64,000 bases of DNA. It comes from a phage. The position numbers and the translations under genes are program-made. Every line of letters starts with the position of its first letter. Within the stretch, counting starts at the first letter, position 1. Positions 1 through 64,000 of this stretch are shown in pieces. The notes below the pieces were generated by a model. It was not told where the DNA came from, ran no database searches, and worked only from the letters and a program-made list of their open reading frames with translations. Where the stretch lies: the sequence record PZ402305.1; one strand, 5' to 3'.

Positions 1-1310
1 TCGGTGTAGCTGGTAAAGGACCATATGGTTACGGAATCCCTGATGATCAATATTGCAAGAATATTACAATTCGTAACGTTTTTGCAAAACGTTGTCGTCA
101 GATTGTCCACGTAGAAGTTGGTCGTAATATCTCTATCGAAAACATTCATGGCGATCCAGACCAGACCGTATCTGTTGGGACAGGTTTGGCAACTGGCGCA
201 GTTGTAATGTATGGAAGTAAAGATTTTACGATTGACGGTGTTTACGGAGAGCCTAAAACAGACGGTAGCACACTTGCAAGTAATATCCGTATGATTTATT
301 TGGAGTGGGGAACTAACGCAGTTCTGGACGAAGAGGGTAATCCGGTAGTTCCGGCACAGGGTAGACCTTCAAACCCATGCTTTAACTATTCTGTTCGTAA
401 CATTCACACCAAAACTGGGCGTGTTTTTGCGGGAGTTTCCGCTGGGCCAGGTTATGAAAACAGAGTTAGCTTTGAAAATATTCGTTGCGCTGCATTGCAG
501 TTGTTCGGTATAGCTTCTTGGCTTTCAATGTCTAACATCACCTGTAATATCTTCGATTGTGTTGGTCAACCTGAATCTGGTCCAGGGACATTTTATGATG
601 GATTCTTCCGTAGAGAAAAATCTGTTCTTGAAATGGTTAACGTAAACTGTTACCCAGATGGCAAGACGATGGTTACTGGTCGTCCACAGTGGAGCCGTTG
701 CCGTTACTCGGATATTCATCGTGTCAACTGTAATGTTGAAGCTAATATGTATACCAATATCGCAGGTGGTATTGGAGCTATTGTAGGGACAACGGGCAAA
801 GTTTATTACTTAGAGCCTAATCCTAGTCGAAACATTGATGGAATGCATTTCCCAACAGGGAAAGAGTTTGACAAAGGTGATATGATAGTCAAGGCGGATA
901 ATACGTTCTTCCTTGTAACAACAAGTGGGGCATATATTCCAGATATCCCAGCTTTCGGTATTCGAGCTACACAGGCAGGAGATACCTTCCTGACACAGAA
1001 CTTGACTCCTAACGGGACAGCAACAAATGCTTCTTGGTTGTATCATTACCCTCTGTCAGCAGGGACACGTATTCGTATTCCTGGTGCTGGCGTAGGTGGA
1101 GCAGATTTGGACACAGTTATTACTCGTGCACCTTATCAAGATAATGATACGTGGACTAACCCAGTTAAAATAGACATTGCAGATCCAATTGTAACGCCTA
1201 CAAGTGCTGGAGTTAGAATTAAAACCATACCTAATGATTCCAGTAATGTTTCTGTAGGTAATACTGCGGTTATTCGCCCAACGCCAGTAGTAGATGTGCC
1301 AACAACCTAA
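1..1310 (+). CDS. tail spike/fibre-like structural protein, 5' end truncated by window edge
   Basis: Reading frame is open from position 3 with no upstream stop (ORF track reports only 186..1310); repetitive short beta-strand-like rungs (NITIRNV, ISIENIH) suggest a beta-helix fold; hairpin terminator follows. Confidence 0.5.
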   Translation, partial: GVAGKGPYGYGIPDDQYCKNITIRNVFAKRCRQIVHVEVGRNISIENIHGDPDQTVSVGTGLATGAVVMYGSKDFTIDGVYGEPKTDGSTLASNIRMIYLEWGTNAVLDEEGNPVVPAQGRPSNPCFNYSVRNIHTKTGRVFAGVSAGPGYENRVSFENIRCAALQLFGIASWLSMSNITCNIFDCVGQPESGPGTFYDGFFRREKSVLEMVNVNCYPDGKTMVTGRPQWSRCRYSDIHRVNCNVEANMYTNIAGGIGAIVGTTGKVYYLEPNPSRNIDGMHFPTGKEFDKGDMIVKADNTFFLVTTSGAYIPDIPAFGIRATQAGDTFLTQNLTPNGTATNASWLYHYPLSAGTRIRIPGAGVGGADLDTVITRAPYQDNDTWTNPVKIDIADPIVTPTSAGVRIKTIPNDSSNVSVGNTAVIRPTPVVDVPTT

Positions 1311-1317
1311 TGGAATA

Positions 1318-1336
1318 GAGGGGGAATCCCCCTCTT
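1318..1336 (+). terminator. hairpin after tail spike gene
   Basis: agagggggaatccccctct perfect inverted repeat directly after stop codon. Confidence 0.5.
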
Positions 1337-1371
1337 CTTCCAATAGAATGGTCTAATGATAGGAGAGATAA

Positions 1372-3396
1372 ATGAATTTAACAAGACCTAATAGTGCGAT
1401 AGCCGATCTGGTAGAAGCTACTTATCGAAAACGTCGCAGCTTTGAGGCAGGTTTTACATTACGTAATTCCCGTGAAGTTTTGCTGTTAGCAGCAGAAGGG
1501 AATTATTACCAATGGAAAGGAACTTTTCCTAAAGTAGTTCCAGCAAACTCTACGCCAGCCACCACAGGTGGTATTTCTTCCCTTGCATGGCAAAGTGTTG
1601 GGACCGCTGATGATATAGCAATTATCAATGCCAAGTTTACGGCAATGCAGCAACAAATTGATGATCTGTCGGAAACAATACCTGAAGCTGGTAAATCGGC
1701 TTATCAGATCGCACTTGATAATGGTTTTGTTGGAACAGAAGCACAATGGCTTGCCTCTTTGAAAGGGGATACTGGTGCTCAACTCAATATTAAAGGATCA
1801 TTAGCAAGCACTAGTGAACTACCATCCACAGGTAACGTTGCAGGGGATGGTTATATCGTAGGCGATGTAATCTACGCTTGGGATGGTTCTGTTTGGAAAC
1901 TTATTTCTTCTCTTGGACCAGAAGGTAAATCAGCTTACGAGGTATGGTTGGCAGATGGTAATACAGGATCTGTTTATGATTTTCTTACCTCTATAAAAGG
2001 TGATAAAGGCGATGTTGGTCCTACAGGGCCACAGGGAGCACCTGGTGTTAACGCCAACGGTTTTGATTATCGTGGAGATTTGCCTTCTACAAGTAACTTA
2101 CCACAACCTAACTCTGAAAACGTAAGCCAAGCTTATTCTATCAGTGGTAATCTTTATGTCTCTAATGGGACAGCTTGGGTCAACATGGGTAATATTGTTG
2201 GTCCTCAAGGTCCACAAGGTGAGGCAGGTAAAGACGGTCTAGATGGAACAGATGGAGATGAAGGGAAATCTGCATATCAAAGTTGGCTGGATGCTGGTAA
2301 TGAAGGGACAGAAGTAGATTTTATTGCCTCGCTTAAAGGTCCAAAAGGAGACAAGGGTGATCAAGGAGAGCGAGGTCCACAAGGCGAATTAGGTCCACAA
2401 GGACCAGTAGGCGCAACAGGATCAGGCTTAGAGATTATCGGGGTTCTGAACAGCGAAGCTGAACTTCCTCCGACTGGAGAAGTAGGTGATGCATATAAAA
2501 TTAATAATGATTTGTATGTTTGGGTCCAAGATGCTACGGAATGGATGAATGTTGGCAGTCTCGGAGGAACATCAATTACAGCTAAAGGTCATGTTCCGAA
2601 CAGTGAAGCTCTCCCTGTTTACAATAACTATGGTGATGCTTACTTAACTGAAGACACTAGTAATCTTTACATCTATACCTACGATCAAGACACCAATTCC
2701 GCATCTTTTGTTGACATGGGAAGTATTAAAGGCGACAAAGGTGAAAAAGGGGATAAAGGAGATAAGGGTGATCCTGGAACAAACGGAACCAACGGTACTG
2801 ATGGGACCAACGGTAAGGACGGCGCACAGTGGTTTGTAGCAACAACTAATCCAGTCGCAGGAGACGGTGTTATCAATGATTACGCCTTCAATACTACCAC
2901 TGGAGCAGTGTTTAAGAAAACAGATTCTTCTACGTGGACACTTATAGGAACTCTTCCTAGTATACCAGAAGCCCCTCAAGACGGCTTGACGTATGGTCGT
3001 TCTGATGGAAACTGGATCGAAATATCAGGATCAGATCCTACGGAAGCTATAACACCAACTAGAGTTACAGCAGGTTTCATGGAACTTGAAACAACTACTG
3101 CCAACTCTGGAGCATCTTGGACTCCTTCTGGAACTTCCAATATGTATGTTGTTACAGTAACTGACGCTCTGACAGTTGGAGCATGGCCTGGTGTCACTGG
3201 CTCTACAAAACCTAAAGCGTTTTCAGCAATGATTTATTTGATTCAAGATACAACGGGACACACGGTTACACTAGATGCGTCTTATGGAGCACTAAATGAT
3301 ACAGAAATAGCAACTACTGCTAACGCAGTAACAATTTTGCAATTAACGTATCCTGGTGTGGGTGATATCGTGGACATGGTTGTTGTAACACGATAA
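1372..3396 (+). CDS. collagen-like repeat tail fibre protein
   Basis: Several G-X-Y collagen-like runs (GPQGPQGEAGKDGLDGTDG; KGDKGEKGDKGDKGDPGTNGTNGTDGTNGKDG) and three copies of a GKSAYxxWLxxGNxG..DF..S(L/I)KG phage-fibre repeat; RBS aggagag upstream; strong terminator downstream. Confidence 0.75.
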   Translation: MNLTRPNSAIADLVEATYRKRRSFEAGFTLRNSREVLLLAAEGNYYQWKGTFPKVVPANSTPATTGGISSLAWQSVGTADDIAIINAKFTAMQQQIDDLSETIPEAGKSAYQIALDNGFVGTEAQWLASLKGDTGAQLNIKGSLASTSELPSTGNVAGDGYIVGDVIYAWDGSVWKLISSLGPEGKSAYEVWLADGNTGSVYDFLTSIKGDKGDVGPTGPQGAPGVNANGFDYRGDLPSTSNLPQPNSENVSQAYSISGNLYVSNGTAWVNMGNIVGPQGPQGEAGKDGLDGTDGDEGKSAYQSWLDAGNEGTEVDFIASLKGPKGDKGDQGERGPQGELGPQGPVGATGSGLEIIGVLNSEAELPPTGEVGDAYKINNDLYVWVQDATEWMNVGSLGGTSITAKGHVPNSEALPVYNNYGDAYLTEDTSNLYIYTYDQDTNSASFVDMGSIKGDKGEKGDKGDKGDPGTNGTNGTDGTNGKDGAQWFVATTNPVAGDGVINDYAFNTTTGAVFKKTDSSTWTLIGTLPSIPEAPQDGLTYGRSDGNWIEISGSDPTEAITPTRVTAGFMELETTTANSGASWTPSGTSNMYVVTVTDALTVGAWPGVTGSTKPKAFSAMIYLIQDTTGHTVTLDASYGALNDTEIATTANAVTILQLTYPGVGDIVDMVVVTR

Positions 3397-3399
3397 CAG

Positions 3400-3424
3400 A
3401 AGCCCCGAAAGGGGCTTTCTTTTT
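3400..3424 (+). terminator. rho-independent terminator
   Basis: agccccGAAAggggct stem with GAAA loop followed by ttctttttat. Confidence 0.75.
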
Positions 3425-3437
3425 ATGGAGGGTTTAA

Positions 3438-6113
3438 ATGTTTCCAATTCCAATATTTACTATTATGACCAGCACTGGTGTTGTTCCTCTGCCAGCAGGT
3501 ATTGTTAAAAAAGTAATCACTTTAGATTACCCAGATAATGCTGGTAATTCTAACAGCAGTTTAGCAATTTTGCTTAATGATGGTAGATTGTTTACTCAAG
3601 GCGCAAACCTTTTTGGTGAGATTGCAGATGGAACTCGTAGTGCACGATTCAATAATTTCCATTTAGCTTCTACTGTAGTAGCGGATGTGTTTACCGCAGA
3701 TCGTTGTTTTGTTATTAAAACTAACAGTGGGGGATGGCAATATTCAGGATTGACAGCAGGGTTGGTAGGATCTATAGCAGCAGGTGGTACGGACGCATGT
3801 GTAACTACTTGGACCAGCTTTCCATCTGTAATAACAGGGACTATCTCTTTAGCTAATCTTAAAGAGGTTAAGGGAGGATATAACAACACTCTCTGGTTAA
3901 TGAATAGTGGTGTTCTTTATGGATCAGGTCAAAACACAGTAGGCAGTTTAGGTGCAAGTACTACTAACGAAGTTTCTACTCCTCGTCAGATAACAAGTGC
4001 AGCAGTTGCTTTTGATGCAGGTTACAACCAATGCTCTTATGTCAACAATGTGGGAACCTTGCGTGTTTGTGGAGCTAGTAAAGGTTTAGCAGGTAATAAT
4101 AACACAACAACAGCTTTTGTCAATGCTAAGATATCCGCTACTGAAACAGTGTATGTCAAAGATTACATCAATACAGTTTCCCAGACAATAGTTGTAGGAG
4201 ATACCTCCGGTGGCACGGGTACAGTAAACTACTTATATGTTAGGTCTAATACAGAAACAACCTACACTAAACTGGATACCTTTGCAGCAGGTTTCTCAAC
4301 ATGGAAGTTTCCACCAAGCCGCCACTCTTTTTTCGTTGGGATCAATAATTCCTTGTGGGCTATTGGTAAGAACTACACTGCAAACTTAGGTTTGGGGTAT
4401 GATTCTGCGAGCGGAGATCCACTCCAAGTGGGAAAACCAGTTAAACCTGAAGGAGTGGGTTCTTGGGATATAAACAAGCTCACAAGCGTTCATACGCTGA
4501 ATATGGATGTTACTAACCAATTAGGTTATCAAGGAACCTTTTTCGTTTATAATGGAGATATGTATTATTCCGGTATTTGGAAAGATGGGAAAGCCTCGTA
4601 TCTGTTCAATAGCGGTCTAAACTATAATAAATTCACACCAATAGCAAGCTCCGTGATTACGGGTGATATTCTGGCAACTGGCTTAACTACAGATTCTTTA
4701 GGAATTTGTATTGTAGGTGGAACTAAACAGTTGACACATTCTGTTAGCCCAGAAGGAGGTAAACTTTTCAATATTAAATACACTTCTTCTGCCCCTGCAA
4801 ACATGACAATATCATCTACTGGTTTAATGACTTTCCATGCAGAAGGTGGTTTTGATGCAGGTATGACAGCCTTAAACGCCGAAGGAACAACTTTATCAGA
4901 TACCTCTGGAGGATATGCTTCAACATTGAGTGTTTACACCCCTAGCTTATCTGCGATGGATGTAGGAACAACACAAACAATGGTAGCAGAAATAACGCCA
5001 ACAGGAGCAGCAAGCTTACCTGGTATGGTTGTTGAGTATTTCTCTAATGACCCTACGGTAGCAACAGTTGACCCTGTTACAGGCGTTATTACAGCGGTTG
5101 CTGATGGAGGTTGTCGTATCGGTTGTAGAGCAACTTATCAAGGTGTGGTAACTGCCGAAGATAGTTCTTATCTCACAGTGAATGCTGTGGTGATTGTGAT
5201 GGATTATGATTTGACGCAAGAAACTATTCCGGCGGATGTAAAGGTCAACAGGAGTAACCGTTATGCCAGGGCTTCTGGAGATATCCTTGTACCTACAGAG
5301 AGTTCTGCTCCCGTAGCACCTTTAGAATATGTTGGTACAACTCCACAAGGTAGACGTGTTGTAGCAGCCAACCGTACACATATCTTTATCAACAATAACT
5401 TGACAACAGCTTCCCCGTGGTTGAAGACGAACTTGACAGTCACAGCATCAACAATCAACTCTCCGGTTGGAACTACGGCTAACACTTACAAGTTAACACC
5501 TTCTACAACTTCAGGACAACATATTTTATCAGCAGTGAATACAGCTTCTGATATTACAGCAGGTAAGCACTGGGCGGCATCCGTATTCTTGAAGCCAGAT
5601 GGGATCACTAAAGTGAAACTCAAATTGACTTCAGGAGATGAGATTAACGAAGGGACTTATGATCTTGTAGCTGGAACATTTACAGGTGCAGATGCAAACA
5701 TAATCGATATGGGGAATGGTTGGTATCGTGTAATTCTACACAAAGTGACAGTTGCCAAACAAGCATCTATAACCTATGAGATTATAGCTTTGAATGCAAG
5801 TGGATCAGACACTTTCGCAGGAGATGGTACGGCAGGTCTTATTGCTTGGGTTCCACAGCTTGAGATGGGTGATATGACAAATCCAGTTTGGGCGGGGACA
5901 CCATTTGTTTGTTCTTATGCACGAGACACTACCAGTGCTGTTACCTTCACTATTCCTAAGAATGGACATACTGGCGTGGACATTTACCACACTGATGGTA
6001 CTGTGCAACGAGAGGTCTTCACTGGTACAGCTACAACTTGGATGTTGACGTTCACCGCCGCAAGTGCGGATTGGGGATCGAAGTTCATTACAGGTTTGAA
6101 ATATTACGACTAA
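3438..6113 (+). CDS. large tail/fibre-associated structural protein with bacterial Ig-like segment
   Basis: 891 aa Thr/Ser/Gly-rich protein; segment VAEITPTGAAS...VATVDPVTGVITAVADGG resembles Big_2 Ig-like domains; RBS ggaggg; bidirectional terminator downstream. Confidence 0.55.
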   Translation: MFPIPIFTIMTSTGVVPLPAGIVKKVITLDYPDNAGNSNSSLAILLNDGRLFTQGANLFGEIADGTRSARFNNFHLASTVVADVFTADRCFVIKTNSGGWQYSGLTAGLVGSIAAGGTDACVTTWTSFPSVITGTISLANLKEVKGGYNNTLWLMNSGVLYGSGQNTVGSLGASTTNEVSTPRQITSAAVAFDAGYNQCSYVNNVGTLRVCGASKGLAGNNNTTTAFVNAKISATETVYVKDYINTVSQTIVVGDTSGGTGTVNYLYVRSNTETTYTKLDTFAAGFSTWKFPPSRHSFFVGINNSLWAIGKNYTANLGLGYDSASGDPLQVGKPVKPEGVGSWDINKLTSVHTLNMDVTNQLGYQGTFFVYNGDMYYSGIWKDGKASYLFNSGLNYNKFTPIASSVITGDILATGLTTDSLGICIVGGTKQLTHSVSPEGGKLFNIKYTSSAPANMTISSTGLMTFHAEGGFDAGMTALNAEGTTLSDTSGGYASTLSVYTPSLSAMDVGTTQTMVAEITPTGAASLPGMVVEYFSNDPTVATVDPVTGVITAVADGGCRIGCRATYQGVVTAEDSSYLTVNAVVIVMDYDLTQETIPADVKVNRSNRYARASGDILVPTESSAPVAPLEYVGTTPQGRRVVAANRTHIFINNNLTTASPWLKTNLTVTASTINSPVGTTANTYKLTPSTTSGQHILSAVNTASDITAGKHWAASVFLKPDGITKVKLKLTSGDEINEGTYDLVAGTFTGADANIIDMGNGWYRVILHKVTVAKQASITYEIIALNASGSDTFAGDGTAGLIAWVPQLEMGDMTNPVWAGTPFVCSYARDTTSAVTFTIPKNGHTGVDIYHTDGTVQREVFTGTATTWMLTFTAASADWGSKFITGLKYYD

Positions 6114-6139
6114 TAAAAAAGGGAACCCGCAAAGGTTCC
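6111..6139. terminator. bidirectional terminator between convergent blocks
   Basis: gggaacccgcaaaggttccc hairpin flanked by A-run upstream and T-run downstream; sits between + gene ending 6113 and - gene ending 6177. Confidence 0.7.
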
Positions 6140-6176
6140 CTTTTCTTTTATAAAAACTCTTTATAAATCAATAAGA

Positions 6177-7064
6177 TCAGAATGGAATATCATCGTCGAA
6201 GTCCATTGGAGGTTCTTCTTGATTACTTGGAGTTGGTTCTGGTTGTGGTTCAGGTTTCTTAACTTCTTTCTTCTCTTCTTTCTTAGGCTGTTCTGCGGAA
6301 CCACGAATGGCAGCAGCAACTTTATCAGACAGAGCCAGAACTTTACGAGCAGAATCAATCAGATCTTCTACAGAGACAGTCTTAATGGTATGGTCTTTAC
6401 AAGCATTGAGAATAGCGTGACCAACAGATGCCCCAAGATCATAATCATTAATATCAACGCCACGAGATTCAGCAATTTCAGATTTCAGCGTGACAGTTGC
6501 AGATTGAACAACCCCAGCGATATCGAAAGCATCGCCTTTAACACCATTACGAATCAGTTCCAGTGCACCATTTACTGCGTGACCAGTTTCCAGACCTACA
6601 GTATCACGTTTTTTATAGGACTGCTTAGGAGCAGCATCGTTGGAACCTTTATTGCCAGAAGATTTGTTAGACTTCTGAACACCATCGGTAGACAATACTG
6701 TAATACGAGATTTTTTAGTATTGTAGTAAGTTTTACCGCCTTTATTGTCAACGCGATCAATATCAATACTTACTTCTACACCTTTTTCAATAGTGATCCA
6801 ATTATCACCTTCTTTGACTTGCAGGTTTTCATAACCTTCTTTCAGTTCAATGTCACCAAGAGAAATCCAAACACCTTTCTCATCTGGTTTAGCACCTTTC
6901 TCTTTCAGAACAAGAGAAGCTCGGTGAGTTGAAACAATCGTTTTTCCTTCCCAATGGAAAGTTTTAGGTTCAGCGAATTTATCCAGTTTAACGTAGTCTA
7001 CGATACCAGTTGCATAAGTTACGGTTTTGCCTTTACGATCAGTTTCAGTATTAATTACGGACAT
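6177..7064 (-). CDS. ssb: single-stranded DNA-binding protein
   Basis: C-terminus ...PPMDFDDDIPF matches the canonical SSB acidic tail (DDDIPF); Lys/Glu/Pro-rich linker before tail; RBS gaggag. Confidence 0.65.
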   Translation of the reverse strand: MSVINTETDRKGKTVTYATGIVDYVKLDKFAEPKTFHWEGKTIVSTHRASLVLKEKGAKPDEKGVWISLGDIELKEGYENLQVKEGDNWITIEKGVEVSIDIDRVDNKGGKTYYNTKKSRITVLSTDGVQKSNKSSGNKGSNDAAPKQSYKKRDTVGLETGHAVNGALELIRNGVKGDAFDIAGVVQSATVTLKSEIAESRGVDINDYDLGASVGHAILNACKDHTIKTVSVEDLIDSARKVLALSDKVAAAIRGSAEQPKKEEKKEVKKPEPQPEPTPSNQEEPPMDFDDDIPF

Positions 7065-7080
7065 TATTATCTCCTCTACA

Positions 7081-7473
7081 TTACATTAATTTTGCACAGA
7101 AAGAGCGGAGTCTTTCCATATCATCTTGCTCTAACAGGTATTTACCTTTACCTATTCCAACTCCAATTTCACCATTAGGAAAATGAACTATTTGCACTGG
7201 GAAACCTCCGAGTTTAATTGTGGCAGCTTTGCCTTCTTCGTCTATAACGTTTCGGATTGTATCTTGTAGTGAAATGAATTCTTTGTTTGTAACAGTGGTT
7301 TCAATTATTTCAGATGTTTCGACACGAGCAGTTAGCTTCTTGTTTCCACCTTGAATAACCAAAATTTGAAAATAAAAAGAGTTGTCAAGACCTACAACAT
7401 TTTTCTCAACTAGTGTCAAACTGGTATAGTTTCCATAAACAGTTTCAACAGCTATCTTAGAACGTTCAGTCAT
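7081..7473 (-). CDS. hypothetical protein
   Basis: 130 aa ORF co-oriented in replication block. Confidence 0.5.
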   Translation of the reverse strand: MTERSKIAVETVYGNYTSLTLVEKNVVGLDNSFYFQILVIQGGNKKLTARVETSEIIETTVTNKEFISLQDTIRNVIDEEGKAATIKLGGFPVQIVHFPNGEIGVGIGKGKYLLEQDDMERLRSFCAKLM

Positions 7474-7518
7474 TGAATGCTATCCTATCATAAAATGTTT
7501 AATATTGTCAAGCTTTAA

Positions 7519-8112
7519 TTACCAAGGAATATCATCTTCTTCCAATCTGGTATCTACTTGAGGTGGACGTGGAACCTTAACCTCTTTCACAAAACGAAGA
7601 TATGGGAAACGTGTAGCAATTTTAATAACATGTTTGGCATCTTCTCTAACATCTTTGTGCAAGAAGCAGATCCCTGTTTCCAAGGTTGTTTCAAAATCTT
7701 TAGAATAATAACAGTCCTTCCCATCAAATGCAGCCTGGCAGATGGACAGATCGAACTCATTTAGAAAGGTTGTCATTACGCTTGGTTCCATAATCATAAG
7801 GTTGCAAAGCTGACCATCACGTTCAAACTCAAAAACGTGTTTAAGACCAGTAACACCTTCATAATTGTCAGAAGCCTCTTTGTTTCCTAGTTTACGAATA
7901 TTGGTTCCCATTAAAGCAGATGCAATTAATCCTTGTATTTGTTCTTCAGTCCGATGTGCAGGAAGGGATGTATAGAAATCCAGATCACGTCCAGCAATAT
8001 CAAGAATACGCCAATCACGAACAGCACCGCCAGCCAAGACAGAATTAGGATCAGCGATCTTTAGTATGGTAAGAATTTCTTTGGCAATATTGATTTGTTT
8101 TGATTTAGTCAT
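7519..8112 (-). CDS. Pol-beta-superfamily nucleotidyltransferase-like protein (CCA-adding/poly(A) polymerase head-domain motif) with SSB-like acidic tail
   Basis: GGAVRDWRILDIAGRDLDF matches the GGxVRD...DxD motif of class II tRNA nucleotidyltransferase/PAP head domains; C-terminus ...LEEDDIPW resembles SSB tail. Confidence 0.5.
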   Translation of the reverse strand: MTKSKQINIAKEILTILKIADPNSVLAGGAVRDWRILDIAGRDLDFYTSLPAHRTEEQIQGLIASALMGTNIRKLGNKEASDNYEGVTGLKHVFEFERDGQLCNLMIMEPSVMTTFLNEFDLSICQAAFDGKDCYYSKDFETTLETGICFLHKDVREDAKHVIKIATRFPYLRFVKEVKVPRPPQVDTRLEEDDIPW

Positions 8113-8323
8113 TGATACGCTCCACAGTTACTTTTACAACATCGTCCATATTAATCTCATCCCCCAAGACCTCAATAACACCTTCCTCATAAAGTCGAGC
8201 GCATTCTTCCCACACTTCAGCTTCCGTCATTCCACCTGCAATCTTATTTGCAAGACCTTTAATAACATCTTCATTTTGTTCATCAACAAGAATTGAAACA
8301 TTAAAGCTCACTAATTTACGCAT
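8105..8323 (-). CDS. hypothetical protein
   Basis: 72 aa acidic ORF, start overlaps upstream gene end. Confidence 0.45.
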   Translation of the reverse strand: MRKLVSFNVSILVDEQNEDVIKGLANKIAGGMTEAEVWEECARLYEEGVIEVLGDEINMDDVVKVTVERIND

Positions 8324-8500
8324 TGTTTTCTCCTTATACTTCTAAACGGAAAGTTTCTTTAGATACAAAATCGTATCCACCTTTTTCAAGCCAGTCATTG
8401 TAAACCTCATCGGCTTGAGACTCTATCATAAAATACCGAGTGGTAACTTCGTCTCCGACAATACGCACAATTTTATAGCAAATCATGATACCATTTCCCA

Positions 8501-8692
8501 TTAATCTTCCTCCAGATCAATTTCATTATAACAATGTATGCAGAAACCATCATTGTGCATATGTTGTTCATAAGACATATCTTTACCACAAGACCAACAA
8601 CGGATATCCCCATCGTCCCATTCACGTTCTTCTTCACCTTCAAATTCATCTGGTAGGTAAGGCATACCAAGACAATCTAAATCGTAACTCAT
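8501..8692 (-). CDS. hypothetical small Cys-rich (zinc-ribbon-like) protein
   Basis: ORF track 8501..8797 overlaps DNA polymerase; internal ATG at 8692 has RBS aggagaag and avoids overlap; CWSCG...CIHC motifs. Confidence 0.45.
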   Translation of the reverse strand: MSYDLDCLGMPYLPDEFEGEEEREWDDGDIRCWSCGKDMSYEQHMHNDGFCIHCYNEIDLEED

Positions 8693-8741
8693 ATCTTCTC
8701 CTATAAAGGGGCAGAAGCCCCTTATAAAACAATACGTTAGA

Positions 8742-11339
8742 TCAGTGACAACTGGCCCAGGAATTCCCCACATCATATCCAGCAGTAAGCTGAACATTAA
8801 GATTGTAAAATTCTCCAGCCTTAGTAACAGCTAAGGCAGCAAGTTCACCTGCCCGACTATAGGCTGTAAACCATCCACCTTTGGGAGATTCATGAATGTT
8901 AGCCCAAATTTGTCCCGTCTCTTTTTCCTTATTATGCTTCCATTCTTCAACTTTAGCAAGGCATTCTTTATCAATTTTCTTTTGTTCTTCAGGATCGTCT
9001 ACTTTCTTCCAACCTAATGATTCAGGTGAAAACCATTTAAATTCTACAAGGTTACGAGAAACTTCAAGCTGGGCTTCATCGTGATATGCAATCATTTGTT
9101 GCACGAAGTCTTTATTCTTCCAGTCATCTTTAAAGAAGTCAACACTTAGTCCTTCTTCTTCGATCATGTCGTCATAAATAACCATTGCACGTTTAGCACA
9201 GATAACCCCACCACTTTGGAACAGAGAGTTAAGAATCGCGTGAGCAGAACGAGTAGGAACCTTACGACCGTCAATACCCAAAACATATTGTTTACCAGTC
9301 TTAACCCAGAAATCGTTTAAACGTTCTTTAAGACGCGCCAATGGGAATGCAGCTTCCCAGAAAGCATCAAACACTAATTGACCTGTAAACTTATCGCTAC
9401 CAATTGTTTTAGCAACCTTGTCGGCTTGTGCACCATAGGTAATACCATACTTAACAGCTTTAGCAGGACTACGTTCAAATTTACGTCCAATAGTTTCAGT
9501 GATACGTTTTGCCATCATTGTGTGAACATCGTTAGGTTTCTCTAACAACAGAGCGTTACAATATTCGTGTGGCTCCGGCTCGTACCGCCAACAGTAGTGT
9601 GATTCAATTTTTGCTTCCAAAGAGTCGAAGTCGTAGCCGATCTGGAAGTATTTAGGAACCTCTACACCAAACAAGTTACGCATCTCCCATCCAAACAAAG
9701 ATGTGACACGAGGAATATTAGCTACAGATCTATGCTTCATACGAGAGGTTGCAGCATCACATGTAGCGGCTGGGGTAGGAATACGCCCATCCGCCCTTAC
9801 TGCGGCTAAGAAACCTTTATCGTATTCTTGATCTTCTTCATCTTCTTCCCAATCAGCACCGCCACCTAAAATAGAGTTCCTACGATGCTTATACGTTAAG
9901 TATTCTACAATCTGTGTAGCATAAGGAAACTTCTCACCCAAAGCTTGCAGGTTAGGACAAATTTCTTTTTCCTGACCTTTGGTAAAACATGGGTTAGTCA
10001 ATACTTTAAGACCGCGACCTTTACCTTTTGCTATACGCTCTTGAATCTTCCTTTCCAGGGTTTCCGGTGTGCACTCCAGATGATCACAACGATCCTGACA
10101 AAAATTAGAAGATAGAGTTTGCTCAACGTAAGCTCGAATACCTTTCTGAAGTTCTTCCTCGCTCTTTTTAATCTTGGTGCCAGATTTAAGAGTCAAGTCT
10201 TTATCTTTATATTCAGACGGTACCCAACCTAATCCTACAAGCCAGTTTTTAATATGGGTTGTATCGTTCAATGTTGCAGGAATGTTAGGATCACATAGAG
10301 GTTCATCTGCTGCAACTGGCAGTTTCCACTCTTTCCCCAACATAACTAACCACCAATCGCCATCCCTCTCTTCCAAATGACCATCATGTTTCTTAGCAAA
10401 ATTGATCATATGGTTAGTTGGCTCTAAGTTCTTTTTAATTTGCAACTTAGGTGGAATAAAAGCCTTAAGATAACCTTTTGTTGCTGGTTTAGGTGGCAAA
10501 ATAGGCTCAACGAGTAAACGAAGACGCTCCATTTCTGCATCCAAAAAAGCAAGGTTCTCTTCTGCTTGTTTCATGTTAAAAGCAAACCCACGGTGCTCCT
10601 GGCGTGTAATAATGTCTGCTACACGTTGTTCAAGTTCAAATGGACCTTCCCATTTATCATAATCACCCCATTCTTCCATAAGGTAATTATATACGCTCGT
10701 ATTGGCTTTGTTGTCATAGATACAGTAATAAAGCATATCAGCAGCAAAAGTCTTAAATCGATCTTCTTCTGGAATCTCTTTACGGAAATCTATTTTTACA
10801 TCACCACCTGCCTTTCGAGAAAGTGCTGCCAAACTATGTCCTGATTTGCCCTCAATCTTTCGATCTGGGTTTAACACTTTACTCAAAATCAAGGAGTCAA
10901 TAAGTTTTACCTTATTTTTGCCCCACGTATTATATTTAACACTGTAATCTAATCCATAAAACAGTTTTGTAGCCAACCAGTCGTAGTTGATACCGTTGTG
11001 AGCCACAGCCATTTCAACCAGATATTCAGGCTTGTCTTTAAAATAACCTTCATGATTAATAAAATCTGGGAAATCTTTTAGTTGAAAATGTGTGTAATCT
11101 TGCGCCACATACTCTTTAAGAACATATGTGTATTTACCATCTGACTCTTCATAAGGACGCCCATCAAAGATGTATTTAGGGCCATCGTGGAAAGCTACTA
11201 TTTCTCCTGTTTCATGGTTCTCTAAGACAATACAGTGCATTTGAAATGTGTCTTTGAGACGATAAGGACTAGCTAAATAATCAATAGTGTCATTATTCAA
11301 CAATCCGTTTGCTTCAATATCCCATGTAAACTTACTCAC
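8742..11339 (-). CDS. DNA polymerase, family A (Pol I / T7 gp5-like) with 3'-5' exonuclease domain
   Basis: Exo I motif DIEANGL near N-terminus; motif A DFDSLEAKIESH; motif B RSPAKAVKYGITYG (R..AK...YG..YG). Confidence 0.9.
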   Translation of the reverse strand: MSKFTWDIEANGLLNNDTIDYLASPYRLKDTFQMHCIVLENHETGEIVAFHDGPKYIFDGRPYEESDGKYTYVLKEYVAQDYTHFQLKDFPDFINHEGYFKDKPEYLVEMAVAHNGINYDWLATKLFYGLDYSVKYNTWGKNKVKLIDSLILSKVLNPDRKIEGKSGHSLAALSRKAGGDVKIDFRKEIPEEDRFKTFAADMLYYCIYDNKANTSVYNYLMEEWGDYDKWEGPFELEQRVADIITRQEHRGFAFNMKQAEENLAFLDAEMERLRLLVEPILPPKPATKGYLKAFIPPKLQIKKNLEPTNHMINFAKKHDGHLEERDGDWWLVMLGKEWKLPVAADEPLCDPNIPATLNDTTHIKNWLVGLGWVPSEYKDKDLTLKSGTKIKKSEEELQKGIRAYVEQTLSSNFCQDRCDHLECTPETLERKIQERIAKGKGRGLKVLTNPCFTKGQEKEICPNLQALGEKFPYATQIVEYLTYKHRRNSILGGGADWEEDEEDQEYDKGFLAAVRADGRIPTPAATCDAATSRMKHRSVANIPRVTSLFGWEMRNLFGVEVPKYFQIGYDFDSLEAKIESHYCWRYEPEPHEYCNALLLEKPNDVHTMMAKRITETIGRKFERSPAKAVKYGITYGAQADKVAKTIGSDKFTGQLVFDAFWEAAFPLARLKERLNDFWVKTGKQYVLGIDGRKVPTRSAHAILNSLFQSGGVICAKRAMVIYDDMIEEEGLSVDFFKDDWKNKDFVQQMIAYHDEAQLEVSRNLVEFKWFSPESLGWKKVDDPEEQKKIDKECLAKVEEWKHNKEKETGQIWANIHESPKGGWFTAYSRAGELAALAVTKAGEFYNLNVQLTAGYDVGNSWASCH

Positions 11340-12133
11340 TATTCCTCCTTTCTAATGTTCTCCAGAACCCACTGAAGTTCTTTTAAACTTAAACTTCTTA
11401 CTCCCGCAGTTTTACTAGCTTCAGCTTTAAGTAACGGGTAAGCCTCAATGATACGTGTTTTAAGATCAGAAGTCAAGGCTTTTAAAAAGTAGGTAGAGGC
11501 TTCAGATAAAGAATCCTCTTCTGATAACACTTTACCTGCACTTGCTCCCGCTCTCCTAACGGCTATGTCGTAGTCTTTACTGTTGCCTAATACGAATAGT
11601 CGATTTTCTCCTAAAACAACGGGAGAACGCTTCTCGTTGCGTTTAATCCATATCTGGAATACACAAGGAACATCCCAAGGTTCTCCATGAAGAATAAAAG
11701 ATCCTTTTGGACATTCTTCTTCGTAAAGAAGATGCATGTGGGGATTTAGTTTGTGTGCAAAAAAGATTTTTTGAAATGTGCGAGGCAAGATAAAACAAAT
11801 ACCACCTTCGTTATCCAGCATTTCAGCACAATGGTTAAAGAATTTAATGGCAAGACTAGCATTTTTTCCAAACGGAGGATTACCGACAAAAGCAGTTACA
11901 CTGCCAACAGACTCAACAGATTGAGCTAAAAAATCTGCCTCAATACAATCTTCAAACTTAGGGTCAATATCAAAAGAAGTTATGTTTTTAAAACAAGAAG
12001 AGAAAGCTCCTTCTCCCGCAGATGGTTCTACGTAGTTAGCTTCCTCTCCAAAAATTTCTTTGATCTTATCACATAAGAACCCCGCATAAGCGGGGTTAGT
12101 GTAATATTGATCAAGTGTGTTCAACTTGCTCAA
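11339..12133 (-). CDS. DNA N6-adenine (or N4-cytosine) methyltransferase
   Basis: Motif I EPSAGEGAF followed by motif IV VGNPPFGK (NPPF); 264 aa. Confidence 0.65.
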   Translation of the reverse strand: MSKLNTLDQYYTNPAYAGFLCDKIKEIFGEEANYVEPSAGEGAFSSCFKNITSFDIDPKFEDCIEADFLAQSVESVGSVTAFVGNPPFGKNASLAIKFFNHCAEMLDNEGGICFILPRTFQKIFFAHKLNPHMHLLYEEECPKGSFILHGEPWDVPCVFQIWIKRNEKRSPVVLGENRLFVLGNSKDYDIAVRRAGASAGKVLSEEDSLSEASTYFLKALTSDLKTRIIEAYPLLKAEASKTAGVRSLSLKELQWVLENIRKEE

Positions 12134-12142
12134 TAGTCCTCC

Positions 12143-12574
12143 TTAGTTGTTAGCGAACTCAATAGTGAGGTCAACTTTACCATCGTCAGAAATAACCATG
12201 TTTTTGGTATTTTTAAAGATGATATCTACTTTACCTTCACTTACACGACAGAATGCAACACCATCTGCAACTTTATCGATATAATATTTGTAAGAAAGAA
12301 TACCCACTTTACTACGACCAGCACCTTTTGTGAAAGAAGGGCTTACATCGAAACGGAAACCTTTAGAAGAAACAACACGGTAAGAACGTCCAGTTGGAAG
12401 ATGTTCAATAACAGAGACATTGTTCTCAACAACTTTTACAGCAAACTCTTCAGGATGATCCTCAACAATCATATGTGGGATGGCAAATGCCAACGCTTGT
12501 TTGTGTTTAATAACACCAGCACCCAGAGCACCAGCAGCTTTAACTTTTGCATTCAGATCGATTGTCATACGCAT
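12143..12574 (-). CDS. hypothetical protein
   Basis: 143 aa ORF with own sigma70-like promoter (rc TTGACA-17-TATACT at 12608-12636) and RBS gaggag. Confidence 0.55.
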   Translation of the reverse strand: MRMTIDLNAKVKAAGALGAGVIKHKQALAFAIPHMIVEDHPEEFAVKVVENNVSVIEHLPTGRSYRVVSSKGFRFDVSPSFTKGAGRSKVGILSYKYYIDKVADGVAFCRVSEGKVDIIFKNTKNMVISDDGKVDLTIEFANN

Positions 12575-12607
12575 TTTTACTTCTCCTCTTGTTTGGTTGA
12601 TGAGACA

Positions 12608-12636
12608 AGTATAAGTCCCTTCCGTAAAGTTGTCAA
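12608..12636 (-). promoter_or_regulatory. sigma70-like promoter for 12143..12574
   Basis: Minus strand reads TTGACA-17 nt-TATACT; preceded by cUUCGg hairpin terminator (12655-12666) after primase-helicase stop. Confidence 0.55.
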
Positions 12637-12666
12637 CAGGTATTTTTAATAAAAGGGCCGAAGCCC

Positions 12667-14445
12667 TTAATAGTTGCTATCCGTAGGCAAATTAGCAGGA
12701 TTGTTGAAATACTGCTCTTTGTCATGCAGAGTTGCAGTTCTAATGTCATAGTAAAACTGCCCTGCCGGACCAGTTTCCGAGAACTCACGGTTTTTTAGGA
12801 TAAAGCAATGAGTCGTATTGCGTTCTACAGGGTCTTCAGCGGCTTTATCTCGTTCCAAAGCCAAGGTAATACCAGCACCTTTAGCCAAGAAACTACTACC
12901 CATTGCATCGTCCTCTGTTAAGTGTTCATTGCCACCATTAGCCGACTTCTTAACGTGTGAGATGACGATAATGGTTATAGCATACTCTTTCATGATGCGC
13001 TTCAACCATGTTGCTAACTCTTCCTGGGCTTGAACATCCATACCAGAAAGCAAATCAGAATAAGGGTCGATAACAAGAATTGTTACTCCAAAATAGATGA
13101 TCATCTCCAAAACTTTTTCTTTGATAGACTCCACATCTGCTCCACGATCATCACACACATAAAAACGTGGTGATCCATCTTCTCTTTCGTAAAAATCTAG
13201 GATTTTTTCTTTATTCTCTTCCAAGATTTGAAATTTCTCTTCCGGTGTTTTCCTGTGTAGAGGAATATGCAGGAACGAGGACAACAGGTTACGAGAATAT
13301 TTCTTATAAGTTGCTTCCAAGGACAGAATACCTAGGGTATGTTCTGGGTGTGCAACAATAATATGTTTGGTGATCTCATTCACCATCAAAGTTTTACCGA
13401 TACTGGTCTTTGCCAGGATGACTGTAATCTCTTCCTCTACTAAACCACCACCCAGCATATTTGCAGCAACACGCATAAAAGGAGGCAAGGTAATCATCTT
13501 GGATTCCAAGCATTCTAATGCAGCTTCATACAAGACATTAGAAGCATAAACACCTGCTGGGGTGTATAGACGAGCACTCCAAAAAGCTTTTACGAAATCT
13601 TTTGCACGACCTTCTTCCAGATACTGATTGGCATCCTTAAGATCCATCTGCATACGGTAGACTTTGTTACGAGGCAGCACCTTAACAATATTTTCAAATG
13701 CCTCATTACCTGCTTTGTCATTATCCATGCAAACAATAATCTTCTTAAATTTTTCAAAGAAAGGATATTGTGCCTGAACTTGTTTATACATACTGGTTTC
13801 ACCAGTTGTGCCACTAACTACTGCTGGAAGTTCATATTTGTTGTCCAAGTTTTCAGACAGCATTTGATAAGCTGCCAGAGCATCGTGTTCACCACCTGTA
13901 ATTACCACAGTATGAGAACGGTCTGCAAAACGAATTTGTCCAAAAAGATCTACATCTTTACCTACTTGACCAATAGGTTTGCTGAAATCTTTAGGATGAA
14001 TACGACGCTTAAAACCAACCAACTCTTTACCGATAGTAGTTGGATATAAACAACTTTCTACTACCATCTGATCCCCTTCCTGACGGTATTCATAACGAAC
14101 ACCATAGAAAGATGAAACTTTTTCTTTAATGCCTCGATAACCACGTGGGTTGGTTGATGTTTCTTGAACAATTTTACGATGAATCTGTTTATTAAATTCC
14201 GAACCCACAATCTCCTCCTCTTCTTCTAAAACTTCACCATTTTCTCGTAACCATTCTACGCTAGGAATAGTGTATTCACACGCAAAGCACTTAGCACCCT
14301 TATGCTCTCCATTAGAATCTAATCCATAAACCATCAGGTTATTACGAGAGCGATCCTTGCCATTTTTCATGCAGCGCGGACAACCTGTATGCCCTTCCTT
14401 GCTAAGATCAACATCAAATCCATATTTAGTTATAATGTGCGACAC
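12667..14445 (-). CDS. bifunctional DNA primase/helicase (T7 gp4-like)
   Basis: N-terminal CxxC...CxxC zinc-binding segment (CPRCMKNG...CFACEY); C-terminal Walker A AKTSIGKT and Walker B-like VLVIDPYSDL. Confidence 0.75.
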   Translation of the reverse strand: MSHIITKYGFDVDLSKEGHTGCPRCMKNGKDRSRNNLMVYGLDSNGEHKGAKCFACEYTIPSVEWLRENGEVLEEEEEIVGSEFNKQIHRKIVQETSTNPRGYRGIKEKVSSFYGVRYEYRQEGDQMVVESCLYPTTIGKELVGFKRRIHPKDFSKPIGQVGKDVDLFGQIRFADRSHTVVITGGEHDALAAYQMLSENLDNKYELPAVVSGTTGETSMYKQVQAQYPFFEKFKKIIVCMDNDKAGNEAFENIVKVLPRNKVYRMQMDLKDANQYLEEGRAKDFVKAFWSARLYTPAGVYASNVLYEAALECLESKMITLPPFMRVAANMLGGGLVEEEITVILAKTSIGKTLMVNEITKHIIVAHPEHTLGILSLEATYKKYSRNLLSSFLHIPLHRKTPEEKFQILEENKEKILDFYEREDGSPRFYVCDDRGADVESIKEKVLEMIIYFGVTILVIDPYSDLLSGMDVQAQEELATWLKRIMKEYAITIIVISHVKKSANGGNEHLTEDDAMGSSFLAKGAGITLALERDKAAEDPVERNTTHCFILKNREFSETGPAGQFYYDIRTATLHDKEQYFNNPANLPTDSNY

Positions 14446-14457
14446 TTTGTTCTCCTG

Positions 14458-14736
14458 TTAAAATGGTTCGTTAGTCTCCATCATATATTCTGCTTCTAGT
14501 TCTTCCATGTGCTTTCTAAATTGGAAAGCAATTTCTGCTACAGTTACATTTAAATCTTTTTCAAAAACTTCTGTAGAGCCTTCATAAAAACGAATACCGT
14601 CAATTAAAAGCCCTCCGTGGTAATCCCAATCACTTTCACGAGAAAGCGGGTTAGGCTCTTCATAATAGTAATCCACCTCCACGACTAAGGCTTTCCCGTT
14701 ACGAGTGGTGTATTCAAAATCAAAAGTGTTAATCAT
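14458..14736 (-). CDS. hypothetical protein
   Basis: 92 aa ORF tightly packed between primase-helicase and glycosyltransferase. Confidence 0.45.
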   Translation of the reverse strand: MINTFDFEYTTRNGKALVVEVDYYYEEPNPLSRESDWDYHGGLLIDGIRFYEGSTEVFEKDLNVTVAEIAFQFRKHMEELEAEYMMETNEPF

Positions 14737-15680
14737 TATAGCTCCTCAAATAAAAGTCTACGACGCTCATTCAACACATCAATGTGATAATGAGTCCTGA
14801 CATACTTAGCTAATGCTAATCCTTTCTCCATGCAAACATCGGGAGCACTTAATAAGTATTCCGTAATATCTTTCCACTCGGAAGGTGTTTCAGCAAAGAA
14901 TAACAAATCTTTAAACTCTTGTGTATGATAATTCTCACGAGGAGAACAGATCAAAGGTAAACCCTTAGCACCTGCCTCAAGAATTTTAAGATTGCTTTTT
15001 GCATTATTAAACACGTTATCAAGCAATGGCGCAAGACTGATTTGATGACCATCGTAAGATTCCATGTAGTTGGCATATGGTCTTACACCTTCATAAACAC
15101 AAGTTGGTGCTACATTTTCTCTGATCACAGACCATTCACGACTACTTAAAACTTCAGAATCCCTACGAAAACCACATATTGTAAGATCTTTACCAAAATC
15201 GGGCAAGATAGCCAAATCTTGTTTATGTGTTTCACTTCCAGCCCAGACTAATGGAGTTTTGGAGTAGCGATCACGGGTCAACACAAATTGACCTTCATCG
15301 TAAGGAAGACCATTAGGGATTATGTGCACATTATCATTGTATTGTGAAAGTTCAACTTGCAAAGCAGGTGTCGTAGTTGTAACAAGATCGCTGTGCTCTA
15401 AAAACCATTTTAAATGTTCACGAATACCTGATTCAAAAATACCTTCTAACATGTGTCCTTTTGGAATAACTAAAGAGTCATCCAAATCCATAACCATTTT
15501 AAAGCCTAGGTTTTTAAGGGCTAAAAAGCCCTCTTTACCTTTTGTTGGCACTCCGTTAAAAACGAAAACGTTGTGTTTAGGTTGTGAAGAGAACTGCCTT
15601 GAGTAAGGCAGCACTACCCTATGGAAATCGCAGACACTATAATTGATTCCGTTACGATTGTCAAGAATTATTTGTCCCAT
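14736..15680 (-). CDS. glycosyltransferase (GT-B fold, GT4-like), paralog 1
   Basis: C-terminal KILEAGAKGLPLICS resembles GT1/GT4 nucleotide-sugar binding motif; paralogous to 15688..16635 (shared CD(F/Y)HR(V/I)V(L/I)P and KSNLKILEAGAKG). Confidence 0.5.
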   Translation of the reverse strand: MGQIILDNRNGINYSVCDFHRVVLPYSRQFSSQPKHNVFVFNGVPTKGKEGFLALKNLGFKMVMDLDDSLVIPKGHMLEGIFESGIREHLKWFLEHSDLVTTTTPALQVELSQYNDNVHIIPNGLPYDEGQFVLTRDRYSKTPLVWAGSETHKQDLAILPDFGKDLTICGFRRDSEVLSSREWSVIRENVAPTCVYEGVRPYANYMESYDGHQISLAPLLDNVFNNAKSNLKILEAGAKGLPLICSPRENYHTQEFKDLLFFAETPSEWKDITEYLLSAPDVCMEKGLALAKYVRTHYHIDVLNERRRLLFEEL

Positions 15681-15687
15681 ACTTCAC

Positions 15688-16635
15688 CTACAAACTTTCA
15701 ATAACCTGGCGTCGCAACTCGTTTGCATCTGCCAGATTATAATGTGTTCGAACATGTTCAGCCAAGAACAAGCCACGATCTTCCCGATAGTTTGGATTGC
15801 GAAGAAGCTTAACAATTTCGTAATGCCATTCTGCTTTATTCTCTGCGTAAGCAACAGCGCGAGCATCTACAGGGTTAAAATAAGGTAATACCTTAGAACA
15901 AACAATTGGAATACCTTTTGCTCCAGCTTCCAGGATTTTGAGATTACTTTTACAATTATTAAAATCATTATCTACCAAAGGAGCTATAGCAATAGCATGA
16001 CTTTCGTAAACACTCATGTAATTATCTAAATCTTTTACAGCGGCTTTATATTTGGCATTTGGTAAATTTCTGCGAATCTTAATCCACTCTTGTCCCGTGA
16101 TGCTTTGTGATGCTTCATATCCCGCAATAGTAAGAAGTTCATCATCGAAAGTATTAGAGACTAGTCGTAAGTCTGGTTCGTGACTAGCACCGCCAGCCCA
16201 TACAACAGGGGTACCGGATGAACGATCATTTGACAAAGTGAATTGTCCGCTATCAAAAGGAAGTGCATTTCGGATCACAACAACATTCCTATTTAAGTGA
16301 CGGATCTTATATGCCAAATATTCCGTAGTCACAATAACCACATCAGCAAGCTTAACCATAGCTACAATAGCATGAGTGTTTGACTCGTATAGACTTGCTA
16401 AATAATGTTCTGGATTAAGTTGGTAAAAATCATCTAAGTCTACAACAACCTTAACACCTTGACGTTTCAAAGATAAAACGTATTCTGCACCTTTAGAGTG
16501 GATACGGTTAAACACAACAACATCTTTCTTAGGTTGAATATTATTGTTGTTAAATGGTATAACAATACGATGATAGTCACAACCGCTGTGAGGTTTTGCA
16601 TCAATTTTTAGTTTAGACCATTTTTTATTTGACAT
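15688..16635 (-). CDS. glycosyltransferase (GT-B fold, GT4-like), paralog 2
   Basis: KILEAGAKGIPIVCS motif; tandem paralog of 14736..15680. Confidence 0.5.
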   Translation of the reverse strand: MSNKKWSKLKIDAKPHSGCDYHRIVIPFNNNNIQPKKDVVVFNRIHSKGAEYVLSLKRQGVKVVVDLDDFYQLNPEHYLASLYESNTHAIVAMVKLADVVIVTTEYLAYKIRHLNRNVVVIRNALPFDSGQFTLSNDRSSGTPVVWAGGASHEPDLRLVSNTFDDELLTIAGYEASQSITGQEWIKIRRNLPNAKYKAAVKDLDNYMSVYESHAIAIAPLVDNDFNNCKSNLKILEAGAKGIPIVCSKVLPYFNPVDARAVAYAENKAEWHYEIVKLLRNPNYREDRGLFLAEHVRTHYNLADANELRRQVIESL

Positions 16636-17308
16636 GTGCTAGTGCCTCCTCATAGGAAATTCGGATTTTCCCATTTTTAATATCCTCTAAAGATGCTTTA
16701 TATTCTTCCCAGTTAATCCCAATAGCAGCCTCTTTCTCTTCTTTTGTCAGGTTAGCAAAAGGCATAGGATTGTTTCCAAAAACATCGTCTGGGTGGATAT
16801 AAGCCATGATACGAAGTGGACAAGGTGTTGCCTGAATACCATGATTCAAACCAGCAGCTTGCAAACGGTGTCCCCATTCAGCATCTTCAAAACCATAACC
16901 GTGAGTGTAAGGACGGAAATAACCCATCTTCTCAACAACGGCACGAGAATACATTGCAAATTGACACATTGCAAGTTCCCAGAGAATAACTTCTCCTTTG
17001 CTTCCAACAACTTTATCTTTGAAATACTCCGGCATACCAAAGAAATCCCATCCTCCAGAGACAGCTTGATCTACAAAGTATGTTTCCCATCCCTCCATGA
17101 CTGGGTAGCAATCATCGTCAAAAATAAACCAATAATCATAACCTTCTTCATAAAACTGGTGCATAAGTTCATTCCTGGCATAAGCTACACCTTTACGATC
17201 TGGATCGTTGAATACTCGAAAATCTGCACGTGGATCTGTTACAAGGTAGTCTTTAAGTGGACGGACACCTACAGTGATAACACCCACTCCGATTTTAATA
17301 TTTTCCAT
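16625..17308 (-). CDS. glycosyltransferase, GT-A fold (DxD)
   Basis: FIFDDDCYP DxD-type motif and YGFEDAEW segment typical of GT2-like enzymes. Confidence 0.45.
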   Translation of the reverse strand: MENIKIGVGVITVGVRPLKDYLVTDPRADFRVFNDPDRKGVAYARNELMHQFYEEGYDYWFIFDDDCYPVMEGWETYFVDQAVSGGWDFFGMPEYFKDKVVGSKGEVILWELAMCQFAMYSRAVVEKMGYFRPYTHGYGFEDAEWGHRLQAAGLNHGIQATPCPLRIMAYIHPDDVFGNNPMPFANLTKEEKEAAIGINWEEYKASLEDIKNGKIRISYEEALAHVK

Positions 17309-17316
17309 TTTCTCTC

Positions 17317-17880
17317 CTAAATAGTTTTACTGTGATCATGACAGTGTAATAAATGATGTATAGACCGTTGAGGATTTGTTTGACCTAATCTGTAAATGTG
17401 AAACAGATACATTCCCCGCATCAATCCTAACCTCTTTCCTTTTTCATGTAAAGTGCGAGAGAAAATTAAGTCGAATTGGATAGATTTTTCTTCGAAAGGA
17501 ATTTCATTCCACAATGATTTTCTAAAAAGCAAAAAGAAACCTGCCAGAGGTGTTCCGAAAGGAACTTCTTCAACACTTACTTTATGATATTCTCTTGCAA
17601 TCTTAGCATATTCTATATGGTTTAGAATATCGGGATCATCGTTAATTTGGTTAGAGAAAAGCTGATAACCACTACCTAACCTGTTACAAGTTGCACCTAT
17701 TACATCAAAAGGCGGGTTTGACATAACAAGCTCTTCAAGCATAGAGGGTTGATCAGGTAGGAGGAACATTGTATCGGTATCTCTTAAACACACCCAACTA
17801 TCATCTGGAAGAACGGCAATGGCTTCATTGATAGCCTTGCCGATATTTCCTGTCAGATAGGGAGTAATATAATAAATCAT
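17317..17880 (-). CDS. putative GT-A-like glycosyltransferase
   Basis: N-terminal YITPY...NEAIAVLPDDSWVCLRDTDTMF resembles GT-A Rossmann start with DxD (DTD). Confidence 0.35.
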   Translation of the reverse strand: MIYYITPYLTGNIGKAINEAIAVLPDDSWVCLRDTDTMFLLPDQPSMLEELVMSNPPFDVIGATCNRLGSGYQLFSNQINDDPDILNHIEYAKIAREYHKVSVEEVPFGTPLAGFFLLFRKSLWNEIPFEEKSIQFDLIFSRTLHEKGKRLGLMRGMYLFHIYRLGQTNPQRSIHHLLHCHDHSKTI

Positions 17881-17896
17881 TCTCCCCTCCGTTATA

Positions 17897-18088
17897 TTAA
17901 CTGTCAGCTACAATCCCACGTTTAATCATTTCTTGTTGGATCTGAATCACACGATCTCGTGCTTCCATATATTCTTTAAAAGATTCTTGGAGATGGTCAC
18001 GGGCTACGTCCCGTAGTTTAATCAGTTTGTCGTTTGTCACTTCTTGAAGACAGATCTCGCCAGTTTCATTGGTCCCAAGCGTTTTCAT
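17897..18088 (-). CDS. hypothetical protein
   Basis: 63 aa ORF in operon context. Confidence 0.4.
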   Translation of the reverse strand: MKTLGTNETGEICLQEVTNDKLIKLRDVARDHLQESFKEYMEARDRVIQIQQEMIKRGIVADS

Positions 18089-18344
18089 TTACAACCTCCT
18101 TAATAGCTACTGCACAGTTCTTACAAATACATTGACCTTTGTTCTTAGAAATTTCAATGTAAGGTTCATTTTCGTTTTCTCCGCGTCGTGAGTCATATAT
18201 TACTGTATTGAAGCAGACAACGCAAATGTTTTTAATAACGACATATTTTTGCACTTTCTGTTTAGTGCGAAAATTGACTTCAATGACTTCTCCCATCAAT
18301 GAATCTCCCCTAAAATGTTGTTTTGAGACATTACTGCGGAGCAT
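18066..18344 (-). CDS. hypothetical protein
   Basis: 92 aa ORF, Cys pairs (CVVCF...CICKNC). Confidence 0.4.
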   Translation of the reverse strand: MLRSNVSKQHFRGDSLMGEVIEVNFRTKQKVQKYVVIKNICVVCFNTVIYDSRRGENENEPYIEISKNKGQCICKNCAVAIKEVVNENAWDQ

Positions 18345-18580
18345 TCTACAGCATCATGAGTCCTTGCAAAACGCTCCCACAACACAGCATCTACTTTAAG
18401 AACCATACAAGGATAAATACTGTCGTTGATCATGTCAATGCTATATTTATCTACATCCTTTTCATCTTCCATAAACAAAGTAGCGTATGCTTCTAAATGC
18501 TTACGGGTGTAGTATACATCCTCTTCAGTAAGACCGACAACCAGGTAACTTGCTACAACAACAGTATTATCTTCTTGCAT
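18296..18580 (-). CDS. hypothetical protein
   Basis: ORF track 18296..18643; internal ATG at 18580 has RBS aaagggga and avoids overlap with upstream gene. Confidence 0.4.
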   Translation of the reverse strand: MQEDNTVVVASYLVVGLTEEDVYYTRKHLEAYATLFMEDEKDVDKYSIDMINDSIYPCMVLKVDAVLWERFARTHDAVECSAVMSQNNILGEIH

Positions 18581-18581
18581 T

Positions 18582-19103
18582 TTAACTCCCCTTTGGTAGA
18601 TAGAAACCATGCACTTTATCTCGATAAACAAGACGCATATCACGTTCCCAGTGTGTCCTTATATTCCGTTTCTTGAAGTATAGAGCACCTTTAGTAACAT
18701 CTAAAACAGACCGCAATTCAGGAAAATGTTTCTCTAAATAAAGTAAACGCTCCGCTATTGCTTTTGCTTCCTGCCACTTATCTTTCTCTGTTACGTTAAA
18801 AGTTTTCGCATATGAGAATTGCCCTTTCTGGAACAAGACTTCTCTGACTGTGTTAGGGAAGTAGGTATCATTTCTTCTGTTGATTACCACATTCCCAACG
18901 GCATTCATTCCTTTTTTACCCAGACCGCGACCTTCTGCGTAAATTGCACAAGCTAATAGAATTTTATCATTATATTGCTTTGTACATTTGTGAACTACTT
19001 TAGCGGTTTTTACGTTTGCAGCTTCGGCTTTCGCCACAACAGGTGTAAATGTAAAAGCAGTTAAGGATAGTAACGCAACTGTTACAAAGTTTTTTATCAG
19101 CAA
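18582..19103 (-). CDS. secreted cell wall hydrolase, SleB/CwlJ-like
   Basis: N-terminal signal peptide (LLSLTAFTFTPVVAKA); AIYAEGRG...VINRR...F.KGQFSY pattern of SleB-type hydrolases; RBS aaggagg; own promoter. Confidence 0.6.
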   Translation of the reverse strand: MLIKNFVTVALLSLTAFTFTPVVAKAEAANVKTAKVVHKCTKQYNDKILLACAIYAEGRGLGKKGMNAVGNVVINRRNDTYFPNTVREVLFQKGQFSYAKTFNVTEKDKWQEAKAIAERLLYLEKHFPELRSVLDVTKGALYFKKRNIRTHWERDMRLVYRDKVHGFYLPKGS

Positions 19104-19135
19104 ATTTTGCCTCCTTTTTAAGTTAACGAATTTCT

Positions 19136-19164
19136 AGTATAACACGATAGAGGCTTTATTGCAA
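19136..19164 (-). promoter_or_regulatory. sigma70-like promoter for SleB-like gene
   Basis: Minus strand TTGCAA-17 nt-TATACT. Confidence 0.5.
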
Positions 19165-19184
19165 GAGGGGGATTTCTCCCCCTC
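19165..19184 (-). terminator. hairpin after terD
   Basis: gagggggatttctccccctc perfect stem directly downstream (minus sense) of terD stop; no clear T-run. Confidence 0.4.
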
Positions 19185-19202
19185 AAAATCATTTGTTAAT
19201 TA

Positions 19203-19805
19203 TTATGGACATTCATACCATTCTTTTTTACCACCGAAGGCCATCACCACATCACAAATATCCAGACCAGCTTTGCCTACACCATATGCTTTCAGCTTCC
19301 ATTCCCCATCTTCACGAACCAAGGAAGCCACGTGGCAGATTGTGTTGCCAGCTACTTCAGGAGCCAGGAAGTCAAAATCCAGAATTTCCACATTGCGCTC
19401 GGAGTCGAAGATTTTAAGCATACCTTCAGAAGCATGACCAAAACGTTTCAGACCTGTATCATCATCAATGGTCAGAACAAAGGCAATCTCTTGTGCATCA
19501 GGAGAGATTTTAGCCAGAGTAATATCAATCTGCTCCATGCTGCCAGTTCCATCACGAACATCGTCACCAGCGAAGGTAGAACGTTCAGGATCAAACTTGT
19601 TAGCATAGCAAACCAGATGACGTGCAGACAGCATTTCAGGATTGCCAGCGGCATTGTGACGACAAACCAGTGCACTTACATCCAGATCCAGTTTAGAATC
19701 AGATTTCCAAGAGAATTCCAGGCGCAGTTCTTTCAGAGCCGGAGCAACCTTCTTCAGGGAAATTTTTTCGCTAGAGCCTTTTTTCAGGGAAATTTTATCA
19801 GTCAT
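19203..19805 (-). CDS. terD: TerD-family protein
   Basis: N-terminal ISLKK...ISLKK start and C-terminal EDGEWKLKAYGVGKAGLDICDVVMAFGG resemble the TerD domain (compare E. coli TerD ...NGEWKFRAVGQGYAGGL...); ~200 aa. Confidence 0.8.
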   Translation of the reverse strand: MTDKISLKKGSSEKISLKKVAPALKELRLEFSWKSDSKLDLDVSALVCRHNAAGNPEMLSARHLVCYANKFDPERSTFAGDDVRDGTGSMEQIDITLAKISPDAQEIAFVLTIDDDTGLKRFGHASEGMLKIFDSERNVEILDFDFLAPEVAGNTICHVASLVREDGEWKLKAYGVGKAGLDICDVVMAFGGKKEWYECP

Positions 19806-19820
19806 CTTTTGTCTCCTCTA

Positions 19821-20090
19821 TTATTTAAGTGTAATACCAGTTACAGTCAATTCTACTTCCAAAAGCTTAGATGTGTTTTGGATTGATACTAATTGTGCAT
19901 GATGGTTTAGTTCTACAGCAGAATAATCATTTTCCCCATCATCTACTTTTAAATAAACAATAATTTCACTAAGGTCTAAACCATTTTCGTCAAATGCATT
20001 TTCATAGACGAAAGTATCTCCTACATCCAAATCTTTAATAGTAAGGCATCGTTTATTTACTTTTTGCTCATCAATTTCGAAGTTTAACAC
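19821..20090 (-). CDS. hypothetical protein, paralog of 21112..21390
   Basis: Shares DLDVG(D/A)TF...GLD...V(E/D)L(T/E)VT(G/N)ITLK with the ORF upstream of the vWA gene. Confidence 0.5.
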   Translation of the reverse strand: MLNFEIDEQKVNKRCLTIKDLDVGDTFVYENAFDENGLDLSEIIVYLKVDDGENDYSAVELNHHAQLVSIQNTSKLLEVELTVTGITLK

Positions 20091-20319
20091 TTCTTCCTCC
20101 TAATGTTATCTCCGGTTTGTATATACGAAGAATTATAGCATTTTCATTTTCTTTGTCAACCCATTCTTCATAATCAGGCCATACATGAATCTCTACTCTA
20201 CTTACAATATCTTCCATTCGCACAGTCCCAATGAAATACTCTTTGAGACTGCGCATAATGAAAGCTTCTCTCTCACGCCAATAATTTTCTATGACTTGAG
20301 AGGCAAGCTCGTCGATCAT
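20071..20319 (-). CDS. hypothetical protein
   Basis: 82 aa ORF, overlaps neighbours by few nt. Confidence 0.45.
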   Translation of the reverse strand: MIDELASQVIENYWREREAFIMRSLKEYFIGTVRMEDIVSRVEIHVWPDYEEWVDKENENAIILRIYKPEITLGGRSVKLRN

Positions 20320-21110
20320 TTTTTAGCACCTACTTTAACAACCCACTCTCCGAACTCTTCAGATAAGAGTTTGTCATAAAGCTCTGAATCTGTCAAGTCT
20401 AAATCTTTAATGCCAATAAAACCAACATTATCATAAGCATTTGCCAGTTCTTTCAGGAAGCCAAACTTCTCATTACCAACGCCAACCATGAACCAATAAA
20501 TAGGTTTATTCTTATTCTCTTCGATAAGACGACGAACAGCACTAGGATCACCATTCTCACCATCAGTCTGGAAGAATACAACACCAGGGGTAACGTCAGA
20601 ACCTGGTTCAGATACAGCTACAACTTTTTCACGCTCTACAGACACTGTTTCAGTTTTACCAAGCAGACGATTAAAGAAGCCTTTCTTTGGAGCCTCCTCT
20701 TGTACCACTTGTTTAGTGGTAATATATTTAGTAACAGTGCCAAAATACTCATCGTAGATATCCGCCATTACAGGGGCGTAATTTGTTCCACCTCCGATAC
20801 GAACATTACGCATACATTTACCAACATAGTCATCGTAAACATCTGCTGTTGCTGGAGTAAGCTCTTGGGAACTCGTATTGAAGGCCCACATATCAATTTG
20901 TTGATTATCGTCGAACAGCATACCAAAAGGAAGCAGTTTACCTACAAAATCACTCACTACCCCACTAGAATATAGACCATGCATACTACCAGAAATATCT
21001 AGAGCACATGCTACACGAAGAACAATCTTACCTTCATTCAGGTTCTTATTCTTTTTCAGAGAGAAAGCAAGGTTTTCTTGACGTTTTTTCAGGCTGATTT
21101 TCTCGGACAT
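20316..21110 (-). CDS. vWA-domain protein with TerD-like N-terminus (TerY/TerF-like)
   Basis: N-terminal EKISLKK like TerD start; MIDAS motif ALDISGSMHG (DxSxS); sits in Ter-like module. Confidence 0.65.
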   Translation of the reverse strand: MSEKISLKKRQENLAFSLKKNKNLNEGKIVLRVACALDISGSMHGLYSSGVVSDFVGKLLPFGMLFDDNQQIDMWAFNTSSQELTPATADVYDDYVGKCMRNVRIGGGTNYAPVMADIYDEYFGTVTKYITTKQVVQEEAPKKGFFNRLLGKTETVSVEREKVVAVSEPGSDVTPGVVFFQTDGENGDPSAVRRLIEENKNKPIYWFMVGVGNEKFGFLKELANAYDNVGFIGIKDLDLTDSELYDKLLSEEFGEWVVKVGAKK

Positions 21111-21111
21111 A

Positions 21112-21390
21112 TTATTTCTCCTTCTTAAGTGTAATATTGGTAACTTCTAAATCTACTTCCACCATATTTGTATCTGGTGGGATGCAATGAGTATAGCCTC
21201 GTTGTGCTAGTGATCCATTAATACAGATCGCACTGTTTGTGGAATTTTTAATGAACACCAAGTTACGGTAGGTATCCAACCCTGCGTCTTCATAGGCATC
21301 ATAATACATGAATGTGGCCCCTACGTCAAGATCTTCGAAAGCAATAGGTAAATCCTGACTTTTTTCTTCTTGAATATTGAATCTAAACAC
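21112..21390 (-). CDS. hypothetical protein, paralog of 19821..20090
   Basis: ORF track 21112..21456 overlaps upstream gene; GTG at 21388-21390 with AGGAGG RBS gives length matching paralog. Confidence 0.4.
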   Translation of the reverse strand: MFRFNIQEEKSQDLPIAFEDLDVGATFMYYDAYEDAGLDTYRNLVFIKNSTNSAICINGSLAQRGYTHCIPPDTNMVEVDLEVTNITLKKEK

Positions 21391-21946
21391 GCATACCTCC
21401 TCTACCAATTTTGAAGCCCAAATCGTAAGCTTCCTTAGTGATCTTTTGTAACTCACTTATAGGAAGTGTTACAAGAGGATCATCTTCTTCAATTTCCATC
21501 TTGTCATCTTCTGTTTCAATGAGAGTATTATGCACTTTGTGATAAGGGTTGTCAACACGTTTAAACTTATTCTTTTCTGTGCTGAAAAAACAATCTGGAT
21601 CTTCTTCACCATCACCCCAACCTTGGTTAGGATCTCCGTCAGATTGTTCTGTAGGGATTTCACCTGTAAAGTACTCTTCCAGCACCATAGCGATACCGTC
21701 CCTTGGATTTGAGGAATGCATCAAATCACAAACCTTACTCCAATCCATAGCCCATTCGAACCGTTCACGAACGCCGTTTTCATCCTCCTTTCCAGAGAAA
21801 ACACAACCATAACTATCATAGTTGCCATACATCTCTTCAATAACAACACCGTCCTTCAAAAGAAAGAGATAACAAGGCGATCCGTCGAAAGAAGTAGAAA
21901 GGGCAGCTTTGCCCGATTCTTTGCACAAAAAGCTAAAACAACCCAT
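21383..21946 (-). CDS. hypothetical acidic protein
   Basis: 187 aa ORF. Confidence 0.5.
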   Translation of the reverse strand: MGCFSFLCKESGKAALSTSFDGSPCYLFLLKDGVVIEEMYGNYDSYGCVFSGKEDENGVRERFEWAMDWSKVCDLMHSSNPRDGIAMVLEEYFTGEIPTEQSDGDPNQGWGDGEEDPDCFFSTEKNKFKRVDNPYHKVHNTLIETEDDKMEIEEDDPLVTLPISELQKITKEAYDLGFKIGRGGMRV

Positions 21947-22149
21947 TACAAACCCTCCTTCAGATTATCAAGAGCTACAGTGGTTTCACAAAAGTCTCCA
22001 TAAGTTTTATGATGTTCCAGAAAAGCTTCGGGTCCACCCCAGTCATTATCTTGTGTATTCCAGCCATCAATAAAAGCATCTTCAATGATTGTGATCAGTT
22101 CTTGTCGGGTTAACTGGATAATATTAGGATCGTTATCGTAGTTAAACAT
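21946..22149 (-). CDS. hypothetical protein
   Basis: 67 aa ORF. Confidence 0.4.
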   Translation of the reverse strand: MFNYDNDPNIIQLTRQELITIIEDAFIDGWNTQDNDWGGPEAFLEHHKTYGDFCETTVALDNLKEGL

Positions 22150-22314
22150 CCTCTTCCTCCTCTAAAATATGGAACCCGTAATTACAATAGTCCTGAAAGG
22201 TTTCGTGCGCAAGATCTTCTATATCCTCTTGAGACATATCATCTTCAATTTCGATATCCACAACCTCATTGCATCCACACCAAGCAGTTTCAATATTCAC
22301 TCGTAATATTTTCA

Positions 22315-22509
22315 TTACTCCTCCTCATTGAAGTCAATATCTGCAAGGAGTTCGAATTTACGGAAGTTACGACAACCTTCATAAATATAACAATCACGAC
22401 AAACTGCTAGAACACTTGGGGGATATATGCCTCCCATCGGTGCGAATCGTTTTTCGTCATCATAACGGACACCAATGTCTTCATCAATTATATAGATACG
22501 GATTCTCAT
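22315..22509 (-). CDS. hypothetical protein
   Basis: 64 aa ORF, stop overlaps TelA-like start. Confidence 0.4.
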   Translation of the reverse strand: MRIRIYIIDEDIGVRYDDEKRFAPMGGIYPPSVLAVCRDCYIYEGCRNFRKFELLADIDFNEEE

Positions 22510-23618
22510 TTACCAAGCCCTCGTTTCACAGCAGCTACCATCCCGTCTTCCAGAGATTGAACTTCATTAATATAATCAACACGAGCAGCACGGGCTTCCG
22601 TATTGATGCGGTTAGTTTCTTCCAGCATCTTAACCAAGTTTTCCTGATCGTGACGCAGAGTTTCAATATCCAACACTTGACGGTTAGCCAGTGCTGCTGC
22701 TTCGATCTGATTCTGTGTGGCAAGATCGCTACCCAGTTTAATTGCCAGGTTAAATTCATCAAGAACGTTATTCTGCGTCTCTGCTGCTTTCATTTGACGT
22801 AAGCTCTCGATATACATTGAGAAGTTAGCAGAGTAAGCAGGAATAACATTATTTACTATGTTACGCGCAGATCGCATTAAGCTTGCAGAAACTTTTTGCA
22901 TACCTTGTACACGCGGTCCCATTTGGACACACAGTAGGCGCAATGCTTTTAAATCTGCAATACGAATCTCCAGAAGATCCAAAGTATCTCGGATCACTTG
23001 TCGCTGTTCTACTGCATCTTCTGGAAGAGCAGCCAAAGCTTGTTCTTCTTTTTCATAGGTTGCTGTTAGAAGCTGCATATCTCGGTTCAAACTTGCAGCA
23101 TATTGTCCAATAGCTTGATGTAGCTTTTCAAGATATACCAAGGAATCTTCTTCTTTGCGAATATCCATTTGAAGGTTCTTTACCAACTCTTCAATACGGT
23201 TATTAACATTATCAAACTCCCCAAACAGGTCTTCTTTCATACCCATAACTTTTTTAATGAGTTTAGTAATACCCTTGCTTTGTTTAATAGAGTTTGGATC
23301 AAGTTGTTTTGCCTGTTTAATCAAAGCTGTGAGTCGTTCACTCATCTGATCGCCTTGATTACTACGTTGATGTTTTAATACCTCGGCATTCAAGGAACGC
23401 AAGGTTGTTCCTGCCTCTGCCCCAATCTCTTCGATCTCTTGTCGGGTCATAGAAGGCAAAACTGGAACTTCTTGCGGTGCCGCTGGTGCATAAACAGGAC
23501 TGGCATCTAACACGCTTGGAGCGAATACAGATTTACTTGCATCTGTTGTTGCAGCAAATACGCTCATTTCAGGCTTCTTCTGACCACCAGTAGCTGCTTT
23601 TAAAAATGGACTTGTCAT
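22506..23618 (-). CDS. telA: TelA-like (toxic anion resistance) protein
   Basis: 370 aa, long predicted coiled-coil/helical protein of TelA-like size in neighbourhood of terC and terD; assignment by context and composition, no diagnostic motif verified. Confidence 0.45.
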   Translation of the reverse strand: MTSPFLKAATGGQKKPEMSVFAATTDASKSVFAPSVLDASPVYAPAAPQEVPVLPSMTRQEIEEIGAEAGTTLRSLNAEVLKHQRSNQGDQMSERLTALIKQAKQLDPNSIKQSKGITKLIKKVMGMKEDLFGEFDNVNNRIEELVKNLQMDIRKEEDSLVYLEKLHQAIGQYAASLNRDMQLLTATYEKEEQALAALPEDAVEQRQVIRDTLDLLEIRIADLKALRLLCVQMGPRVQGMQKVSASLMRSARNIVNNVIPAYSANFSMYIESLRQMKAAETQNNVLDEFNLAIKLGSDLATQNQIEAAALANRQVLDIETLRHDQENLVKMLEETNRINTEARAARVDYINEVQSLEDGMVAAVKRGLGK

Positions 23619-24205
23619 TCTTCATTCTCCTCTTCTGCATCTCTTATATATGGTGAAACACCGTACTCTTTAGCTACTTTAACCCAATCGTCCCATTTAT
23701 ACAACCATAATTTTCCTTCGGTCCCTTCTTTATCTGATTTCAACCACATATTAGGTTGCTTACCTGGGTACATGCGATTAGGTTTACGATTATAACCTCT
23801 AACACATCTTGTCGCAAACCTATCTACCAGAACAAGAACATATTTATACTCGTGGTTCAACGGCTCTTTGGAAGTGGCTTTAGGATTAGCCCCTAATTCT
23901 GCTGCCAGTTTTTGCCAATGAGCACCGTGCCTACTAAACTTACCCATACAACCATCAATAGCATGAGCAATTTCGTGCTTCATTGTATCCACGATCATAT
24001 CTCTTGTGGAGTTCTTATGCAAGTGCCAATTTACAACAACAATTTTATCTCGGTAGTTGCACCAACCGAAAGAGTTATTCACTTTGTTTCTAACACAAGC
24101 TTTATATCCTGCTTCACGTAACATGTTGTAGTAAACAGGAAAATCTTCTTTTATTTCCTGCATCACTTCCCACCACAAGAGTTGCAAGTCTCTCTCGGTA
24201 TGCAT
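23615..24205 (-). CDS. SprT-like zinc metalloprotease
   Basis: HEIAHAID...HGAHW (HExxH plus downstream His) as in SprT/WLM metalloproteases. Confidence 0.5.
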   Translation of the reverse strand: MHTERDLQLLWWEVMQEIKEDFPVYYNMLREAGYKACVRNKVNNSFGWCNYRDKIVVVNWHLHKNSTRDMIVDTMKHEIAHAIDGCMGKFSRHGAHWQKLAAELGANPKATSKEPLNHEYKYVLVLVDRFATRCVRGYNRKPNRMYPGKQPNMWLKSDKEGTEGKLWLYKWDDWVKVAKEYGVSPYIRDAEEENEE

Positions 24206-24208
24206 AAC

Positions 24209-24802
24209 TTACACCTTAAAAGTGAAATGCGTGGTCGTGGCTTCAAAATCAGGACCAGATAAACGTGCACTGAAATCTGAAATATTTGTAATTAAAAAGC
24301 TTTTATGCATACCTAACACAGCCACGCTTTCAATATCTTCTACTAACATTTCAATCATGTTAGAAACATGGCTGAACGTAGAGTTTTGTTTTTTGATGGT
24401 GTAGAAAGAAAGATTCCCACCTGCTGTATAAGATACCTCTTCAAAATCTTTAATCGTATATTGTGTGCCATCAGTAAAGAAAATGGTAGCTTTATTCGTA
24501 GCACGTTTCTTGTTTTTTGGTCCTTTTTTACGTTTACTGCGAGTAGGCAAACCGTTTGGGAACACCATAGCTACAAATTCTTCAGCAGAAACCTCCTTAC
24601 CGAAATCATAACCATAAGAGACAGCATCTATAAACTCGTCATCTTCATTTTTAAAATAATGGAAATAGGGCCAATTTGAAAGATTATCAAGCATCTTATG
24701 CTCGTCCACAGCAGAGAATGTATCCCTCAAAGCGCGTGTGATTTGCAAAGCATTAGGCAACCTTTTAACACCTACGATGGAAGTACGAATAGAAATTGTC
24801 AT
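24209..24802 (-). CDS. hypothetical protein
   Basis: 197 aa ORF. Confidence 0.5.
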   Translation of the reverse strand: MTISIRTSIVGVKRLPNALQITRALRDTFSAVDEHKMLDNLSNWPYFHYFKNEDDEFIDAVSYGYDFGKEVSAEEFVAMVFPNGLPTRSKRKKGPKNKKRATNKATIFFTDGTQYTIKDFEEVSYTAGGNLSFYTIKKQNSTFSHVSNMIEMLVEDIESVAVLGMHKSFLITNISDFSARLSGPDFEATTTHFTFKV

Positions 24803-24816
24803 TGTTTTTCTCCTTA

Positions 24817-25254
24817 TTAACGTCGCTTGCTACGAGATGAACTCTTTTTACTTAAAGGGCTATTGTAAGATTTACGAGTTGTATAGCTACTATTTGTTTT
24901 AAAAGTTTGTCTCGGCTTTTCATAAGTTTTTATCTCTGGCTTAGGCTTACCATAAAAATTAGTTTTCGGTTTAGGTGTGTTATAATGTTTATTAATAATC
25001 GTTCTGTTATCGTTATAATCCCCGCTGCTACGATTACTACCGCCACTCATCATATGCCCTAACAACATACCTGTAGCAAACTCACCAACACCGCTACTAC
25101 TAGAACCGCCACCATTGTTGATAATAGTTGTATCTCCGTCAGATCCTTGTTGAGCGTATTGTTGAGGAGGTTGTTGGTATTGTGCAGGATTTGTTTCATC
25201 CTCGCAAGCTGTTAAAAAGATACAGCCAATTAAAATCAGGGCTAGTTTTTTCAT
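24817..25254 (-). CDS. lipoprotein with Gly/Ser-rich low-complexity region
   Basis: ORF track start 25329; internal ATG at 25254 gives MKKLALILIGCIFLTAC (signal peptide plus lipobox LTAC). Confidence 0.5.
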   Translation of the reverse strand: MKKLALILIGCIFLTACEDETNPAQYQQPPQQYAQQGSDGDTTIINNGGGSSSSGVGEFATGMLLGHMMSGGSNRSSGDYNDNRTIINKHYNTPKPKTNFYGKPKPEIKTYEKPRQTFKTNSSYTTRKSYNSPLSKKSSSRSKRR

Positions 25255-25437
25255 ATTTGCTTTCCTCATTTTGACTATTAATACATCTGTGTTTGAAATC
25301 TCCAGAGAAGCAATAAAGTTGCTCTCCATCTCGGTATAAACTCACTTTACTGCCGTTGATTACGCTTGTCAATACAAAAATTACAACAAACAACCCTATT
25401 GCAAAACAAATATTTTCAAACACAATCAACAAGTATT

Positions 25438-25788
25438 TCATTTTAAAAATACCTCATCATCAGTTTCATTATCCCAGAAGAACAAATCCCAACCATTCGG
25501 ATCATTCCATTTGGCTGCTGGAGAAGTCCATATTTGTTCGATATCAATATTCAAAACTTCACCGTTTCGTTTTGAAACAGCTTTAGTTAATTCCCAACGA
25601 GATACAGGCTCTACTTCCCCTGAACCACTCCCACAACAAGCTACCACGTTAGGAGGCAAATTAATTGGATCTTTGGTCACGATCATAACGCTTACCCCAG
25701 GGTAAACTTTTGAAAGATAATCTAAAACGTAATCCACATCACCAGATAAATCCCAAACAAGTTCTTGAATTTCATCAAAATTATTCAT
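25438..25788 (-). CDS. hypothetical protein
   Basis: 116 aa ORF; preceded (minus sense) by terC terminator hairpin 25807-25824 (cUUCGg loop). Confidence 0.45.
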   Translation of the reverse strand: MNNFDEIQELVWDLSGDVDYVLDYLSKVYPGVSVMIVTKDPINLPPNVVACCGSGSGEVEPVSRWELTKAVSKRNGEVLNIDIEQIWTSPAAKWNDPNGWDLFFWDNETDDEVFLK

Positions 25789-25830
25789 AAGTCTCTCCTA
25801 TAAAATAGCCTCCCGAAGGAGGCTCATCTA

Positions 25831-26805
25831 TTAAACAGCAGCTTCTTCTTTTTCAGGGAAGATAAAGCTTGCAATAACACCAAGAGCTAATGTGCCTAGA
25901 ACAATCATCAGACTTACGTTAGGGGAAATATCATGCGGGAGGAATGACCACTTGGCATGAAGTGTTTCACCGAACGGGTGATACATAAGTTTAGCACCGA
26001 CAAATACCAGAACCACAGCAACAGCTTTCTCTAAGTGAACCAGATATTTCACAGCCACACTTAACACAAAGAAAAGTGCACGTAAACCAAGAACAGCCAT
26101 CAGCATTGCAGAATAAACTAGCAGAGGTTCTTGTGTCACACCGATCACAGCCGGAACTGAATCAAAAGAGAAGACAATATCTGTAAGCTCAATAACAAAC
26201 ACACAAAGAAGAGCAGGAGTTGCATATTTAATACCATTCTTAATGGTGATGAACTTTTCACCATCCAGTGCATTGTGCACAGGCAGAACTTTACCTACTA
26301 AACGAACAGCCCAATGCTTAGAGTAATCAATATCCTCTTCTTCGTCACCACCTTTGATGATAGCCACGGCAGACCAAGCTACAATCAAACCGAACAACAC
26401 TTGGACCGACCAATGAAGGTTAAACAAAGCGGTCCCTGCTGCAACAAAAATACCTCGGAAGACAATGGCTCCTGCAATTCCCCAAAGTAAAATCTTATGT
26501 TGGAGATGTGTGCTCTTAATTCCAAAGCTTGCAAAAATTGCCATGAACACCATCAGGTTATCTACAGAAAGACTCTTTTCCAACACATAGCCACTTAGGA
26601 AAAGCGCGGCAAACTCTTTACCATGTTCTACCCAAATGAATGCGTAATATCCTAAAGCTAAAGCAATCCAAAAAACAGACCAAAGCAAAGCAGATTTAAT
26701 TCCAATTTCTTTATTCTCTTTATGACCAAAGAAATCAATACCAATAGACAATGCTAAAATACCAACTAAAACAACTACATCAATAATGGGGAAACCAAGT
26801 TGCAT
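25831..26805 (-). CDS. terC: TerC-family integral membrane protein
   Basis: 324 aa multi-pass membrane protein; YVLEKSLSVDNLMVF segment typical of TerC/Alx family. Confidence 0.75.
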   Translation of the reverse strand: MQLGFPIIDVVVLVGILALSIGIDFFGHKENKEIGIKSALLWSVFWIALALGYYAFIWVEHGKEFAALFLSGYVLEKSLSVDNLMVFMAIFASFGIKSTHLQHKILLWGIAGAIVFRGIFVAAGTALFNLHWSVQVLFGLIVAWSAVAIIKGGDEEEDIDYSKHWAVRLVGKVLPVHNALDGEKFITIKNGIKYATPALLCVFVIELTDIVFSFDSVPAVIGVTQEPLLVYSAMLMAVLGLRALFFVLSVAVKYLVHLEKAVAVVLVFVGAKLMYHPFGETLHAKWSFLPHDISPNVSLMIVLGTLALGVIASFIFPEKEEAAV

Positions 26806-26824
26806 TATTTTCTCCTTTCTCTTT

Positions 26825-26883
26825 GCGGGGAACCACTCCCCGCCTCATGTGATACATCTTACTCTATTCTAAAACTTTGTCAA
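26825..26883 (-). promoter_or_regulatory. early-type promoter with 5' stem-loop driving terC
   Basis: Minus strand reads TTGACA-16 nt-TAAGAT-gtatcacat-GAGGCGGGGAGTGGTTCCCCGC stem-loop, then RBS and terC ATG; same architecture as the 48.8-59.2 kb early promoters. Confidence 0.65.
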
Positions 26884-26886
26884 CAC

Positions 26887-27108
26887 TTATTTTGAAGAAC
26901 TTGAGGAAAAGATCCCACGTAGTACAGCCATGATAAATGCCACACACACCACAGTCCAGAAGGTGACAGGAACAGTGATATCTGTGTGACCCATCATTTC
27001 AACAACGTAGTTATAAGCCAGCAGCAGAAGCCATGCTGGAATCATACTAATCAGAAAAGCAATAACAAACACAATAATCACTGCAAGAATACCTGCTAAA
27101 ACGTCCAT
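26887..27108 (-). CDS. small membrane protein (2 TM)
   Basis: 73 aa, two hydrophobic helices. Confidence 0.45.
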   Translation of the reverse strand: MDVLAGILAVIIVFVIAFLISMIPAWLLLLAYNYVVEMMGHTDITVPVTFWTVVCVAFIMAVLRGIFSSSSSK

Positions 27109-27121
27109 AATATTTCTCCTC

Positions 27122-27595
27122 TTAAAGTTTATAAATAGTCACATCGTGACCTGTTTTTACTAAAGTTTCTTCAATCATCACTTCAATGATAGCCCAATTA
27201 CCTCCTGCCAACCCTGCTCCAATCATAGGTAAGCCGATCTTACATTTTTGGTCACGGAGAAGCAAATCGTTAGCCATAGCTATTAGTGCATCGTAAAGTG
27301 CATCATAGTCCAACTGACGACCTTTAGCATTGTATCCGTAACGGTATTGCCCGTATAGATTATATACCAAAGGGTCTGATTGTTCGTCTGGCACCCCTAA
27401 ACTAAAACAACCTAGTTTACTTTGATCACCAGCCATTGTGTCTAAGTCTGCTGCATATGCGTAAGGAAATGCTTGTTTGATTTGTGGGGCAATACCTGCC
27501 CCCATATTACACATACAGTTGCAACAATGAGCAATAACAGTTACTTCACCTGCTTTAGCGGCATCAATAAGATTACCTGTTTTCATTTTAAGCAT
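27122..27595 (-). CDS. macro-domain-like protein (ADP-ribose binding/processing)
   Basis: Start moved to ATG at 27595 (RBS taaggag, avoids overlap); GNLIDAAKAG.VTVIAHCCNC...GAGIA aligns with macro motif GDIT...VIVNAAN...GGGV.GAI; C-terminal IGLPMIGAGLAGGNW like macro P-loop. Confidence 0.5.
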   Translation of the reverse strand: MLKMKTGNLIDAAKAGEVTVIAHCCNCMCNMGAGIAPQIKQAFPYAYAADLDTMAGDQSKLGCFSLGVPDEQSDPLVYNLYGQYRYGYNAKGRQLDYDALYDALIAMANDLLLRDQKCKIGLPMIGAGLAGGNWAIIEVMIEETLVKTGHDVTIYKL

Positions 27596-27608
27596 TTTTA
27601 GCTCCTTA

Positions 27609-28436
27609 TTACAGAATGTGTTGTTTTGTGTAACGATCCAAGAATTCAAAGTTTTCAGCATACTTTGAAATTCGGTTGTAACCTTCTCCCAAGCATCCAA
27701 AGAAAAGTTGCTCTACATAGTAATGTGGCAATTGGCTAAGAATGATTTTGAAGTCTTCATGATTTTGGCCCATAAGATACTTAATAGGACGAACAAGACA
27801 CTGTGCATCACGTTCTTCATTAATCATTTTAACAAACGCTTCTGGTGTATTAATGTAGTTAAAATTCAGTTTAGCTTCGGTATCTGCTTGATTACCTTCA
27901 TATTTTGCAAAATACAGGAAGTAAACATCATTTTTAACTTGATTTTCATTAAGGATCTCAATCAGTTTGTCTTCATGCGTTCCAGTGATATTTACATCAT
28001 CAATGAATACAAGCTTCTTATCACCCCAGAATTCTTTGTTACAGTAGAATGTATCCCCATCAATAAGTTTCTTACGACTAGCTTTATCCAAGAAACCATA
28101 ATCGTTGATATAGCTAACTTTACGATGAATAATGTCCAGTTCTGCTGAACGACCTTGATCATATTGTGCTTGCAACATATTAAAGTAATTAATAAAATGA
28201 TCTGTCATCATTGTTGCAGCATTATGCACATGGTTGTAAGGAGAAGGAATGATAACAAATTGTTCCCCAATATGTTTCATTGCCACTTGAGCAAAAAACT
28301 GAAGTGCCAATTCTTTACCCATACGACGCGCAGCTTGGTTACTACCAAATTTCAATTTTGAATAATCTTGGATATCAAAAGTAGCAGTTTCCAGGTCATC
28401 AAATTTATTTGCAAAAATTTGAGTTTGATTACGCAT
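27609..28436 (-). CDS. phosphoribosyltransferase (type I PRTase fold)
   Basis: KLVFIDDVNITGTHE matches PRPP-binding motif (hhhhDD..TGGT). Confidence 0.55.
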   Translation of the reverse strand: MRNQTQIFANKFDDLETATFDIQDYSKLKFGSNQAARRMGKELALQFFAQVAMKHIGEQFVIIPSPYNHVHNAATMMTDHFINYFNMLQAQYDQGRSAELDIIHRKVSYINDYGFLDKASRKKLIDGDTFYCNKEFWGDKKLVFIDDVNITGTHEDKLIEILNENQVKNDVYFLYFAKYEGNQADTEAKLNFNYINTPEAFVKMINEERDAQCLVRPIKYLMGQNHEDFKIILSQLPHYYVEQLFFGCLGEGYNRISKYAENFEFLDRYTKQHIL

Positions 28437-29085
28437 TTACAATTTCTCCTCTTTTAAGTTTCTCTAGTAAGTCGTTAGGGTTCTTAATATGACAGAAGTT
28501 AAACCCTAAGTCAACACATTTTCCATCATATTCTTCACTATCGCCTACGTGCAACACTTCGTGCCCTAACAGAGGGATCGGAGAATACGTGAGCGTGCGA
28601 GCAAAGAATCGCGGATCTGGTTTACAAAGTAAAGCTTCATCCGAGAAATGGGTGAACTCAAAACAATTCCAACTATCAAACTTACAAGCACGACGCAGAA
28701 TATCCCCTGATATGAAGTTGGTATTGCTCTTAATACTCAAATCATAACGCCCAGAAAGATACAGCAAGTACATCGGCAGATCTACGGCTACGTGTGGTGG
28801 AAACTTAAGAAACCACTGTTCACACTCGAAACGAAGCTTTGCAGACTTCCAAGGCGTTATCCCAAGTTCAGAACCAAGTCTTTCCCAGGCGTATGCTGCA
28901 CACTCGGCTTTGCCTTGAAGTGCTGCATTATCCAGTTCCTTTTTGATCTTTTTATAAGCTGCTCTTGCTTCAACTTCCGTAATATCTCCATATTTTGCGA
29001 TAGTCCAGGCTCGCATGTCTGCGTAATTGGAGTTTGCTGTGATCAGTGTGTTCCATACATCAAAAGAGATATGTTTAATAGTCAT
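28429..29085 (-). CDS. HAD-superfamily-like hydrolase
   Basis: N-terminal ISFDVWNTL (HAD motif I-like, variant) and C-terminal VGDSEEYDG (motif IV-like). Confidence 0.4.
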   Translation of the reverse strand: MTIKHISFDVWNTLITANSNYADMRAWTIAKYGDITEVEARAAYKKIKKELDNAALQGKAECAAYAWERLGSELGITPWKSAKLRFECEQWFLKFPPHVAVDLPMYLLYLSGRYDLSIKSNTNFISGDILRRACKFDSWNCFEFTHFSDEALLCKPDPRFFARTLTYSPIPLLGHEVLHVGDSEEYDGKCVDLGFNFCHIKNPNDLLEKLKRGEIVNA

Positions 29086-29086
29086 A

Positions 29087-29692
29087 TTAAGCCCACCATG
29101 CGTCTAAGTTAAGATTACTGTCCACTACCACTTGTTCTATGTGGTAGCCTTTTATCTGTATCCCACTGTTCAAGAGCATATCATACGCTTCATTGAAACG
29201 CAACTTATCTTCTGCGGAATATAAGCGAGCATTATAAAATCGGTAATCAATTTCTTCAGCATTAGAAGAAATACGGAAGAAGTTTGTTTCTACTTCGGGA
29301 TCACTTGCTGAAGTCTTAATGTGAACTTCTCCATAATTTTCTTTACTTAGATCCATGAAAAGAACACAGGCAACATGTTTAAACATTCGTTCCAGTTTGT
29401 AACGAACAACATTGAAACCTGCATTCTCAAGTTTTTCTACACACTGCAACATTAAAGTAGTGTCGAGATCGCTTTGATACTTTGTTAACATACGATCACG
29501 TTGAGACTTTGTATCCCGATGTAAATCAATTGTTGTGCATTTGGCACCAATAATCTTAGCTGCTTTCATCAACTCTTCAGAACTAACGTTAGATAAAGTA
29601 AGATGAAAATGGGCTTTCCACACTTTTTTAGCAGGGACACCAAAAGATTTATCCCCACTATTCGGCATGTTGACTACTACACTATGTTGCAT
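29087..29692 (-). CDS. hypothetical protein
   Basis: 201 aa ORF adjacent to HAD/PRTase genes. Confidence 0.5.
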   Translation of the reverse strand: MQHSVVVNMPNSGDKSFGVPAKKVWKAHFHLTLSNVSSEELMKAAKIIGAKCTTIDLHRDTKSQRDRMLTKYQSDLDTTLMLQCVEKLENAGFNVVRYKLERMFKHVACVLFMDLSKENYGEVHIKTSASDPEVETNFFRISSNAEEIDYRFYNARLYSAEDKLRFNEAYDMLLNSGIQIKGYHIEQVVVDSNLNLDAWWA

Positions 29693-29707
29693 TACTTATC
29701 TCCTCAC

Positions 29708-29932
29708 TTAAAATGGAAGTCTTTGAAGTTCATCTCCTCCGATATCAAGTAATTTAGCAACATCTCGATCAGAAAGCAACTCTTTTCTTTGTAAAATATC
29801 CACAAGGGTTGCAAGAATGTCCTTAACGTCCCGATCACTGTTCTTCAAAAGTTCTCCTGCCGTCCCTACTCTATCTCCTACAGCAAAATATGTAACCATG
29901 AAACCTCCTAAGTTAATCTGATTGCCAACCAC
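29708..29932 (-). CDS. hypothetical protein
   Basis: 74 aa ORF. Confidence 0.4.
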   Translation of the reverse strand: MVGNQINLGGFMVTYFAVGDRVGTAGELLKNSDRDVKDILATLVDILQRKELLSDRDVAKLLDIGGDELQRLPF

Positions 29933-30383
29933 TTGCCGTTTTGGTCCATAATCTTTGATTATCTGACCCTCTGAAAGGTTTTGTAGTTGGATTGTTTATT
30001 TCATACTTTCCGTCTACAATAATGTCAACAAGATTTTTAATATACAAAGGCACTTCCTCAAAAGTATATCCTGTATACACCATTATATCTTTGCTTGACC
30101 CATAAACATCTCTAACCTTTTCTATAAGGTTTTTAACATTGTAAATATTCTGCGGATCTAATGGCTCTCCTCCTAAAATTGTTAAACCTTTTACAAACGG
30201 TCTTGACAAATCTTTTAAAACTTGCTCTACATTTTCGTGAGTAAACGGTTTCCCATAAGAATAAGACCAGGCTTTTTGGTTAAAACAGCCACGACAACCG
30301 TGGCTACAACCACTAACCCAGAGTGAGCACCTAACTCCCTCGCCATTAATAAGATCTACAGGTTCATATCCTGCAAAATTCAA
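29913..30383 (-). CDS. nrdG: anaerobic ribonucleotide reductase activating protein (radical SAM)
   Basis: CSHGCRGCFN (CxxxCxxC radical-SAM cluster motif) near N-terminus; 156 aa; directly downstream of nrdD. Confidence 0.8.
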   Translation of the reverse strand: MNFAGYEPVDLINGEGVRCSLWVSGCSHGCRGCFNQKAWSYSYGKPFTHENVEQVLKDLSRPFVKGLTILGGEPLDPQNIYNVKNLIEKVRDVYGSSKDIMVYTGYTFEEVPLYIKNLVDIIVDGKYEINNPTTKPFRGSDNQRLWTKTASGWQSD

Positions 30384-32194
30384 AGATGTTTCTCCCTTTG
30401 CAAAACTTCCTGCATTTTACCTTTGTTGTAAGGGCGTGAATTAGGGGCAGAAAGATACCCTGACACACGTCTAACTACAGAAATAGTTTCTTCTTCATGG
30501 TTGCCACAATCAGGACACTCAAACCCTTTAGCCGTTGCCTTAAATTCTCCATGAAAACCACACTTAAAGCATTGATCCACGGGCTGATTAATACCAAAAT
30601 AGTGAATATGTTCATAAGCGTAGTCTACTAAAGTCTCCAAAGCTTCTAAGTTATTCTTTAAGTTTGGTGTTTCGACATAACTTATGTTACCACCATTACT
30701 AATCTGTGCAAAACCTGCTTCATAATCCCATTTTTCAAAAGGATTTGTTACCAGCCATACAGGTTGATGAAAAGAGTTAGTAAGATAGTCTCTTTCTACC
30801 AAACCTGGGTATTTTTCATTTAAAGCTGTTGCAAACTTATAGCACAAGGATTCTGCTGGAGTTCCATAGAGACTAAACGCCAGCTTAGATCGTTCTTTAA
30901 ACACAGCACACACATCTTTCATATGTTGCAGAATGCTTTTACCAAGTTCCTTTTTATCTTTTTCTTCTGGATAAAGGATTTCCAAAGCTTCGGCAAGACC
31001 TACATAACCAATACTAATAGAAGCATAACCACCTTCAAACAAAACACCAATTTCATCATTGGCATTTAAACGCGCTAAAGCCCCTTCCATGAAAAGAATA
31101 GGGTTTTCAGATGCTTTGGTATGTCTGATACGGTTTACACGTAGCATGTGAGCATCATAGGCTATCTCCATATGTTTATTAAGAAGATCGGTGAAAGATT
31201 CTCCTTTACTTCTCGCTTCCGCAGCGATCAGAGGTAAGTTGATAGAAACTACTCCAAGGTTGAATCGTCCATCGTATTTTTCTCCTTGTTCGGTGGCATA
31301 GTACGACAAAAAGGAACGACAACCCATACTCGTAACAGTACCATCTGCTGATCCCGTAACTTCTTTGTTCAAAGGAACAGAAATAAAATCTGGATAAATA
31401 CGATCAGCACAACATGCCAAAGCTTGTTGCTTAAGATCATAGTTAGGATCACTAGGTTTCATGTTAACACCTTCTTGTAAAAAGAAAATAACTTTAGGGA
31501 ATACAGGCGTTACATGATCTTTGCCTAGACCGTTACTATGCACTTTAAGATAGTTGGCTGTGATCATTCTGCCAAAAACAGAGGTATCCAGACCCATACT
31601 GATTGTAATAAAAGGAGATTGTCCATTAACACTCATTAAAGTATTAACCTGATACAAGAGAGTTTGCATAGCATCGTATACATCTTGTTCGGTCATTTCT
31701 AGGGCTTCTTTCCTTGCATAACAACCGTAGCGACGTTTGGTTATCTCCATGTTTTTAAGGAAACTAGCTTCAACATAAGGACTAAGACCTTTATCAATGT
31801 GCGCACACGTCTGACCTCCATACTGACTGGAGGCAACAGCTTGGATGATTTGAGTTAGCACTGTGGTAGCTACTCCAATAGATTTTGGTTTTTCTATCTG
31901 TGCAGCACCGATCTTAAAACCATTTTCTAACATATCTTGATAATTAACAAGACAACAGTTTGTAAGAGGAGAGAGCAGATAATCCAAGTCGTGAATATGT
32001 CCAAAACCTTCTGTATGCCATTCTGACAAGCTTTTTGGCAGTATCTGTGTCATTGCCATGTGTTTGCTTAAAATCCCCGCCAAGAGATCCCTGTGCGTGT
32101 TAACGAGGTGGGAAGGTTTGTTTGCATTCTCTCTAGTGTATGTTTCTGAAGTGCGATCTAAAAAAGAAAAAACATCTTGGTACAAATCTTTCAT
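30380..32194 (-). CDS. nrdD: anaerobic ribonucleoside-triphosphate reductase (class III)
   Basis: 604 aa; C-terminal zinc ribbon CFKCG...CPDCG and glycyl-radical motif RRVSGYL. Confidence 0.85.
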   Translation of the reverse strand: MKDLYQDVFSFLDRTSETYTRENANKPSHLVNTHRDLLAGILSKHMAMTQILPKSLSEWHTEGFGHIHDLDYLLSPLTNCCLVNYQDMLENGFKIGAAQIEKPKSIGVATTVLTQIIQAVASSQYGGQTCAHIDKGLSPYVEASFLKNMEITKRRYGCYARKEALEMTEQDVYDAMQTLLYQVNTLMSVNGQSPFITISMGLDTSVFGRMITANYLKVHSNGLGKDHVTPVFPKVIFFLQEGVNMKPSDPNYDLKQQALACCADRIYPDFISVPLNKEVTGSADGTVTSMGCRSFLSYYATEQGEKYDGRFNLGVVSINLPLIAAEARSKGESFTDLLNKHMEIAYDAHMLRVNRIRHTKASENPILFMEGALARLNANDEIGVLFEGGYASISIGYVGLAEALEILYPEEKDKKELGKSILQHMKDVCAVFKERSKLAFSLYGTPAESLCYKFATALNEKYPGLVERDYLTNSFHQPVWLVTNPFEKWDYEAGFAQISNGGNISYVETPNLKNNLEALETLVDYAYEHIHYFGINQPVDQCFKCGFHGEFKATAKGFECPDCGNHEEETISVVRRVSGYLSAPNSRPYNKGKMQEVLQREKHL

Positions 32195-32294
32195 TATTAA
32201 TCCTTATTTTGTGAGTAGAACTATTATTCTACCTCTTCTAACCGAAAAAAGCTTTGAGGAAAATCAAAAAAGGCGCAAAGTGCGCCTTTAAGTT

Positions 32295-33683
32295 TTATCG
32301 TTTGGAGAGGAATTGTCTTCCCATGATCTTACCGTTCTTTACAGCGGTCCCATCGTGTCCATTATAATCCCAAGTTCCATCAATGTTACGCAAGAAGCTA
32401 TCACGAACAGTGTAGGCTTTACCGTTCTCTACTTTACTTTCTTCAACAATGATTGCCATAACAAGCTTATTTTCAATTTCGGTAGTAACCGATTCTTTAA
32501 TACCCTCTGTAACTTCACGATCATATTGGATATAAACTCGCTCCTCGGTCACTTGCACGTCTACCACATTTTTAAATGTGTATGTCTGCTGTGTAGTGTA
32601 AAGGACACGAACAACACTCTTCTTACCTACTGGCGGCTTCTTACGAGGCTTACGGTAACGTGGTTTAGGGTTGTTAGTTGGAAGCCAACCAACAATATCC
32701 CGATCATATCCAACATGACCCCAAGTGAAATGCGTAGCCGATCCACTATCCGTAGTTCCGTCACGAAAGAGAACTTCTACGTGACCACCACAAGGGCGGT
32801 GTCCACCATTATTATAGTTGTATTTTGCCGTGCGCGGGAGAATGAAGTATTCTTTAATCGCCCACTCTTCCAGATTGTCGATATTCCAAGTGAATACTGT
32901 TCCCTTAGCAACATCTGTTTGACCATTGTTGAAGCGAACCTGCACGAAATCTTCTGAAGGCATAACACCTGTGTTCGGCAGATATTCAAATGCAGTATCT
33001 TCCGCTACAAACTGTTCTTCCTCTTGCTCCTCAATACTTGGCACAGGCGCAGCTTCATCGTATTTCGCAGCAAACATATTTTTAAATTCTTGGGCCGTGA
33101 CTTCTACAAGGCCGCGATCACCAGTAGCAGCAGAGTGTGGGCGTGGTAAATCCCCAACTTCAATATGCATTGCATCTAAACCTGCTTGACGATCAAAGAA
33201 GATAACCTTGCGGAATTGTTTATCTTTATATTGTGGTAGTTCATACATACTTGGGTCGATTGTCTTTAAACGTTCAGCATCTTCTGGCTTCCAGAAGCTT
33301 TTACCTGTTGCAAATCTAAAGTCTACCAGTAGTTTAACAACATCTCCTAATGATAAACTATCTGCATCTACGAAAACGTCTTCGATTCCCAATAACCCTG
33401 ATTTCTTAAGAATCAGATCTAACATGTAACCTCCTGTGGTTTGTTCTGCGTCTGGATAACGATCAACACTGGTGCTGGTTACACCGTTTATTTCACCAGT
33501 GGAGGCATTGTAGGAAATATATGGGAAGGTCATATCGTTCATTGCAAAATCACCTGAACAGGTTGGATCATCTTCTCCCTCCCAGCCATACACCTTCACA
33601 ATACCTTCACACAATTTGTCATACACACCAGCGCGACGTGCTGCTTCAGCAACTTCCTGTTTACGGGCAAATTTATTAATCAT
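32295..33683 (-). CDS. hypothetical protein
   Basis: ORF track 32295..33713; ATG at 33683 has perfect AGGAGG RBS and overlaps upstream stop (ATGATTAA). Confidence 0.5.
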   Translation of the reverse strand: MINKFARKQEVAEAARRAGVYDKLCEGIVKVYGWEGEDDPTCSGDFAMNDMTFPYISYNASTGEINGVTSTSVDRYPDAEQTTGGYMLDLILKKSGLLGIEDVFVDADSLSLGDVVKLLVDFRFATGKSFWKPEDAERLKTIDPSMYELPQYKDKQFRKVIFFDRQAGLDAMHIEVGDLPRPHSAATGDRGLVEVTAQEFKNMFAAKYDEAAPVPSIEEQEEEQFVAEDTAFEYLPNTGVMPSEDFVQVRFNNGQTDVAKGTVFTWNIDNLEEWAIKEYFILPRTAKYNYNNGGHRPCGGHVEVLFRDGTTDSGSATHFTWGHVGYDRDIVGWLPTNNPKPRYRKPRKKPPVGKKSVVRVLYTTQQTYTFKNVVDVQVTEERVYIQYDREVTEGIKESVTTEIENKLVMAIIVEESKVENGKAYTVRDSFLRNIDGTWDYNGHDGTAVKNGKIMGRQFLSKR

Positions 33684-34233
33684 GATTCCTCCTGTTAATT
33701 GCCATAGATGCACGAGGTTCGGCTATGGCTGTTGCATAAATATATGGATGACCTTGTGGGGACAATCTTGTTCCGAATGACCCTAATTCTAAACCATTCA
33801 TGTCTTCCACGTCAAGCCCTATTTCTGTTTCTACAATTCTTGTTTGGACTTTGTAGTAGGTCCAGAAGAAGTATCGCATTTCTTCGGCATACTCTTTCAC
33901 TTCACCAAAGCTGGGATAGAACTCAATCAACTCCAGTTTCAAGAAGATGTTGAAGTGAGAATCATCCAACACTTCCTCTGTGCGGTAACATGGTGTCAGG
34001 GCCATGTAGGGATGACCAGCGATAAACTCGTAGCCATCCTTTTCCATTTGCAAGAATGATTGCTCGGCACTGGCAACATAAAACTTCCCATTAGGATGCC
34101 CCAAAGGAGCATCTTCTTTGCCAGGTGGCAGTGTGAATGCCAAAATATCTGCATCCACTAAATAAGGAACATCTAACATTTCAGCAAAGCGTCCATAACT
34201 CTGGATGGCTTCGGCAATCACACCTGTGTTCAT
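33676..34233 (-). CDS. hypothetical protein
   Basis: 185 aa ORF; no confident family. Confidence 0.5.
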   Translation of the reverse strand: MNTGVIAEAIQSYGRFAEMLDVPYLVDADILAFTLPPGKEDAPLGHPNGKFYVASAEQSFLQMEKDGYEFIAGHPYMALTPCYRTEEVLDDSHFNIFLKLELIEFYPSFGEVKEYAEEMRYFFWTYYKVQTRIVETEIGLDVEDMNGLELGSFGTRLSPQGHPYIYATAIAEPRASMAINRRNHD

Positions 34234-34481
34234 GACCTTCCTCCTGTGCGAAACGCACGTTTAGTAATGTTTGACATAATGATCAAATCTTGTAAAGTCA
34301 TATCTGGGAACTGTTGTTCTAAAACTCCCTCGACAGCACCTATAATATCTGACAATTCAACAAGTTGCATTATTTTGCAATCCTGCTCAACAGCATCAAA
34401 AAGTTCTTCTACTTCCTCTTTAATCTTTTCTATGCTGCCATAAGGTTGTTTCTTAATGTCTGTTATGTGATACCCCGCCAT
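34230..34481 (-). CDS. hypothetical protein
   Basis: 83 aa ORF. Confidence 0.4.
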   Translation of the reverse strand: MAGYHITDIKKQPYGSIEKIKEEVEELFDAVEQDCKIMQLVELSDIIGAVEGVLEQQFPDMTLQDLIIMSNITKRAFRTGGRS

Positions 34482-36074
34482 TTAACGATCCTCTCTGATT
34501 TGATTAATCTTACGAGCAAGGGCAGCTATAAGCTTATCTTCTTCGGATACAGGAGCCGTGCTCTTACCTAAACGATGCATGTCTAAAATCTCTTGAACAG
34601 TCCGGTTCCATTGCAGACATTTAATACAACGTGTATGTGCAACATACAGAAGATTTCGTTCTGATTCTTCAAGACCTACCCACTCACCCTTCTTATCATA
34701 ATTGGAAGGGAAGTCATTTGCAACAATAACCTGATCCCACTCCAAACCTTTTGATTTGTGGGCTGTAGTTAAAGTAACTTTAGCCGTTGGAGAGTTACGG
34801 TGCATACGTAAAGTATATGCAATATTATTAGCTTTACCAGAAACAACAATGTTTAAAAGTCGTTTTGCATCAGGATCTGATTCTGCACACTCTACAAATT
34901 CTTCCCAAGAAGTGTAAGGGAGAACTGTCTCATGCTTAACTTTGTCCAAATCACCTCTACGTAAAGCATTAACACTATCAACCATAGAAATGAAATCTTT
35001 GGTATCTACGTTAATAATAATCTCTTCTCCGTTAGCGATTCGGTCCATAGCTTCGAGCAACAGAGTCAAATTCTTACGGAAAATAATGGTGTAAGGTTTA
35101 CTATAATCTACCACATCAGAATGAAAACTTCCAGTGACAGTATCATAACCTTTGCCTACCAGCGGATGCTTCAGAGGTGAACGATCAGAAAGGATCGCAT
35201 TAGCAATTTCCGCAACTTTAGGACCAAAGCGAAAACAAGCTGTCAGAGGCAACTCAACCCCATATGTAGCCGTTTGCTTCATCATGTTCTGGCTTCCACG
35301 GAACTGATAAATACTCTGAAATTCATCACCCACAACAACAATACGTTTAGCCGATTTAGCATTGCGAAGGATAGACAGGAATGCAGGGTTAACATCCTGG
35401 AATTCATCTCCAAAAATAATATCGTATCCTAAGTCTTCTTTGCTCAATTCAAAGAGTTTCACATAGGTGTCATGAGTCATAATGGTTTCTGATTTAGGAT
35501 CAATACGCTCACGCCAAAGTTGCTTTGCATATTTAACAACTTCGTTAATAAGTTTTTGTTCGTTGATGTTCTTACGTTTAAGATCTGACATATGCACTTT
35601 AGGAAAATGTTTATGTCCAATATGTTCATCGTCAGAAAACTCGTATTTAGCTAGAGTTTGTTTTACCATTAACCCGATCATTGCACGAGTCAGTAGCACT
35701 TTACCATTCTTATCGATCAAGTTTTGAATCTTGAATTTCTTGGCAATCTCACTACCAGTTCCAGCTACGTTAACATATTGACCTTCTGGACGAGATAATT
35801 TGTGTCGAAGGTTTTGTGGAAGACGCTGGTAACAGATTGAATGTAGCGTTCGGCACATAACGTTAGGCGGCATTTTACGTCGAGCTTCCTCTGCCATACT
35901 TTTGTTAAATGCCAAATATAGAATACTATCATTTGTGCCATTAGCCAACATATACAGTGTTGACGTTTTACCTGATCCAGATTTAGCTTGAATTGTAACG
36001 AAACGATTTTCTTTATACCCGCTTTCAATAGCGTATTGTTCATCAGTAGGTGTAAAACTCAATTGTGTAGACAC
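34482..36074 (-). CDS. SF1 DNA helicase, UvrD/Rep-like
   Basis: Walker A AKSGSGKTS; motif VVVGDEFQSIYQFRGS (UvrD motif III GDxxQxIYxFRGA). Confidence 0.75.
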   Translation of the reverse strand: MSTQLSFTPTDEQYAIESGYKENRFVTIQAKSGSGKTSTLYMLANGTNDSILYLAFNKSMAEEARRKMPPNVMCRTLHSICYQRLPQNLRHKLSRPEGQYVNVAGTGSEIAKKFKIQNLIDKNGKVLLTRAMIGLMVKQTLAKYEFSDDEHIGHKHFPKVHMSDLKRKNINEQKLINEVVKYAKQLWRERIDPKSETIMTHDTYVKLFELSKEDLGYDIIFGDEFQDVNPAFLSILRNAKSAKRIVVVGDEFQSIYQFRGSQNMMKQTATYGVELPLTACFRFGPKVAEIANAILSDRSPLKHPLVGKGYDTVTGSFHSDVVDYSKPYTIIFRKNLTLLLEAMDRIANGEEIIINVDTKDFISMVDSVNALRRGDLDKVKHETVLPYTSWEEFVECAESDPDAKRLLNIVVSGKANNIAYTLRMHRNSPTAKVTLTTAHKSKGLEWDQVIVANDFPSNYDKKGEWVGLEESERNLLYVAHTRCIKCLQWNRTVQEILDMHRLGKSTAPVSEEDKLIAALARKINQIREDR

Positions 36075-36088
36075 GTATTTCTCCTCTC

Positions 36089-36604
36089 TTAATAAAAACT
36101 CTTGACAATCCTCATCATTTCCTTAGCTCTGCTGGCGTAAGGTTCTTTTAGATTAGGTGGCAAATGTGCATTAATGTACCCCATTTGTTTTTCCCATGTC
36201 CACTTATCTTTAAATCTTGGCATGGTGTCTCCTGCTAAACTGTTTTCTTTTCGTGTTTGAATAATCCAATTACATGGAAAATGCACACCACCTTTACGGA
36301 AGGGAATATAATGTCCCAATGTGAATGCCTTATTGTTCTTTAAACGTCCAGCTAAATTAAGATTAACAATAAGACTACGAAACACGTAGTATTGATAAAG
36401 ATTGTCAACAGTATATACAGAGTAGTATGCTCTAAGTGCATTATCTCGACTAAGATTACCAACATCCAAACTACACCAGTTTAAATTACTTGGATCATAG
36501 TTGTGATTATCAATCCATTCTTCTCTTTCCTCAAATTCTGCATTAACAGCAGATTGCCCTGCTGTAGATACAAAAAGAGAATTTGCATCAAAGAACATAC
36601 TCAC
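36089..36604 (-). CDS. hypothetical protein
   Basis: 171 aa ORF. Confidence 0.5.
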   Translation of the reverse strand: MSMFFDANSLFVSTAGQSAVNAEFEEREEWIDNHNYDPSNLNWCSLDVGNLSRDNALRAYYSVYTVDNLYQYYVFRSLIVNLNLAGRLKNNKAFTLGHYIPFRKGGVHFPCNWIIQTRKENSLAGDTMPRFKDKWTWEKQMGYINAHLPPNLKEPYASRAKEMMRIVKSFY

Positions 36605-36612
36605 TCCCTCCT

Positions 36613-36966
36613 TTAGTTTACATCGTTTAAAGCATTACCAATCTTTAAGATAATAACATCGTTAAGAGCTTCTTCTCCATTAAGGCCAGAGAAAGCAGGA
36701 GTAACGAAAGTTACCATGTAATAATGGTCTTCTTGTAGGATTGCGATAACGCCGTCTAGTTTAACATCTCCTGTGAAACGAAAAACTTTCAACTTTTGTT
36801 CTAAAGGAAGATCTCCTTCAACATTTAAAACCATATCTCCGACACCAAACTTTTCTGCCCCGATGTAGATGTAAGCTTGGTCCTCTTTTTTATGATAATA
36901 CAGTGTTGCTTGTTTGTCTTGTAGTGTTGTGATACCAAACACATCCACATCAATAATATTTTTCAA
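36613..36966 (-). CDS. hypothetical protein (probable TTG start)
   Basis: ORF track 36613..37023 overlaps upstream gene by 61 nt; TTG at 36966 preceded by GGGAGGAG RBS removes overlap. Confidence 0.35.
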   Translation of the reverse strand: MKNIIDVDVFGITTLQDKQATLYYHKKEDQAYIYIGAEKFGVGDMVLNVEGDLPLEQKLKVFRFTGDVKLDGVIAILQEDHYYMVTFVTPAFSGLNGEEALNDVIILKIGNALNDVN

Positions 36967-37331
36967 AAATTCTCCTCCCAAATCCAATAATTGTCTACAT
37001 AAGTAGGATGCCTTTTGTCCCACTCTTTTCTAGCCCAAGCTACGGCTGCTACCAATACATCTCCATGACAAGGTTGAGGTGAGCAGAAGCAAACTAAATC
37101 TTTCCCTTCTAACTCTAATAAATCTTCAAGAGTGATCTTACCACAACGAATTTGCTCCCACAACCACTCTTTATACCTTTGTATAGTTGATCCTCGTGGT
37201 TCATCATCTTTTAACTTAAAAGGGTTTGCAAACTTGGAGGCTTTTAGCCCCATGTGTGGCATTGCTCTACCAATATAAACAGCACCTTCTGGGATTGTTT
37301 TGCCTAAATGGTAAAAGTTTAATACCTTCAT
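36963..37331 (-). CDS. DUF4326-like protein
   Basis: 122 aa; CFCSPQPCHGDVL segment resembles DUF4326 family common in phages. Confidence 0.4.
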   Translation of the reverse strand: MKVLNFYHLGKTIPEGAVYIGRAMPHMGLKASKFANPFKLKDDEPRGSTIQRYKEWLWEQIRCGKITLEDLLELEGKDLVCFCSPQPCHGDVLVAAVAWARKEWDKRHPTYVDNYWIWEENF

Positions 37332-37332
37332 A

Positions 37333-37695
37333 TTAACCTAAACACATACGTGCGATCAGACCCTGGATGAGCTTATCTGCTTCTTCACGATCATAGTCGG
37401 TATCTTCTATACCACCATCTTCGTCACGATAAACTTTACCTTCCAGGTACCCAGCATCGATCAAACCAATAATCAAATCGAACTGCCAGCAAGAGTTACC
37501 GAAAGGGCGTTTTCCACTGAAACTATCTTCTTCTTCCCAAAGCGTAGAGAGCAGTCGTCTGAAATATTCACGTACAGTAACAGTGCCAAGATCATCGTCT
37601 TCAAAAACAACATCTAAAGCATCTGGTTCAGCTTTCTCTACAACAGGCACATAACGTTGACCATTAATAACAACATCTACGATTGTTTCTCTCAT
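37333..37695 (-). CDS. hypothetical protein
   Basis: 120 aa acidic ORF. Confidence 0.5.
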   Translation of the reverse strand: MRETIVDVVINGQRYVPVVEKAEPDALDVVFEDDDLGTVTVREYFRRLLSTLWEEEDSFSGKRPFGNSCWQFDLIIGLIDAGYLEGKVYRDEDGGIEDTDYDREEADKLIQGLIARMCLG

Positions 37696-38054
37696 TTTTC
37701 CTCCTTTTTGTATTCAATGAACATATCTGCATAGTAAGCTTTACGTTCTTCAAATTTAGCAGGGTTTACCACAATGAACAACACCTTTCTGTTGTCTTGT
37801 GGTTCTTTGACTGTAATATATAAATCTTTTGTGCAATAGAAACCTGTGGCTTTGTAAGCGTCACCCCAATTATCCACTCCACGATCTATACGATCAAACT
37901 TACAGTTATACTTTTTATCATCCACCTGGTAGACAGCTTCACCACCATACCAAGTGAAGAATTGGCTACCTTCCACCCCAATCTTGAAACCATCACGGGC
38001 GGCTGTAGCATTGGTGGCAATCATCAACATCAGGACACAAAGTAGCCTTTTCAT
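37692..38054 (-). CDS. secreted hypothetical protein
   Basis: Signal peptide MKRLLCVLMLMIATNATAA. Confidence 0.5.
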   Translation of the reverse strand: MKRLLCVLMLMIATNATAARDGFKIGVEGSQFFTWYGGEAVYQVDDKKYNCKFDRIDRGVDNWGDAYKATGFYCTKDLYITVKEPQDNRKVLFIVVNPAKFEERKAYYADMFIEYKKEEK

Positions 38055-38360
38055 TTAGAATTCCTCTTCAGTCTTCTGTCGGTTTTTGAAGAATACTACG
38101 TCATATACCTCTCCGTAACCATCATTTACACAGAACATAATAAAACGATCATCTTCTGCTGTTGGTGCGCGATGTTCAAGTTCAAAACTTTCAATAAAAC
38201 CGCGTGAATTTACGTAGTAGATTTCATCCTCACCAGAGAACATCCAATCCCTGTCTATCAGATGGAAAGCTAAACTCACAGGCGACAACTCATCCTTCAC
38301 AGAATCATTGTACAGCATGTGGGCTGCAACTGCCAAACTTAAAGTCGTATTGTGCCGCAT
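38055..38360 (-). CDS. hypothetical protein, tandem paralog A
   Basis: Shares LSLAV..H..Y...VKD...P...F....G......E.YF....G......Y..ELE(H/Y)RAP..EDD..IM(F/Y).VN(D/N)G.GE...VVF with 38360..38671. Confidence 0.5.
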   Translation of the reverse strand: MRHNTTLSLAVAAHMLYNDSVKDELSPVSLAFHLIDRDWMFSGEDEIYYVNSRGFIESFELEHRAPTAEDDRFIMFCVNDGYGEVYDVVFFKNRQKTEEEF

Positions 38361-38671
38361 TACATTTCCTCGTCGGACTTCAAGGCTTTAGAGAATACTA
38401 CATTAAACGTTTCACCGCAACCATTATTAACATAATACATGATGTAATTATCATCTTCGTCTACAGGCGCACGATACTCCAATTCATAACTATACAAATT
38501 AGAATTACTTGTGCAACCTTGTGGATACCAAAAGTAAAGTTCACCACAAGATTCTACCCACTTAAGACCGGTCCGATCTTCAAATACTAATGTAGATGGA
38601 TTTTCTGAATCTTTTACAGCTTCTTCGTAATACTGGTGCACCGTAACTGCTAATGATAATGTACTCATCAC
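38360..38671 (-). CDS. hypothetical protein, tandem paralog B
   Basis: Paralog of 38055..38360. Confidence 0.5.
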   Translation of the reverse strand: MMSTLSLAVTVHQYYEEAVKDSENPSTLVFEDRTGLKWVESCGELYFWYPQGCTSNSNLYSYELEYRAPVDEDDNYIMYYVNNGCGETFNVVFSKALKSDEEM

Positions 38672-38884
38672 GCCTCCAAATAGTGTTTACAAATGACAAA
38701 ACGCCATGTTTGTTTGTAATAGTCTCTTTTTTCAAGAGCCTCTTTGTAAGAGGGTATACGTTGCGACAGAAGCATCCATTCACAATCTGCACCCATTCTT
38801 CCATAAAGCGCGTAACGGATGTTACTTTGTTTATCTCCCATAAACGCCTCCTTAATCTTGTTTACAAGTATACCCTCTAATTAG

Positions 38885-39082
38885 TTACACTTTTTCCCAA
38901 GTACCAAAAGCACAGGAAGGGTAGATTCCAACTTGAGGGTTTCCGTTATCATCTTTGAAAGTAAAACTGTTGTTGTCTTTATCAAGAACTGTAGAATAAA
39001 TCTTACCAACAGTAACGCAGTTGGAAGCTTGACCCAGTTCAGTGAGAGTAAGACATTTCATTTTCTGTTTCTTTGTAGCCAT
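38885..39082 (-). CDS. hypothetical protein
   Basis: 65 aa ORF. Confidence 0.35.
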   Translation of the reverse strand: MATKKQKMKCLTLTELGQASNCVTVGKIYSTVLDKDNNSFTFKDDNGNPQVGIYPSCAFGTWEKV

Positions 39083-39164
39083 TTATAAAATCTCCTTAGT
39101 AAGTGAATCTTTATTCTACACAAAGAGCTTTGCACATGTCAAGTAACTCTTTGTCAGATTAGTC

Positions 39165-39434
39165 TTAATGATTAGTGATGTTGATGACAATCTTAGTTTC
39201 AACCTTAGCCCAACAGTAATCTGCTTCATTAAAACGACTAGTCACAATGTATTCTCCTGCACGAGAACCTGTTAAGCACACTGCACCTGTATCTGTAGCT
39301 AAGTAGTAGTCCCGTTCTTGTTCACTTACTTCTGAATCGTAGTAGTAGAAAACAGACATAGGTTCAATTTCAGATAAACGGTATAACTTTGGAACAGGGG
39401 ATTTCTCGATAAACTCAACAGAAGTTTTACTCAT
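39165..39434 (-). CDS. hypothetical protein
   Basis: 89 aa ORF. Confidence 0.45.
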   Translation of the reverse strand: MSKTSVEFIEKSPVPKLYRLSEIEPMSVFYYYDSEVSEQERDYYLATDTGAVCLTGSRAGEYIVTSRFNEADYCWAKVETKIVINITNH

Positions 39435-39667
39435 TTGTTTTCTCCTAGATCTAAACTAATTAAGAAGTCACGAAGGATGATCATTTGTTCTGTAGACAAT
39501 GATAATACACCTTCTCCATAAATATCACCAGACCATTCAGCAGTTAGATCTAGCGTACCAGTACCAGGAAACCAATCAATAGTGATCTGATTACCATTAG
39601 AGTCAGGTAGTATTTCACTGACTAACATAACACACTCTCCTATTATTGTTCTTGATCTTACGATCAT
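39431..39667 (-). CDS. hypothetical protein
   Basis: 78 aa ORF, 4-nt overlap with downstream gene. Confidence 0.45.
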   Translation of the reverse strand: MIVRSRTIIGECVMLVSEILPDSNGNQITIDWFPGTGTLDLTAEWSGDIYGEGVLSLSTEQMIILRDFLISLDLGENK

Positions 39668-39797
39668 CTACCGATAAGAACAAGTACTTAAATCTCTGTT
39701 CTTCGAACATCTAACGATAGAGATTAATCTATTACATAATCTATACTCGCTATCGCTCGACCCTTCGGGGTTAGGGTAGCATATTTTTTGAAAAAAG

Positions 39798-40121
39798 TCA
39801 ACACTTATTTTTGGTAAGTAGATAAATCAATTGTTCACCTGCCTCTGGTGCATATAGTGCTTTAGTATCGAAGTCAAAGAAGTGAGTGACCCCTGTTACT
39901 TTGGATGCCTGAATAGATAATCGTGCAAGCTTAAGCAGATTATCCATTTCCGCAATCTTTGCACGAAACACTGCACGTGTAGCGTCAAAAGCTGCATGTG
40001 GCATGTATTTACGATTTAGACTACTACGTTTAAATTTACGATAATCTGCAATGATCCTGTTACGTTCTTTGTTCAAGTGCTTTACCAGTGCAGTATATAC
40101 GTGTGGTTCTTTGTTAGCCAT
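39798..40121 (-). CDS. hypothetical basic protein
   Basis: ORF track start 40154; ATG at 40121 with RBS gaggag overlaps upstream stop as ATGGCTAA. Confidence 0.45.
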   Translation of the reverse strand: MANKEPHVYTALVKHLNKERNRIIADYRKFKRSSLNRKYMPHAAFDATRAVFRAKIAEMDNLLKLARLSIQASKVTGVTHFFDFDTKALYAPEAGEQLIYLLTKNKC

Positions 40122-40326
40122 TGTTAATCTCCTCTTCATATGTTGGTAGTGCATGGTATGCGATCACAGGTGCCAAGTCAAAATAAAAATGACCATTGAT
40201 AACAGCTATCGTGCCATTGCGTGTTTTGTTAACTTCACAGAATCCCTTCTTGCCGTTTGCCATGATTACAAGCCACTCTCCGATAGGAACATCCTCGGTA
40301 CCAGATACTTTAATCCATCCACTCAC
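40114..40326 (-). CDS. hypothetical protein
   Basis: 70 aa ORF. Confidence 0.4.
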   Translation of the reverse strand: MSGWIKVSGTEDVPIGEWLVIMANGKKGFCEVNKTRNGTIAVINGHFYFDLAPVIAYHALPTYEEEINNG

Positions 40327-40583
40327 TTTACTTCCCCTTTGTAATCGGACACTACACCAGGTCTTACTTTTGCCTTAAGATGTTTCAACTCTGCCATAGG
40401 AGTTGCCACTTGTATAAGGTTAATAATTTCAACCTCGTAGATAGTATACTCATAACCCGCATACTTCCCGATGGAATGCAGGTATTTGATAGCATGTTCA
40501 GGTGAATCTGCTTCAACATACCCCAAATCTTTTGTAGTGCGGCCTTCACAGTCGCCTTCTGTAGTTACGTGATAAAGTGTCAT
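40323..40583 (-). CDS. hypothetical protein
   Basis: 86 aa ORF. Confidence 0.45.
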   Translation of the reverse strand: MTLYHVTTEGDCEGRTTKDLGYVEADSPEHAIKYLHSIGKYAGYEYTIYEVEIINLIQVATPMAELKHLKAKVRPGVVSDYKGEVK

Positions 40584-40725
40584 AAAACCTCCTCATAGTA
40601 AGGTAAAGCCTTGATCAGTTGTTCTGAAGTGCCATTTTGCACCCACGTAACACCCTTGTCAAGAGAAACATACCCTTTCTTATTGATAAATTTACGGAGA
40701 CAACCAGTGAACTTGTTTTTGTAGA

Positions 40726-41169
40726 TCATTTCTTCTTTCCTTTCTTTAATTTGTTGTGACCTTTACCCTTATAAAGCTTGTGATTACGAGCAGACGGGTT
40801 ATTTAGGTTCTCCAGTCGGCTAACAGGTGTATTCCAAAGGTTTCCTGCTACAAAAGATGCTGCCACAAGTTCTTCCAGGTATACAAAATCCAAAGCAGGT
40901 ATCTTTGTTTCCCTCATCTCGCGTTCTACATTAGACAACACGCCTTCTTCCTTACTGTCTTCTTTTTCAATTACAGACCAACCCTCTTCCTGCCAAGCTT
41001 CCCCTCTGAACCAAGTTTCCATGTTATAACCTTGTTCGTCGAGAATAACACCATCTCGCATCTCAAACCATTCGCCACCACAAAAATGGCGGTGCTCAAC
41101 ACGTCTACCTTCCTTCATTGCTTCTTTAGCTTCGGGCCAAGTCAGTTTGATGTTTTGGATGTTTTGCAT
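40726..41169 (-). CDS. hypothetical protein
   Basis: 147 aa ORF, first gene of minus block after divergent region. Confidence 0.5.
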   Translation of the reverse strand: MQNIQNIKLTWPEAKEAMKEGRRVEHRHFCGGEWFEMRDGVILDEQGYNMETWFRGEAWQEEGWSVIEKEDSKEEGVLSNVEREMRETKIPALDFVYLEELVAASFVAGNLWNTPVSRLENLNNPSARNHKLYKGKGHNKLKKGKKK

Positions 41170-41283
41170 TTGTTTTCTCCTTTTGTTTGGTAGGAGTTGA
41201 TCTTAACAAGATTAAAAAGTATGTCAATACTTGATCTGAAATTATTTTCAGGTATCATGTATGAACATTAACAAGAGAGGTAG
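41170..41283. promoter_or_regulatory. divergent promoter region between minus and plus gene blocks
   Basis: AT-rich 114 bp intergenic with TTGATC and TTGAAA/TATCAT-like hexamers on both strands. Confidence 0.4.
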
Positions 41284-41577
41284 ATGATGAACATTACTTT
41301 AGCAACTAAGAATATTTCTGAAACAATTAACGGTTTTGGTGTGATTGTAGCCTTGCACGGTAACAATGAGAAATGGTTGGCTTCTTTTGAAGAGGATCGT
41401 CAGCACAACATCATTTTAGACGCTCCTATAAAAGTTATGCATATTGTTGGTGAAAGCAAAGTGCTCACTTCCTCCCGTTCAAAGGAACAAATTACAAACG
41501 AATTAGTAAAACTGCTTGACAATGTTCTTAACATGTTTGATAATGCACCCATCGACACAAAACGTGTCTTAATGTGA
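41284..41577 (+). CDS. hypothetical protein
   Basis: 97 aa ORF with RBS gagagg. Confidence 0.5.
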   Translation: MMNITLATKNISETINGFGVIVALHGNNEKWLASFEEDRQHNIILDAPIKVMHIVGESKVLTSSRSKEQITNELVKLLDNVLNMFDNAPIDTKRVLM

Positions 41578-41590
41578 AAGGAGAAATACA

Positions 41591-42082
41591 ATGGCTTACC
41601 CTGACTACATCGACGAACGTGCTACTGGCTTCTTCCGTAACTTCTTAGTCGGTCGTTCTCACGGAGATGATGGTTCCAGTTATAAAACAAGCTGGGATAG
41701 TCAATGTGGCGCTAAGGCTACCAAAACTTTGAAAATGCCGGGTCGTCCGTTGTGCGCGTATTGTGGTAATGAAGCCTTAGCTCTTCAACCTGGTATTGAA
41801 CATGGTGATTATACTATTAAAGGTTACACTTGTGTCTGCAAAGGTGCAATGGACGAGGCGGATTGGGTAAAAGAAAAAGCAGAGATGGAGGAACGTCATA
41901 AACGAGAAGTTTATGAAATGGAAAAACGTATGCCTGTTCCAGATTTGCAAGTTAAGAAAAATATTGTTGCGAAAATGATGGAAAAAGTCCAGAAAGCAGA
42001 GACGGAAGAAGACCTAAACCGTGCACTGGAAAACTTGCGTAATTTTAAAGAAGAAAAAGAGTTGCGCGAGATTATGTGGTAA
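41591..42082 (+). CDS. hypothetical protein
   Basis: 163 aa ORF, RBS aaggag. Confidence 0.5.
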   Translation: MAYPDYIDERATGFFRNFLVGRSHGDDGSSYKTSWDSQCGAKATKTLKMPGRPLCAYCGNEALALQPGIEHGDYTIKGYTCVCKGAMDEADWVKEKAEMEERHKREVYEMEKRMPVPDLQVKKNIVAKMMEKVQKAETEEDLNRALENLRNFKEEKELREIMW

Positions 42083-42119
42083 GGTATACTATTTCCATCA
42101 ATTAAGAGAGGAGAACCAA

Positions 42120-42407
42120 ATGTATTATTCACAAGATGAAGTAGCAAACATTAAACTGGCAGTGGGCGATCTTATTGTGTCACCTAACTACTATTGGGAT
42201 AACACAGATTTGGTTGAAGTAGTAACCTATGTTGGAGTTGAAGGTATTGTGCTCTACACACTAGGTGGAGGTGTTGTTGGGGAAATGGAACGTTATACGA
42301 CAACGAAGAAACTGGTAAGCTCTTATCACATGTTTTTACACCAAGGTTCGGAAGAGTATACAGCTTTCTTGTTGAAATTAGATGCAGATCGGGAGAAGGC
42401 ACGATGA
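42120..42407 (+). CDS. hypothetical protein
   Basis: ORF track start 42021; ATG at 42120 has RBS agagaggag. Confidence 0.45.
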   Translation: MYYSQDEVANIKLAVGDLIVSPNYYWDNTDLVEVVTYVGVEGIVLYTLGGGVVGEMERYTTTKKLVSSYHMFLHQGSEEYTAFLLKLDADREKAR

Positions 42408-42760
42408 AAATTGTACACGATGAAATTCAAATAGAAGAAAGTGACCTGATGGATTTGGATGCAGCTTTGGGGAAGGTAATCTATGCAGGAATTAAAGCCT
42501 TCCGTGAGAAGGCAAACAATAGCACGTTTGTCATGATCCCCACTAAACTGATGCGTGTTTTGTATCCAAATAGAAGTGCGCCGTATACAGATGAAGAAGA
42601 GGAGACAGGTAGAAGAGAGTGGTTAAATATTTTAGAAAAGATGGAGAATGCTTTTATTGATAGTGGTAATCCAGAAATCGTGTATGCTGAAGATCAAAGG
42701 AAGGCACGATTAGAGGGCCGTCTTTTATTCGCTAGTTATTTTGATAATCTTTGGAGCTAA
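42404..42760 (+). CDS. hypothetical protein
   Basis: 118 aa ORF. Confidence 0.5.
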   Translation: MKIVHDEIQIEESDLMDLDAALGKVIYAGIKAFREKANNSTFVMIPTKLMRVLYPNRSAPYTDEEEETGRREWLNILEKMENAFIDSGNPEIVYAEDQRKARLEGRLLFASYFDNLWS

Positions 42761-42939
42761 ATATGTCTGAATTCTTCACAATGGCTTTCTTAGGGATCTA
42801 TCTGATTATTAGTGCTGTTGGCTTAATCATGTCTCTAATAGAGGAAATGGGAATTAAGTGGAATTGTGTATTCGGTACAGCTCTTATGCTCACTCCAGTT
42901 TGGATTTACATTTGCAAATCGGTTGAACTAATTGGTTAA
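42751..42939 (+). CDS. small membrane protein
   Basis: 62 aa, two hydrophobic segments. Confidence 0.4.
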   Translation: MELNMSEFFTMAFLGIYLIISAVGLIMSLIEEMGIKWNCVFGTALMLTPVWIYICKSVELIG

Positions 42940-42949
42940 TGGAGGTAAT

Positions 42950-43288
42950 ATGTTTAGTAAAGAAATGAGAGAGGTAATCGCTACTCTGGTAGTTGATCAT
43001 GGTGTTGAAGTTGAGCGTCACGTTTGGAAAGATGAGCCTCCTTTCTTTGATTTGGCATCACGGGCTAAAAGTCACATGTATCTCCTTGAAGATGATAAGG
43101 ATTTTATTCTGCGTATGCGTTATGATCGAGAGTTTAGAATTCCTCTTGACACAGATCCTGATGATGTAGTATTGTGGTTGGCAGAGCATTTCGCATTTAA
43201 CGCTCTACATGGAAGAAGTTTTGGTAATGAACGTTGGGATACCATTTGTCGTAAACATAATATTGAACCAGAATACGGGAGTATGTAA
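42950..43288 (+). CDS. hypothetical protein
   Basis: ATG at 42950 with RBS ggagg. Confidence 0.5.
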   Translation: MFSKEMREVIATLVVDHGVEVERHVWKDEPPFFDLASRAKSHMYLLEDDKDFILRMRYDREFRIPLDTDPDDVVLWLAEHFAFNALHGRSFGNERWDTICRKHNIEPEYGSM

Positions 43289-43539
43289 TGTTAAGCGTTA
43301 AGCCTAAGATGATCAGTGAAGACCAGAAAGATTTCATTTACAAGTGTGGACGAATCTGGAGAGAGTATACCAAGGGTAACGAGGTCGTGGTGGTTACTGA
43401 ACACCAGATTGAAATCTCTGATCTTTTCGGTGATTATTTGCAAGTGATCAAATTAGGCATTGACAGAGGTTTGGTGCAGGTGTTAACATTATCCCAAGTT
43501 GAAGCAGAACACTTAGACAAAATCATTGTCGAATTCTAA
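43288..43539 (+). CDS. hypothetical protein
   Basis: 83 aa ORF. Confidence 0.45.
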   Translation: MLSVKPKMISEDQKDFIYKCGRIWREYTKGNEVVVVTEHQIEISDLFGDYLQVIKLGIDRGLVQVLTLSQVEAEHLDKIIVEF

Positions 43540-43552
43540 GAGGAGAAAGAAT

Positions 43553-43717
43553 ATGATCTCTTTAGAATCAATAGCTTTTAAGAAGGGGTATACCGCAGGG
43601 TTCAAGTTTGGTATGTTTAATAAAGTAAATCCATATTGTCCAAAGACACACAAAAAGGAATTCGAAGAATGGGAAGATGGATTTTCTAAAGGCTACCAGG
43701 CAAAGGGTTGGTTGTAA
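43553..43717 (+). CDS. hypothetical protein
   Basis: ATG at 43553 with RBS aagaggag. Confidence 0.4.
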   Translation: MISLESIAFKKGYTAGFKFGMFNKVNPYCPKTHKKEFEEWEDGFSKGYQAKGWL

Positions 43718-43726
43718 GGAGAGAAT

Positions 43727-43891
43727 ATGATTTTAAACTTCATCATCAACTTGTGTTTGACATTGGGACTACTTTGTGCAATAGTATCCCCTCTGGTTGG
43801 TGAATATTGTTCTGAACTGGCGATGTTTATAGTTCTTGGTGCGGCTATTGCTAATATGTTTGTCGCTGCGATTTGTATGTTGTGGGAATAG
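43727..43891 (+). CDS. small membrane protein (54 aa, below ORF-track cutoff)
   Basis: RBS taaggagag 6 nt before ATG; two hydrophobic helices (MILNFIINLCLTLGLLCAIVSPLV...FIVLGAAIANMFVAAICMLW). Confidence 0.4.
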   Translation: MILNFIINLCLTLGLLCAIVSPLVGEYCSELAMFIVLGAAIANMFVAAICMLWE

Positions 43892-43902
43892 GAGGGAAGT
43901 TT

Positions 43903-44259
43903 ATGAAAAAATTAATCTTAGCCACATTGCTGGCTACCGTAAGCTTCACCACTTACGCTCAAAAATTTGTAGCAGTTAAAACAGATATTGGTAAAGATGT
44001 TGTGATCACAGGCAACAAGTTTTACTATACACCTGGAAATGGTGTTCTAGAAGAGTGTAAAGATGTTGAGGCATATACAGGAAAAGAAGATAACACGGAA
44101 CGTCCTTTTTATTCGATTATAGCCACTTGCAAAAATGAAATAGTAGCTATTAAACAGTATAAAGATGCCCCTGGAGGAGAATACTTATTAGTCAAGAATA
44201 TTAAGAGTGAAAAAACTGCAAAGTTTACAGTAATTATTTTAAAAGGAGAAACGTTCTAA
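43903..44259 (+). CDS. secreted hypothetical protein
   Basis: ATG at 43903 after RBS taggaggg; signal peptide MKKLILATLLATVSFTTYAQ. Confidence 0.5.
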   Translation: MKKLILATLLATVSFTTYAQKFVAVKTDIGKDVVITGNKFYYTPGNGVLEECKDVEAYTGKEDNTERPFYSIIATCKNEIVAIKQYKDAPGGEYLLVKNIKSEKTAKFTVIILKGETF

Positions 44260-45398
44260 TGAAATACACTATTTTTGGAGATGTGGCTGTTGTAAATAAG
44301 GAATATGGTGTTGAAGCTAATAAACTTCCTGCTGGAGTTTGGGTTGTCAACTGCGATCCGCACGGTAACTACTCTTTAGTGCGTGGCGAAAGTTTCTCTC
44401 TTCCGAACACTCTTTATGGGGAAACTAAAGACCGCGCCGCACATGTTATTAAAACATTTGCTCGTCGTAGTAAAGAAGGTAAAAATACTGGGGTGTTACT
44501 GACAGGCACAAAAGGCAGTGGTAAGACGATGTTAGCTAAACTAATTAGCATGTCCCTAATGTCCACAGAAGGTTTAGGTATTCCAACCATTTTGGTTACA
44601 CAGCCTTACACAGATGCTGGCTTCTTAGAATTTATGAGTAAAATTACAGATCGTGCTGTTGTTTTATTTGACGAATTTGATAAAGTGTACGCTAAGAAAG
44701 AAGATCAGGAAGCACTGTTGACCTTGTTGGATGGAACAGGAAGTGGGAATAAACTTTACATCCTAACTAAAAATAGTGGTTATATCTCGGAATATTTTGT
44801 AAACCGTCCTAGTCGTATCTATTACAGTTTCAATTACGATAAACTGTCTAGTGAAACTATGTTAGATTACTTGGATAAGAACTTGGTAAATAAAAAACAC
44901 GTAGATAACTTCCAACGTTTATGGGATGTTAGCACAGAGTTGTCTTTCGATGTTATTCAAGGTATTGTAGAAGAATTGAATTTCTATCCAAAAATGACTT
45001 TTAAAGAATGTCTTGAAATGATGGGTATTTCTTTAGGCAACGATGCTAAATGGAATGTGGCTTCTATCGTAGCTAATGGCAAAACGCTGAAGGTGAATTG
45101 GATCAATAACTGGCACGACTTCACCCCTACTAAGTTTTTGTCGGGTGCTTGTTCCCTGAACATCTATCTACAAAGTTTGAAAGATGATGAAGTGGAAGCA
45201 ATGGAAACCAACAGTTATGTTATCCTGGATGAAGATGGTGATCCACATATTGATCTATGTGCAACGGCTGATGGTCTAACTTGTGATCTGATTGAAGGTG
45301 GTAAGATTCTGGTTATGAGCACTACACCAGGAAACACTCTGCGAGTGGTGCTGGAGCCTGTAACACAACGTTCCACTACCCTGGGTAGCGTATTCTGA
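44259..45398 (+). CDS. AAA-family ATPase
   Basis: Walker A GTKGSGKT and Walker B VVLFDEFD. Confidence 0.6.
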   Translation: MKYTIFGDVAVVNKEYGVEANKLPAGVWVVNCDPHGNYSLVRGESFSLPNTLYGETKDRAAHVIKTFARRSKEGKNTGVLLTGTKGSGKTMLAKLISMSLMSTEGLGIPTILVTQPYTDAGFLEFMSKITDRAVVLFDEFDKVYAKKEDQEALLTLLDGTGSGNKLYILTKNSGYISEYFVNRPSRIYYSFNYDKLSSETMLDYLDKNLVNKKHVDNFQRLWDVSTELSFDVIQGIVEELNFYPKMTFKECLEMMGISLGNDAKWNVASIVANGKTLKVNWINNWHDFTPTKFLSGACSLNIYLQSLKDDEVEAMETNSYVILDEDGDPHIDLCATADGLTCDLIEGGKILVMSTTPGNTLRVVLEPVTQRSTTLGSVF

Positions 45399-45414
45399 TA
45401 CAGTACAAATAGCT

Positions 45415-45438
45415 AAACCCGCTTCGGCGGGTTTTGTT
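45415..45438 (+). terminator. rho-independent terminator
   Basis: aaacccgcUUCGgcgggtttt stem-loop with T-run after ATPase gene. Confidence 0.7.
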
Positions 45439-45467
45439 ATATTGATTTCAGTTTAACAGGGAGATAA

Positions 45468-46466
45468 TTGTTAGATATGCCAGTAAAGAAGAGTATTGAA
45501 CAATATATTGAAGAGTGTCAACCTATTGCTGCTGCTAAAGGGATTGAGATTATTGGAATTGTTGAGCCGTTTACAGGACAACACACGAAAATGATCAATC
45601 GTTGTCAGTATGCTCATGAATGGAACACTACAACATTTAAAAACTTTAAAACTGGTCGTGCTGGTTGTCCTGTCTGTGCAATTGGGAAAGGATTTGGGAA
45701 AGGAGGTAAGACAGACGATCAGCACATAAAAGATTTCATTAACACAGGAAAGTTTAAACCTGGTACCATTTTCACCAATACAGGCAAACGTAAAGGGAGT
45801 CATATTCTCTGGATGGTTGAATGTCCTGTTTGTTCTCATGATGAATACGTACAAGCAGGAGTGTGTGATGGTAAATTTTACATTGCAGGGAACGATCTTA
45901 AAAAAGGGATTATCCCTTGTCGTTGTACTAGAGTTTACCGTTATACAAAAGATCAGATCACTTACAAGGTGAGAAAAGGTTTAGAAAGTAAAGGATATAT
46001 CTGGATAGAGTGGATTAGTAAACCTTCCTCAACAGGAGAGTTTAAATATGGATGTAAGGATCACGGGGAGCAAATAGGGAATGCTGACCACTTATTACAT
46101 AAGGGGCGTGGTTGTCCGAAGTGTAAAGGGCATACACAACAACAGGCATACATCAACTATATCTACGATGAACAAAATCTTCTCTGTGCTTTGAAGTTTG
46201 GTATTGCCAATAGTAGTGATCGCCGTATCAAAGAACAAAATAGTCATAATGTGTTTACTATGAAACAGAGCCAAGTGTGGCACTTCCCTACTGTGAAGCA
46301 ATGCAAAGATGCAGAAAAGCGTTGTAAGCGTGTCCTTCACACGGAAGCAGTGAGCAAATATTCTATGCCAGATGGCTACACAGAAACAGTAGAGTTATCT
46401 TGCATGGCCTCAATACAAAACATTTATAAACTTTATGGTGGAACATTACAGGAGGAAACATGTTAG
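45468..46466 (+). CDS. Cys-rich (multi zinc-ribbon) hypothetical protein
   Basis: Repeated CxxC pairs (CPVCA, CPVCS, CPKCKGH); start either TTG 45468 or ATG 45477. Confidence 0.5.
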   Translation: MLDMPVKKSIEQYIEECQPIAAAKGIEIIGIVEPFTGQHTKMINRCQYAHEWNTTTFKNFKTGRAGCPVCAIGKGFGKGGKTDDQHIKDFINTGKFKPGTIFTNTGKRKGSHILWMVECPVCSHDEYVQAGVCDGKFYIAGNDLKKGIIPCRCTRVYRYTKDQITYKVRKGLESKGYIWIEWISKPSSTGEFKYGCKDHGEQIGNADHLLHKGRGCPKCKGHTQQQAYINYIYDEQNLLCALKFGIANSSDRRIKEQNSHNVFTMKQSQVWHFPTVKQCKDAEKRCKRVLHTEAVSKYSMPDGYTETVELSCMASIQNIYKLYGGTLQEETC

Positions 46467-46825
46467 TTGACGTTCAAATTATGCGCAACGAAAGAATGGA
46501 CTTCTTTGAAGCAGTAGAGAAACATCTGATCAGATGGGACTATGAATTTGTTCCTGCTGGATGTGGACCAGTAGAGCATTTAGCGGAAGACGACGATGTA
46601 TACATGATCATTCGTCAAGTGTACCAGACAGACCAGTGTGAAGAAACTCCCGAACTAATTTTGTTTGAGTGCAAAGATCTTGCAAAATATTTTGACTATG
46701 GCGGAAAAGAGGGTCATAATCTCTCCAGATACAATAAACGCCTACTTATCTTAGACTACATGCGGAACAACAAACACAAACTAATCGACGCAGACGCAGT
46801 TTATGGCTACTGGTGGATGGATTAA
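46460..46825 (+). CDS. hypothetical protein
   Basis: 121 aa ORF. Confidence 0.45.
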   Translation: MLVDVQIMRNERMDFFEAVEKHLIRWDYEFVPAGCGPVEHLAEDDDVYMIIRQVYQTDQCEETPELILFECKDLAKYFDYGGKEGHNLSRYNKRLLILDYMRNNKHKLIDADAVYGYWWMD

Positions 46826-46838
46826 CAAAGGAGAAACT

Positions 46839-47018
46839 ATGGCACGTTTAGCAGATCATGAAATCTTTAAACCTATTCTGAACCACTATGATGAACTTAA
46901 AGCAGTGTTGGATTGTTATAAAGAGGATGAAGAACGCTTGGAAGTCAATCTTAAGATAGTTCTGATGAAAGCTTTTCAAGACGGGCAAGCTAAAGTCTTA
47001 GAAGGTATGAAAAAATGA
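46839..47018 (+). CDS. hypothetical protein
   Basis: ATG at 46839 after RBS aaaggagaa. Confidence 0.4.
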   Translation: MARLADHEIFKPILNHYDELKAVLDCYKEDEERLEVNLKIVLMKAFQDGQAKVLEGMKK

Positions 47019-47557
47019 GAATAACTGACGAATATGTATTCTTCTTTTCACATAAAGATGTTTTTAGTAATTGGTATATTGCACCCTTTACAGAAACCGA
47101 ACCAGGTTACAATCAGACATTTAATTGTGTCGAACAATACATGATGTGGCGTAAAGCTTTGCTTTTTAATGACCACAACACTGCACAGGCTATTCTGACT
47201 CATAGTTTGATACGGAAAGATGAGAAGATCCAAGCTTATTACAAACGTATGGGTAGGGCAGTGTCGGATTTTGATAACAACGTATGGGAAGAGAACCGTG
47301 AGCGTATTGTTATGCGAGGTTTATGCTTGAAATATGTACAGAATCCAGATTTGTATGCAGACTTACACCTTTACCAATACAAAACGTTTGTTGAAGCAAG
47401 CCCCTACGATAAGGTTTACGGAATTGGAATGGGGATGTATGAACCAGGGGTGCTAAACCCTGCCACCTGGAAAGGGCAGAATCTTTTAGGCAAATATCAT
47501 AACAAACTGATCGAAATACTTTTCCCAGACAAAATACCGCAAAGACGATATTTGTGA
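47015..47557 (+). CDS. NADAR-family protein (YbiA-like)
   Basis: FFFSHKDVFSNWY...FNCVEQYMMWRKA and C-terminal EASPYDKVYGIGMG align with E. coli YbiA pattern (FYS...FSNF...EHYFQAQKF ... E.T.ND.YWGDG). Confidence 0.65.
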   Translation: MRITDEYVFFFSHKDVFSNWYIAPFTETEPGYNQTFNCVEQYMMWRKALLFNDHNTAQAILTHSLIRKDEKIQAYYKRMGRAVSDFDNNVWEENRERIVMRGLCLKYVQNPDLYADLHLYQYKTFVEASPYDKVYGIGMGMYEPGVLNPATWKGQNLLGKYHNKLIEILFPDKIPQRRYL

Positions 47558-47613
47558 TATTTTAACTTTTTTCATTTTTAGAACAAAGGTGTCACTTTGT
47601 AGCACAGAAATAA

Positions 47614-47652
47614 GGCTCCTACAACACTGTAGAGAGCCTATTATTTTGTCCT
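47614..47652 (+). terminator. imperfect hairpin with T-rich tail after NADAR gene
   Basis: ggctcctacaacactgtagagagcc followed by tattattttgtc. Confidence 0.4.
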
Positions 47653-47800
47653 ATACAAACACTTATCTTTTTCAGTTTGCATCATTAGGATTCGATCTAG
47701 GTGGGTTCCTGAAGGTCTGCCAATAAGATTAAAGGTTATCTCAAATTACCCCTACTTGTTATCTCAAAAATTCCTCAAATTATTTAAACTTTTTAAGAAT

Positions 47801-47986
47801 TTACAAAAGTGAAAGTTGAAAACCAAAATTTAAAGTTTAGGAAAATTATCTTAAAATGTTAGATACAAAACAAAACTCAAAAGTCAAGGAAAATTTTAAA
47901 AATTTTGCGCGCCCACAGTATTTAAAGTTTTTTTGCTTTTACAAAAATGAAAGTACAAAAGCAAAATTTAAAGTTTACAAAAATTT
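47801..47986. repeat. two ~47 bp direct repeats (iteron-like) in AT-rich non-coding region
   Basis: ttacaaaagtgaaagttgaaaaccaaaatttaaagtttaggaaaatt (47801-47847) vs ttttacaaaaatgaaagtacaaaagcaaaatttaaagtttacaaaaattt (47939-47986). Confidence 0.6.
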
Positions 47987-48024
47987 ATGCAGATGGGAAT
48001 GAGAAGAGTTCTCATATGGAAATG

Positions 48025-48046
48025 CAAATGATAATGATTCGCATTT
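48025..48046. promoter_or_regulatory. Fur-box-like near-palindrome A
   Basis: caAATGATAATGATTCGCATTt; resembles GATAATGATAATCATTATC. Confidence 0.35.
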
Positions 48047-48083
48047 AGGTTTATAAATGAGATTGATTCTTATTCGATAAGGT

Positions 48084-48104
48084 AAATGATAATCATTCTC
48101 ATTT
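48084..48104. promoter_or_regulatory. Fur-box-like near-palindrome B
   Basis: AAATGATAATCATTCTCATTT; one mismatch to core TGATAATCATTATC; 21-bp quasi-palindrome. Confidence 0.4.
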
Positions 48105-48362
48105 AGAGAATGACGCGCAGGGGCGGTGTTTGTCTCGCGTTCCCGTGTCCCCTCGCCATGTAATAAGAATAACAGATCCAGCCAGGAAAGCAAGCGATTA
48201 TTTCATCTTTACATTTCTTTACAAATATATAGCGCCCAGCCTACCGGCGATCAACCTTCCAACCAGTGCCCCTGGTATGTTAGCCCCGCCTTTACGCCGT
48301 GGGGTGGCGCTTCCTCTTCTGTATGTAAAACAGTATAAGCCCGATCCCTGGGCTTGTCAAGA

Positions 48363-48629
48363 TTATTTTTTGTTTTCTTGCCAGGATAGGACACCTAACC
48401 AAAAATACATATCGCCCCGCGCCCCTGGCGGGATCTTGCTTTCCCCGCCGCCACTGCAAGCCCATAGATAACCATTTGCGAACGTATCAAAATGATCTAT
48501 CTCTTCCACCTTATGATCGCCCAGGTTGAGAACGGTTTCAACCTTTAAGCCCGTTGCGCTTGCTACCTGGTGCACCGTGCCGCCTTGCCAGCCCAATGAG
48601 TGCATAAGGTGTAATGTAGTAGTTGTCAT
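48363..48629 (-). CDS. hypothetical protein in GC-rich island
   Basis: 88 aa ORF with RBS-like aaagggcg upstream; distinct GC-rich codon usage; followed on minus strand by TTGACA-17-TATACT promoter at ~48318-48346. Confidence 0.3.
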   Translation of the reverse strand: MTTTTLHLMHSLGWQGGTVHQVASATGLKVETVLNLGDHKVEEIDHFDTFANGYLWACSGGGESKIPPGARGDMYFWLGVLSWQENKK

Positions 48630-48737
48630 GGTATCGCCCTTTCTTTGTTGTGCGCCCTGGTTGGCGCGGTAGAAAGATGATAGCCCTTTCCTTTATATAT
48701 AGCAAGCAAAAAGAAAATAAAAAGATTGAAAAAGTGG

Positions 48738-48797
48738 TTGACGTTCGCCAGGTGGCGGCATAATATTTACCACGTAGGGCGGCAATGGTGCCGCTCA
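48738..48797 (+). promoter_or_regulatory. early promoter P1 + 5' stem-loop
   Basis: TTGACG-17-TAATAT-ttac-CACGTAGGGCGGCAATGGTGCCGCTCA; stem GCGGCA/TGCCGC. Confidence 0.7.
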
Positions 48798-48815
48798 CTA
48801 TTTGGAGTTAAGATC

Positions 48816-49013
48816 ATGGCAACATTGCACATTGTGGCGAAAGCTGGACAAATCAACGTAATAGTAAACGGTTTTACTGAGTTCAGTCATCCCCAGGATG
48901 ATCATGAAACGGTTTTATCTTTCATTGATTCACTGTTAGAAATGGGAGTAATTACAGAAGATCAGCATACTGCAAAATGCAAGCGCGTTAAGCAGATTGC
49001 AGGAATAGAATAA
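48816..49013 (+). CDS. early small protein (65 aa)
   Basis: ORF track start 48726 lies upstream of promoter P1; ATG at 48816 follows RBS ggag. Confidence 0.55.
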   Translation: MATLHIVAKAGQINVIVNGFTEFSHPQDDHETVLSFIDSLLEMGVITEDQHTAKCKRVKQIAGIE

Positions 49014-49018
49014 AAGTC

Positions 49019-49076
49019 TTGACAACAAGCCACAACCTGATAAGATGTATCACATAGGGGCGACAAGCGCCCCGCC
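49019..49076 (+). promoter_or_regulatory. early promoter P2 + 5' stem-loop
   Basis: TTGACA-16-TAAGAT-gtat-CACATAGGGGCGACAAGCGCCCCGCC. Confidence 0.7.
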
Positions 49077-49097
49077 TAACAGAAGAGAGAAATCATC

Positions 49098-49370
49098 ATG
49101 GCATCATATAGCGCAACAATGATCGTAACTGGCACCACTGGTAAACCGATGAGCGGTGGCGGATCTTTCGCTAATATCAATATTGACGGGCGTTTATCCC
49201 TGGACGCAGCGATTGCCATTGCACGGGAAACATTTAAGAAAGAATGTAATTTCAACAAGCAAGATTATCTCGGTTTCGCTATTGAAAAAACCGCGCGCTT
49301 TGTTGATTATAAAAGCCCGAAAATGGTTGATACTACACTAAAAGCGCAAGATGTAGCGTTTTTGCTTTAA
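49098..49370 (+). CDS. early small protein (90 aa)
   Basis: RBS agaagagag; follows P2. Confidence 0.6.
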   Translation: MASYSATMIVTGTTGKPMSGGGSFANINIDGRLSLDAAIAIARETFKKECNFNKQDYLGFAIEKTARFVDYKSPKMVDTTLKAQDVAFLL

Positions 49371-49373
49371 GGC

Positions 49374-49429
49374 TTGACATTAACGAATAATTTGTTAATA
49401 TGTTACATAAAGCGGGAATAGTTCCCGCT
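49374..49429 (+). promoter_or_regulatory. early promoter P3 + 5' stem-loop
   Basis: TTGACA-17-TAATAT-gtt-ACATAAAGCGGGAATAGTTCCCGCT. Confidence 0.7.
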
Positions 49430-49446
49430 ATTTGTAAGGTGGTAGA

Positions 49447-49704
49447 ATGTTTTACATCAAATTAAAAGGTCACGTGATCGCGTTCAAAGATAACGCTTTT
49501 TACAGATTAGCAAAATATGCGTTAATACATCCCCACTATGTTTATATAAGGGGGCGTGACGAAATAAATATTTTTGATCAAACAACATGCGAAAACATCG
49601 AGATCCGCAAGGTTGGCGTACGTGATTATCGTACATCTTTCTACCCTTGCAAGGATTCAGCAAGTCTTTTTAAGGTATGTCAATTGTTGAAAAAAGGTGG
49701 TTAA
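49447..49704 (+). CDS. early small protein (85 aa)
   Basis: RBS aaggtgg; follows P3. Confidence 0.6.
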   Translation: MFYIKLKGHVIAFKDNAFYRLAKYALIHPHYVYIRGRDEINIFDQTTCENIEIRKVGVRDYRTSFYPCKDSASLFKVCQLLKKGG

Positions 49705-49705
49705 T

Positions 49706-50263
49706 ATGGGCCGCGAATATGTGATCCAGTCTTGGGTAAAACATGAAGCAGATGATCCGCGCATCATTCCCGATCATCTTATCGATGAATCCACGGGATA
49801 TAGCGGTGAGCAAATAGGTAGCAGATTAGCACGTAGTAACGGCAACGTAAAAGCGCGTTATGTGCGCCCTGGCTGGCTGGCAAATGGTAACGCTGATTTA
49901 TCCAGTGCGGAAGATGCGAGCGACGGCGCGAAAGATAATCCTTTGTACAAAGTTGATCCGGCTTTTCGTGTCCTGGATGAATACCCCAGCAAGATAGCGG
50001 CGCTCGATCAGGCCCTGGAAAGTAAGCGCATCACCTGGACCGCTTACAACATGGCAAAAAACGTACTTGATGGTAAATTGATTCAAGCTGAAAGAAAATT
50101 AGCCAAAATTGCAGCCATAGCCCAGGAGGAAGACGAGGAGACAACGGAAGAGGAAGAGTACGAAGAGATCCCGCCGTTGTTGTGCGTTGATGCTTTTCCT
50201 GATTATCAGCCGACAGAGGAAGAAAAAAGGATCGCACTAGAAAACTTTGAAAATAGTCTTTGA
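49706..50263 (+). CDS. early acidic protein (185 aa)
   Basis: ATG at 49706 after RBS aaaaggtgg (ORF track GTG 49697); C-terminal third strongly acidic (EEDEETTEEEEYEE). Confidence 0.55.
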   Translation: MGREYVIQSWVKHEADDPRIIPDHLIDESTGYSGEQIGSRLARSNGNVKARYVRPGWLANGNADLSSAEDASDGAKDNPLYKVDPAFRVLDEYPSKIAALDQALESKRITWTAYNMAKNVLDGKLIQAERKLAKIAAIAQEEDEETTEEEEYEEIPPLLCVDAFPDYQPTEEEKRIALENFENSL

Positions 50264-50319
50264 CATATCGCCGCCACTGGCATAATATTTACCACGTAGG
50301 GCGGCAATGGTGCCGCTCA
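50259..50319 (+). promoter_or_regulatory. early promoter P4 + 5' stem-loop
   Basis: TTGACA overlapping preceding stop; CATAAT -10; stem-loop identical to P1. Confidence 0.7.
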
Positions 50320-50345
50320 TAGTGAAATTATGCAAGAGGCTTACA

Positions 50346-50441
50346 ATGATTAATAAAGAAAATAGCTTGACGGTTGGAACGATTAACGCTATCATTTTCG
50401 CCGTTCCATTTTGGGTTGTATTAGCGGCTATTATTTTCTAA
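50346..50441 (+). CDS. early hydrophobic micro-protein (31 aa)
   Basis: Not in ORF track (<60 aa); ATG after agagg; MINKENSLTVGTINAIIFAVPFWVVLAAIIF is a single TM helix; sits between P4 and P5. Confidence 0.35.
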   Translation: MINKENSLTVGTINAIIFAVPFWVVLAAIIF

Positions 50442-50451
50442 AAAAATATTC

Positions 50452-50512
50452 TTGACAACGTTTTTTAATCTGATAAGATGTATCACATAGGGCGGCGGAA
50501 TACTTCCCCGCC
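50452..50512 (+). promoter_or_regulatory. early promoter P5 + 5' stem-loop
   Basis: TTGACA-16-TAAGAT-gtat-CACATAGGGCGGCGGAATACTTCCCCGCC. Confidence 0.7.
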
Positions 50513-50533
50513 AAAACAAAAAAGGGTAACACA

Positions 50534-50896
50534 ATGAGCAAGCAAATCAATACTATCATGTTTAATCTGGTATCTTTCCGCGATGATATGAAAAATTTAC
50601 CACGTGAAACGGTTGATATTCATGTTTCAGCTTATCGCGCCCTTATTGATATGTTACCGCTAAAACGTGATCAACATGCCGCTAATATGATGCTTAATGC
50701 TATGCTTAAAAAGATGATTCAAACGGATCTTACTCTGGCGTATGAGTATCAAGGGCGCTTATATGCTACTTACAACAAAGCGGTACCTGGTCTGGGAAGT
50801 ACCGAAGAGTTGCACGGCTTAAACCTGGATCAAAACACTTGGGATAGTATGCGCCGCGTTATGGTATGGGCCGAAAGCGGTAAAATTTACGAATAA
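50534..50896 (+). CDS. early small protein (120 aa)
   Basis: RBS aaaggg; follows P5. Confidence 0.6.
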   Translation: MSKQINTIMFNLVSFRDDMKNLPRETVDIHVSAYRALIDMLPLKRDQHAANMMLNAMLKKMIQTDLTLAYEYQGRLYATYNKAVPGLGSTEELHGLNLDQNTWDSMRRVMVWAESGKIYE

Positions 50897-50902
50897 AAAC
50901 GG

Positions 50903-50959
50903 TTGACACTGTTTAAAATTCTGGTATAGTTTATCACGTAGGGCGGCAATGGTGCCGCC
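50903..50959 (+). promoter_or_regulatory. early promoter P6 + 5' stem-loop
   Basis: TTGACA-17-TATAGT-ttat-CACGTAGGGCGGCAATGGTGCCGCC. Confidence 0.7.
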
Positions 50960-50979
50960 AATAATAAAAGGTTAACATC

Positions 50980-51159
50980 ATGGCTATCATTGCAAAAACT
51001 GAGATTATAGGTTTAGATTCGATCCTCCTGGCTTATGAGGAAACTTTAAAAATGTATGTAGTGACCTATGGTGATTATGTGCGTGAATACGAATACATTG
51101 ATCTTGCTTTCGAATGTTACATTCGCCAGGTCAATAAAGCCTATAACGATTATCGTTAA
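50980..51159 (+). CDS. early small protein (59 aa)
   Basis: Not in ORF track; RBS aaaagg; ATG at 50980 follows P6. Confidence 0.45.
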   Translation: MAIIAKTEIIGLDSILLAYEETLKMYVVTYGDYVREYEYIDLAFECYIRQVNKAYNDYR

Positions 51160-51178
51160 AAGTTTTAGTCTTATACTA

Positions 51179-51230
51179 TTGACAATGAGTGATAGTATAA
51201 GCATAATAACTTTTATCGGGAATACTTCCC
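51179..51230 (+). promoter_or_regulatory. early promoter P7 + 5' stem-loop
   Basis: TTGACA-...-CATAAT-...-CGGGAATACTTCCC. Confidence 0.6.
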
Positions 51231-51256
51231 ACTAACCAAAAAGAGAGAGTGACACC

Positions 51257-51622
51257 ATGGCTATTAATATCAATGTTTCCGTTTATGCTACCCTGGCTGA
51301 CACGGCTAAAATTGAATTATCCAGCATTGAGGCGGTGCATATTAGCGCCCGTCGCTGGTTTCAACAGTCCTACGGTAACACATATTTTTCTTTAATAGTT
51401 GACGTTGAGATCGGCGGTAAACTGATCGAGGTGGTTAACGTTCCGTTTCAATATGGCTATGGTGATCATTTTGATACCGTCGCCCTGGAAGAATTTAGCA
51501 AGGTTATCAACCTTGAGGGCAAGGAATTTTCACGCGGCGCGTATCTTTCCCGTTTTTGCCGTGACAATGGGATCACTGTATACAGTCATGCAAGCGATGT
51601 AAAACGTAAAAAAGATTTATAA
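51257..51622 (+). CDS. early small protein (121 aa)
   Basis: RBS aagagagag; follows P7. Confidence 0.6.
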   Translation: MAININVSVYATLADTAKIELSSIEAVHISARRWFQQSYGNTYFSLIVDVEIGGKLIEVVNVPFQYGYGDHFDTVALEEFSKVINLEGKEFSRGAYLSRFCRDNGITVYSHASDVKRKKDL

Positions 51623-51627
51623 AAGTA

Positions 51628-51690
51628 TTGACAGCACGAATAAAAAGAGTAAACTGTATTACATAGAGAGCGGGAACACTTCCCGCCTCA
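51628..51690 (+). promoter_or_regulatory. early promoter P8 + 5' stem-loop
   Basis: TTGACA-16-TAAACT-gtatt-ACATAGAGAGCGGGAACACTTCCCGCCTCA. Confidence 0.7.
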
Positions 51691-51710
51691 CTGAAAAAGA
51701 GAGAAAAATC

Positions 51711-51950
51711 ATGGCTAAATCTAAAATGTACAACGGTCACAAAAACAAAACTCATTGGAATGTAAGCCTTTGGATTAATAACGATGAATCATTATATCGG
51801 TTGGCGAAAGAATTTATCGCCGCTAATACTAATCGTAATGATGCTGCGCGGGATATGATGCTTTTTCTGGAACAAACTGGACAAGATAAAACGCCAGACG
51901 GTTTCAAATATAGCACTACTGCGATCCGCGCCGCGATGGTTGGAATGTAA
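51711..51950 (+). CDS. early small protein (79 aa)
   Basis: RBS aaagagag; follows P8. Confidence 0.6.
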   Translation: MAKSKMYNGHKNKTHWNVSLWINNDESLYRLAKEFIAANTNRNDAARDMMLFLEQTGQDKTPDGFKYSTTAIRAAMVGM

Positions 51951-51959
51951 TAAAAACAG

Positions 51960-52019
51960 TTGACAACGTTTAAAATTAGTGTAAGATGTATCACATAGGG
52001 CGGGAAGTGGTTTCCCGCC
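51960..52019 (+). promoter_or_regulatory. early promoter P9 + 5' stem-loop
   Basis: TTGACA-16-TAAGAT-gtat-CACATAGGGCGGGAAGTGGTTTCCCGCC. Confidence 0.7.
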
Positions 52020-52041
52020 AACAACAGAGAGATTAAAGATT

Positions 52042-52269
52042 ATGGCTATCAATATTGTTCGCGTATCCGGCACCGTTGGCACTTCCCAGGTTATTGCAGT
52101 TGTAACAAACAAAAAGATTAATGATGTATGTGAGATCTTGAATAAGTGGGCTATTGCTAATTTTGGGGAATATGCAAGCGTCGAGTACATCGAATCCTAC
52201 CAGGTGCCAACCATCAGCCTAACCGATCTCAACGTTGATCGCCTGTTATGCCTGGATGAATTAATCTGA
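52042..52269 (+). CDS. early small protein (75 aa)
   Basis: RBS agagag; follows P9. Confidence 0.6.
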   Translation: MAINIVRVSGTVGTSQVIAVVTNKKINDVCEILNKWAIANFGEYASVEYIESYQVPTISLTDLNVDRLLCLDELI

Positions 52270-52278
52270 AAAAGATTG

Positions 52279-52337
52279 TTGACACGGGAAAGAAAAAGAG
52301 TAAACTATATTACGTAGGGCGGCAATGGTGCCGCTCA
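52279..52337 (+). promoter_or_regulatory. early promoter P10 + 5' stem-loop
   Basis: TTGACA-16-TAAACT-atat-TACGTAGGGCGGCAATGGTGCCGCTCA. Confidence 0.7.
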
Positions 52338-52359
52338 CAACAGAAGAGAGATTATCACG

Positions 52360-52572
52360 ATGGCTAATATCCGCACACTGTTAAAAAATGCAAAACAAGT
52401 TTTATTTTCTGATCACAATCATTTTAATAAAGATATTACAGGCGTGAAGAATATCAAAGATGTAAAAAGTGTTATGGGTATATATTGCAATGTTAAACGT
52501 GTTGGAACGTTCGGTGACAAGGTATTGTATCAATCAGGTGATTACAATTTTACTTTGACGATTATTTCATAA
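52360..52572 (+). CDS. early small protein (70 aa)
   Basis: RBS agaagagag; follows P10. Confidence 0.6.
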   Translation: MANIRTLLKNAKQVLFSDHNHFNKDITGVKNIKDVKSVMGIYCNVKRVGTFGDKVLYQSGDYNFTLTIIS

Positions 52573-52577
52573 AACGC

Positions 52578-52638
52578 TTGCAATACTGCAAAAATAAAGT
52601 AAACTGTATTACATCAAGGCGGGGAATGGTCCACCGCC
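52578..52638 (+). promoter_or_regulatory. early promoter P11 + 5' stem-loop
   Basis: TTGCAA-...-TAAACT-gtatt-ACATCAAGGCGGGGAATGGTCCACCGCC. Confidence 0.65.
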
Positions 52639-52662
52639 TAACAAAGAGAAGAGGAAAACATC

Positions 52663-52830
52663 ATGATTACTTTTACTACCCGTGAAGCCGCTCGCAACGT
52701 TGCACGTAAAGTTAACGCCGCCAACCTGGGTGCTACGCTTAAAGCCCCTGTAAAAGATGAATCAGGCAAATGGATCTTCCCTGGTCTGCGTCATGCTGAC
52801 AAGTTAGGTACTTTAAGCCTTAAAAAATAA
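52663..52830 (+). CDS. early small basic protein (55 aa)
   Basis: Not in ORF track; RBS agaggaaaa; follows P11. Confidence 0.45.
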   Translation: MITFTTREAARNVARKVNAANLGATLKAPVKDESGKWIFPGLRHADKLGTLSLKK

Positions 52831-52833
52831 TCG

Positions 52834-52871
52834 TTGACTTTTCGTTATAGCGCCTTATAATGGGCGCTATA
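52834..52871 (+). promoter_or_regulatory. early promoter P12 with -10 embedded in palindrome
   Basis: TTGACT then TATAGCGCC-TTATAAT-GGGCGCTATA perfect inverted repeat enclosing the TATAAT hexamer. Confidence 0.55.
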
Positions 52872-52908
52872 GAGAAGAGAAACCAATCACCAGAAAGAGA
52901 GAAAGAAA

Positions 52909-53127
52909 ATGGCAATCCGTAAAATTAAAGTTGTTTGCATTGAATCAACTGGTGGCGCGTTTGTAGTTGGTCAGAAGTATAATGCGGTTTTAATGGGCGT
53001 GGATTGGAAGGTTAAAGGTCTTGACGGTTACGAATACGGCACTACTCGCGGCTTGCGTGGTCGAATCGGATACGTGAGCTTTGACAACAAAGAAAAATTT
53101 GTTTTCGATACTGTTATGAGTAAATAG
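52909..53127 (+). CDS. early small protein (72 aa)
   Basis: RBS agagagaaag; follows P12. Confidence 0.6.
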   Translation: MAIRKIKVVCIESTGGAFVVGQKYNAVLMGVDWKVKGLDGYEYGTTRGLRGRIGYVSFDNKEKFVFDTVMSK

Positions 53128-53200
53128 CACGAATTGCTAAAAACTAATCTGCGAATTGCTGTAATATCAACTAATCGAAACACATAAAGAGAAAAACATC

Positions 53201-53422
53201 ATGATCACTTTCGCTATTGTCACCGTTGTCGCTGGTCAAGTTTACGTAAATGAGACATTTACTACAGAAGACAAAGCAGCAGGAGATATAACCGCCGTTT
53301 ACAACGAGTGCAAGGCAGTAGAAAGGATGTTAGCGCCTTGTATGCTAATGAGTGAACGCCAGGACGGGATAACAGTGTTTAGCAACATTGAAACAGGGTA
53401 CCAAATGGTAGTAACAAAATAA
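53201..53422 (+). CDS. early small protein (73 aa)
   Basis: RBS aaagagaaa; upstream promoter less clear (TTGCTA / TGTAATAT), no stem-loop. Confidence 0.55.
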   Translation: MITFAIVTVVAGQVYVNETFTTEDKAAGDITAVYNECKAVERMLAPCMLMSERQDGITVFSNIETGYQMVVTK

Positions 53423-53425
53423 AAC

Positions 53426-53483
53426 TTGACACAGATTTAATTTTCAGTAAACTGTTACACATAGGGCGGGAATAGTTCCCGCT
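53426..53483 (+). promoter_or_regulatory. early promoter P13 + 5' stem-loop
   Basis: TTGACA-...-TAAACT-gtta-CACATAGGGCGGGAATAGTTCCCGCT. Confidence 0.7.
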
Positions 53484-53500
53484 AAAAAGAGAGAAAGACC

Positions 53501-53854
53501 ATGAAAGCACAAAATGCAATTAAAGAGTACATCCTTGCCGCTATCGATTTTAATGATTATGGTATTACAACCGAAAAAGAGAAGATCGCGGAATTGATGC
53601 GCCGTTTTAATTCCGAGTACTGGTACCCTGATAATCAATCACGTTTTAATTATAGTATTGTTAAAGCACTTGCATCATGGTTACAAGGTTTGCCATCAGA
53701 CATTAATATCGCTTTCGAATATTGGGAAATTGATCGTTTGTTAACATCCTGGGGATACATTAAAGAGAATAGCAGCGATGATAAAATCCAACGAGAAAGG
53801 GAAAATTATTGGCTTTATATTGCAGGCGTGATCCTTGCTTGCTCTTATGAATGA
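53501..53854 (+). CDS. early small protein (117 aa)
   Basis: RBS aagagagaaag; follows P13. Confidence 0.6.
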   Translation: MKAQNAIKEYILAAIDFNDYGITTEKEKIAELMRRFNSEYWYPDNQSRFNYSIVKALASWLQGLPSDINIAFEYWEIDRLLTSWGYIKENSSDDKIQRERENYWLYIAGVILACSYE

Positions 53855-53860
53855 TAAACC

Positions 53861-53917
53861 TTGACAATTTTACAAAACAGCTTAAATTAATAATATAGCG
53901 GCAATGGTGCCGCTCAT
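53861..53917 (+). promoter_or_regulatory. early promoter P14 + 5' stem-loop
   Basis: TTGACA-16-TTAAAT-taatat-AGCGGCAATGGTGCCGCTCA. Confidence 0.65.
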
Positions 53918-53933
53918 ATAAAGAGGAAACAAA

Positions 53934-54080
53934 ATGAATACATCTAATCGCGCAGAAAAAATTCAATCTCCCAAGATCCGCAAGGCCTGGAACGAGGAAG
54001 TGATCCGCAAAGGCGACAAGCGTAATAAAACAAAGCGCGGGAAGAGTGACAAATATAATTGGATGGATTTAGAGGATTAA
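53934..54080 (+). CDS. early small basic protein (48 aa)
   Basis: Not in ORF track; RBS aagaggaaa; Lys/Arg-rich; followed by strong terminator. Confidence 0.4.
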   Translation: MNTSNRAEKIQSPKIRKAWNEEVIRKGDKRNKTKRGKSDKYNWMDLED

Positions 54081-54086
54081 CATAAC

Positions 54087-54114
54087 AAGGGCGCACCAAG
54101 CGCCCTTTCTTTTT
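54087..54114 (+). terminator. rho-independent terminator (copy 1)
   Basis: aaGGGCGCaccaaGCGCCCtttcttttt; identical core to terminator at 59172-59200. Confidence 0.8.
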
Positions 54115-54135
54115 ACATGTAGAGGATAAACAAAA

Positions 54136-54321
54136 ATGACTTTAAACGAGCTTAAAACAGCCTACAACGCAACGTTAAAAATAGCCGTGCGTTACCGTGA
54201 CGAATACGGTTTTATTGCGCAGGGCGTGATCCTGGGCTTTTCTGACGATGGTTTGATTTATGTTGATGCACATCACAACAAGGTTAAACCGGAAAACGTT
54301 ATCAGTATAAAATATCTTTAA
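54136..54321 (+). CDS. early small protein (61 aa)
   Basis: RBS agaggataaa. Confidence 0.5.
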   Translation: MTLNELKTAYNATLKIAVRYRDEYGFIAQGVILGFSDDGLIYVDAHHNKVKPENVISIKYL

Positions 54322-54327
54322 AAGTGG

Positions 54328-54388
54328 TTGACACCATAACCGGACCTGTTAAACTGTATTACATCAGGCGGGGGAATAGTTCCCCACC
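54328..54388 (+). promoter_or_regulatory. early promoter P15 + 5' stem-loop
   Basis: TTGACA-...-TAAACT-gtatt-ACATCAGGCGGGGGAATAGTTCCCCACC. Confidence 0.65.
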
Positions 54389-54407
54389 ATACAAAAAGGT
54401 AAATATT

Positions 54408-54614
54408 ATGATCACCGCAAAACAAGAAAAAATCATTATCGACGTTGCAGCCGTTGCCGCTATTGCTATTATTGGATCTTATTATGATACCCGTTTCCCG
54501 TCGGCTATGCATGAGGTCGCCGCCGTTGCATCAGTTGGCGTACTGTTTTACGTTGGTAAACGCTATTTATCACCAATGATTAACAAGCTGACACCGTGGA
54601 AAAATAAAGGTTGA
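54408..54614 (+). CDS. early small membrane protein (68 aa)
   Basis: ORF track start 54324 is upstream of promoter; ATG at 54408 after aaaaagg; hydrophobic helix VAAVAAIAIIGSYY. Confidence 0.5.
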   Translation: MITAKQEKIIIDVAAVAAIAIIGSYYDTRFPSAMHEVAAVASVGVLFYVGKRYLSPMINKLTPWKNKG

Positions 54615-54668
54615 TCCTGTTTTATATTGTGTTATAGTTATCGTGTAGGGCGGCAATGGTGCCGCGCC
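54611..54668 (+). promoter_or_regulatory. early promoter P16 + 5' stem-loop
   Basis: TTGATC-...-TATAGT-tatc-GTGTAGGGCGGCAATGGTGCCGCGCC. Confidence 0.6.
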
Positions 54669-54685
54669 CCTTTGAGGATGCAATC

Positions 54686-54970
54686 ATGAGTAAAGCTAAC
54701 ACCGTGCTAATGTTTTCCCTGATTAATGATCCCGCTTACTTGTCCAACATGACGCAGGAGGGTAACACATTAACGGCAACATTCACCAATAAGCTTGACC
54801 GAGTGATCATCATCTCACTGAAAACAGTTAGTAAAGGCTTTTACTCGTTAGCTTATCATTGGATCACTGATACCGATGAGACAAGCCAGGACTATAGCGC
54901 CCCTTTCCCTGAATCAATGGCACGGGAGATCATCGCCGCCGTTGTAAATGATGGTTTGTTTACTGCATAA
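54686..54970 (+). CDS. early small protein (94 aa)
   Basis: ORF track start 54656 overlaps stem-loop; ATG at 54686 after gaggatg. Confidence 0.5.
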   Translation: MSKANTVLMFSLINDPAYLSNMTQEGNTLTATFTNKLDRVIIISLKTVSKGFYSLAYHWITDTDETSQDYSAPFPESMAREIIAAVVNDGLFTA

Positions 54971-54985
54971 AAATTTAGAAAAGGC

Positions 54986-55042
54986 TTGCAATAATTTTGA
55001 GATAGTGTATATTTAATTCATAGGGCGGCGGGAATAGTTCCC
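54986..55042 (+). promoter_or_regulatory. early promoter P17 + 5' stem-loop
   Basis: TTGCAA-...-TATATT-taat-TCATAGGGCGGCGGGAATAGTTCCC. Confidence 0.6.
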
Positions 55043-55065
55043 AAAGCAAACGAGAGGATTACACG

Positions 55066-55185
55066 ATGAGCAAGTACACAGTAGAATACACGGTAGAGAA
55101 TCCGGCAGTATCCGAAGGTAAAAAGATGACATTTGCCATCAGTATAATCGCTTTCGTTGTCACTATCTTATCAATCATCTTATAA
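55066..55185 (+). CDS. early hydrophobic micro-protein (39 aa)
   Basis: Not in ORF track; RBS gagagg; C-terminal TM helix FAISIIAFVVTILSIIL. Confidence 0.35.
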   Translation: MSKYTVEYTVENPAVSEGKKMTFAISIIAFVVTILSIIL

Positions 55186-55195
55186 GGTGCACACC

Positions 55196-55357
55196 ATGAA
55201 AATAACAGACATTATCAAAGAGATCGCCCTTGCCGCTGGCGTTGAAGTCGAGGAAGTGATCGCGCTCAATCTTACAGAAAACGATCTGCGCAACTATGAA
55301 GCGGAAAGCGTGAAAGCAAGCGGCGCGGTCCTGGTATATGATCCGGCTAACAAGTAA
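55196..55357 (+). CDS. early small protein (53 aa)
   Basis: ORF track start 55157; ATG at 55196 after taaggtg. Confidence 0.45.
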   Translation: MKITDIIKEIALAAGVEVEEVIALNLTENDLRNYEAESVKASGAVLVYDPANK

Positions 55358-55366
55358 GGGGATAAC

Positions 55367-55477
55367 ATGAATCCGAAAGATATGCAAGCATGGAAAGGGT
55401 ACGACGATCTAAGCGCCTTGCGCAATAAGTCAAGCCGTAACCTTAGACGGTTGGAAGCAAAGAAAAAGAAAAAATAG
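55367..55477 (+). CDS. early small basic protein (36 aa)
   Basis: Not in ORF track; RBS aagggga; ends in KKKKK. Confidence 0.3.
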   Translation: MNPKDMQAWKGYDDLSALRNKSSRNLRRLEAKKKKK

Positions 55478-55478
55478 T

Positions 55479-55537
55479 TTGACAAGTCCGCGTAGTCTGA
55501 TAATATGTATCTTGTAGGGCGGCAATGGTGCCGCTCA
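55479..55537 (+). promoter_or_regulatory. early promoter P18 + 5' stem-loop
   Basis: TTGACA-17-TAATAT-gtat-CTTGTAGGGCGGCAATGGTGCCGCTCA. Confidence 0.7.
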
Positions 55538-55555
55538 CAAGAAGAGAGAAAAATC

Positions 55556-55840
55556 ATGAAAATTACAAAAAGCCTAACTAATTATGCAGCACGTCGCGGA
55601 TTATGTTTAACCGTTGAAAACTTAGGGAAAGAAGACTTTTTGTGTTTTTGGGAGCTTGAAAATGATTGCGAGTGGATGTTTTCTTATTCTATCTGCGAAG
55701 ATCAAAACGGTTGTTTGTTAACCTGGCGCGGTAATATCTATTTACCGGAAGAAATCAAAGAGGAACTACCAGGCACGATCATGACTGAGAAACAGCTTAA
55801 GGAAGTGATCAATTTTGTAGGGCAAAACATTAAAAAATAA
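55556..55840 (+). CDS. early small protein (94 aa)
   Basis: ORF track start 55505 is inside promoter; ATG at 55556 after agaagagagaaaa. Confidence 0.55.
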   Translation: MKITKSLTNYAARRGLCLTVENLGKEDFLCFWELENDCEWMFSYSICEDQNGCLLTWRGNIYLPEEIKEELPGTIMTEKQLKEVINFVGQNIKK

Positions 55841-55841
55841 T

Positions 55842-55907
55842 TTGACAGTAGGCAAACAACGTAGTAAAGTTTATTACATAGAGCGGCGGAATGGTCCACC
55901 GCTCACA
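55842..55907 (+). promoter_or_regulatory. early promoter P19 + 5' stem-loop
   Basis: TTGACA-...-TAAAGT-ttatt-ACATAGAGCGGCGGAATGGTCCACCGCTCA. Confidence 0.65.
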
Positions 55908-55925
55908 ACAGAAGAGAAACAAATC

Positions 55926-56096
55926 ATGATCCCGACTATGTTTTATGTATCGCGCAAAGGTCACAATATTTTTTGGTCTGAAGATTTAAATGAAGCTATG
56001 ACGTTTGCCCGTAATCGTGTTGCTATCGGTGGCGTTAACATCACCGTAACCGATGAAAATGGCATTGAATACTATAACGGCGACGATGAAGAATAA
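55926..56096 (+). CDS. early small protein (56 aa)
   Basis: ORF track start 55842 overlaps promoter; ATG at 55926 after agaagagaaac. Confidence 0.5.
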   Translation: MIPTMFYVSRKGHNIFWSEDLNEAMTFARNRVAIGGVNITVTDENGIEYYNGDDEE

Positions 56097-56101
56097 TTAA
56101 T

Positions 56102-56128
56102 GAGGCGGGGGGAGTATTCCCCGCCGTC
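56102..56128 (+). promoter_or_regulatory. promoter-less GC stem-loop (terminator/processing-site candidate)
   Basis: GAGGCGGGGGGAGTATTCCCCGCCGTC hairpin of the same type as the 5' stem-loops but without upstream TTGACA. Confidence 0.4.
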
Positions 56129-56174
56129 AATATGGCGGGGCAATAAGGCAACGCCCATTAATGAGGGTAAAATC

Positions 56175-56279
56175 ATGTTAGAGAAAATTTTCACGGTTGC
56201 AGTGGTTGGCCTGGCGTTATCGGTTGGAGTGGTTGCAACTATGGCTAACATGATCCTATCTTCCCACGGTATCGGTTAA
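56175..56279 (+). CDS. early hydrophobic micro-protein (34 aa)
   Basis: Not in ORF track; RBS gagggtaaa; MLEKIFTVAVVGLALSVGVVATMANMIL is a TM helix. Confidence 0.35.
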   Translation: MLEKIFTVAVVGLALSVGVVATMANMILSSHGIG

Positions 56280-56289
56280 GGTGAAACAA

Positions 56290-56505
56290 ATGATCACGAA
56301 CAAAACAGGCAAAACGGAATTTTTACGCGGCTTACAAGTTGGTAAGCCTGAGATCTGGCATTGCACGAAGTCCGCGCATAATGAAATGAAAGATTTCACC
56401 GCTACTTTACAACGTGTTAAAATATCTATTACACAGAAAAAAGCCTTGTTAGTAGTAGAAAACGAGATCCCACAAACTATTATTATTGTCGAGCGTACAG
56501 CATGA
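56290..56505 (+). CDS. early small protein (71 aa)
   Basis: ATG at 56290 after taaggtg (ORF track GTG 56281). Confidence 0.5.
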   Translation: MITNKTGKTEFLRGLQVGKPEIWHCTKSAHNEMKDFTATLQRVKISITQKKALLVVENEIPQTIIIVERTA

Positions 56506-56888
56506 AAACAGAAATCATTATTGAAATCATCAACGGCTATAAAGAAGCTTTTATTTTTGCTGAATCAGCAAGGGATCATGAAGGTAATTTTATTGATAAC
56601 TTAGACGATTATGATTTTTCTCCTAGCGCGGACGAACGGATCGCCCAGGATGTAACAGCCTTTATTAATGCTAATCTTGCCGCTATCTCTGAGGCAATGA
56701 GCGACGGCGCAACAGCCAACCAGATCGGGAATGATTTACATTTTACCCGTAACAGTCACGGCGTAGGCTTTTGGGATCGCCCTGAAATATACACCACTAA
56801 CACGGCGAACCGCCTAACCAATGCAGCTAAGTTTATGCCGAACGTGTCGGCTTACATTGGTGAAGATAATTTGATTTATATTGAATAA
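56502..56888 (+). CDS. early protein (128 aa)
   Basis: 4-nt overlap with upstream gene. Confidence 0.55.
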   Translation: MKTEIIIEIINGYKEAFIFAESARDHEGNFIDNLDDYDFSPSADERIAQDVTAFINANLAAISEAMSDGATANQIGNDLHFTRNSHGVGFWDRPEIYTTNTANRLTNAAKFMPNVSAYIGEDNLIYIE

Positions 56889-56894
56889 AAAGTA

Positions 56895-56953
56895 TTGACA
56901 CAGATCGCCAGTGTGCTAATATTTACCACGTAGGGCGGCAATGGTGCCGCTCC
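56895..56953 (+). promoter_or_regulatory. early promoter P20 + 5' stem-loop
   Basis: TTGACA-17-TAATAT-ttac-CACGTAGGGCGGCAATGGTGCCGCTCC. Confidence 0.7.
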
Positions 56954-56971
56954 CCGAAAAAGGTAAACATT

Positions 56972-57163
56972 ATGGAAACCATCTCCTACCTGGAATCGAA
57001 TAACATGTTTTTTGCGCCCGTTGATGAAATCATCGAAGCATTAAACAACGAGGAAGGGATCAAAGGTTTATCTTATAGCCAACTTTTAGGAATGGTTGCA
57101 GCAAATGAAGAGCTTGCTTACTATGTTGAAAATTTTGATGAAGCTGTAATCTTTACAAAATAA
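56972..57163 (+). CDS. early small acidic protein (63 aa)
   Basis: RBS aaaaagg; follows P20. Confidence 0.55.
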   Translation: METISYLESNNMFFAPVDEIIEALNNEEGIKGLSYSQLLGMVAANEELAYYVENFDEAVIFTK

Positions 57164-57166
57164 TCC

Positions 57167-57223
57167 TTGATCTAATCTCTTAGATAACTTATATTTAATG
57201 CGTAGGGCGGCAATGGTGCCGCC
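57167..57223 (+). promoter_or_regulatory. early promoter P21 + 5' stem-loop
   Basis: TTGATC-...-TATATT-taa-TGCGTAGGGCGGCAATGGTGCCGCC. Confidence 0.6.
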
Positions 57224-57241
57224 GATAATGAGGAAAGTAAA

Positions 57242-57541
57242 ATGGAAACTATCGCTATTGTTACCGTAGAAAAACTGGTTGTTGGTGATGTATTCGCGTT
57301 AATGGTGCCTAACAGCAGCAAACTGGGCGCTTATGAAGTAATGGATCATAAAAATGAATCATTTGGCGACGGTTGCACAATGGCGGTAAAATCTTTAAAG
57401 GATGGAATCATCCGCCAGGCTAACTGGCACAAAGGGAATCAAGTCGGTTTAATATCAGCTAATTTCTTGCCAGAAGAGCAAACGTTAGACCAACTATCAG
57501 GCGGTAAGACGTTAGCCGAGCTACTGGAAACAGCGATCTAA
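57242..57541 (+). CDS. early small protein (99 aa)
   Basis: RBS gaggaaag; follows P21. Confidence 0.6.
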   Translation: METIAIVTVEKLVVGDVFALMVPNSSKLGAYEVMDHKNESFGDGCTMAVKSLKDGIIRQANWHKGNQVGLISANFLPEEQTLDQLSGGKTLAELLETAI

Positions 57542-57549
57542 TCAACAAA

Positions 57550-57565
57550 GGGGCGGCAACGCCCC
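57550..57565 (+). promoter_or_regulatory. promoter-less GC stem-loop
   Basis: GGGGCGgcaaCGCCCC perfect hairpin between genes, no T-run. Confidence 0.4.
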
Positions 57566-57585
57566 ACATCAGAAAGGAAAAGATT

Positions 57586-57822
57586 ATGAGTATTGCAACA
57601 GTATTAAACGCCGTTAAAACCGCTGAATCATCCGGCTTGCATGTTGAGCTTATAGATCAACCAGGTGGCGATCTCCTTGTCCAGGTTTACCCGCCGAAAG
57701 TAGGGGATGATCATTATTGGTGCTATTCTGATACGTTCGAACAAGTAGACACGAAAGCGATCACGGCTTTTATTTTAAAAGCTATTGAAGAAAATAACTT
57801 TCATTATAACATCAATCAATAA
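57586..57822 (+). CDS. early small protein (78 aa)
   Basis: RBS aaaggaaaag. Confidence 0.55.
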   Translation: MSIATVLNAVKTAESSGLHVELIDQPGGDLLVQVYPPKVGDDHYWCYSDTFEQVDTKAITAFILKAIEENNFHYNINQ

Positions 57823-57879
57823 ACTTTAAGCAGGGGGCGGTAACGCCCTATTAAACGCAATAGGAAGAGGATAGAAAGC

Positions 57880-58170
57880 ATGAAAAAGATGATCGCAGTA
57901 GTTGCCCTGGTTGTTGGTATTAACGCGCCTGTAATGGCTAATGATTTGCCTGAATCCATCGCGTTAACCGATATCAACGCGGTAAACCGGATCGGCGTTA
58001 ATTATCGCCTATGCCTTGCCGCTAAAACTTTCCAGGACGGCACGACAGAATACCACGGATTCGAGGGTGTCCGGTGCGGTGAGCTTGCACGCGACCTTAA
58101 GGAAGATCCAGACCTTGAGGCCATACCGATGACCGTAAACGGTAAAGCTTACGTAAACCGCCAACAATGA
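57880..58170 (+). CDS. early secreted small protein (96 aa)
   Basis: Signal peptide MKKMIAVVALVVGINAPVMA; RBS aggaagagg. Confidence 0.55.
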   Translation: MKKMIAVVALVVGINAPVMANDLPESIALTDINAVNRIGVNYRLCLAAKTFQDGTTEYHGFEGVRCGELARDLKEDPDLEAIPMTVNGKAYVNRQQ

Positions 58171-58181
58171 GAAAGGTAATC

Positions 58182-58409
58182 ATGACAATGGGGATCATAG
58201 TAGCAACGCTGGCGCTGATCCCCTTCCTGGTTGAATATGTGCTGATTAGTGTTGTCCTGGTAGTCAGTGACTTATTGGAAACGGTTGGCACCTGGGAGCA
58301 GGGGAAGATAATCACCGGACGACCCCGCTATATATTGATAGCTAACATCTATCAAACAACAAAACATCAAAGAGATAAACTATCAAATCTTTACAATCCT
58401 ACCTATTGA
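58182..58409 (+). CDS. early small membrane protein (75 aa)
   Basis: ATG at 58182 after gagaaagg (ORF track 58167); two hydrophobic helices. Confidence 0.45.
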   Translation: MTMGIIVATLALIPFLVEYVLISVVLVVSDLLETVGTWEQGKIITGRPRYILIANIYQTTKHQRDKLSNLYNPTY

Positions 58410-58464
58410 CACCGGATCACGCTTACATTATCATTTATCACGTAGGGCGGGAATGTTTCCCGCC
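58406..58464 (+). promoter_or_regulatory. early promoter P22 + 5' stem-loop
   Basis: TTGACA-...-CATTAT-...-CACGTAGGGCGGGAATGTTTCCCGCC. Confidence 0.65.
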
Positions 58465-58482
58465 TGATTTAGGAGTCATATC

Positions 58483-58716
58483 ATGATCGAACAAATTAAA
58501 AGCACTAAACCAAATGTTAACGGTAATGTTTCTCACTTTATCGGGGATAATGAAAGAGGTACACCGTACGCCGCCGTAACCGTTCAACCGAACGGGGATT
58601 ATTGGTTTACCGTGTACGGATCTTACTCTTTTGGACGTTCGGCACATGATAAGATCTTGCAAGTGGTTAAGCCTACTGGGAAGAATATCACAGCAGAAAA
58701 ATTTTATAAAAAATAA
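58483..58716 (+). CDS. early small protein (77 aa)
   Basis: RBS taggag; follows P22. Confidence 0.6.
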   Translation: MIEQIKSTKPNVNGNVSHFIGDNERGTPYAAVTVQPNGDYWFTVYGSYSFGRSAHDKILQVVKPTGKNITAEKFYKK

Positions 58717-58727
58717 CTTGCTTTATA

Positions 58728-58777
58728 GCTCCTGTTAACTTATAGTTATTGCGTAGGGCGAGCAATACAGCAAGCCC
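58728..58777 (+). promoter_or_regulatory. early promoter P23 + variant 5' stem-loop
   Basis: TTGCTT-...-TATAGT-tatt-GCGTAGGGCGAGCAATACAGCAAGCCC. Confidence 0.5.
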
Positions 58778-58794
58778 ACAAAGAGGAAAAGAAG

Positions 58795-59163
58795 ATGAGC
58801 AAATCAGCAATTAAAGCACTTGAAAAAGCACAAGAAGTGATCGCAACGTCAACCACTGGCGCAAAGGTTAATCTCGTTGGTTATCTGACAGATGAAACTA
58901 TCCGTAAAAATTGGCGTAATGCTGATTTACTGGCTTGCTTATTGATTAATAGTGTCGCTAATGCTTTCCAGTGTGAAACAGCCGAGAGCCTGGAGGAAAA
59001 CTTGTTTGATAATATGGATCAAGCCATTGAAACCTATATACAATCAAACATGGATAGCTGGAACAGTAAAACATGGCCCGACAATTTACGCGATACAACT
59101 GATCAACTGATCCGCCTTGCCTTGATGGTTGAACGCGATAACGTTCACAACCGCACAAAGTAA
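58795..59163 (+). CDS. early protein (122 aa)
   Basis: RBS aagaggaaaag; last gene of block. Confidence 0.6.
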   Translation: MSKSAIKALEKAQEVIATSTTGAKVNLVGYLTDETIRKNWRNADLLACLLINSVANAFQCETAESLEENLFDNMDQAIETYIQSNMDSWNSKTWPDNLRDTTDQLIRLALMVERDNVHNRTK

Positions 59164-59171
59164 GATTATAC

Positions 59172-59200
59172 AAGGGGCGCACCAAGCGCCCTTTCTTTTT
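59172..59200 (+). terminator. rho-independent terminator (copy 2)
   Basis: aaGGGGCGCaccaaGCGCCCtttcttttt; same core as 54087-54114. Confidence 0.8.
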
Positions 59201-60273
59201 GCCCGAATAATGTTGATAGATTCCGCCTATGGAAAACCGACACAGAACAAAACTGAATAAATAGCGGTATCGAGCTAATCAACCATTAAACGAATAACCA
59301 TACCTCCCAGGGTAACAGGCTGTTAGAGAGCCATTTAGAGCGGTTAAAATCGATCAACAACCAACAAAAAACCATCAAAAACACCCTTTTACCTCCTTTC
59401 TAGTGCAATGATAACCATTATCATCTATCCATGTTTATCTATGCAATATAAGTGCATAACTATAATGTTGATAATAGTTCGCAACAACTAACTAACCAAC
59501 AACCTAAAACAATAAGCAAACTAATCATAATCAAAGGAATAATAGCAAGATGATTGATAACGACAAACAATCAAACCATGATGAATACTAAGCAAGATAA
59601 CGATAACACGACAAAACAACCAACTAACGAACAATAACAAACGAAACCATTAAAATAATAACTATTAGCAAAATAGTGCCTGAATGAAATCATTACAAAA
59701 CGAATCATTCACAGGATCATCATTAGCACGCTATGCCGGACACATAGCGAGCTAATAATAAGCCAACTACACCCCAACAATCATAACCATCGGTGATGGT
59801 TATTTCTTGTTACTGCGTAGCTTGCAATAATTGCAAGCGTAATACGCTTACACTTATTGCGCTGGCTTATTATTAGCATTATATGTAATTACCAAGATCA
59901 TAACATTAGCGCAATAACAATAATCATTGTGGTAATTACAAGATGAAATAATCGCTATCGCTCAAAGATCATTAGCAAGATGAATAATTGCACGTAGCAA
60001 CATGAGCGAATAGCGACAGGTTGCATAGTGTGCACATAGATGTACACGTAGTGTATAAACATACAGGAAAATAAAGGCTAATCTTTTGGGGGCGAATACT
60101 ATCGCGTAGCGATATGTTGAGCACTAAGAGAAGAGATAAACCTTAATCATGGGGGCGTAAATATCCGCAGGATTGCCAACGGCGATCCGGTAGGATGTTG
60201 AGCATCTTCTCTTAAACGTAAATAAAATCAGAAAATTCTTGATTTATTTTAGTTTTTATGTTAATAAACGTTT

Positions 60274-60295
60274 AAATAATAATCATTCTCATATG
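60274..60295. promoter_or_regulatory. Fur-box-like near-palindrome C
   Basis: AAATAATAATCATTCTCATATG; shares ATAATCATTCTCAT core with box B at 48084. Confidence 0.35.
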
Positions 60296-60452
60296 AATAA
60301 TAGTCTGCTTGTCATGAGCGGGATCAGTTGACAATGTTCCGTCATATGATGAAGTTGCCAAACCATTGATAAATAAGTGTTTGTGTGATTTATAATCAAG
60401 TGGCCCACCTTGTCGCTATGTTGGCATGAGCCTTGCATAAGTCATTGAATAC

Positions 60453-60478
60453 GAATGATAATTATTCTCATTCGCATG
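60453..60478. promoter_or_regulatory. Fur-box-like near-palindrome D
   Basis: GAATGATAATTATTCTCATTCGCATG; shares GATAAT..ATTCGCAT with box A at 48025. Confidence 0.35.
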
Positions 60479-60813
60479 ATATTTGAGAATTGTCGCTGCG
60501 TGGACCTGACGGCCCGAAAATTCGCGTTAAGCACTTCTTACGTATGCGCCATGATTTTTGCCATATGATATTGATTCTATTAGATATTCTTGCCATGATT
60601 GCCATGAAACAGGGTGTCCCGAAATAATCTCTCCCCGTAGATATTTTGGGTTACTTTTTATACAAGAGTGGGGTGTCAAAAATAATCGGTATATATGGGA
60701 TAATTGATAGGAATCCCCTATGATAATTCGATTGTAATTCCCTGAGATTGATCGTATGATGTTGGTGATTGATGATTGCCATGAAAGATGGCTAACAATG
60801 AGAGGAGATTATC

Positions 60814-61158
60814 ATGCAAGAGAGTAAAAATGTTCCGTTGAGTAGTTTACGTCTAATGAAGTTTTACAAAGCTTGGCTTGCTGGTGAGGTAGAAGGTCAC
60901 ACAACGAGTGGTTTGTGCATATGTTTGATTAAGTATGTAGAGGGAACATATCCTGATGAACTGTTACCTCGTCTACAACAGGAGATGAAATCACAGTTTA
61001 TTGGTGCAGGACTGGATTACAATTTCCCGTTTAATGAAGGTGGTTATGAGGAATACACCTTCGAACATAAAAAACATATTTGCCATAAAAACAAACATCG
61101 TATACAATGGGTGCTAGATAGAATTCAAGATTACGAAGGAGAGAAAAATGACAAATAG
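60814..61158 (+). CDS. hypothetical protein, tandem paralog 1
   Basis: RBS gagaggag; shares (F/L)YKAW(L/I)A...TTSGLC.CL..YV......R....(M/K).QF..AGLDYN.PFN...........H.N..R(I/L)QWV.DRI(Q/E)D with next gene. Confidence 0.55.
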   Translation: MQESKNVPLSSLRLMKFYKAWLAGEVEGHTTSGLCICLIKYVEGTYPDELLPRLQQEMKSQFIGAGLDYNFPFNEGGYEEYTFEHKKHICHKNKHRIQWVLDRIQDYEGEKNDK

Positions 61159-61516
61159 TATTCCGTTGAGCAGTGCAACATTGCTTCGCTTCTATAAAGC
61201 ATGGATTGCCAACTATCCTGCAATGAATCGCACAACGAGTGGCTTATGTGGTTGTCTGGTAGATTATGTAAATGATTTTGTTGGTGAGACAACCAGAGAA
61301 GAAGATAGAAGATGGCGGGATAGTTTGTTGGACCGTTTGAAATATGAAATGAGGAAACAATTTACATGTGCAGGGCTGGACTACAATCTTCCGTTCAATA
61401 CAGATTGCATGGATTACCTTTCAGAGTGTATAAACTTGGCGTGTCATACCAACACGTTACGTCTTCAATGGGTGAAAGACAGAATTGAAGATGCAAATAA
61501 TGCTTGCATTGAATAA
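61148..61516 (+). CDS. hypothetical protein, tandem paralog 2
   Basis: Paralog of 60814..61158. Confidence 0.55.
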   Translation: MTNSIPLSSATLLRFYKAWIANYPAMNRTTSGLCGCLVDYVNDFVGETTREEDRRWRDSLLDRLKYEMRKQFTCAGLDYNLPFNTDCMDYLSECINLACHTNTLRLQWVKDRIEDANNACIE

Positions 61517-61566
61517 AGATGTTTGTATAATGGATGACATAACAGATAGCCAATGAGGAGATTGAA

Positions 61567-61776
61567 ATGTCAAATATGAAAACTGTATCCTTGTATTTAG
61601 CTAACACGGATCGTGTGCACACCCTTGCTAATGCAAGTCGTGTACTCGTGCAGTTCCGAAACTTTGCACCGTCCGTTGTGACAGGCAGTGAAACGTGTGT
61701 TATCGATTTCATTAACGAATACTTCCGAGGGAATCCGGTTGGTCGTTATTTCATTAAGGGTCTGAAGGATGCATAA
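61567..61776 (+). CDS. hypothetical protein
   Basis: 69 aa ORF, RBS gaggag. Confidence 0.5.
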   Translation: MSNMKTVSLYLANTDRVHTLANASRVLVQFRNFAPSVVTGSETCVIDFINEYFRGNPVGRYFIKGLKDA

Positions 61777-61777
61777 T

Positions 61778-61999
61778 ATGAAACGCATGAAAATTCGTAT
61801 TGAGAATGATGGTGGTTATAAAGGATTGGCACATGCAAAATTTCCACTTGTGCTGGAAGCTACGGTGGAATACAGTGGGCTTGCTCATGTGCGATTCTCG
61901 AAGATGATGGAAGTGCAGGAATGGTTTTGGGACGAGATAGATGCACGAGAAGGGGAAGATTATGTTTTCTTTCCTCACGAATATGAAATTGTTTATTAA
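61778..61999 (+). CDS. hypothetical protein
   Basis: ATG at 61778 just after upstream stop (ORF track 61769 overlaps). Confidence 0.45.
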   Translation: MKRMKIRIENDGGYKGLAHAKFPLVLEATVEYSGLAHVRFSKMMEVQEWFWDEIDAREGEDYVFFPHEYEIVY

Positions 62000-62002
62000 A
62001 GG

Positions 62003-62251
62003 TTGTGTGCAATGATCACACCACAACAGAATGAAGCAGCAATGGATCTTCTTGACAGTTTGTATTTCGATAATTGGTACTCTGAATGTGAATGGATGAA
62101 TATGCAAACTCTGAAAGAGAAGACAAAAGCGTTGATTACAGTAGATCAATTTCTTACAGAGACGGAAAGAATGAATTATGATATGGCATCTCGCGCACGA
62201 CGCGTTTCCATTTTCAATAAAATGTTAGCATTATGGGGAGGTAGAAAATGA
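62003..62251 (+). CDS. hypothetical protein
   Basis: 82 aa ORF. Confidence 0.45.
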   Translation: MCAMITPQQNEAAMDLLDSLYFDNWYSECEWMNMQTLKEKTKALITVDQFLTETERMNYDMASRARRVSIFNKMLALWGGRK

Positions 62252-62709
62252 GACAACCATCTATACTGGAAGCGCATGTGCAATGTGTTGTAGATTATGT
62301 CAAAGAACACTCAAGTTTGTTGAATGTAACCTGTGCAGTGCAAAACGATGTAGGTATTGTCTGTGTGCAACATATCTTATCTGAAACTCGTTATGAAGTA
62401 TTTCGTGCCACGTTGTTTGGATGTGATCGAGTGCATGTAAACTTCCTGGACTCCAATTATCGTTATGCTTTAGAAAATATTGATGATTATCTTCCTTGCT
62501 CTCCGACAGGATATGTAATGGTAACAGCAAACGAAGTAACACCGAGCAACAGTGAACAGGAAGCTTTGTTACGGAAGAAAATACGCCAACTGCAAGTGTT
62601 GAATGAACTGAAAGAAGAGATTGAAAAAGAACTAAAAGAAGATTTTGGTATGCTTCCAAAAGACGCTTTGAAATGGTATGATGAGTTAGGAGGAGAGAAC
62701 AATGTTTAA
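62248..62709 (+). CDS. hypothetical protein
   Basis: 153 aa ORF, 4-nt overlap with upstream gene, RBS ggggagg. Confidence 0.5.
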   Translation: MRQPSILEAHVQCVVDYVKEHSSLLNVTCAVQNDVGIVCVQHILSETRYEVFRATLFGCDRVHVNFLDSNYRYALENIDDYLPCSPTGYVMVTANEVTPSNSEQEALLRKKIRQLQVLNELKEEIEKELKEDFGMLPKDALKWYDELGGENNV

Positions 62710-63160
62710 AGAAGGTCATGTCTACCGTTTCCAGGATGAGGATTATATGCGATTATATTCTACCTTTGATAACAGTATTGCTGCTATCATTGGAGAGAAT
62801 TTTTTCGAGGTGTTGAGCACTGATGCAAATGGTAATATCTTGTCAATGGTTGTGATAGGTATGAGAGATGGTATTATCACTGCTAGTGATGGGGATCGTT
62901 ACATAATCAATTCTGCTCATATAGATTATTTTGTTGACGGTGGTATTCGTGGTGGTCGTGGAAAACCACAAGAAGAACCTGTTGATACAACAAAAGAAGA
63001 GTGGTATGTTGTAATGACTGATGACACCTGTATTTCTGGATTTGAAAGTTATGAAGAAGCTTTGAAAGAGGCAGCAGAGCATAAAATGTCTAATCCTACA
63101 GAAGAGGTTGAAGTTTATAAACGTTTGGTTGTTGCTACCATCGGCGTATCTTTTGTTTAA
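62702..63160 (+). CDS. hypothetical protein
   Basis: 152 aa ORF, RBS ggaggag. Confidence 0.5.
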   Translation: MFKEGHVYRFQDEDYMRLYSTFDNSIAAIIGENFFEVLSTDANGNILSMVVIGMRDGIITASDGDRYIINSAHIDYFVDGGIRGGRGKPQEEPVDTTKEEWYVVMTDDTCISGFESYEEALKEAAEHKMSNPTEEVEVYKRLVVATIGVSFV

Positions 63161-63173
63161 AAAGGGGAATGTT

Positions 63174-63611
63174 ATGTTTAAAGTTAATGCTGTTTATTGT
63201 TTCAAAAGTAAAGCTGCCTGTGAAGCTTTCTCTATGATCTCTGATGAAAATTTCAAAATGGCAGCTTTGATTGAAGGGTCTTGTTTCCGCGTCGAGGATG
63301 TTAGTGAATCAGGGTCTGTTTGCTCATTGACTTTATTGGACAGCGGGGATATTATTGAAGCTGGACAGTATCCGTTCAGGAGTTGGGAGATATTGTTAGC
63401 TCGCGGAGAGCGTAACTTTTTTATGTGCGTGTCTGCGGGGGAAGTTGTGAAAGAAACTAAGGATGTTTCTGTTTACAATTCTGAATTTATAAGTTATAGT
63501 GAGTATCAACATCTGGAAGGCATTGTTGGTCACTTGTTATCTCTGATTGACATTGAATGTGACCTGCCTGAATCATTGAAAGAAGAGTTGAAAGCATTAG
63601 ATCTGCTGTAA
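63174..63611 (+). CDS. hypothetical protein
   Basis: ORF track start 63108 overlaps upstream gene; ATG at 63174 after aaaggggaa. Confidence 0.5.
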   Translation: MFKVNAVYCFKSKAACEAFSMISDENFKMAALIEGSCFRVEDVSESGSVCSLTLLDSGDIIEAGQYPFRSWEILLARGERNFFMCVSAGEVVKETKDVSVYNSEFISYSEYQHLEGIVGHLLSLIDIECDLPESLKEELKALDLL

Positions 63612-63638
63612 TGTTTCGCACAACGAAAGGAGAATAAG

Positions 63639-63938
63639 ATGAATCTGACCGAACAGTTACGCCGTATTGCAAAAGAAGCTTCCTTCAACTTCCCTGTTGA
63701 AGAAGTGATCGAGACATGTTTTGCTGAAGCACGAGCGGGAAACTCTTCAAGAAATTTCACGCCATCTGATTTTGGTCTGAATAATTCTCCCACCCACCCA
63801 GAGCAGATCTACAATCAGGTGAAGTGGATGGATGAAGCAGTAGCAATTCTTCGTGAGCGTGGGCTTATTGTTTATAAAGAAATGGATCTGAACGGGGCAT
63901 ACGAGTGGATCACTATTGATTGGTCCGAGGTGAAATGA
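63639..63938 (+). CDS. hypothetical protein
   Basis: 99 aa ORF, RBS aaaggagaa. Confidence 0.5.
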   Translation: MNLTEQLRRIAKEASFNFPVEEVIETCFAEARAGNSSRNFTPSDFGLNNSPTHPEQIYNQVKWMDEAVAILRERGLIVYKEMDLNGAYEWITIDWSEVK

Positions 63939-64000
63939 TGAAAGGTAACAAGATGAAAGTTAATCAAGTGCCGAGCGCATACACTTTGTGGCTTGCGCGA
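63935..64000 (+). CDS. hypothetical protein, 3' end truncated by window edge
   Basis: ATG overlapping upstream stop (ATGA); frame open to window end. Confidence 0.3.
   Translation, partial: MMKGNKMKVNQVPSAYTLWLAR

What the first reader, a model, noticed from the sequence alone, without database searches (positions are those of the whole stretch)
27122..47557. Macro-domain and NADAR proteins: possible ADP-ribosylation reversal
The window encodes both a macro-domain-like protein (27122-27595) and a NADAR/YbiA-like protein (47015-47557). Macro domains are known to remove ADP-ribose from thymidine-modified DNA (DarG-type), and NADAR proteins have been reported to reverse guanine ADP-ribosylation. 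A phage carrying both could be countering DNA ADP-ribosylating defence toxins of the DarT type, or processing ADP-ribose-derived metabolites from the Ter/PRTase module.
Basis: partly seen in the sequence, partly recalled or inferred. Interest (0 to 1): 0.6.

Follow-up and report, generated by a model that had tools for sequence, protein, structure and literature searches.

The report
Phage erasers of DNA ADP-ribosylation
This phAPEC8-like E. coli phage carries two separate small enzymes, a macrodomain and a NADAR protein, whose close relatives in other phages strip ADP-ribose off DNA to defeat the bacterial DarTG defence systems, so the finding is real but belongs to a counter-defence that is already described.

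Summary
Both genes exist exactly where stated. The window is a Phapecoctavirus (phAPEC8-like) genome.

**NADAR (47015-47557, +).** It scores 124 bits against Pfam. It keeps every ADP-ribose-binding and catalytic residue defined in solved NADARs. It is the positional ortholog (59% identity, conserved flanking genes) of the NADAR of BASEL phages Bas60-62. That protein, AdfN^Bas60, was shown in 2025 to neutralise DarT1 and to rescue phages on DarTG1 hosts.

**Macro (27122-27595, -).** It is borderline in Pfam but secure by sequence and by fold. It belongs to the phage Tk.4 family and the TARG1/DarG/SCO6735 structural class. T4 Tk.4 was named AdfM in a 2025 preprint because T4 needs it on DarTG2 hosts. 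The active site is SCO6735-like: glutamine replaces the DarG/TARG1 lysine. SCO6735 hydrolyses thymidine-linked ADP-ribose.

**How they relate.** The two genes lie 19 kb apart in different transcription units, so they share a theme, not a locus.

**The macro's neighbours.** Its place in a HAD/PRTase_3/TerC gene row is conserved only within Stephanstirmvirinae. Elsewhere the macro and the HAD-PRTase_3 pair occur without each other, so a Ter-metabolite role is unlikely.

**Verdict.** These are new members of a known kind, of modest interest.

The parts
27122..27595 (-). Macrodomain gene (157 aa), Tk.4/AdfM-family single-domain ADP-ribosylglycohydrolase of the TARG1/DarG/SCO6735 (ALC1-like) class. 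Predicted active-site residues: His23, Asn26, Gln83 and the loop Gly126-Ala-Gly128-Leu-Ala-Gly-Gly.
   Evidence: ORF. Pfam Macro 23.4 bits. phrog_335 2.4e-55. PDB phmmer SCO6735 3e-13. AF2 pLDDT 93.9. Foldseek TARG1 7.9e-12, DarG 1.2e-10. PADLOC DarG model 3.1e-10, macro part only. 37% identity to T4 Tk.4. H23, N26, Q83, G126 and G128 invariant in 31 homologs.
27602..27607 (-). Shine-Dalgarno AAGGAG, 6 nt upstream of the macro ATG. It lies just after the TAA stop of the PRTase_3 gene (27611-27609).
   Evidence: Read directly from the sequence.
47015..47557 (+). NADAR gene (180 aa), ortholog of AdfN^Bas60. Predicted ADP-ribose-binding and catalytic residues: Glu40, Lys47, Arg81, Trp91, Arg95, Glu127, Asp132, Tyr135. 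The start ATG overlaps the TGA of the upstream small ORF (ATGA).
   Evidence: ORF. Pfam NADAR 124.2 bits. 8BAU 4e-15 with residue mapping (against PMC11543638). 59% identity to bas61_0107. Flanking genes conserved. Start-codon overlap read.
47614..47649 (+). Terminator-like imperfect hairpin (GGCTCCTACA...TGTAGAGAGCC) followed by a T-rich tail. It ends the rightward transcription unit whose last gene is the NADAR.
   Evidence: Read from the sequence. The same site is annotated as an ARNold terminator in phAPEC8. The simple consensus scan did not report it.

Best explanation
The phage encodes two independent, single-domain 'orphan antitoxin-like' enzymes that erase base-linked ADP-ribose from its DNA during infection.

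The NADAR protein is an AdfN. It most likely hydrolyses the N-glycosidic bond between ADP-ribose and the N2 of guanine, which undoes the modification made by DarT1 of DarTG1 systems. The macrodomain protein is an AdfM-like member of the Tk.4 family. It most likely removes ADP-ribose from the N3 of thymine, the modification made by DarT2 of DarTG2 systems. Its active site resembles SCO6735: Gln83, held by Asn26, would position the distal ribose, rather than the lysine used by DarG and TARG1.

Each gene sits in its own transcription unit and has its own ribosome-binding site or translational coupling. Neither needs the other. Together they would cover the two known DarT specificities.

Shown here: gene integrity, family and fold, conservation of functional residues, orthology or homology to the tested proteins, and conservation across the genus. 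Inferred: the substrates, the timing of expression and the phenotype in this phage.
For: NADAR:
- Pfam 124 bits.
- All residues that contact ADP-ribose or are catalytically required in P. nicotianae and E. coli C7 NADAR are conserved or conservatively replaced: E43/K50/R79/W89/R93/E125/D130/W133 correspond to E40/K47/R81/W91/R95/E127/D132/Y135 (with PMC11543638).
- 59% identity to Bas61 bas61_0107. The upstream neighbours are also conserved: AAA ATPase 64%, 330-aa endonuclease-like protein 55%.
- The Bas60 gene is 97% identical in DNA to the Bas61 gene.
- AdfN^Bas60 neutralises DarT1 on its own and restores RB69, T5 and Bas25 on DarTG1, but not T5 on DarTG2 (PMC11825919).
- All NADAR subtypes tested hydrolyse G-ADPr and none hydrolyses T-ADPr (PMC11125620).

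Macro:
- ALC1-like/TARG1/DarG class by sequence and by fold.
- Matches the macro half of the PADLOC DarG model as well as T4 Tk.4 does: 38 against 36 bits.
- 37% identity to T4 Tk.4; Tk.4 scores 4.4e-33 against a profile of the window's family.
- T4 tk.4 was the single hit that became conditionally essential on DarTG2, and a clean knockout was sensitised (preprint).
- SCO6735, the closest solved relative, cleaves T-ADPr on ssDNA and rescues cells from DarT. Its Q85A mutant lost all activity and N27S almost all (PMC9411070).
- The corresponding Gln83 and Asn26 are invariant in 31 homologs, and the mobile loop carries 2-4 basic residues in most members.
- A second, lysine-type phage macro (PhiKZ AdfM) was shown biochemically to remove T-ADPr (PMC13309987).

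Both genes are conserved across about 70 Phapecoctavirus genomes. T4 likewise carries one gene of each kind.
Against: - Nothing has been assayed for this phage or this genus, and no paper links Phapecoctavirus to DarTG.
- The macro is only 37% identical to T4 Tk.4. Tk.4's mechanism is inferred from genetics plus fold, not from biochemistry.
- The macro protein is acidic overall (pI 5.0, net charge -4), whereas SCO6735's efficiency on DNA was ascribed to an electropositive surface.
- Activity in vitro does not guarantee protection in cells: E. coli YbiA and T4 gp30.3 hydrolyse G-ADPr but did not rescue DarT1 toxicity when expressed alone.
- The NADAR also passes NCBIfam's cut-off for the riboflavin-intermediate N-glycosidase domain (113 against 73.7 bits).
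- A large comparative survey argued that most phage Macro and NADAR domains target soluble ADP-ribose derivatives rather than macromolecular adducts (PMC9503650).
- TARG1-like macros, including SCO6735, also act on protein-linked ADP-ribose and on U-ADPr in RNA, so DNA need not be the only or the main substrate.
Confidence: 0.6

Rival explanations
1. One or both enzymes act on soluble ADP-ribose derivatives rather than on DNA adducts. Candidates are NAD-derived immune signals (Thoeris-type cyclic ADPR or His-ADPR), ADP-ribose-1''-phosphate or its cyclic precursor from tRNA repair, and O-acetyl-ADP-ribose. The macro would then be the 'phosphatase' or 'deacetylase' its database labels suggest.
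For: - The comparative survey in PMC9503650 proposes this as the main role of phage Macro and NADAR domains.
- Macro homologs in other phages sit next to NAMPT and PRPP synthetase (Pakpunavirus; a jumbo-phage-like contig with Nudix, NAMPT and SIR2), or next to RNA ligase or polynucleotide kinase.
- Poa1p, an ADP-ribose-1''-phosphate phosphatase, is among the structural neighbours.
- A DUF4326 gene, linked in that survey to ADPr-phosphate processing, lies at 36963-37331.
Against: - The experimentally tested relatives act on DNA adducts in vivo: AdfN^Bas60, T4 Tk.4, SCO6735.
- SCO6735, TARG1 and DarG rank above Poa1p by sequence (3e-13, 7.5e-7 and 4.4e-5 against 3.7e-4).
- No NAMPT, Nudix, SLOG, KptA or RNA ligase domain was found among the more than 60 window ORFs scanned with Pfam.
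Confidence: 0.15
2. The macro is a working part of the phage's Ter-associated biosynthetic module. In this reading it trims or de-ribosylates the nucleotide-like product made by the adjacent PRTase_3 and HAD phosphatase.
For: - HAD (28429-29085), PRTase_3 (27609-28436), the macro, a small membrane protein and TerC form a tight co-directional row, with overlaps or 13-nt gaps.
- The same order HAD-PRTase_3-macro-small ORFs-TerC-TelA is kept in the sister genus Justusliebigvirus, although the macro is only about 49% identical there.
- PRTase and HAD enzymes of Ter systems are proposed to make a nucleoside or nucleotide signal (PMC7824862).
Against: - The HAD-PRTase_3 pair occurs in four independent phage lineages (Xanthomonas XaC1, Rhizobium TM30, Caulobacter CcrColossus, Brevundimonas Gurke) with no macro within 7 kb.
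- The macro family occurs in about 3000 phage records, against 157 records with PRTase_3.
- Macro homologs as close as the Justusliebigvirus one (48%, a Klebsiella phage) have no PRTase nearby.
- The macro has its own strong Shine-Dalgarno sequence.
- The description of phage Ter systems that I could read lists no macro component.
Confidence: 0.07
3. The NADAR is a YbiA-type housekeeping N-glycosidase that destroys reactive riboflavin-pathway intermediates (or another small N-ribosyl compound) in the infected cell.
For: - NCBIfam TIGR02464 'riboflavin biosynthesis intermediates N-glycosidase' scores 113.1 bits against a cut-off of 73.7.
- Glutamate sits at the position (E125 of the Phytophthora enzyme) that marks the YbiA subfamily.
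- Several GenBank records call it 'GTP cyclohydrolase II' or 'YbiA-like N-glycosidase'.
Against: - The Bas61 AdfN-type protein passes the same model equally well (109.8 bits), so the model does not discriminate.
- The authors who tested AdfN^Bas60 place it among non-YbiA, non-DarG1 bacterial NADARs.
- No riboflavin gene or RibA fusion was found in the window.
Confidence: 0.08
4. The enzymes mainly reverse ADP-ribosylation of RNA or protein rather than DNA. Examples are uracil-, guanine- or cytosine-ADPr on RNA made by other host ARTs, or protein marks.
For: - SCO6735 and TARG1 remove U-ADPr from RNA, and SCO6735 also removes Glu/Asp-linked protein ADPr.
- NADAR- and YbiA-type enzymes remove G- and C-ADPr from RNA as well as from DNA.
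- The authors of the AdfN work suggest that such factors may detoxify other ADP-ribosylating defences not yet discovered.
Against: - The only in vivo phenotypes known for relatives are against DarTG1 and DarTG2.
- No ART gene was detected in the window, so reversal of a phage-made mark has no support here.
Confidence: 0.1

Closest known systems
AdfN^Bas60, the anti-DarT factor NADAR of BASEL phages Bas60/61/62 (Justusliebigvirus, Stephanstirmvirinae); Johannesman et al., Nat Commun 2025 (PMC11825919)
   Same: - Same phage subfamily.
- 59% amino-acid identity over the whole domain.
- Same position after a conserved AAA ATPase and a 330-aa endonuclease-like gene.
- Same catalytic and ADPr-binding residues, including Glu at the E125-equivalent position.
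- Same size, with no N-terminal extension.
   Different: - 41% of residues differ.
- Two extra small ORFs (46460-47018) lie between the endonuclease-like gene and the NADAR here.
- The C-terminal 15-20 residues are unrelated.
- Untested in this genus.
T4 Tk.4 = AdfM, the anti-DarT factor macrodomain; HIDEN-SEQ preprint, bioRxiv 10.1101/2025.11.20.689424
   Same: - Same phage macro family (phrog_335).
- Single-domain protein of about 155 aa.
- Shared motifs IAH.CNC, NLY.Q and IGAG..G.W.
- Gln at the position of the DarG/TARG1 lysine.
- Equal match to the macro half of the PADLOC DarG model.
   Different: - Only 37% identity.
- T4 has a shorter mobile loop without basic residues, whereas the window protein has the long SCO6735-like loop with Arg85, Lys91 and Arg93.
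- Different genomic neighbourhood: tk/vs region in T4, HAD/PRTase_3/TerC row here.
SCO6735 of Streptomyces coelicolor (PDB 5E3B), a thymidine-ADPr DNA hydrolase; PMC9411070
   Same: - Best sequence match among solved structures (3e-13).
- Gln in place of the catalytic Lys, the Asn that locks it, the Gly-rich phosphate-binding loop without TARG1's Asp, and a mobile loop aligned without gaps to SCO6735's extended loop.
   Different: - About 28% identity.
- Cys24 where SCO6735 has Val25 (a backbone role, so possibly irrelevant).
- Basic loop residues at different positions.
- Acidic overall, whereas SCO6735 is described as strongly electropositive around the cleft.
- A cellular, SOS-linked protein rather than a phage gene.
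DarG (DarG2) antitoxin macrodomain and PhiKZ-type AdfM (PMC13309987)
   Same: Same macro class and predicted substrate (T-ADPr on ssDNA). Foldseek gives T. aquaticus DarG 1.2e-10, TM 0.79.
   Different: - Those enzymes use a catalytic lysine (K80 in DarG, K78 in PhiKZ AdfM); the window protein has Gln83.
- DarG has a C-terminal DarT-binding domain and sits next to darT; neither is present here.
DarG1 NADAR antitoxins and T4-type AdfN (gp30.3)
   Same: Same superfamily and predicted reaction (guanine-N2 de-ADP-ribosylation). The Glu and Lys corresponding to E88 and K95 of E. coli C7 NADAR are conserved.
   Different: - DarG1 has Asp and T4-type phage NADARs have His where this protein has Glu127.
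- DarG1 has a basic N-terminal extension that is absent here.
- AdfN^T4 worked only in T-even infections, whereas the Bas60 type worked alone.

Membership tests
Macrodomain superfamily (Pfam PF01661) | Macro fold (three-layer alpha/beta/alpha) and profile match | tested here: met
   Pfam 23.4 bits against a cut-off of 22. AF2 model pLDDT 93.9. More than 200 Foldseek PDB hits with E<=1e-3; all 50 listed but one (a de novo designed hydrolase) are macrodomains.
ALC1-like / TARG1 / DarG class of macrodomains | Closest sequence and structural neighbours are TARG1, DarG, SCO6735 and BT1257 rather than MacroD, PARG or viral Mac1 | tested here: met
   phmmer: SCO6735 3e-13, BT1257 1e-9, TARG1 7.5e-7, TaqDarG 4.4e-5. 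Foldseek top 12 are TARG1, BT1257 and DarG.
DarG (DarG2) antitoxin | Catalytic lysine (K80 of T. aquaticus DarG, K84 of TARG1) | tested here: not met
   The aligned position is Gln83. It is invariant Gln in 31 homologs.
DarG (DarG2) antitoxin | C-terminal DarT-binding domain; full-length match to DarG models | tested here: not met
   The protein is 157 aa, macro domain only. The PADLOC DarG match covers profile positions 1-144 of 329. NCBIfam antitoxin_DarG scores 35.3 bits against a cut-off of 250.
DarG (DarG2) antitoxin | Encoded next to a darT ADP-ribosyltransferase gene | tested here: not met
   The neighbours are PRTase_3, HAD, a small membrane protein and TerC. No ART domain was found in any scanned ORF of the window.
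SCO6735-type thymidine-ADPr hydrolases | Gln at the Lys position, the Asn that positions it (Asn27), a Gly-rich phosphate loop without Asp, and the extended mobile loop | tested here: met
   Gln83, Asn26 and G126-A-G128-L-A-G-G are present, and the loop aligns with SCO6735 without gaps (residue roles from PMC9411070).
SCO6735-type thymidine-ADPr hydrolases | Hydrolysis of T-ADPr on ssDNA and rescue from DarT toxicity | not testable with these tools
   Needs a gel-shift assay and a co-expression toxicity assay.
AdfM (T4 Tk.4 family) | Homology to T4 Tk.4 across the domain | tested here: met
   BLASTP 37% identity, 1e-21. Tk.4 scores 4.4e-33 against the family profile. Both fall in phrog_335 and carry 'phosphatase' annotations.
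AdfM (T4 Tk.4 family) | Required for phage growth on DarTG2 hosts | not testable with these tools
   Needs a deletion mutant and plaque assays.
NADAR superfamily (Pfam PF08719) | Profile match, plus the conserved Glu and Lys and the phosphate-binding Arg/Trp residues | tested here: met
   124.2 bits. E40, K47, R81, W91, R95, E127, D132 and Y135 align to E43, K50, R79, W89, R93, E125, D130 and W133 of PDB 8BAU.
AdfN^Bas60-type phage NADAR | Orthology: high identity plus conserved gene neighbourhood in a related phage | tested here: met
   59% identity, 2e-70. Upstream AAA ATPase 64% and endonuclease-like gene 55% identical, in the same order. The Bas60 and Bas62 copies are 97% identical in DNA to the Bas61 copy.
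AdfN^Bas60-type phage NADAR | Neutralises DarT1 and rescues phage on DarTG1 | not testable with these tools
   Shown for the Bas60 protein only (PMC11825919).
DarG1 (DarT1-associated NADAR antitoxin) | Asp at the D171 position (E. coli C7 numbering), a basic N-terminal extension, and adjacency to darT1 | tested here: not met
   Glu127 occupies the equivalent position. The NADAR domain starts at about residue 5-11 of 180, with no extension. No ART gene was found nearby.
T4-type phage NADAR (AdfN^T4, gp30.3) | His at the E125-equivalent position; clusters with T4-like phage NADARs | tested here: not met
   Glu127 (His rule from PMC11543638). tblastn hits in Escherichia phages number only 117, of which 71 are at least 80% identical (Phapecoctavirus-level) and the rest at most 59%, Justusliebigvirus-type in the rows shown. 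The macro query, by contrast, hit 1002 Escherichia phage records, T4-like phages among them.
YbiA-type riboflavin-intermediate N-glycosidase (TIGR02464) | Passes the curated HMM cut-off | tested here: inconclusive
   113.1 bits against a cut-off of 73.7. The AdfN-type protein of Bas61 passes too (109.8 bits), so the model does not separate the two functions.
YbiA-type riboflavin-intermediate N-glycosidase (TIGR02464) | Fusion to, or neighbourhood with, riboflavin biosynthesis genes | tested here: not met
   Stand-alone gene. The neighbours are small hypothetical ORFs, an endonuclease-like gene and an AAA ATPase.

The most novel reading that the evidence does not exclude
The macro is not, or not only, an anti-DarT2 enzyme. 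It would be functionally coupled to the phage's own Ter-type signalling module. Its fixed place between the HAD-PRTase_3 pair and TerC in both genera of Stephanstirmvirinae would then mean that it processes the ribosylated, nucleotide-like product of PRTase_3 and HAD. That would be a macrodomain acting inside a Ter pathway, which has not been described.
Probability: 0.07. Interest if true: 0.6.

Novelty: new member of a known kind. Interest (0 to 1): 0.3.

Why it matters
If the assignment holds, phAPEC8-like phages, which are often proposed for therapy against avian-pathogenic and other E. coli, carry ready-made resistance to both DarTG1 and DarTG2. This bears on predicting host range from genome sequence.

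It would also extend the AdfM concept from T4 and chimalliviruses to a glutamine-type macro subclass found in about 3000 phage records. It would show that the pairing of one eraser for guanine and one for thymine recurs in unrelated myoviruses.

It corrects database labels. 'Phosphatase', 'GTP cyclohydrolase II' and 'YbiA-like N-glycosidase' are inherited names that hide a likely counter-defence role.

It does not open a new question: the mechanism and the concept are already published for relatives.

Tried and rejected
- **Ter systems paper.** I could not retrieve Anantharaman, Iyer and Aravind 2012 by DOI or PMC id. Whether a macro is ever part of cellular Ter modules therefore rests on the summary in PMC7824862.
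- **Survey of PRTase_3 neighbourhoods.** The search for related loci with the single PRTase_3 protein returned only near-identical phage-derived contigs. The one genome-contig scan is spent, so bacterial PRTase_3 neighbourhoods were not surveyed. I used independent phage lineages instead.
- **Closest 'cellular' macro homolog.** The one on a long contig (P0112, 368 kb) looks like a jumbo phage, so it gave no bacterial context.
- **Other NAD/ADP-ribose genes.** Pfam scans of more than 60 window ORFs looked for ART, NAMPT, Nudix, SLOG, KptA and RNA ligase domains. They found only a DUF4326.
- **Migulavirinae preprint.** It looked relevant to phage macro proteins, but its macro is the host ThsA effector.
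- **RNA genes and the terminator.** No tRNA or Rfam family was found in the window. The consensus terminator scan missed the hairpin after the NADAR, which I read by eye and matched to the phAPEC8 annotation.
- **Longer macro reading frame.** I rejected the TTG-started reading (27700) because it overlaps PRTase_3 and homologs start at the ATG.
- **Not run.** I did not predict the NADAR structure or use the representative-library search, because sequence evidence was already decisive.

Full report
**What is there.** The window is a phAPEC8-like myovirus genome (genus Phapecoctavirus, subfamily Stephanstirmvirinae). The macro region is 99.2% identical to phAPEC8 and the NADAR region is 100% identical to phage vB_EcoM-P3322.

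The macro gene (27122-27595, minus strand, 157 aa) starts at an ATG six bases after an AAGGAG, directly behind the stop codon of the upstream PRTase_3 gene. The NADAR gene (47015-47557, plus strand, 180 aa) starts at an ATG that overlaps the stop of a small upstream ORF. It is followed by a terminator-like hairpin at 47614-47649, which is annotated as a terminator in phAPEC8.

The two genes are 19.4 kb apart, on opposite strands and in different transcription units. The span given in the finding is therefore a thematic pairing, not a locus. A profile of the macro family finds only one macro in the window.

**Is the macro call sound?** Pfam alone is marginal: 23.4 bits against a cut-off of 22. 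Other evidence removes the doubt:
- phrog_335 at 2.4e-55.
- phmmer hits to solved structures in the order SCO6735 (3e-13), BT1257, TARG1 (7.5e-7), T. aquaticus DarG (4.4e-5), Poa1p, M. tuberculosis DarG.
- An AlphaFold2 model built on 31 homologs, with mean pLDDT 93.9.
- Foldseek hits led by TARG1 (7.9e-12, TM 0.79/0.88), BT1257 and the DarG macrodomain (1.2e-10).

The protein therefore belongs to the ALC1-like/TARG1/DarG class.

**Macro active site.** The position of the catalytic lysine of TARG1 (K84) and DarG (K80) is occupied by Gln83. TARG1's Asp125 is replaced by Ala in a G-A-G-L-A-G-G loop. This is the arrangement of Streptomyces SCO6735. SCO6735 cleaves thymidine-linked ADP-ribose from ssDNA and rescues cells from DarT. 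Its Q85A mutant lost all activity and its N27S mutant almost all (PMC9411070).

The window equivalents, Gln83 and Asn26, are invariant across 31 homologs of 49-91% identity, as are His23, Gly126 and Gly128. The mobile loop aligns with SCO6735's extended loop without gaps and carries Arg85, Lys91 and Arg93. Most family members have two to four basic residues there, although the proteins are acidic overall; this one has pI 5.0.

**The macro's family and what is known about it.** A tblastn search finds homologs in 2986 phage records. These include T4-like phages, where the gene is tk.4, and also FelixO1-like, Pakpunavirus, CBA120-like and many other phages. Identity to T4 Tk.4 is 37% (1e-21). Tk.4 also has Gln at the key position.

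A 2025 preprint screened a T4 transposon library on a DarTG2 host. It found tk.4 as the single gene that became conditionally essential, confirmed this with a clean knockout, and renamed the gene adfM. The mechanism was inferred from similarity to DarG. Independently, a lysine-type macro of PhiKZ-like phages, also named AdfM, was shown biochemically to remove T-ADPr and to be required on DarTG2 hosts (PMC13309987).

The window protein matches the macro half of the PADLOC DarG model as well as Tk.4 does (38 against 36 bits). It lacks DarG's second domain, and it falls far below NCBIfam's DarG cut-off of 250 bits, scoring 35. It is therefore not a DarG. It is a stand-alone macro of the kind now called AdfM, of the glutamine subclass.

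**The NADAR.** The Pfam match is strong at 124 bits. The alignment to the solved Phytophthora NADAR (8BAU, 4e-15) lets the residues defined in that study be read off (PMC11543638):

| Phytophthora NADAR | Window NADAR |
|---|---|
| E43 | E40 |
| K50 | K47 |
| R79 | R81 |
| W89 | W91 |
| R93 | R95 |
| E125 | E127 |
| D130 | D132 |
| W133 | Y135 |

The glutamate at the E125 position separates this protein from DarG1 antitoxins, which have Asp, and from T4-type phage NADARs, which have His.

The nearest characterised relative is the NADAR of BASEL phages Bas60, Bas61 and Bas62. These phages belong to Justusliebigvirus, in the same subfamily. Identity to the Bas61 copy is 59%. The two upstream genes are conserved in the same order, an AAA ATPase at 64% and an endonuclease-like protein at 55%. 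The Bas60 copy is 97% identical in DNA to the Bas61 copy.

Johannesman et al. showed that AdfN^Bas60 neutralises DarT1 without other phage factors. It restores RB69, T5 and Bas25 on DarTG1 hosts and does nothing against DarTG2. All NADAR subtypes tested so far remove ADP-ribose from guanine and none removes it from thymine.

The window NADAR also passes NCBIfam's 'riboflavin intermediates N-glycosidase' model (113 bits against a cut-off of 73.7). So does the Bas61 protein at 110 bits, which means the label does not discriminate. It explains the 'GTP cyclohydrolase II' annotations in GenBank.

**Does the macro's neighbourhood mean anything?** The macro lies in a minus-strand row: TerD, vWA-TerF, TelA, SprT-like, TerC, a small membrane protein, the macro, PRTase_3, HAD, then NrdG/NrdD. 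The HAD-PRTase_3-macro-TerC order is kept in Justusliebigvirus.

Outside this subfamily the link dissolves:
- PRTase_3 occurs in 157 phage records.
- In four independent lineages (Xanthomonas XaC1, Rhizobium TM30, Caulobacter CcrColossus, Brevundimonas Gurke) the HAD-PRTase_3 pair is conserved, but no macro lies within 7 kb.
- Conversely, macro homologs sit beside RNA ligase (Klebsiella phage, 48% identity), polynucleotide kinase (FelixO1-like), NAMPT and PRPP synthetase (Pakpunavirus), or tk/vs genes (T4).

The adjacency is therefore best read as inherited gene order within one subfamily. I could not survey bacterial Ter loci: the key paper was not retrievable, and the single-protein locus search found only near-identical sequences. 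A small probability therefore remains for a functional link.

**Most likely mechanism.**
- Shown here: two intact single-domain hydrolases with conserved active sites, conserved across about 70 genomes of the genus. One is orthologous and the other homologous to phage proteins with demonstrated anti-DarTG phenotypes.
- Inferred: during infection the NADAR removes ADP-ribose from guanine N2 (DarT1 damage), and the macro removes it from thymine N3 (DarT2 damage) by the SCO6735-type mechanism, in which Gln and Asn position the substrate. This would let replication and transcription of phage DNA proceed.

I put this at about 0.6 overall, higher for the NADAR (about 0.8) than for the macro (about 0.6).

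**Rivals.**
- A role for the macro in the Ter/PRTase pathway.
- A YbiA-type metabolite-repair role for the NADAR.
- RNA or protein substrates, since SCO6735 and TARG1 also remove U-ADPr from RNA and NADAR/YbiA types also remove C-ADPr.

**Novelty and verdict.** No paper in the library connects Phapecoctavirus with DarTG, so these particular proteins are untested. The concept, the enzyme families and even an ortholog are already published, and T4 shows the same pairing of one NADAR and one macro. This is a new member of a known kind.

Its description of the macro as DarG-type needs correcting to Tk.4/SCO6735-type, and its Ter-metabolite alternative is unlikely. Interest is modest (0.3).

Noticed in passing
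window 36963-37331 (-): A 122-aa DUF4326 protein (Pfam 1.1e-21). RefSeq calls the phAPEC8 copy 'ribonucleotide reductase NrdA-like', which has no support. A comparative survey (PMC9503650) reports this rhodanese-phosphatase-like domain fused to Macro, NADAR and SLOG domains in DNA viruses and proposes that it processes phosphates on ADP-ribose breakdown products. It may be a third ADP-ribose-network gene in the window.
   Followed up: partly
window 19203-29085 (-): A phage-borne Ter module: TerD (19203-19805), vWA-TerF (20316-21110), TelA (22506-23618), SprT-like metallopeptidase (23615-24205), TerC (25831-26805), PRTase_3 (27609-28436) and a HAD hydrolase (28429-29085). The overlapping HAD-PRTase_3 pair is the conserved core. 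It recurs in 157 phage records, including Xanthomonas, Rhizobium, Caulobacter and Brevundimonas phages. Its function in phages is unknown; superinfection exclusion has been proposed.
   Followed up: partly
window 45415-47018 (+): A perfect bidirectional terminator hairpin (45415-45434) precedes a 332-aa protein with a CapR-homology domain, a treble-clef zinc finger and a weak MUG113 match, annotated 'endonuclease'. It is 55% identical to bas61_0106, so it is conserved rather than a recent homing insertion. phAPEC8 has a longer version. Two small ORFs (46460-46825 and 46803-47018) lie between it and the NADAR here but are absent in Bas61.
   Followed up: partly
window 47550-48600: Downstream of the NADAR terminator lies an AT-rich stretch (GC 27-32%, 47550-48150), followed by an unusually GC-rich patch (about 50%, 48150-48600). 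The region has few convincing ORFs and no tRNA or Rfam match. It could be a regulatory or replication-related intergenic region. A related study noted an essential intergenic region of about 2 kb in the Vequintavirinae phage Bas54.
   Followed up: no
window 47015-47557; L003 4001-4552: NCBIfam TIGR02464 ('riboflavin biosynthesis intermediates N-glycosidase', equivalog_domain) passes its cut-off for both the window NADAR (113 bits) and the AdfN-type NADAR of Bas61 (110 bits). Automated annotation therefore mislabels anti-DarT NADARs as riboflavin enzymes or 'GTP cyclohydrolase II'.
   Followed up: yes
window 32295-33713 (-), 33676-34233 (-), 29087-29692 (-): Three sizeable ORFs have RefSeq names in phAPEC8 ('ribonucleotide reductase', 'histidyl tRNA synthetase', 'putative hydrolase') but no Pfam or NCBIfam match at E<=0.01. 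Their functions are effectively unknown.
   Followed up: no
L009 5001-5911 (contig JAWVHA010000062.1, 368 kb): A jumbo-phage-like contig carries two adjacent macro genes next to Nudix, NAMPT, HAD, dCMP deaminase and SIR2 genes. One of the macro genes is about 50% identical to the window protein. This is an example of the clustering of NAD/ADP-ribose genes that is absent from the window.
   Followed up: no

What the first reader, a model, noticed from the sequence alone, without database searches (positions are those of the whole stretch)
43727..56279. Unannotated hydrophobic micro-proteins below the 60 aa cutoff
At least four short ORFs with good RBS and a single predicted transmembrane helix are missed by the ORF track: 43727-43891 (54 aa), 50346-50441 (31 aa), 55066-55185 (39 aa) and 56175-56279 (34 aa). 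Three of them sit directly behind early promoter units. Small phage membrane peptides often inhibit host division, transporters or other phage entry.
Basis: seen in the sequence. Interest (0 to 1): 0.45.

Follow-up and report, generated by a model that had tools for sequence, protein, structure and literature searches.

The report
Known small phage membrane-peptide genes
The four short hydrophobic reading frames are real, conserved early genes of a phAPEC8-like E. coli phage. All four are already deposited as annotated "hypothetical" or "membrane" proteins in related genomes, three of them also as catalogued families, so this is ordinary phage dark matter, not a discovery.

Summary
The window is a Phapecoctavirus (phAPEC8-like myovirus; 97.8% identical to phage tuntematon). 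All four micro-ORFs exist exactly as stated, each with an ATG and a Shine-Dalgarno motif. Random sequence of the same composition gives 0.09 such ORFs on average; four are observed. All four stay open, keep their start and SD, and stay hydrophobic in diverged relatives. In diverged pairs synonymous change (pS 0.6-0.8) far exceeds non-synonymous change (pN 0.16-0.43). They are very probably genuine genes for membrane-inserted peptides.

They are not new. ORF1, ORF3 and ORF4 match full-length PHROG families, and their exact sequences are in NCBI. ORF2 is annotated in RefSeq tuntematon at 97% identity. "Unannotated" mainly reflects the first stage's 60-aa cutoff, although ORF4 and ORF2 are skipped in many public records.

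Corrections to the finding:
- ORF1 has two hydrophobic segments, not one.
- Only ORF2 and ORF3 sit behind a recognisable promoter cassette here. ORF4 keeps just the hairpin and SD part, though 9 of 10 relatives have the full cassette.
- A fifth such ORF lies at 42763-42939.

Function is unknown; there are no Pfam, NCBIfam or PDB relatives. The most likely role is accessory early inner-membrane peptides that modulate the host envelope. ORF4 is the most notable, because its 14 C-terminal residues are invariant across two phage subfamilies.

The parts
43727..43891 (+). ORF1, a 54-aa micro-protein with two hydrophobic segments (helical-hairpin type). It lies inside an operon and has no promoter of its own.
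   Evidence: The ORF and its AAGGAG SD are shown. It matches phrog_27459 full length, E 1.4e-38. tblastn finds it in 71 phage records. The exact peptide is phAPEC8_00250 and others. Diverged homologs at 40-47% identity keep the ATG, the SD, a length of 53-54 aa and both hydrophobic segments; pS is 0.67-0.79 against pN 0.31-0.36.
50346..50441 (+). ORF2, a 31-aa single-pass micro-protein: a short polar N-terminus (MINKENS) followed by a Pro-containing hydrophobic helix.
   Evidence: It has no PHROG family but is annotated as tuntematon gp044 and in KKP 3954, ukendt and PaulScherrer. It occurs in 111 phage records. The motif SLTVGTINAI..VPFW is conserved, and ATG plus SD are kept even where the upstream DNA is unrelated. 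Against phiWec186, pS is 0.60 and pN 0.16.
50260..50345 (+). Promoter, 5'-hairpin and SD cassette that drives ORF2.
   Evidence: TTGACA-17-TAATAT. The hairpin GGGCGGCAATGGTGCCGCTC folds at -14.7 kcal/mol. It belongs to repeat families D3 and D5.
55066..55185 (+). ORF3, a 39-aa tail-anchored-type micro-protein: a 20-aa polar N-terminus (KYTVEYTVENPAVSEGKK) followed by a C-terminal hydrophobic helix.
   Evidence: It matches phrog_10979 'membrane protein' full length, E 5.9e-23. The exact peptide is phAPEC8_004 and others. It occurs in 76 phage records, including the unrelated 48-kb Salmonella phage PMBT28 at 51% identity. The length is exactly 39 codons in all 11 homologs read. Residues V6, Y8, N12, A14 and G18 are invariant. 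In diverged pairs pS is 0.72-0.80 and pN 0.26-0.43.
54986..55065 (+). Promoter cassette that drives ORF3. Its -35 is non-consensus and its hairpin is partly degenerate.
   Evidence: TTGCAA-16-TATATT. The hairpin folds at only -7.8 kcal/mol. It belongs to repeat family D13.
56175..56279 (+). ORF4, a 34-aa micro-protein: an N-terminal hydrophobic helix followed by an invariant C-terminal half (ATMANMILSSHGIG).
   Evidence: It matches phrog_14631 full length, E 8.5e-22. It occurs in 155 phage records at 82-100% identity, including Vequintavirus FV3 and LTH01. Variable sites by codon position are 7/2/10, and Gly34 uses all four GGN codons. The coding body has no excess RNA structure, z = +1.2. In Stephanstirmvirinae relatives and FV3 it lies 10-13 nt upstream of the phrog_5988 gene; in LTH01 a shorter, unclassified gene follows at that distance.
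56097..56174 (+). Structured leader upstream of ORF4. It is a chimeric remnant of two cassette hairpins without a good -35/-10.
   Evidence: MFE is -33.1 kcal/mol with z = -4.4. Relatives carry a normal TTGACA-16-TAGAAT cassette at this position, and homology to them starts near 56137.
42763..42939 (+). A fifth hydrophobic micro-ORF (58 aa, two hydrophobic segments).
   Evidence: GGAG SD and maximum hydropathy 2.45. It matches phrog_22639 full length, E 1.3e-41.

Best explanation
The four ORFs, plus a fifth at 42763, are genuine protein-coding micro-genes of the early region of a phAPEC8-like myovirus. The region is transcribed by host sigma-70 RNA polymerase.

How they are expressed:
- ORF2 and ORF3 are monocistronic units. 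Each is driven by one copy of a repeated ~75-nt cassette made of -35 TTGACA, a 16-18 nt spacer, a -10 box, a 5'-leader hairpin and an SD.
- ORF4 is the first gene of a conserved early gene module and has lost the promoter half of its cassette in this genome.
- ORF1 sits inside an operon with another two-segment micro-protein, a Sec-signal-bearing periplasmic protein and an AAA ATPase.

Each product is little more than one hydrophobic helix (ORF2-4) or two (ORF1), with a short conserved polar tail. Each therefore very likely inserts into the host inner membrane.

The most likely mode of action is inferred, not shown. They would act as accessory early peptides that bind and modulate host or incoming-phage envelope components. 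Possible roles are superinfection exclusion, or control of membrane transport, division or protease complexes. This is how T4 Imm, T4 Ac, PhiNM1 Gp11 and bacterial peptides such as AcrZ, MgtS and KdpF work. Their patchy distribution among relatives and their cassette-flanked positions mark them as dispensable, shufflable accessory genes.

What is shown: the ORFs exist, are conserved, are under purifying selection, stay hydrophobic and have promoter context. What is inferred: translation, membrane insertion, early timing and any target.
For: The phage is identified. The ORFs and their SD motifs are shown.

Excess over chance: 4 observed against a null mean of 0.09, with 0 on the opposite strand.

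Conservation:
- tblastn finds the frames in 71, 111, 76 and 155 phage records.
- Frames, ATG, SD and length are kept in relatives down to 36-50% identity, even where the upstream DNA is unrelated.
- In diverged pairs pS is 0.6-0.8 and pN 0.16-0.43. Pooled variable sites by codon position are 78/55/109, chi-square p = 1e-4.
- Hydropathy stays at or above about 2.0 in every homolog.
- ORF4's Gly34 uses four synonymous codons while its C-terminal residues are invariant.

Against an RNA explanation: the ORF bodies have no excess RNA structure and there is no Rfam hit.

Prior cataloguing: full-length PHROG families, NCBI entries and annotation in relatives.

Promoter cassettes are shown.

Accessory, shuffled character: ORF2 has different neighbours in Justusliebigvirus, nepoznato and this window, and tuntematon has two extra genes before ORF4.

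Analogues from the literature: T4 Imm binds the incoming tape-measure protein (bioRxiv 10.64898/2026.03.06.709160). PhiNM1 Gp11 is a small early membrane protein that blocks division (PMC11237401). The rV5 genome paper already reported many small early ORFs and 15 TM proteins (PMC3606486).
Against: - No expression data exist for these phages: the literature searches found no Ribo-seq, MS or RNA-seq.
- No sequence link to any functionally characterised family was found. Pfam, NCBIfam and PDB are all negative.
- The neighbours are all of unknown function.
- ORF2 shows dN/dS near or above 1 in some close comparisons, although each rests on 6 or fewer substitutions.
- ORF4 divergence is low overall (pS <=0.29), so the power to separate peptide-level from nucleotide-level constraint is limited.
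- TM prediction here is by hydropathy only.
Confidence: 0.8

Rival explanations
1. The peptides are non-specific membrane-damaging toxins, like type I toxins or holins, that depolarise or permeabilise the host. They would not be specific modulators of a partner protein.
For: Their size and composition (31-54 aa, essentially one hydrophobic helix) resemble Hok, TisB, Ibs and Ldr-type toxins (own knowledge). A sigma-70-like match on the minus strand (50458->50430) points antisense into ORF2.
Against: - There is no hit to any toxin or holin family in Pfam or NCBIfam at E<=1.
- Conserved polar motifs outside the helix suggest specific recognition rather than bulk hydrophobicity. Examples are ORF3 V6/Y8/N12/A14/G18 and ORF4 ATMANMILSSHGIG.
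- The antisense promoter match is at chance level: 61 sites found against 39.7 expected in the region.
- The genes are in the early region, not the lysis region.
Confidence: 0.12
2. ORF4 matters mainly as a translated leader. Ribosomes that finish ORF4 would reinitiate on the downstream phrog_5988 gene (translational coupling), or its conservation reflects an RNA or DNA element. The peptide itself would be incidental.
For: - The ORF4 stop (56277-56279) overlaps the SD (AAGGTG) of the next gene, which starts 10 nt later.
- This spacing of 10-13 nt is kept in every relative read.
- Codons 15-24 show almost no nucleotide change.
- The leader upstream is strongly structured, z = -4.4.
Against: - The amino-acid sequence is constrained: variable sites by codon position are 7/2/10, and pN is 0.00-0.09 against pS 0.04-0.29.
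- Gly34 uses all four codons with no amino-acid change in the last 14 residues.
- All replacements are conservative hydrophobic swaps within the helix.
- The coding body has no excess structure, z = +1.2.
- The structured leader is specific to this genome; relatives have a plain cassette.
Confidence: 0.06
3. The ORFs are chance reading frames in AT-rich intergenic DNA and are not expressed.
For: They are very short, and there is no direct expression evidence. ORF2 has no PHROG family.
Against: - Observed 4 against a null of 0.09.
- The frames are open with ATG and SD in relatives whose synonymous sites are saturated.
- Each fills an otherwise empty gap between a promoter cassette and the next cassette or gene, on the coding strand.
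Confidence: 0.02

Closest known systems
PHROG families phrog_27459, phrog_10979 ('membrane protein', category moron/host takeover) and phrog_14631, with the corresponding GenBank/RefSeq proteins of phAPEC8, tuntematon, FV3/rV5 and others
   Same: ORF1, ORF3 and ORF4 align end to end with the family profiles (E 1e-38, 6e-23, 9e-22). Identical peptides are already deposited. ORF2 corresponds to RefSeq YP_009986420 (tuntematon gp044) at 97% identity.
   Different: Nothing of substance differs. These are the same genes. None has an assigned function.
T4 superinfection-exclusion and early membrane proteins (Imm, 83 aa; Ac, 51 aa; Sp)
   Same: They are small inner-membrane or periplasmic proteins expressed early from host-type promoters of a lytic myovirus. 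They are dispensable for growth and act on envelope processes. Imm binds the incoming tape-measure protein. Ac is thought to interact with AcrAB-TolC (PMC13250531).
   Different: There is no sequence similarity: the Pfam scan gave no hit for any of the four. The peptides here are shorter. The function is untested.
Bacterial small inner-membrane regulatory peptides (AcrZ, MgtS, KdpF, CydX, MgrB, PmrR)
   Same: They are single-pass peptides of 29-49 aa. A short conserved tail and helix face bind a larger membrane complex (own knowledge). The size and architecture match ORF2-4.
   Different: No homology was found in Pfam or NCBIfam. The peptides here are phage-encoded and their partner is unknown.
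T4-type PeSL regulatory cassettes (Arbiol 2010; Comeau 2014)
   Same: They are repeated composite units (AT-rich tract, sigma-70-like -35/-10, SD, start codon) lying between small accessory genes in hyperplastic regions. They are proposed to mediate gene shuffling (PMC4122927). About 21 comparable units occur here.
   Different: In PeSLs the stem-loop lies just upstream of the promoter and acts as a terminator. Here the hairpin lies downstream of the -10, in the 5' leader of the transcript. The sequences are unrelated.

Membership tests
PHROG phrog_27459 / phrog_10979 / phrog_14631 (ORF1 / ORF3 / ORF4) | A significant full-length match to the family profile | tested here: met
   E = 1.4e-38 (1-54 of 54), 5.9e-23 (1-39 of 39) and 8.5e-22 (1-34 of 34). 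ORF2 has no PHROG family, but it is annotated as a CDS in several relatives.
Genuine protein-coding gene (general criteria) | The reading frame, start codon and SD are conserved in diverged genomes | tested here: met
   All four are kept in 6-11 loci each, down to 36-54% amino-acid identity.
Genuine protein-coding gene (general criteria) | Purifying selection (pN < pS, with an excess of third-position changes) | tested here: met
   In diverged pairs pS is 0.6-0.8 and pN 0.16-0.43. Pooled codon-position counts are 78/55/109, p = 1e-4. ORF2 close pairs are noisy, with dN/dS of 0.3-1.5 on 6 or fewer changes.
Genuine protein-coding gene (general criteria) | Direct evidence of translation (Ribo-seq or MS) | not testable with these tools
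   No such data were found for Phapecoctavirus or Vequintavirus.
Integral membrane micro-protein | A hydrophobic segment of about 19 residues or more, with Kyte-Doolittle mean >=1.6, conserved in homologs | tested here: met
   The maximum is 2.3-2.7 in the window and at least 1.97 in every homolog. ORF1 has two segments. Membrane localisation itself is not testable here.
T4 Imm superinfection-immunity family | Sequence match to the Pfam Imm family | tested here: not met
   No Pfam hit at E<=1, other than a sub-threshold DUF6358 match for ORF1 (E 0.45, 11 bits against a cutoff of 28).
Type I toxins (Hok/Gef, Ldr, Ibs, TisB, ShoB) and holins | Sequence match to the toxin or holin family models | tested here: not met
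   No Pfam or NCBIfam hit at E<=1.
Type I toxins (Hok/Gef, Ldr, Ibs, TisB, ShoB) and holins | A cognate antisense RNA (toxins) or a position in the lysis cassette (holins) | tested here: inconclusive
   One chance-level antisense promoter match lies next to ORF2. There is no Rfam hit. The genes lie in the early region, not beside a lysin.
Sec signal peptide / lipoprotein precursor (considered for ORF4) | A positively charged n-region, an h-region, small residues at -3/-1, or a lipobox Cys | tested here: inconclusive
   Judged by eye. The n-region MLEK has net charge 0. The h-region is present. T-M-A|N fits the -3/-1 rule. There is no Cys, so it is not a lipoprotein. The hydrophobic stretch continues past the putative cleavage site (NMIL). 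No SignalP-type predictor was available.
T4-type PeSL cassette | A stem-loop immediately upstream of a sigma-70-like early promoter, followed by SD and start | tested here: not met
   The promoter, SD and start are present, but the hairpin lies downstream of the -10 (compared with PMC4122927). The cassettes work alike as repeated regulatory units but are not members.

The most novel reading that the evidence does not exclude
ORF4 may not be a resident membrane anchor. It could be a signal-peptide-like pro-peptide. Its variable N-terminal helix would direct export, and cleavage after A-T-M-A24 would release the invariant C-terminal decapeptide NMILSSHGIG into the periplasm or medium. There the peptide could act as a specific inhibitor or as a phage-phage signal. 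That would be loosely analogous to arbitrium AimP precursors, but in lytic coliphages of two subfamilies.

A milder version has roughly 0.3 probability: ORF4 stays in the membrane, and its invariant tail binds one conserved host inner-membrane machine.
Probability: 0.04. Interest if true: 0.75.

Novelty: already known. Interest (0 to 1): 0.15.

Why it matters
As a discovery it matters little. The genes are already in public databases as hypothetical or membrane proteins, and nothing here assigns a function.

Two practical points remain:
- ORF4 and ORF2 are skipped in a large share of deposited Phapecoctavirus and Justusliebigvirus genomes, including phAPEC8, tuntematon and ukendt for ORF4. Annotation pipelines for these therapeutic-candidate phages under-call real micro-genes.
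- ORF4 is a 34-aa peptide with an invariant 14-residue tail shared by Stephanstirmvirinae and Vequintavirinae. This makes it a cheap, well-defined candidate for anyone screening phage early peptides for host membrane targets.

Tried and rejected
- Pfam, NCBIfam and PDB sequence searches of the micro-proteins found nothing.
- The same collection searched with ORF1 returned only its own cluster.
- An exhaustive phmmer search of ORF3 against 1.84 billion representatives returned three hits: its own cluster, a frameshifted copy, and a spurious 1558-aa repetitive protein with no passing stretch.
- Gene-neighbourhood inference failed. All ten neighbours are PHROG 'unknown function' and Pfam-negative, except the AAA ATPase. 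The conserved 128-aa partner of ORF4 has only close, unnamed relatives.
- The structured-RNA rival was tested with an Rfam scan at E<=0.1 (no hit) and with folding z-scores of the ORF bodies (+1.2, -0.95, +1.1). It was rejected.
- The longer alternative starts were rejected. These are 50307 for ORF2 (44 aa) and 56100 for ORF4 (59 aa). Both ATGs lie inside cassette hairpins, lack an SD, and are not conserved in relatives.
- Literature searches for transcriptomics, proteomics or functional screens in Phapecoctavirus or Vequintavirus gave nothing relevant.
- Structure prediction was not run. A lone helix would add nothing, and alignments containing sequences from outside the window are not accepted by the tool.

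Full report
**Identity of the window.** The region 43500-56500 is 97.8% identical over its full length to Escherichia phage tuntematon (Phapecoctavirus, Stephanstirmvirinae). It matches 275 phage records in all. The finding lies in the + strand block of small genes. GC skew flips at about 42 kb. This block corresponds to the early region of rV5/phAPEC8-like myoviruses. The rV5 genome paper already described that region as '88 mainly small ORFs', with sigma-70-type promoters and 15 predicted TM proteins (PMC3606486).

**Observation.** All four ORFs exist at the stated coordinates with an ATG and a Shine-Dalgarno motif 6-8 nt upstream.
- ORF1: 43727-43891, 54 aa.
- ORF2: 50346-50441, 31 aa.
- ORF3: 55066-55185, 39 aa.
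- ORF4: 56175-56279, 34 aa.

The maximum 19-residue Kyte-Doolittle hydropathy is 2.3-2.7. Under one fixed criterion (ATG ORF of 25-59 aa, SD 5-mer at -5 to -16, hydropathy >=1.6), exactly these four pass on the + strand of 42000-58500. The reverse strand gives 0. In 300 first-order Markov simulations the mean was 0.09 and the maximum 2.

Three corrections apply:
- ORF1 has two hydrophobic segments flanking a conserved SP(L/I)(V/I)GE turn, not a single helix.
- Relaxing the SD to 4 nt reveals a fifth hydrophobic micro-ORF at 42763-42939 (58 aa, two segments, phrog_22639).
- The promoter statement is only partly right, as described next.

**Promoter units.** Between 48738 and 58750 there are about 21 copies of a ~75-nt cassette. 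Each has an AT-rich tract, a -35 TTGACA, a 16-18 nt spacer, a -10 box, about 9 nt, a GC-rich hairpin, an A/G-rich leader with an SD, and a start codon. The hairpin stems differ in sequence between copies, for example GGGCGGCAATGGTGCCGC, GCGGGAATAGTTCCCGC and GGGGCGACAAGCGCCCC. Most copies fold at -12 to -17 kcal/mol; a few are weaker, including ORF3's own cassette. The cassettes are shared with Vequintavirus FV3 and LTH01.

- ORF2 sits directly behind one cassette (50260) and is followed by the next (50452).
- ORF3 sits behind a weaker cassette (54986, TTGCAA, degenerate hairpin).
- ORF1 has no promoter of its own. It lies 9 nt after the preceding gene, in an operon.
- ORF4 in this window is preceded by an extra hairpin (56106-56127) and then only the hairpin and SD half of a cassette. 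The best -35/-10 candidate is poor (TTGAAT-18-AAGAAT at 56065).

In 9 of 10 relatives ORF4 sits behind a complete TTGACA-16-TAGAAT cassette. Homology to the window begins near 56137, so this genome carries a recombination junction there. That junction creates the strongly folding leader (z = -4.4). The fold is therefore a local by-product and not a conserved element.

**Are they genes?** tblastn finds ORF1 in 71, ORF2 in 111, ORF3 in 76 and ORF4 in 155 phage records. I fetched 12 related loci from genomes diverged to varying degrees and located each homolog. In every case the frame is open, starts at an ATG and has an SD. This holds even where the upstream DNA is unrelated, as for ORF2 in alia and phiWec186 and for ORF3 in PMBT28 and alia.
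- Lengths are nearly fixed: ORF3 is 39 codons in all 11 homologs, ORF4 is 34 in all 11, and ORF1 is 53-54. ORF2 varies only at its C-terminus (31-38).
- In diverged pairs synonymous sites are near saturation (pS 0.60-0.83), while pN is 0.16-0.43.
- Pooled variable sites by codon position are 78/55/109 (chi-square p = 1e-4).
- Hydropathy is retained in every homolog (at least 1.97).
- The coding bodies have no excess RNA structure (z = +1.2, -0.95, +1.1), and no Rfam family matches.

I conclude that they are genuine coding genes for membrane-inserted peptides. Translation itself remains inferred.

**Are they new?** They are not.
- ORF1, ORF3 and ORF4 match PHROG v4 families end to end: phrog_27459, phrog_10979 'membrane protein' and phrog_14631.
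- The exact peptides are already in NCBI and UniRef. ORF1 is phAPEC8_00250 and others. ORF3 is phAPEC8_004, labelled 'membrane protein'. ORF4 is Dompiswa phage TSP7_1 gp139 and others.
- ORF2's exact sequence is absent from the collection. A 97%-identical version is RefSeq tuntematon gp044, and it is also annotated in KKP 3954, ukendt and PaulScherrer.
- The ORF4 homolog was annotated in FV3 in 2012 as 'similar to rV5 hypothetical protein'.

'Missed by the ORF track' is therefore a consequence of the first stage's 60-aa cutoff. There is one qualification. In the spread samples of tblastn hits, ORF4 has no feature in 13 of 22 annotated records, including phAPEC8, tuntematon, ukendt and KKP 3954. 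ORF2 has no feature in 9 of 24. Annotators do often skip these two.

**What each peptide looks like.**
- ORF1 is a two-segment hairpin with a conserved turn and a conserved C-terminus, VAA(I/L)CML(W/L/F)(E/D). It lies in an operon with the 58-aa two-segment ORF at 42763. The same operon holds a 118-aa protein with a typical Sec signal peptide (MKKLILATLLATVSFTTYA|QK) and an AAA ATPase.
- ORF2 has a 7-residue polar N-terminus followed by a helix with the conserved motifs SLTVGTINAI and VPFW.
- ORF3 has a 20-residue polar N-terminus in which V6, Y8, N12, A14 and G18 are invariant, then basic residues, then a C-terminal helix. By the positive-inside rule it would be N-in and tail-anchored; this is inference. 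A 51%-identical homolog sits in the unrelated 48-kb Salmonella phage PMBT28.
- ORF4 has an N-terminal helix that tolerates conservative swaps, followed by the invariant ATMANMILSSHGIG. Gly34 uses GGT, GGA, GGC and GGG across relatives. ORF4 lies in the best-conserved early-region block shared with Vequintavirus (87% DNA identity over 56130-56503 against FV3). In Stephanstirmvirinae relatives and FV3 it lies 10-13 nt upstream of the phrog_5988 gene. The phrog_1915 gene completes the module in this window and in most relatives; in FV3 the blast homology stops at 56503, so it was not seen there.

**Function.** Nothing obtainable here assigns one.
- Pfam, NCBIfam and PDB give no hits.
- Exhaustive searches with ORF1 and ORF3 recover only their own clusters.
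- All neighbours are of unknown function.
- No expression or functional study exists for these phages in the searchable literature.

The best-supported mechanism is therefore an analogy. These would be early-expressed, dispensable inner-membrane peptides that bind host or incoming-phage envelope components. T4 Imm does this with the tape-measure protein. T4 Ac is thought to do it with AcrAB-TolC. PhiNM1 Gp11 does it with MurG and DivIC.

Their patchy distribution and cassette-flanked, variable positions fit accessory genes shuffled by recombination between repeated regulatory units. ORF2 has different neighbours in three lineages. This is the idea proposed for T4-type PeSLs. It differs in that the PeSL stem-loop precedes the promoter, while here the hairpin follows the -10.

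**Rivals.** I considered three alternatives:
- Non-specific toxin-like peptides.
- ORF4 as a mere coupling leader for the downstream gene.
- Chance ORFs.

All three are disfavoured for the reasons given in their entries. The most novel reading not excluded is that ORF4 is an exported pro-peptide releasing its invariant C-terminus. The uncharged n-region and the hydrophobic residues after the putative cleavage site argue against it.

**Verdict.** Novelty is 'already known'. Interest is low. ORF4 is the one item worth a wet-lab look.

Noticed in passing
window 48738-58750 (+ strand), e.g. 50452-50533, 55479-55558, 56895-56975: About 21 copies of a ~75-nt regulatory cassette lie here, one in front of almost every small early gene. 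Each has a -35 TTGACA, a 16-18 nt spacer, a -10 box, a GC-rich 5'-leader hairpin, an SD and a start codon. Stem sequences differ between copies, but most copies fold at -12 to -17 kcal/mol. The cassettes are shared with Vequintavirus. The hairpin lies downstream of the -10, unlike T4 PeSLs where it lies upstream. It may stabilise the 5' end of early mRNAs or provide recombination sites.
   Followed up: partly
window 56097-56174: The leader upstream of ORF4 folds unusually strongly (-33.1 kcal/mol, z = -4.4). CCCCGCC can pair with either flanking GGCGGGG. It is a chimeric junction of two cassette hairpins and is specific to this genome; relatives carry a normal promoter cassette there.
   Followed up: yes
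It matches phrog_22639 full length and has no Pfam hit.
   Followed up: partly
window 43903-45398: ORF1 is followed by a 118-aa protein with a typical Sec signal peptide (MKKLILATLLATVSFTTYA|QK; phrog_5474) and then a 379-aa AAA ATPase (PF00004; labelled 'FtsH-like protease' in BASEL phage PaulScherrer). With the two hairpin micro-proteins this makes an operon rich in envelope-directed products.
   Followed up: partly
window ~47560-48720: This is a gene-poor ~1.1-kb stretch with direct repeats: three units at 29-nt spacing (47998-48106) and two 72-nt units (47776 and 47914). It contains a lone minus-strand ORF (48363-48629). Tuntematon marks a repeat_region here, and the rV5 paper notes an ORF-free region in the equivalent place. 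It may be an origin or a regulatory region.
   Followed up: no
window 56175-56888; L007 (FV3) 3911-4284; L008 (LTH01) 3241-4039: ORF4, phrog_5988 (71 aa) and phrog_1915 (128 aa) form an early gene module that recurs in related phages. FV3 shares ORF4 and the phrog_5988 gene at 87% DNA identity (window 56130-56503). LTH01 shares ORF4 and the phrog_1915 gene at 81-86% DNA identity but has a shorter middle gene. Both downstream proteins have only close, unnamed relatives.
   Followed up: partly
window 52360-52572: This 70-aa ORF is labelled 'phosphoribosylpyrophosphate synthetase' in tuntematon, alia, ukendt and VEcB. It has no Pfam hit at E<=0.1 and is far too short for that enzyme, so the label looks like a propagated mis-annotation.
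   Followed up: partly
window 50430-50458 (- strand): A sigma-70-like match (TTGTCA-17-AATAAT) points antisense into ORF2. It overlaps the next + strand promoter and is within chance expectation for this AT-rich region: 61 sites found against 39.7 expected.
   Followed up: no
window 45415-45434 and 54087-54107: Two symmetric GC-rich hairpins with T-runs on both strands are bidirectional terminator-like sites. They are the only strong terminator candidates in the early block and probably delimit transcription units.
   Followed up: no
window 54408-54614: A 68-aa protein with two hydrophobic segments (phrog_30003) is another small early membrane protein, just above the 60-aa cutoff.
   Followed up: no
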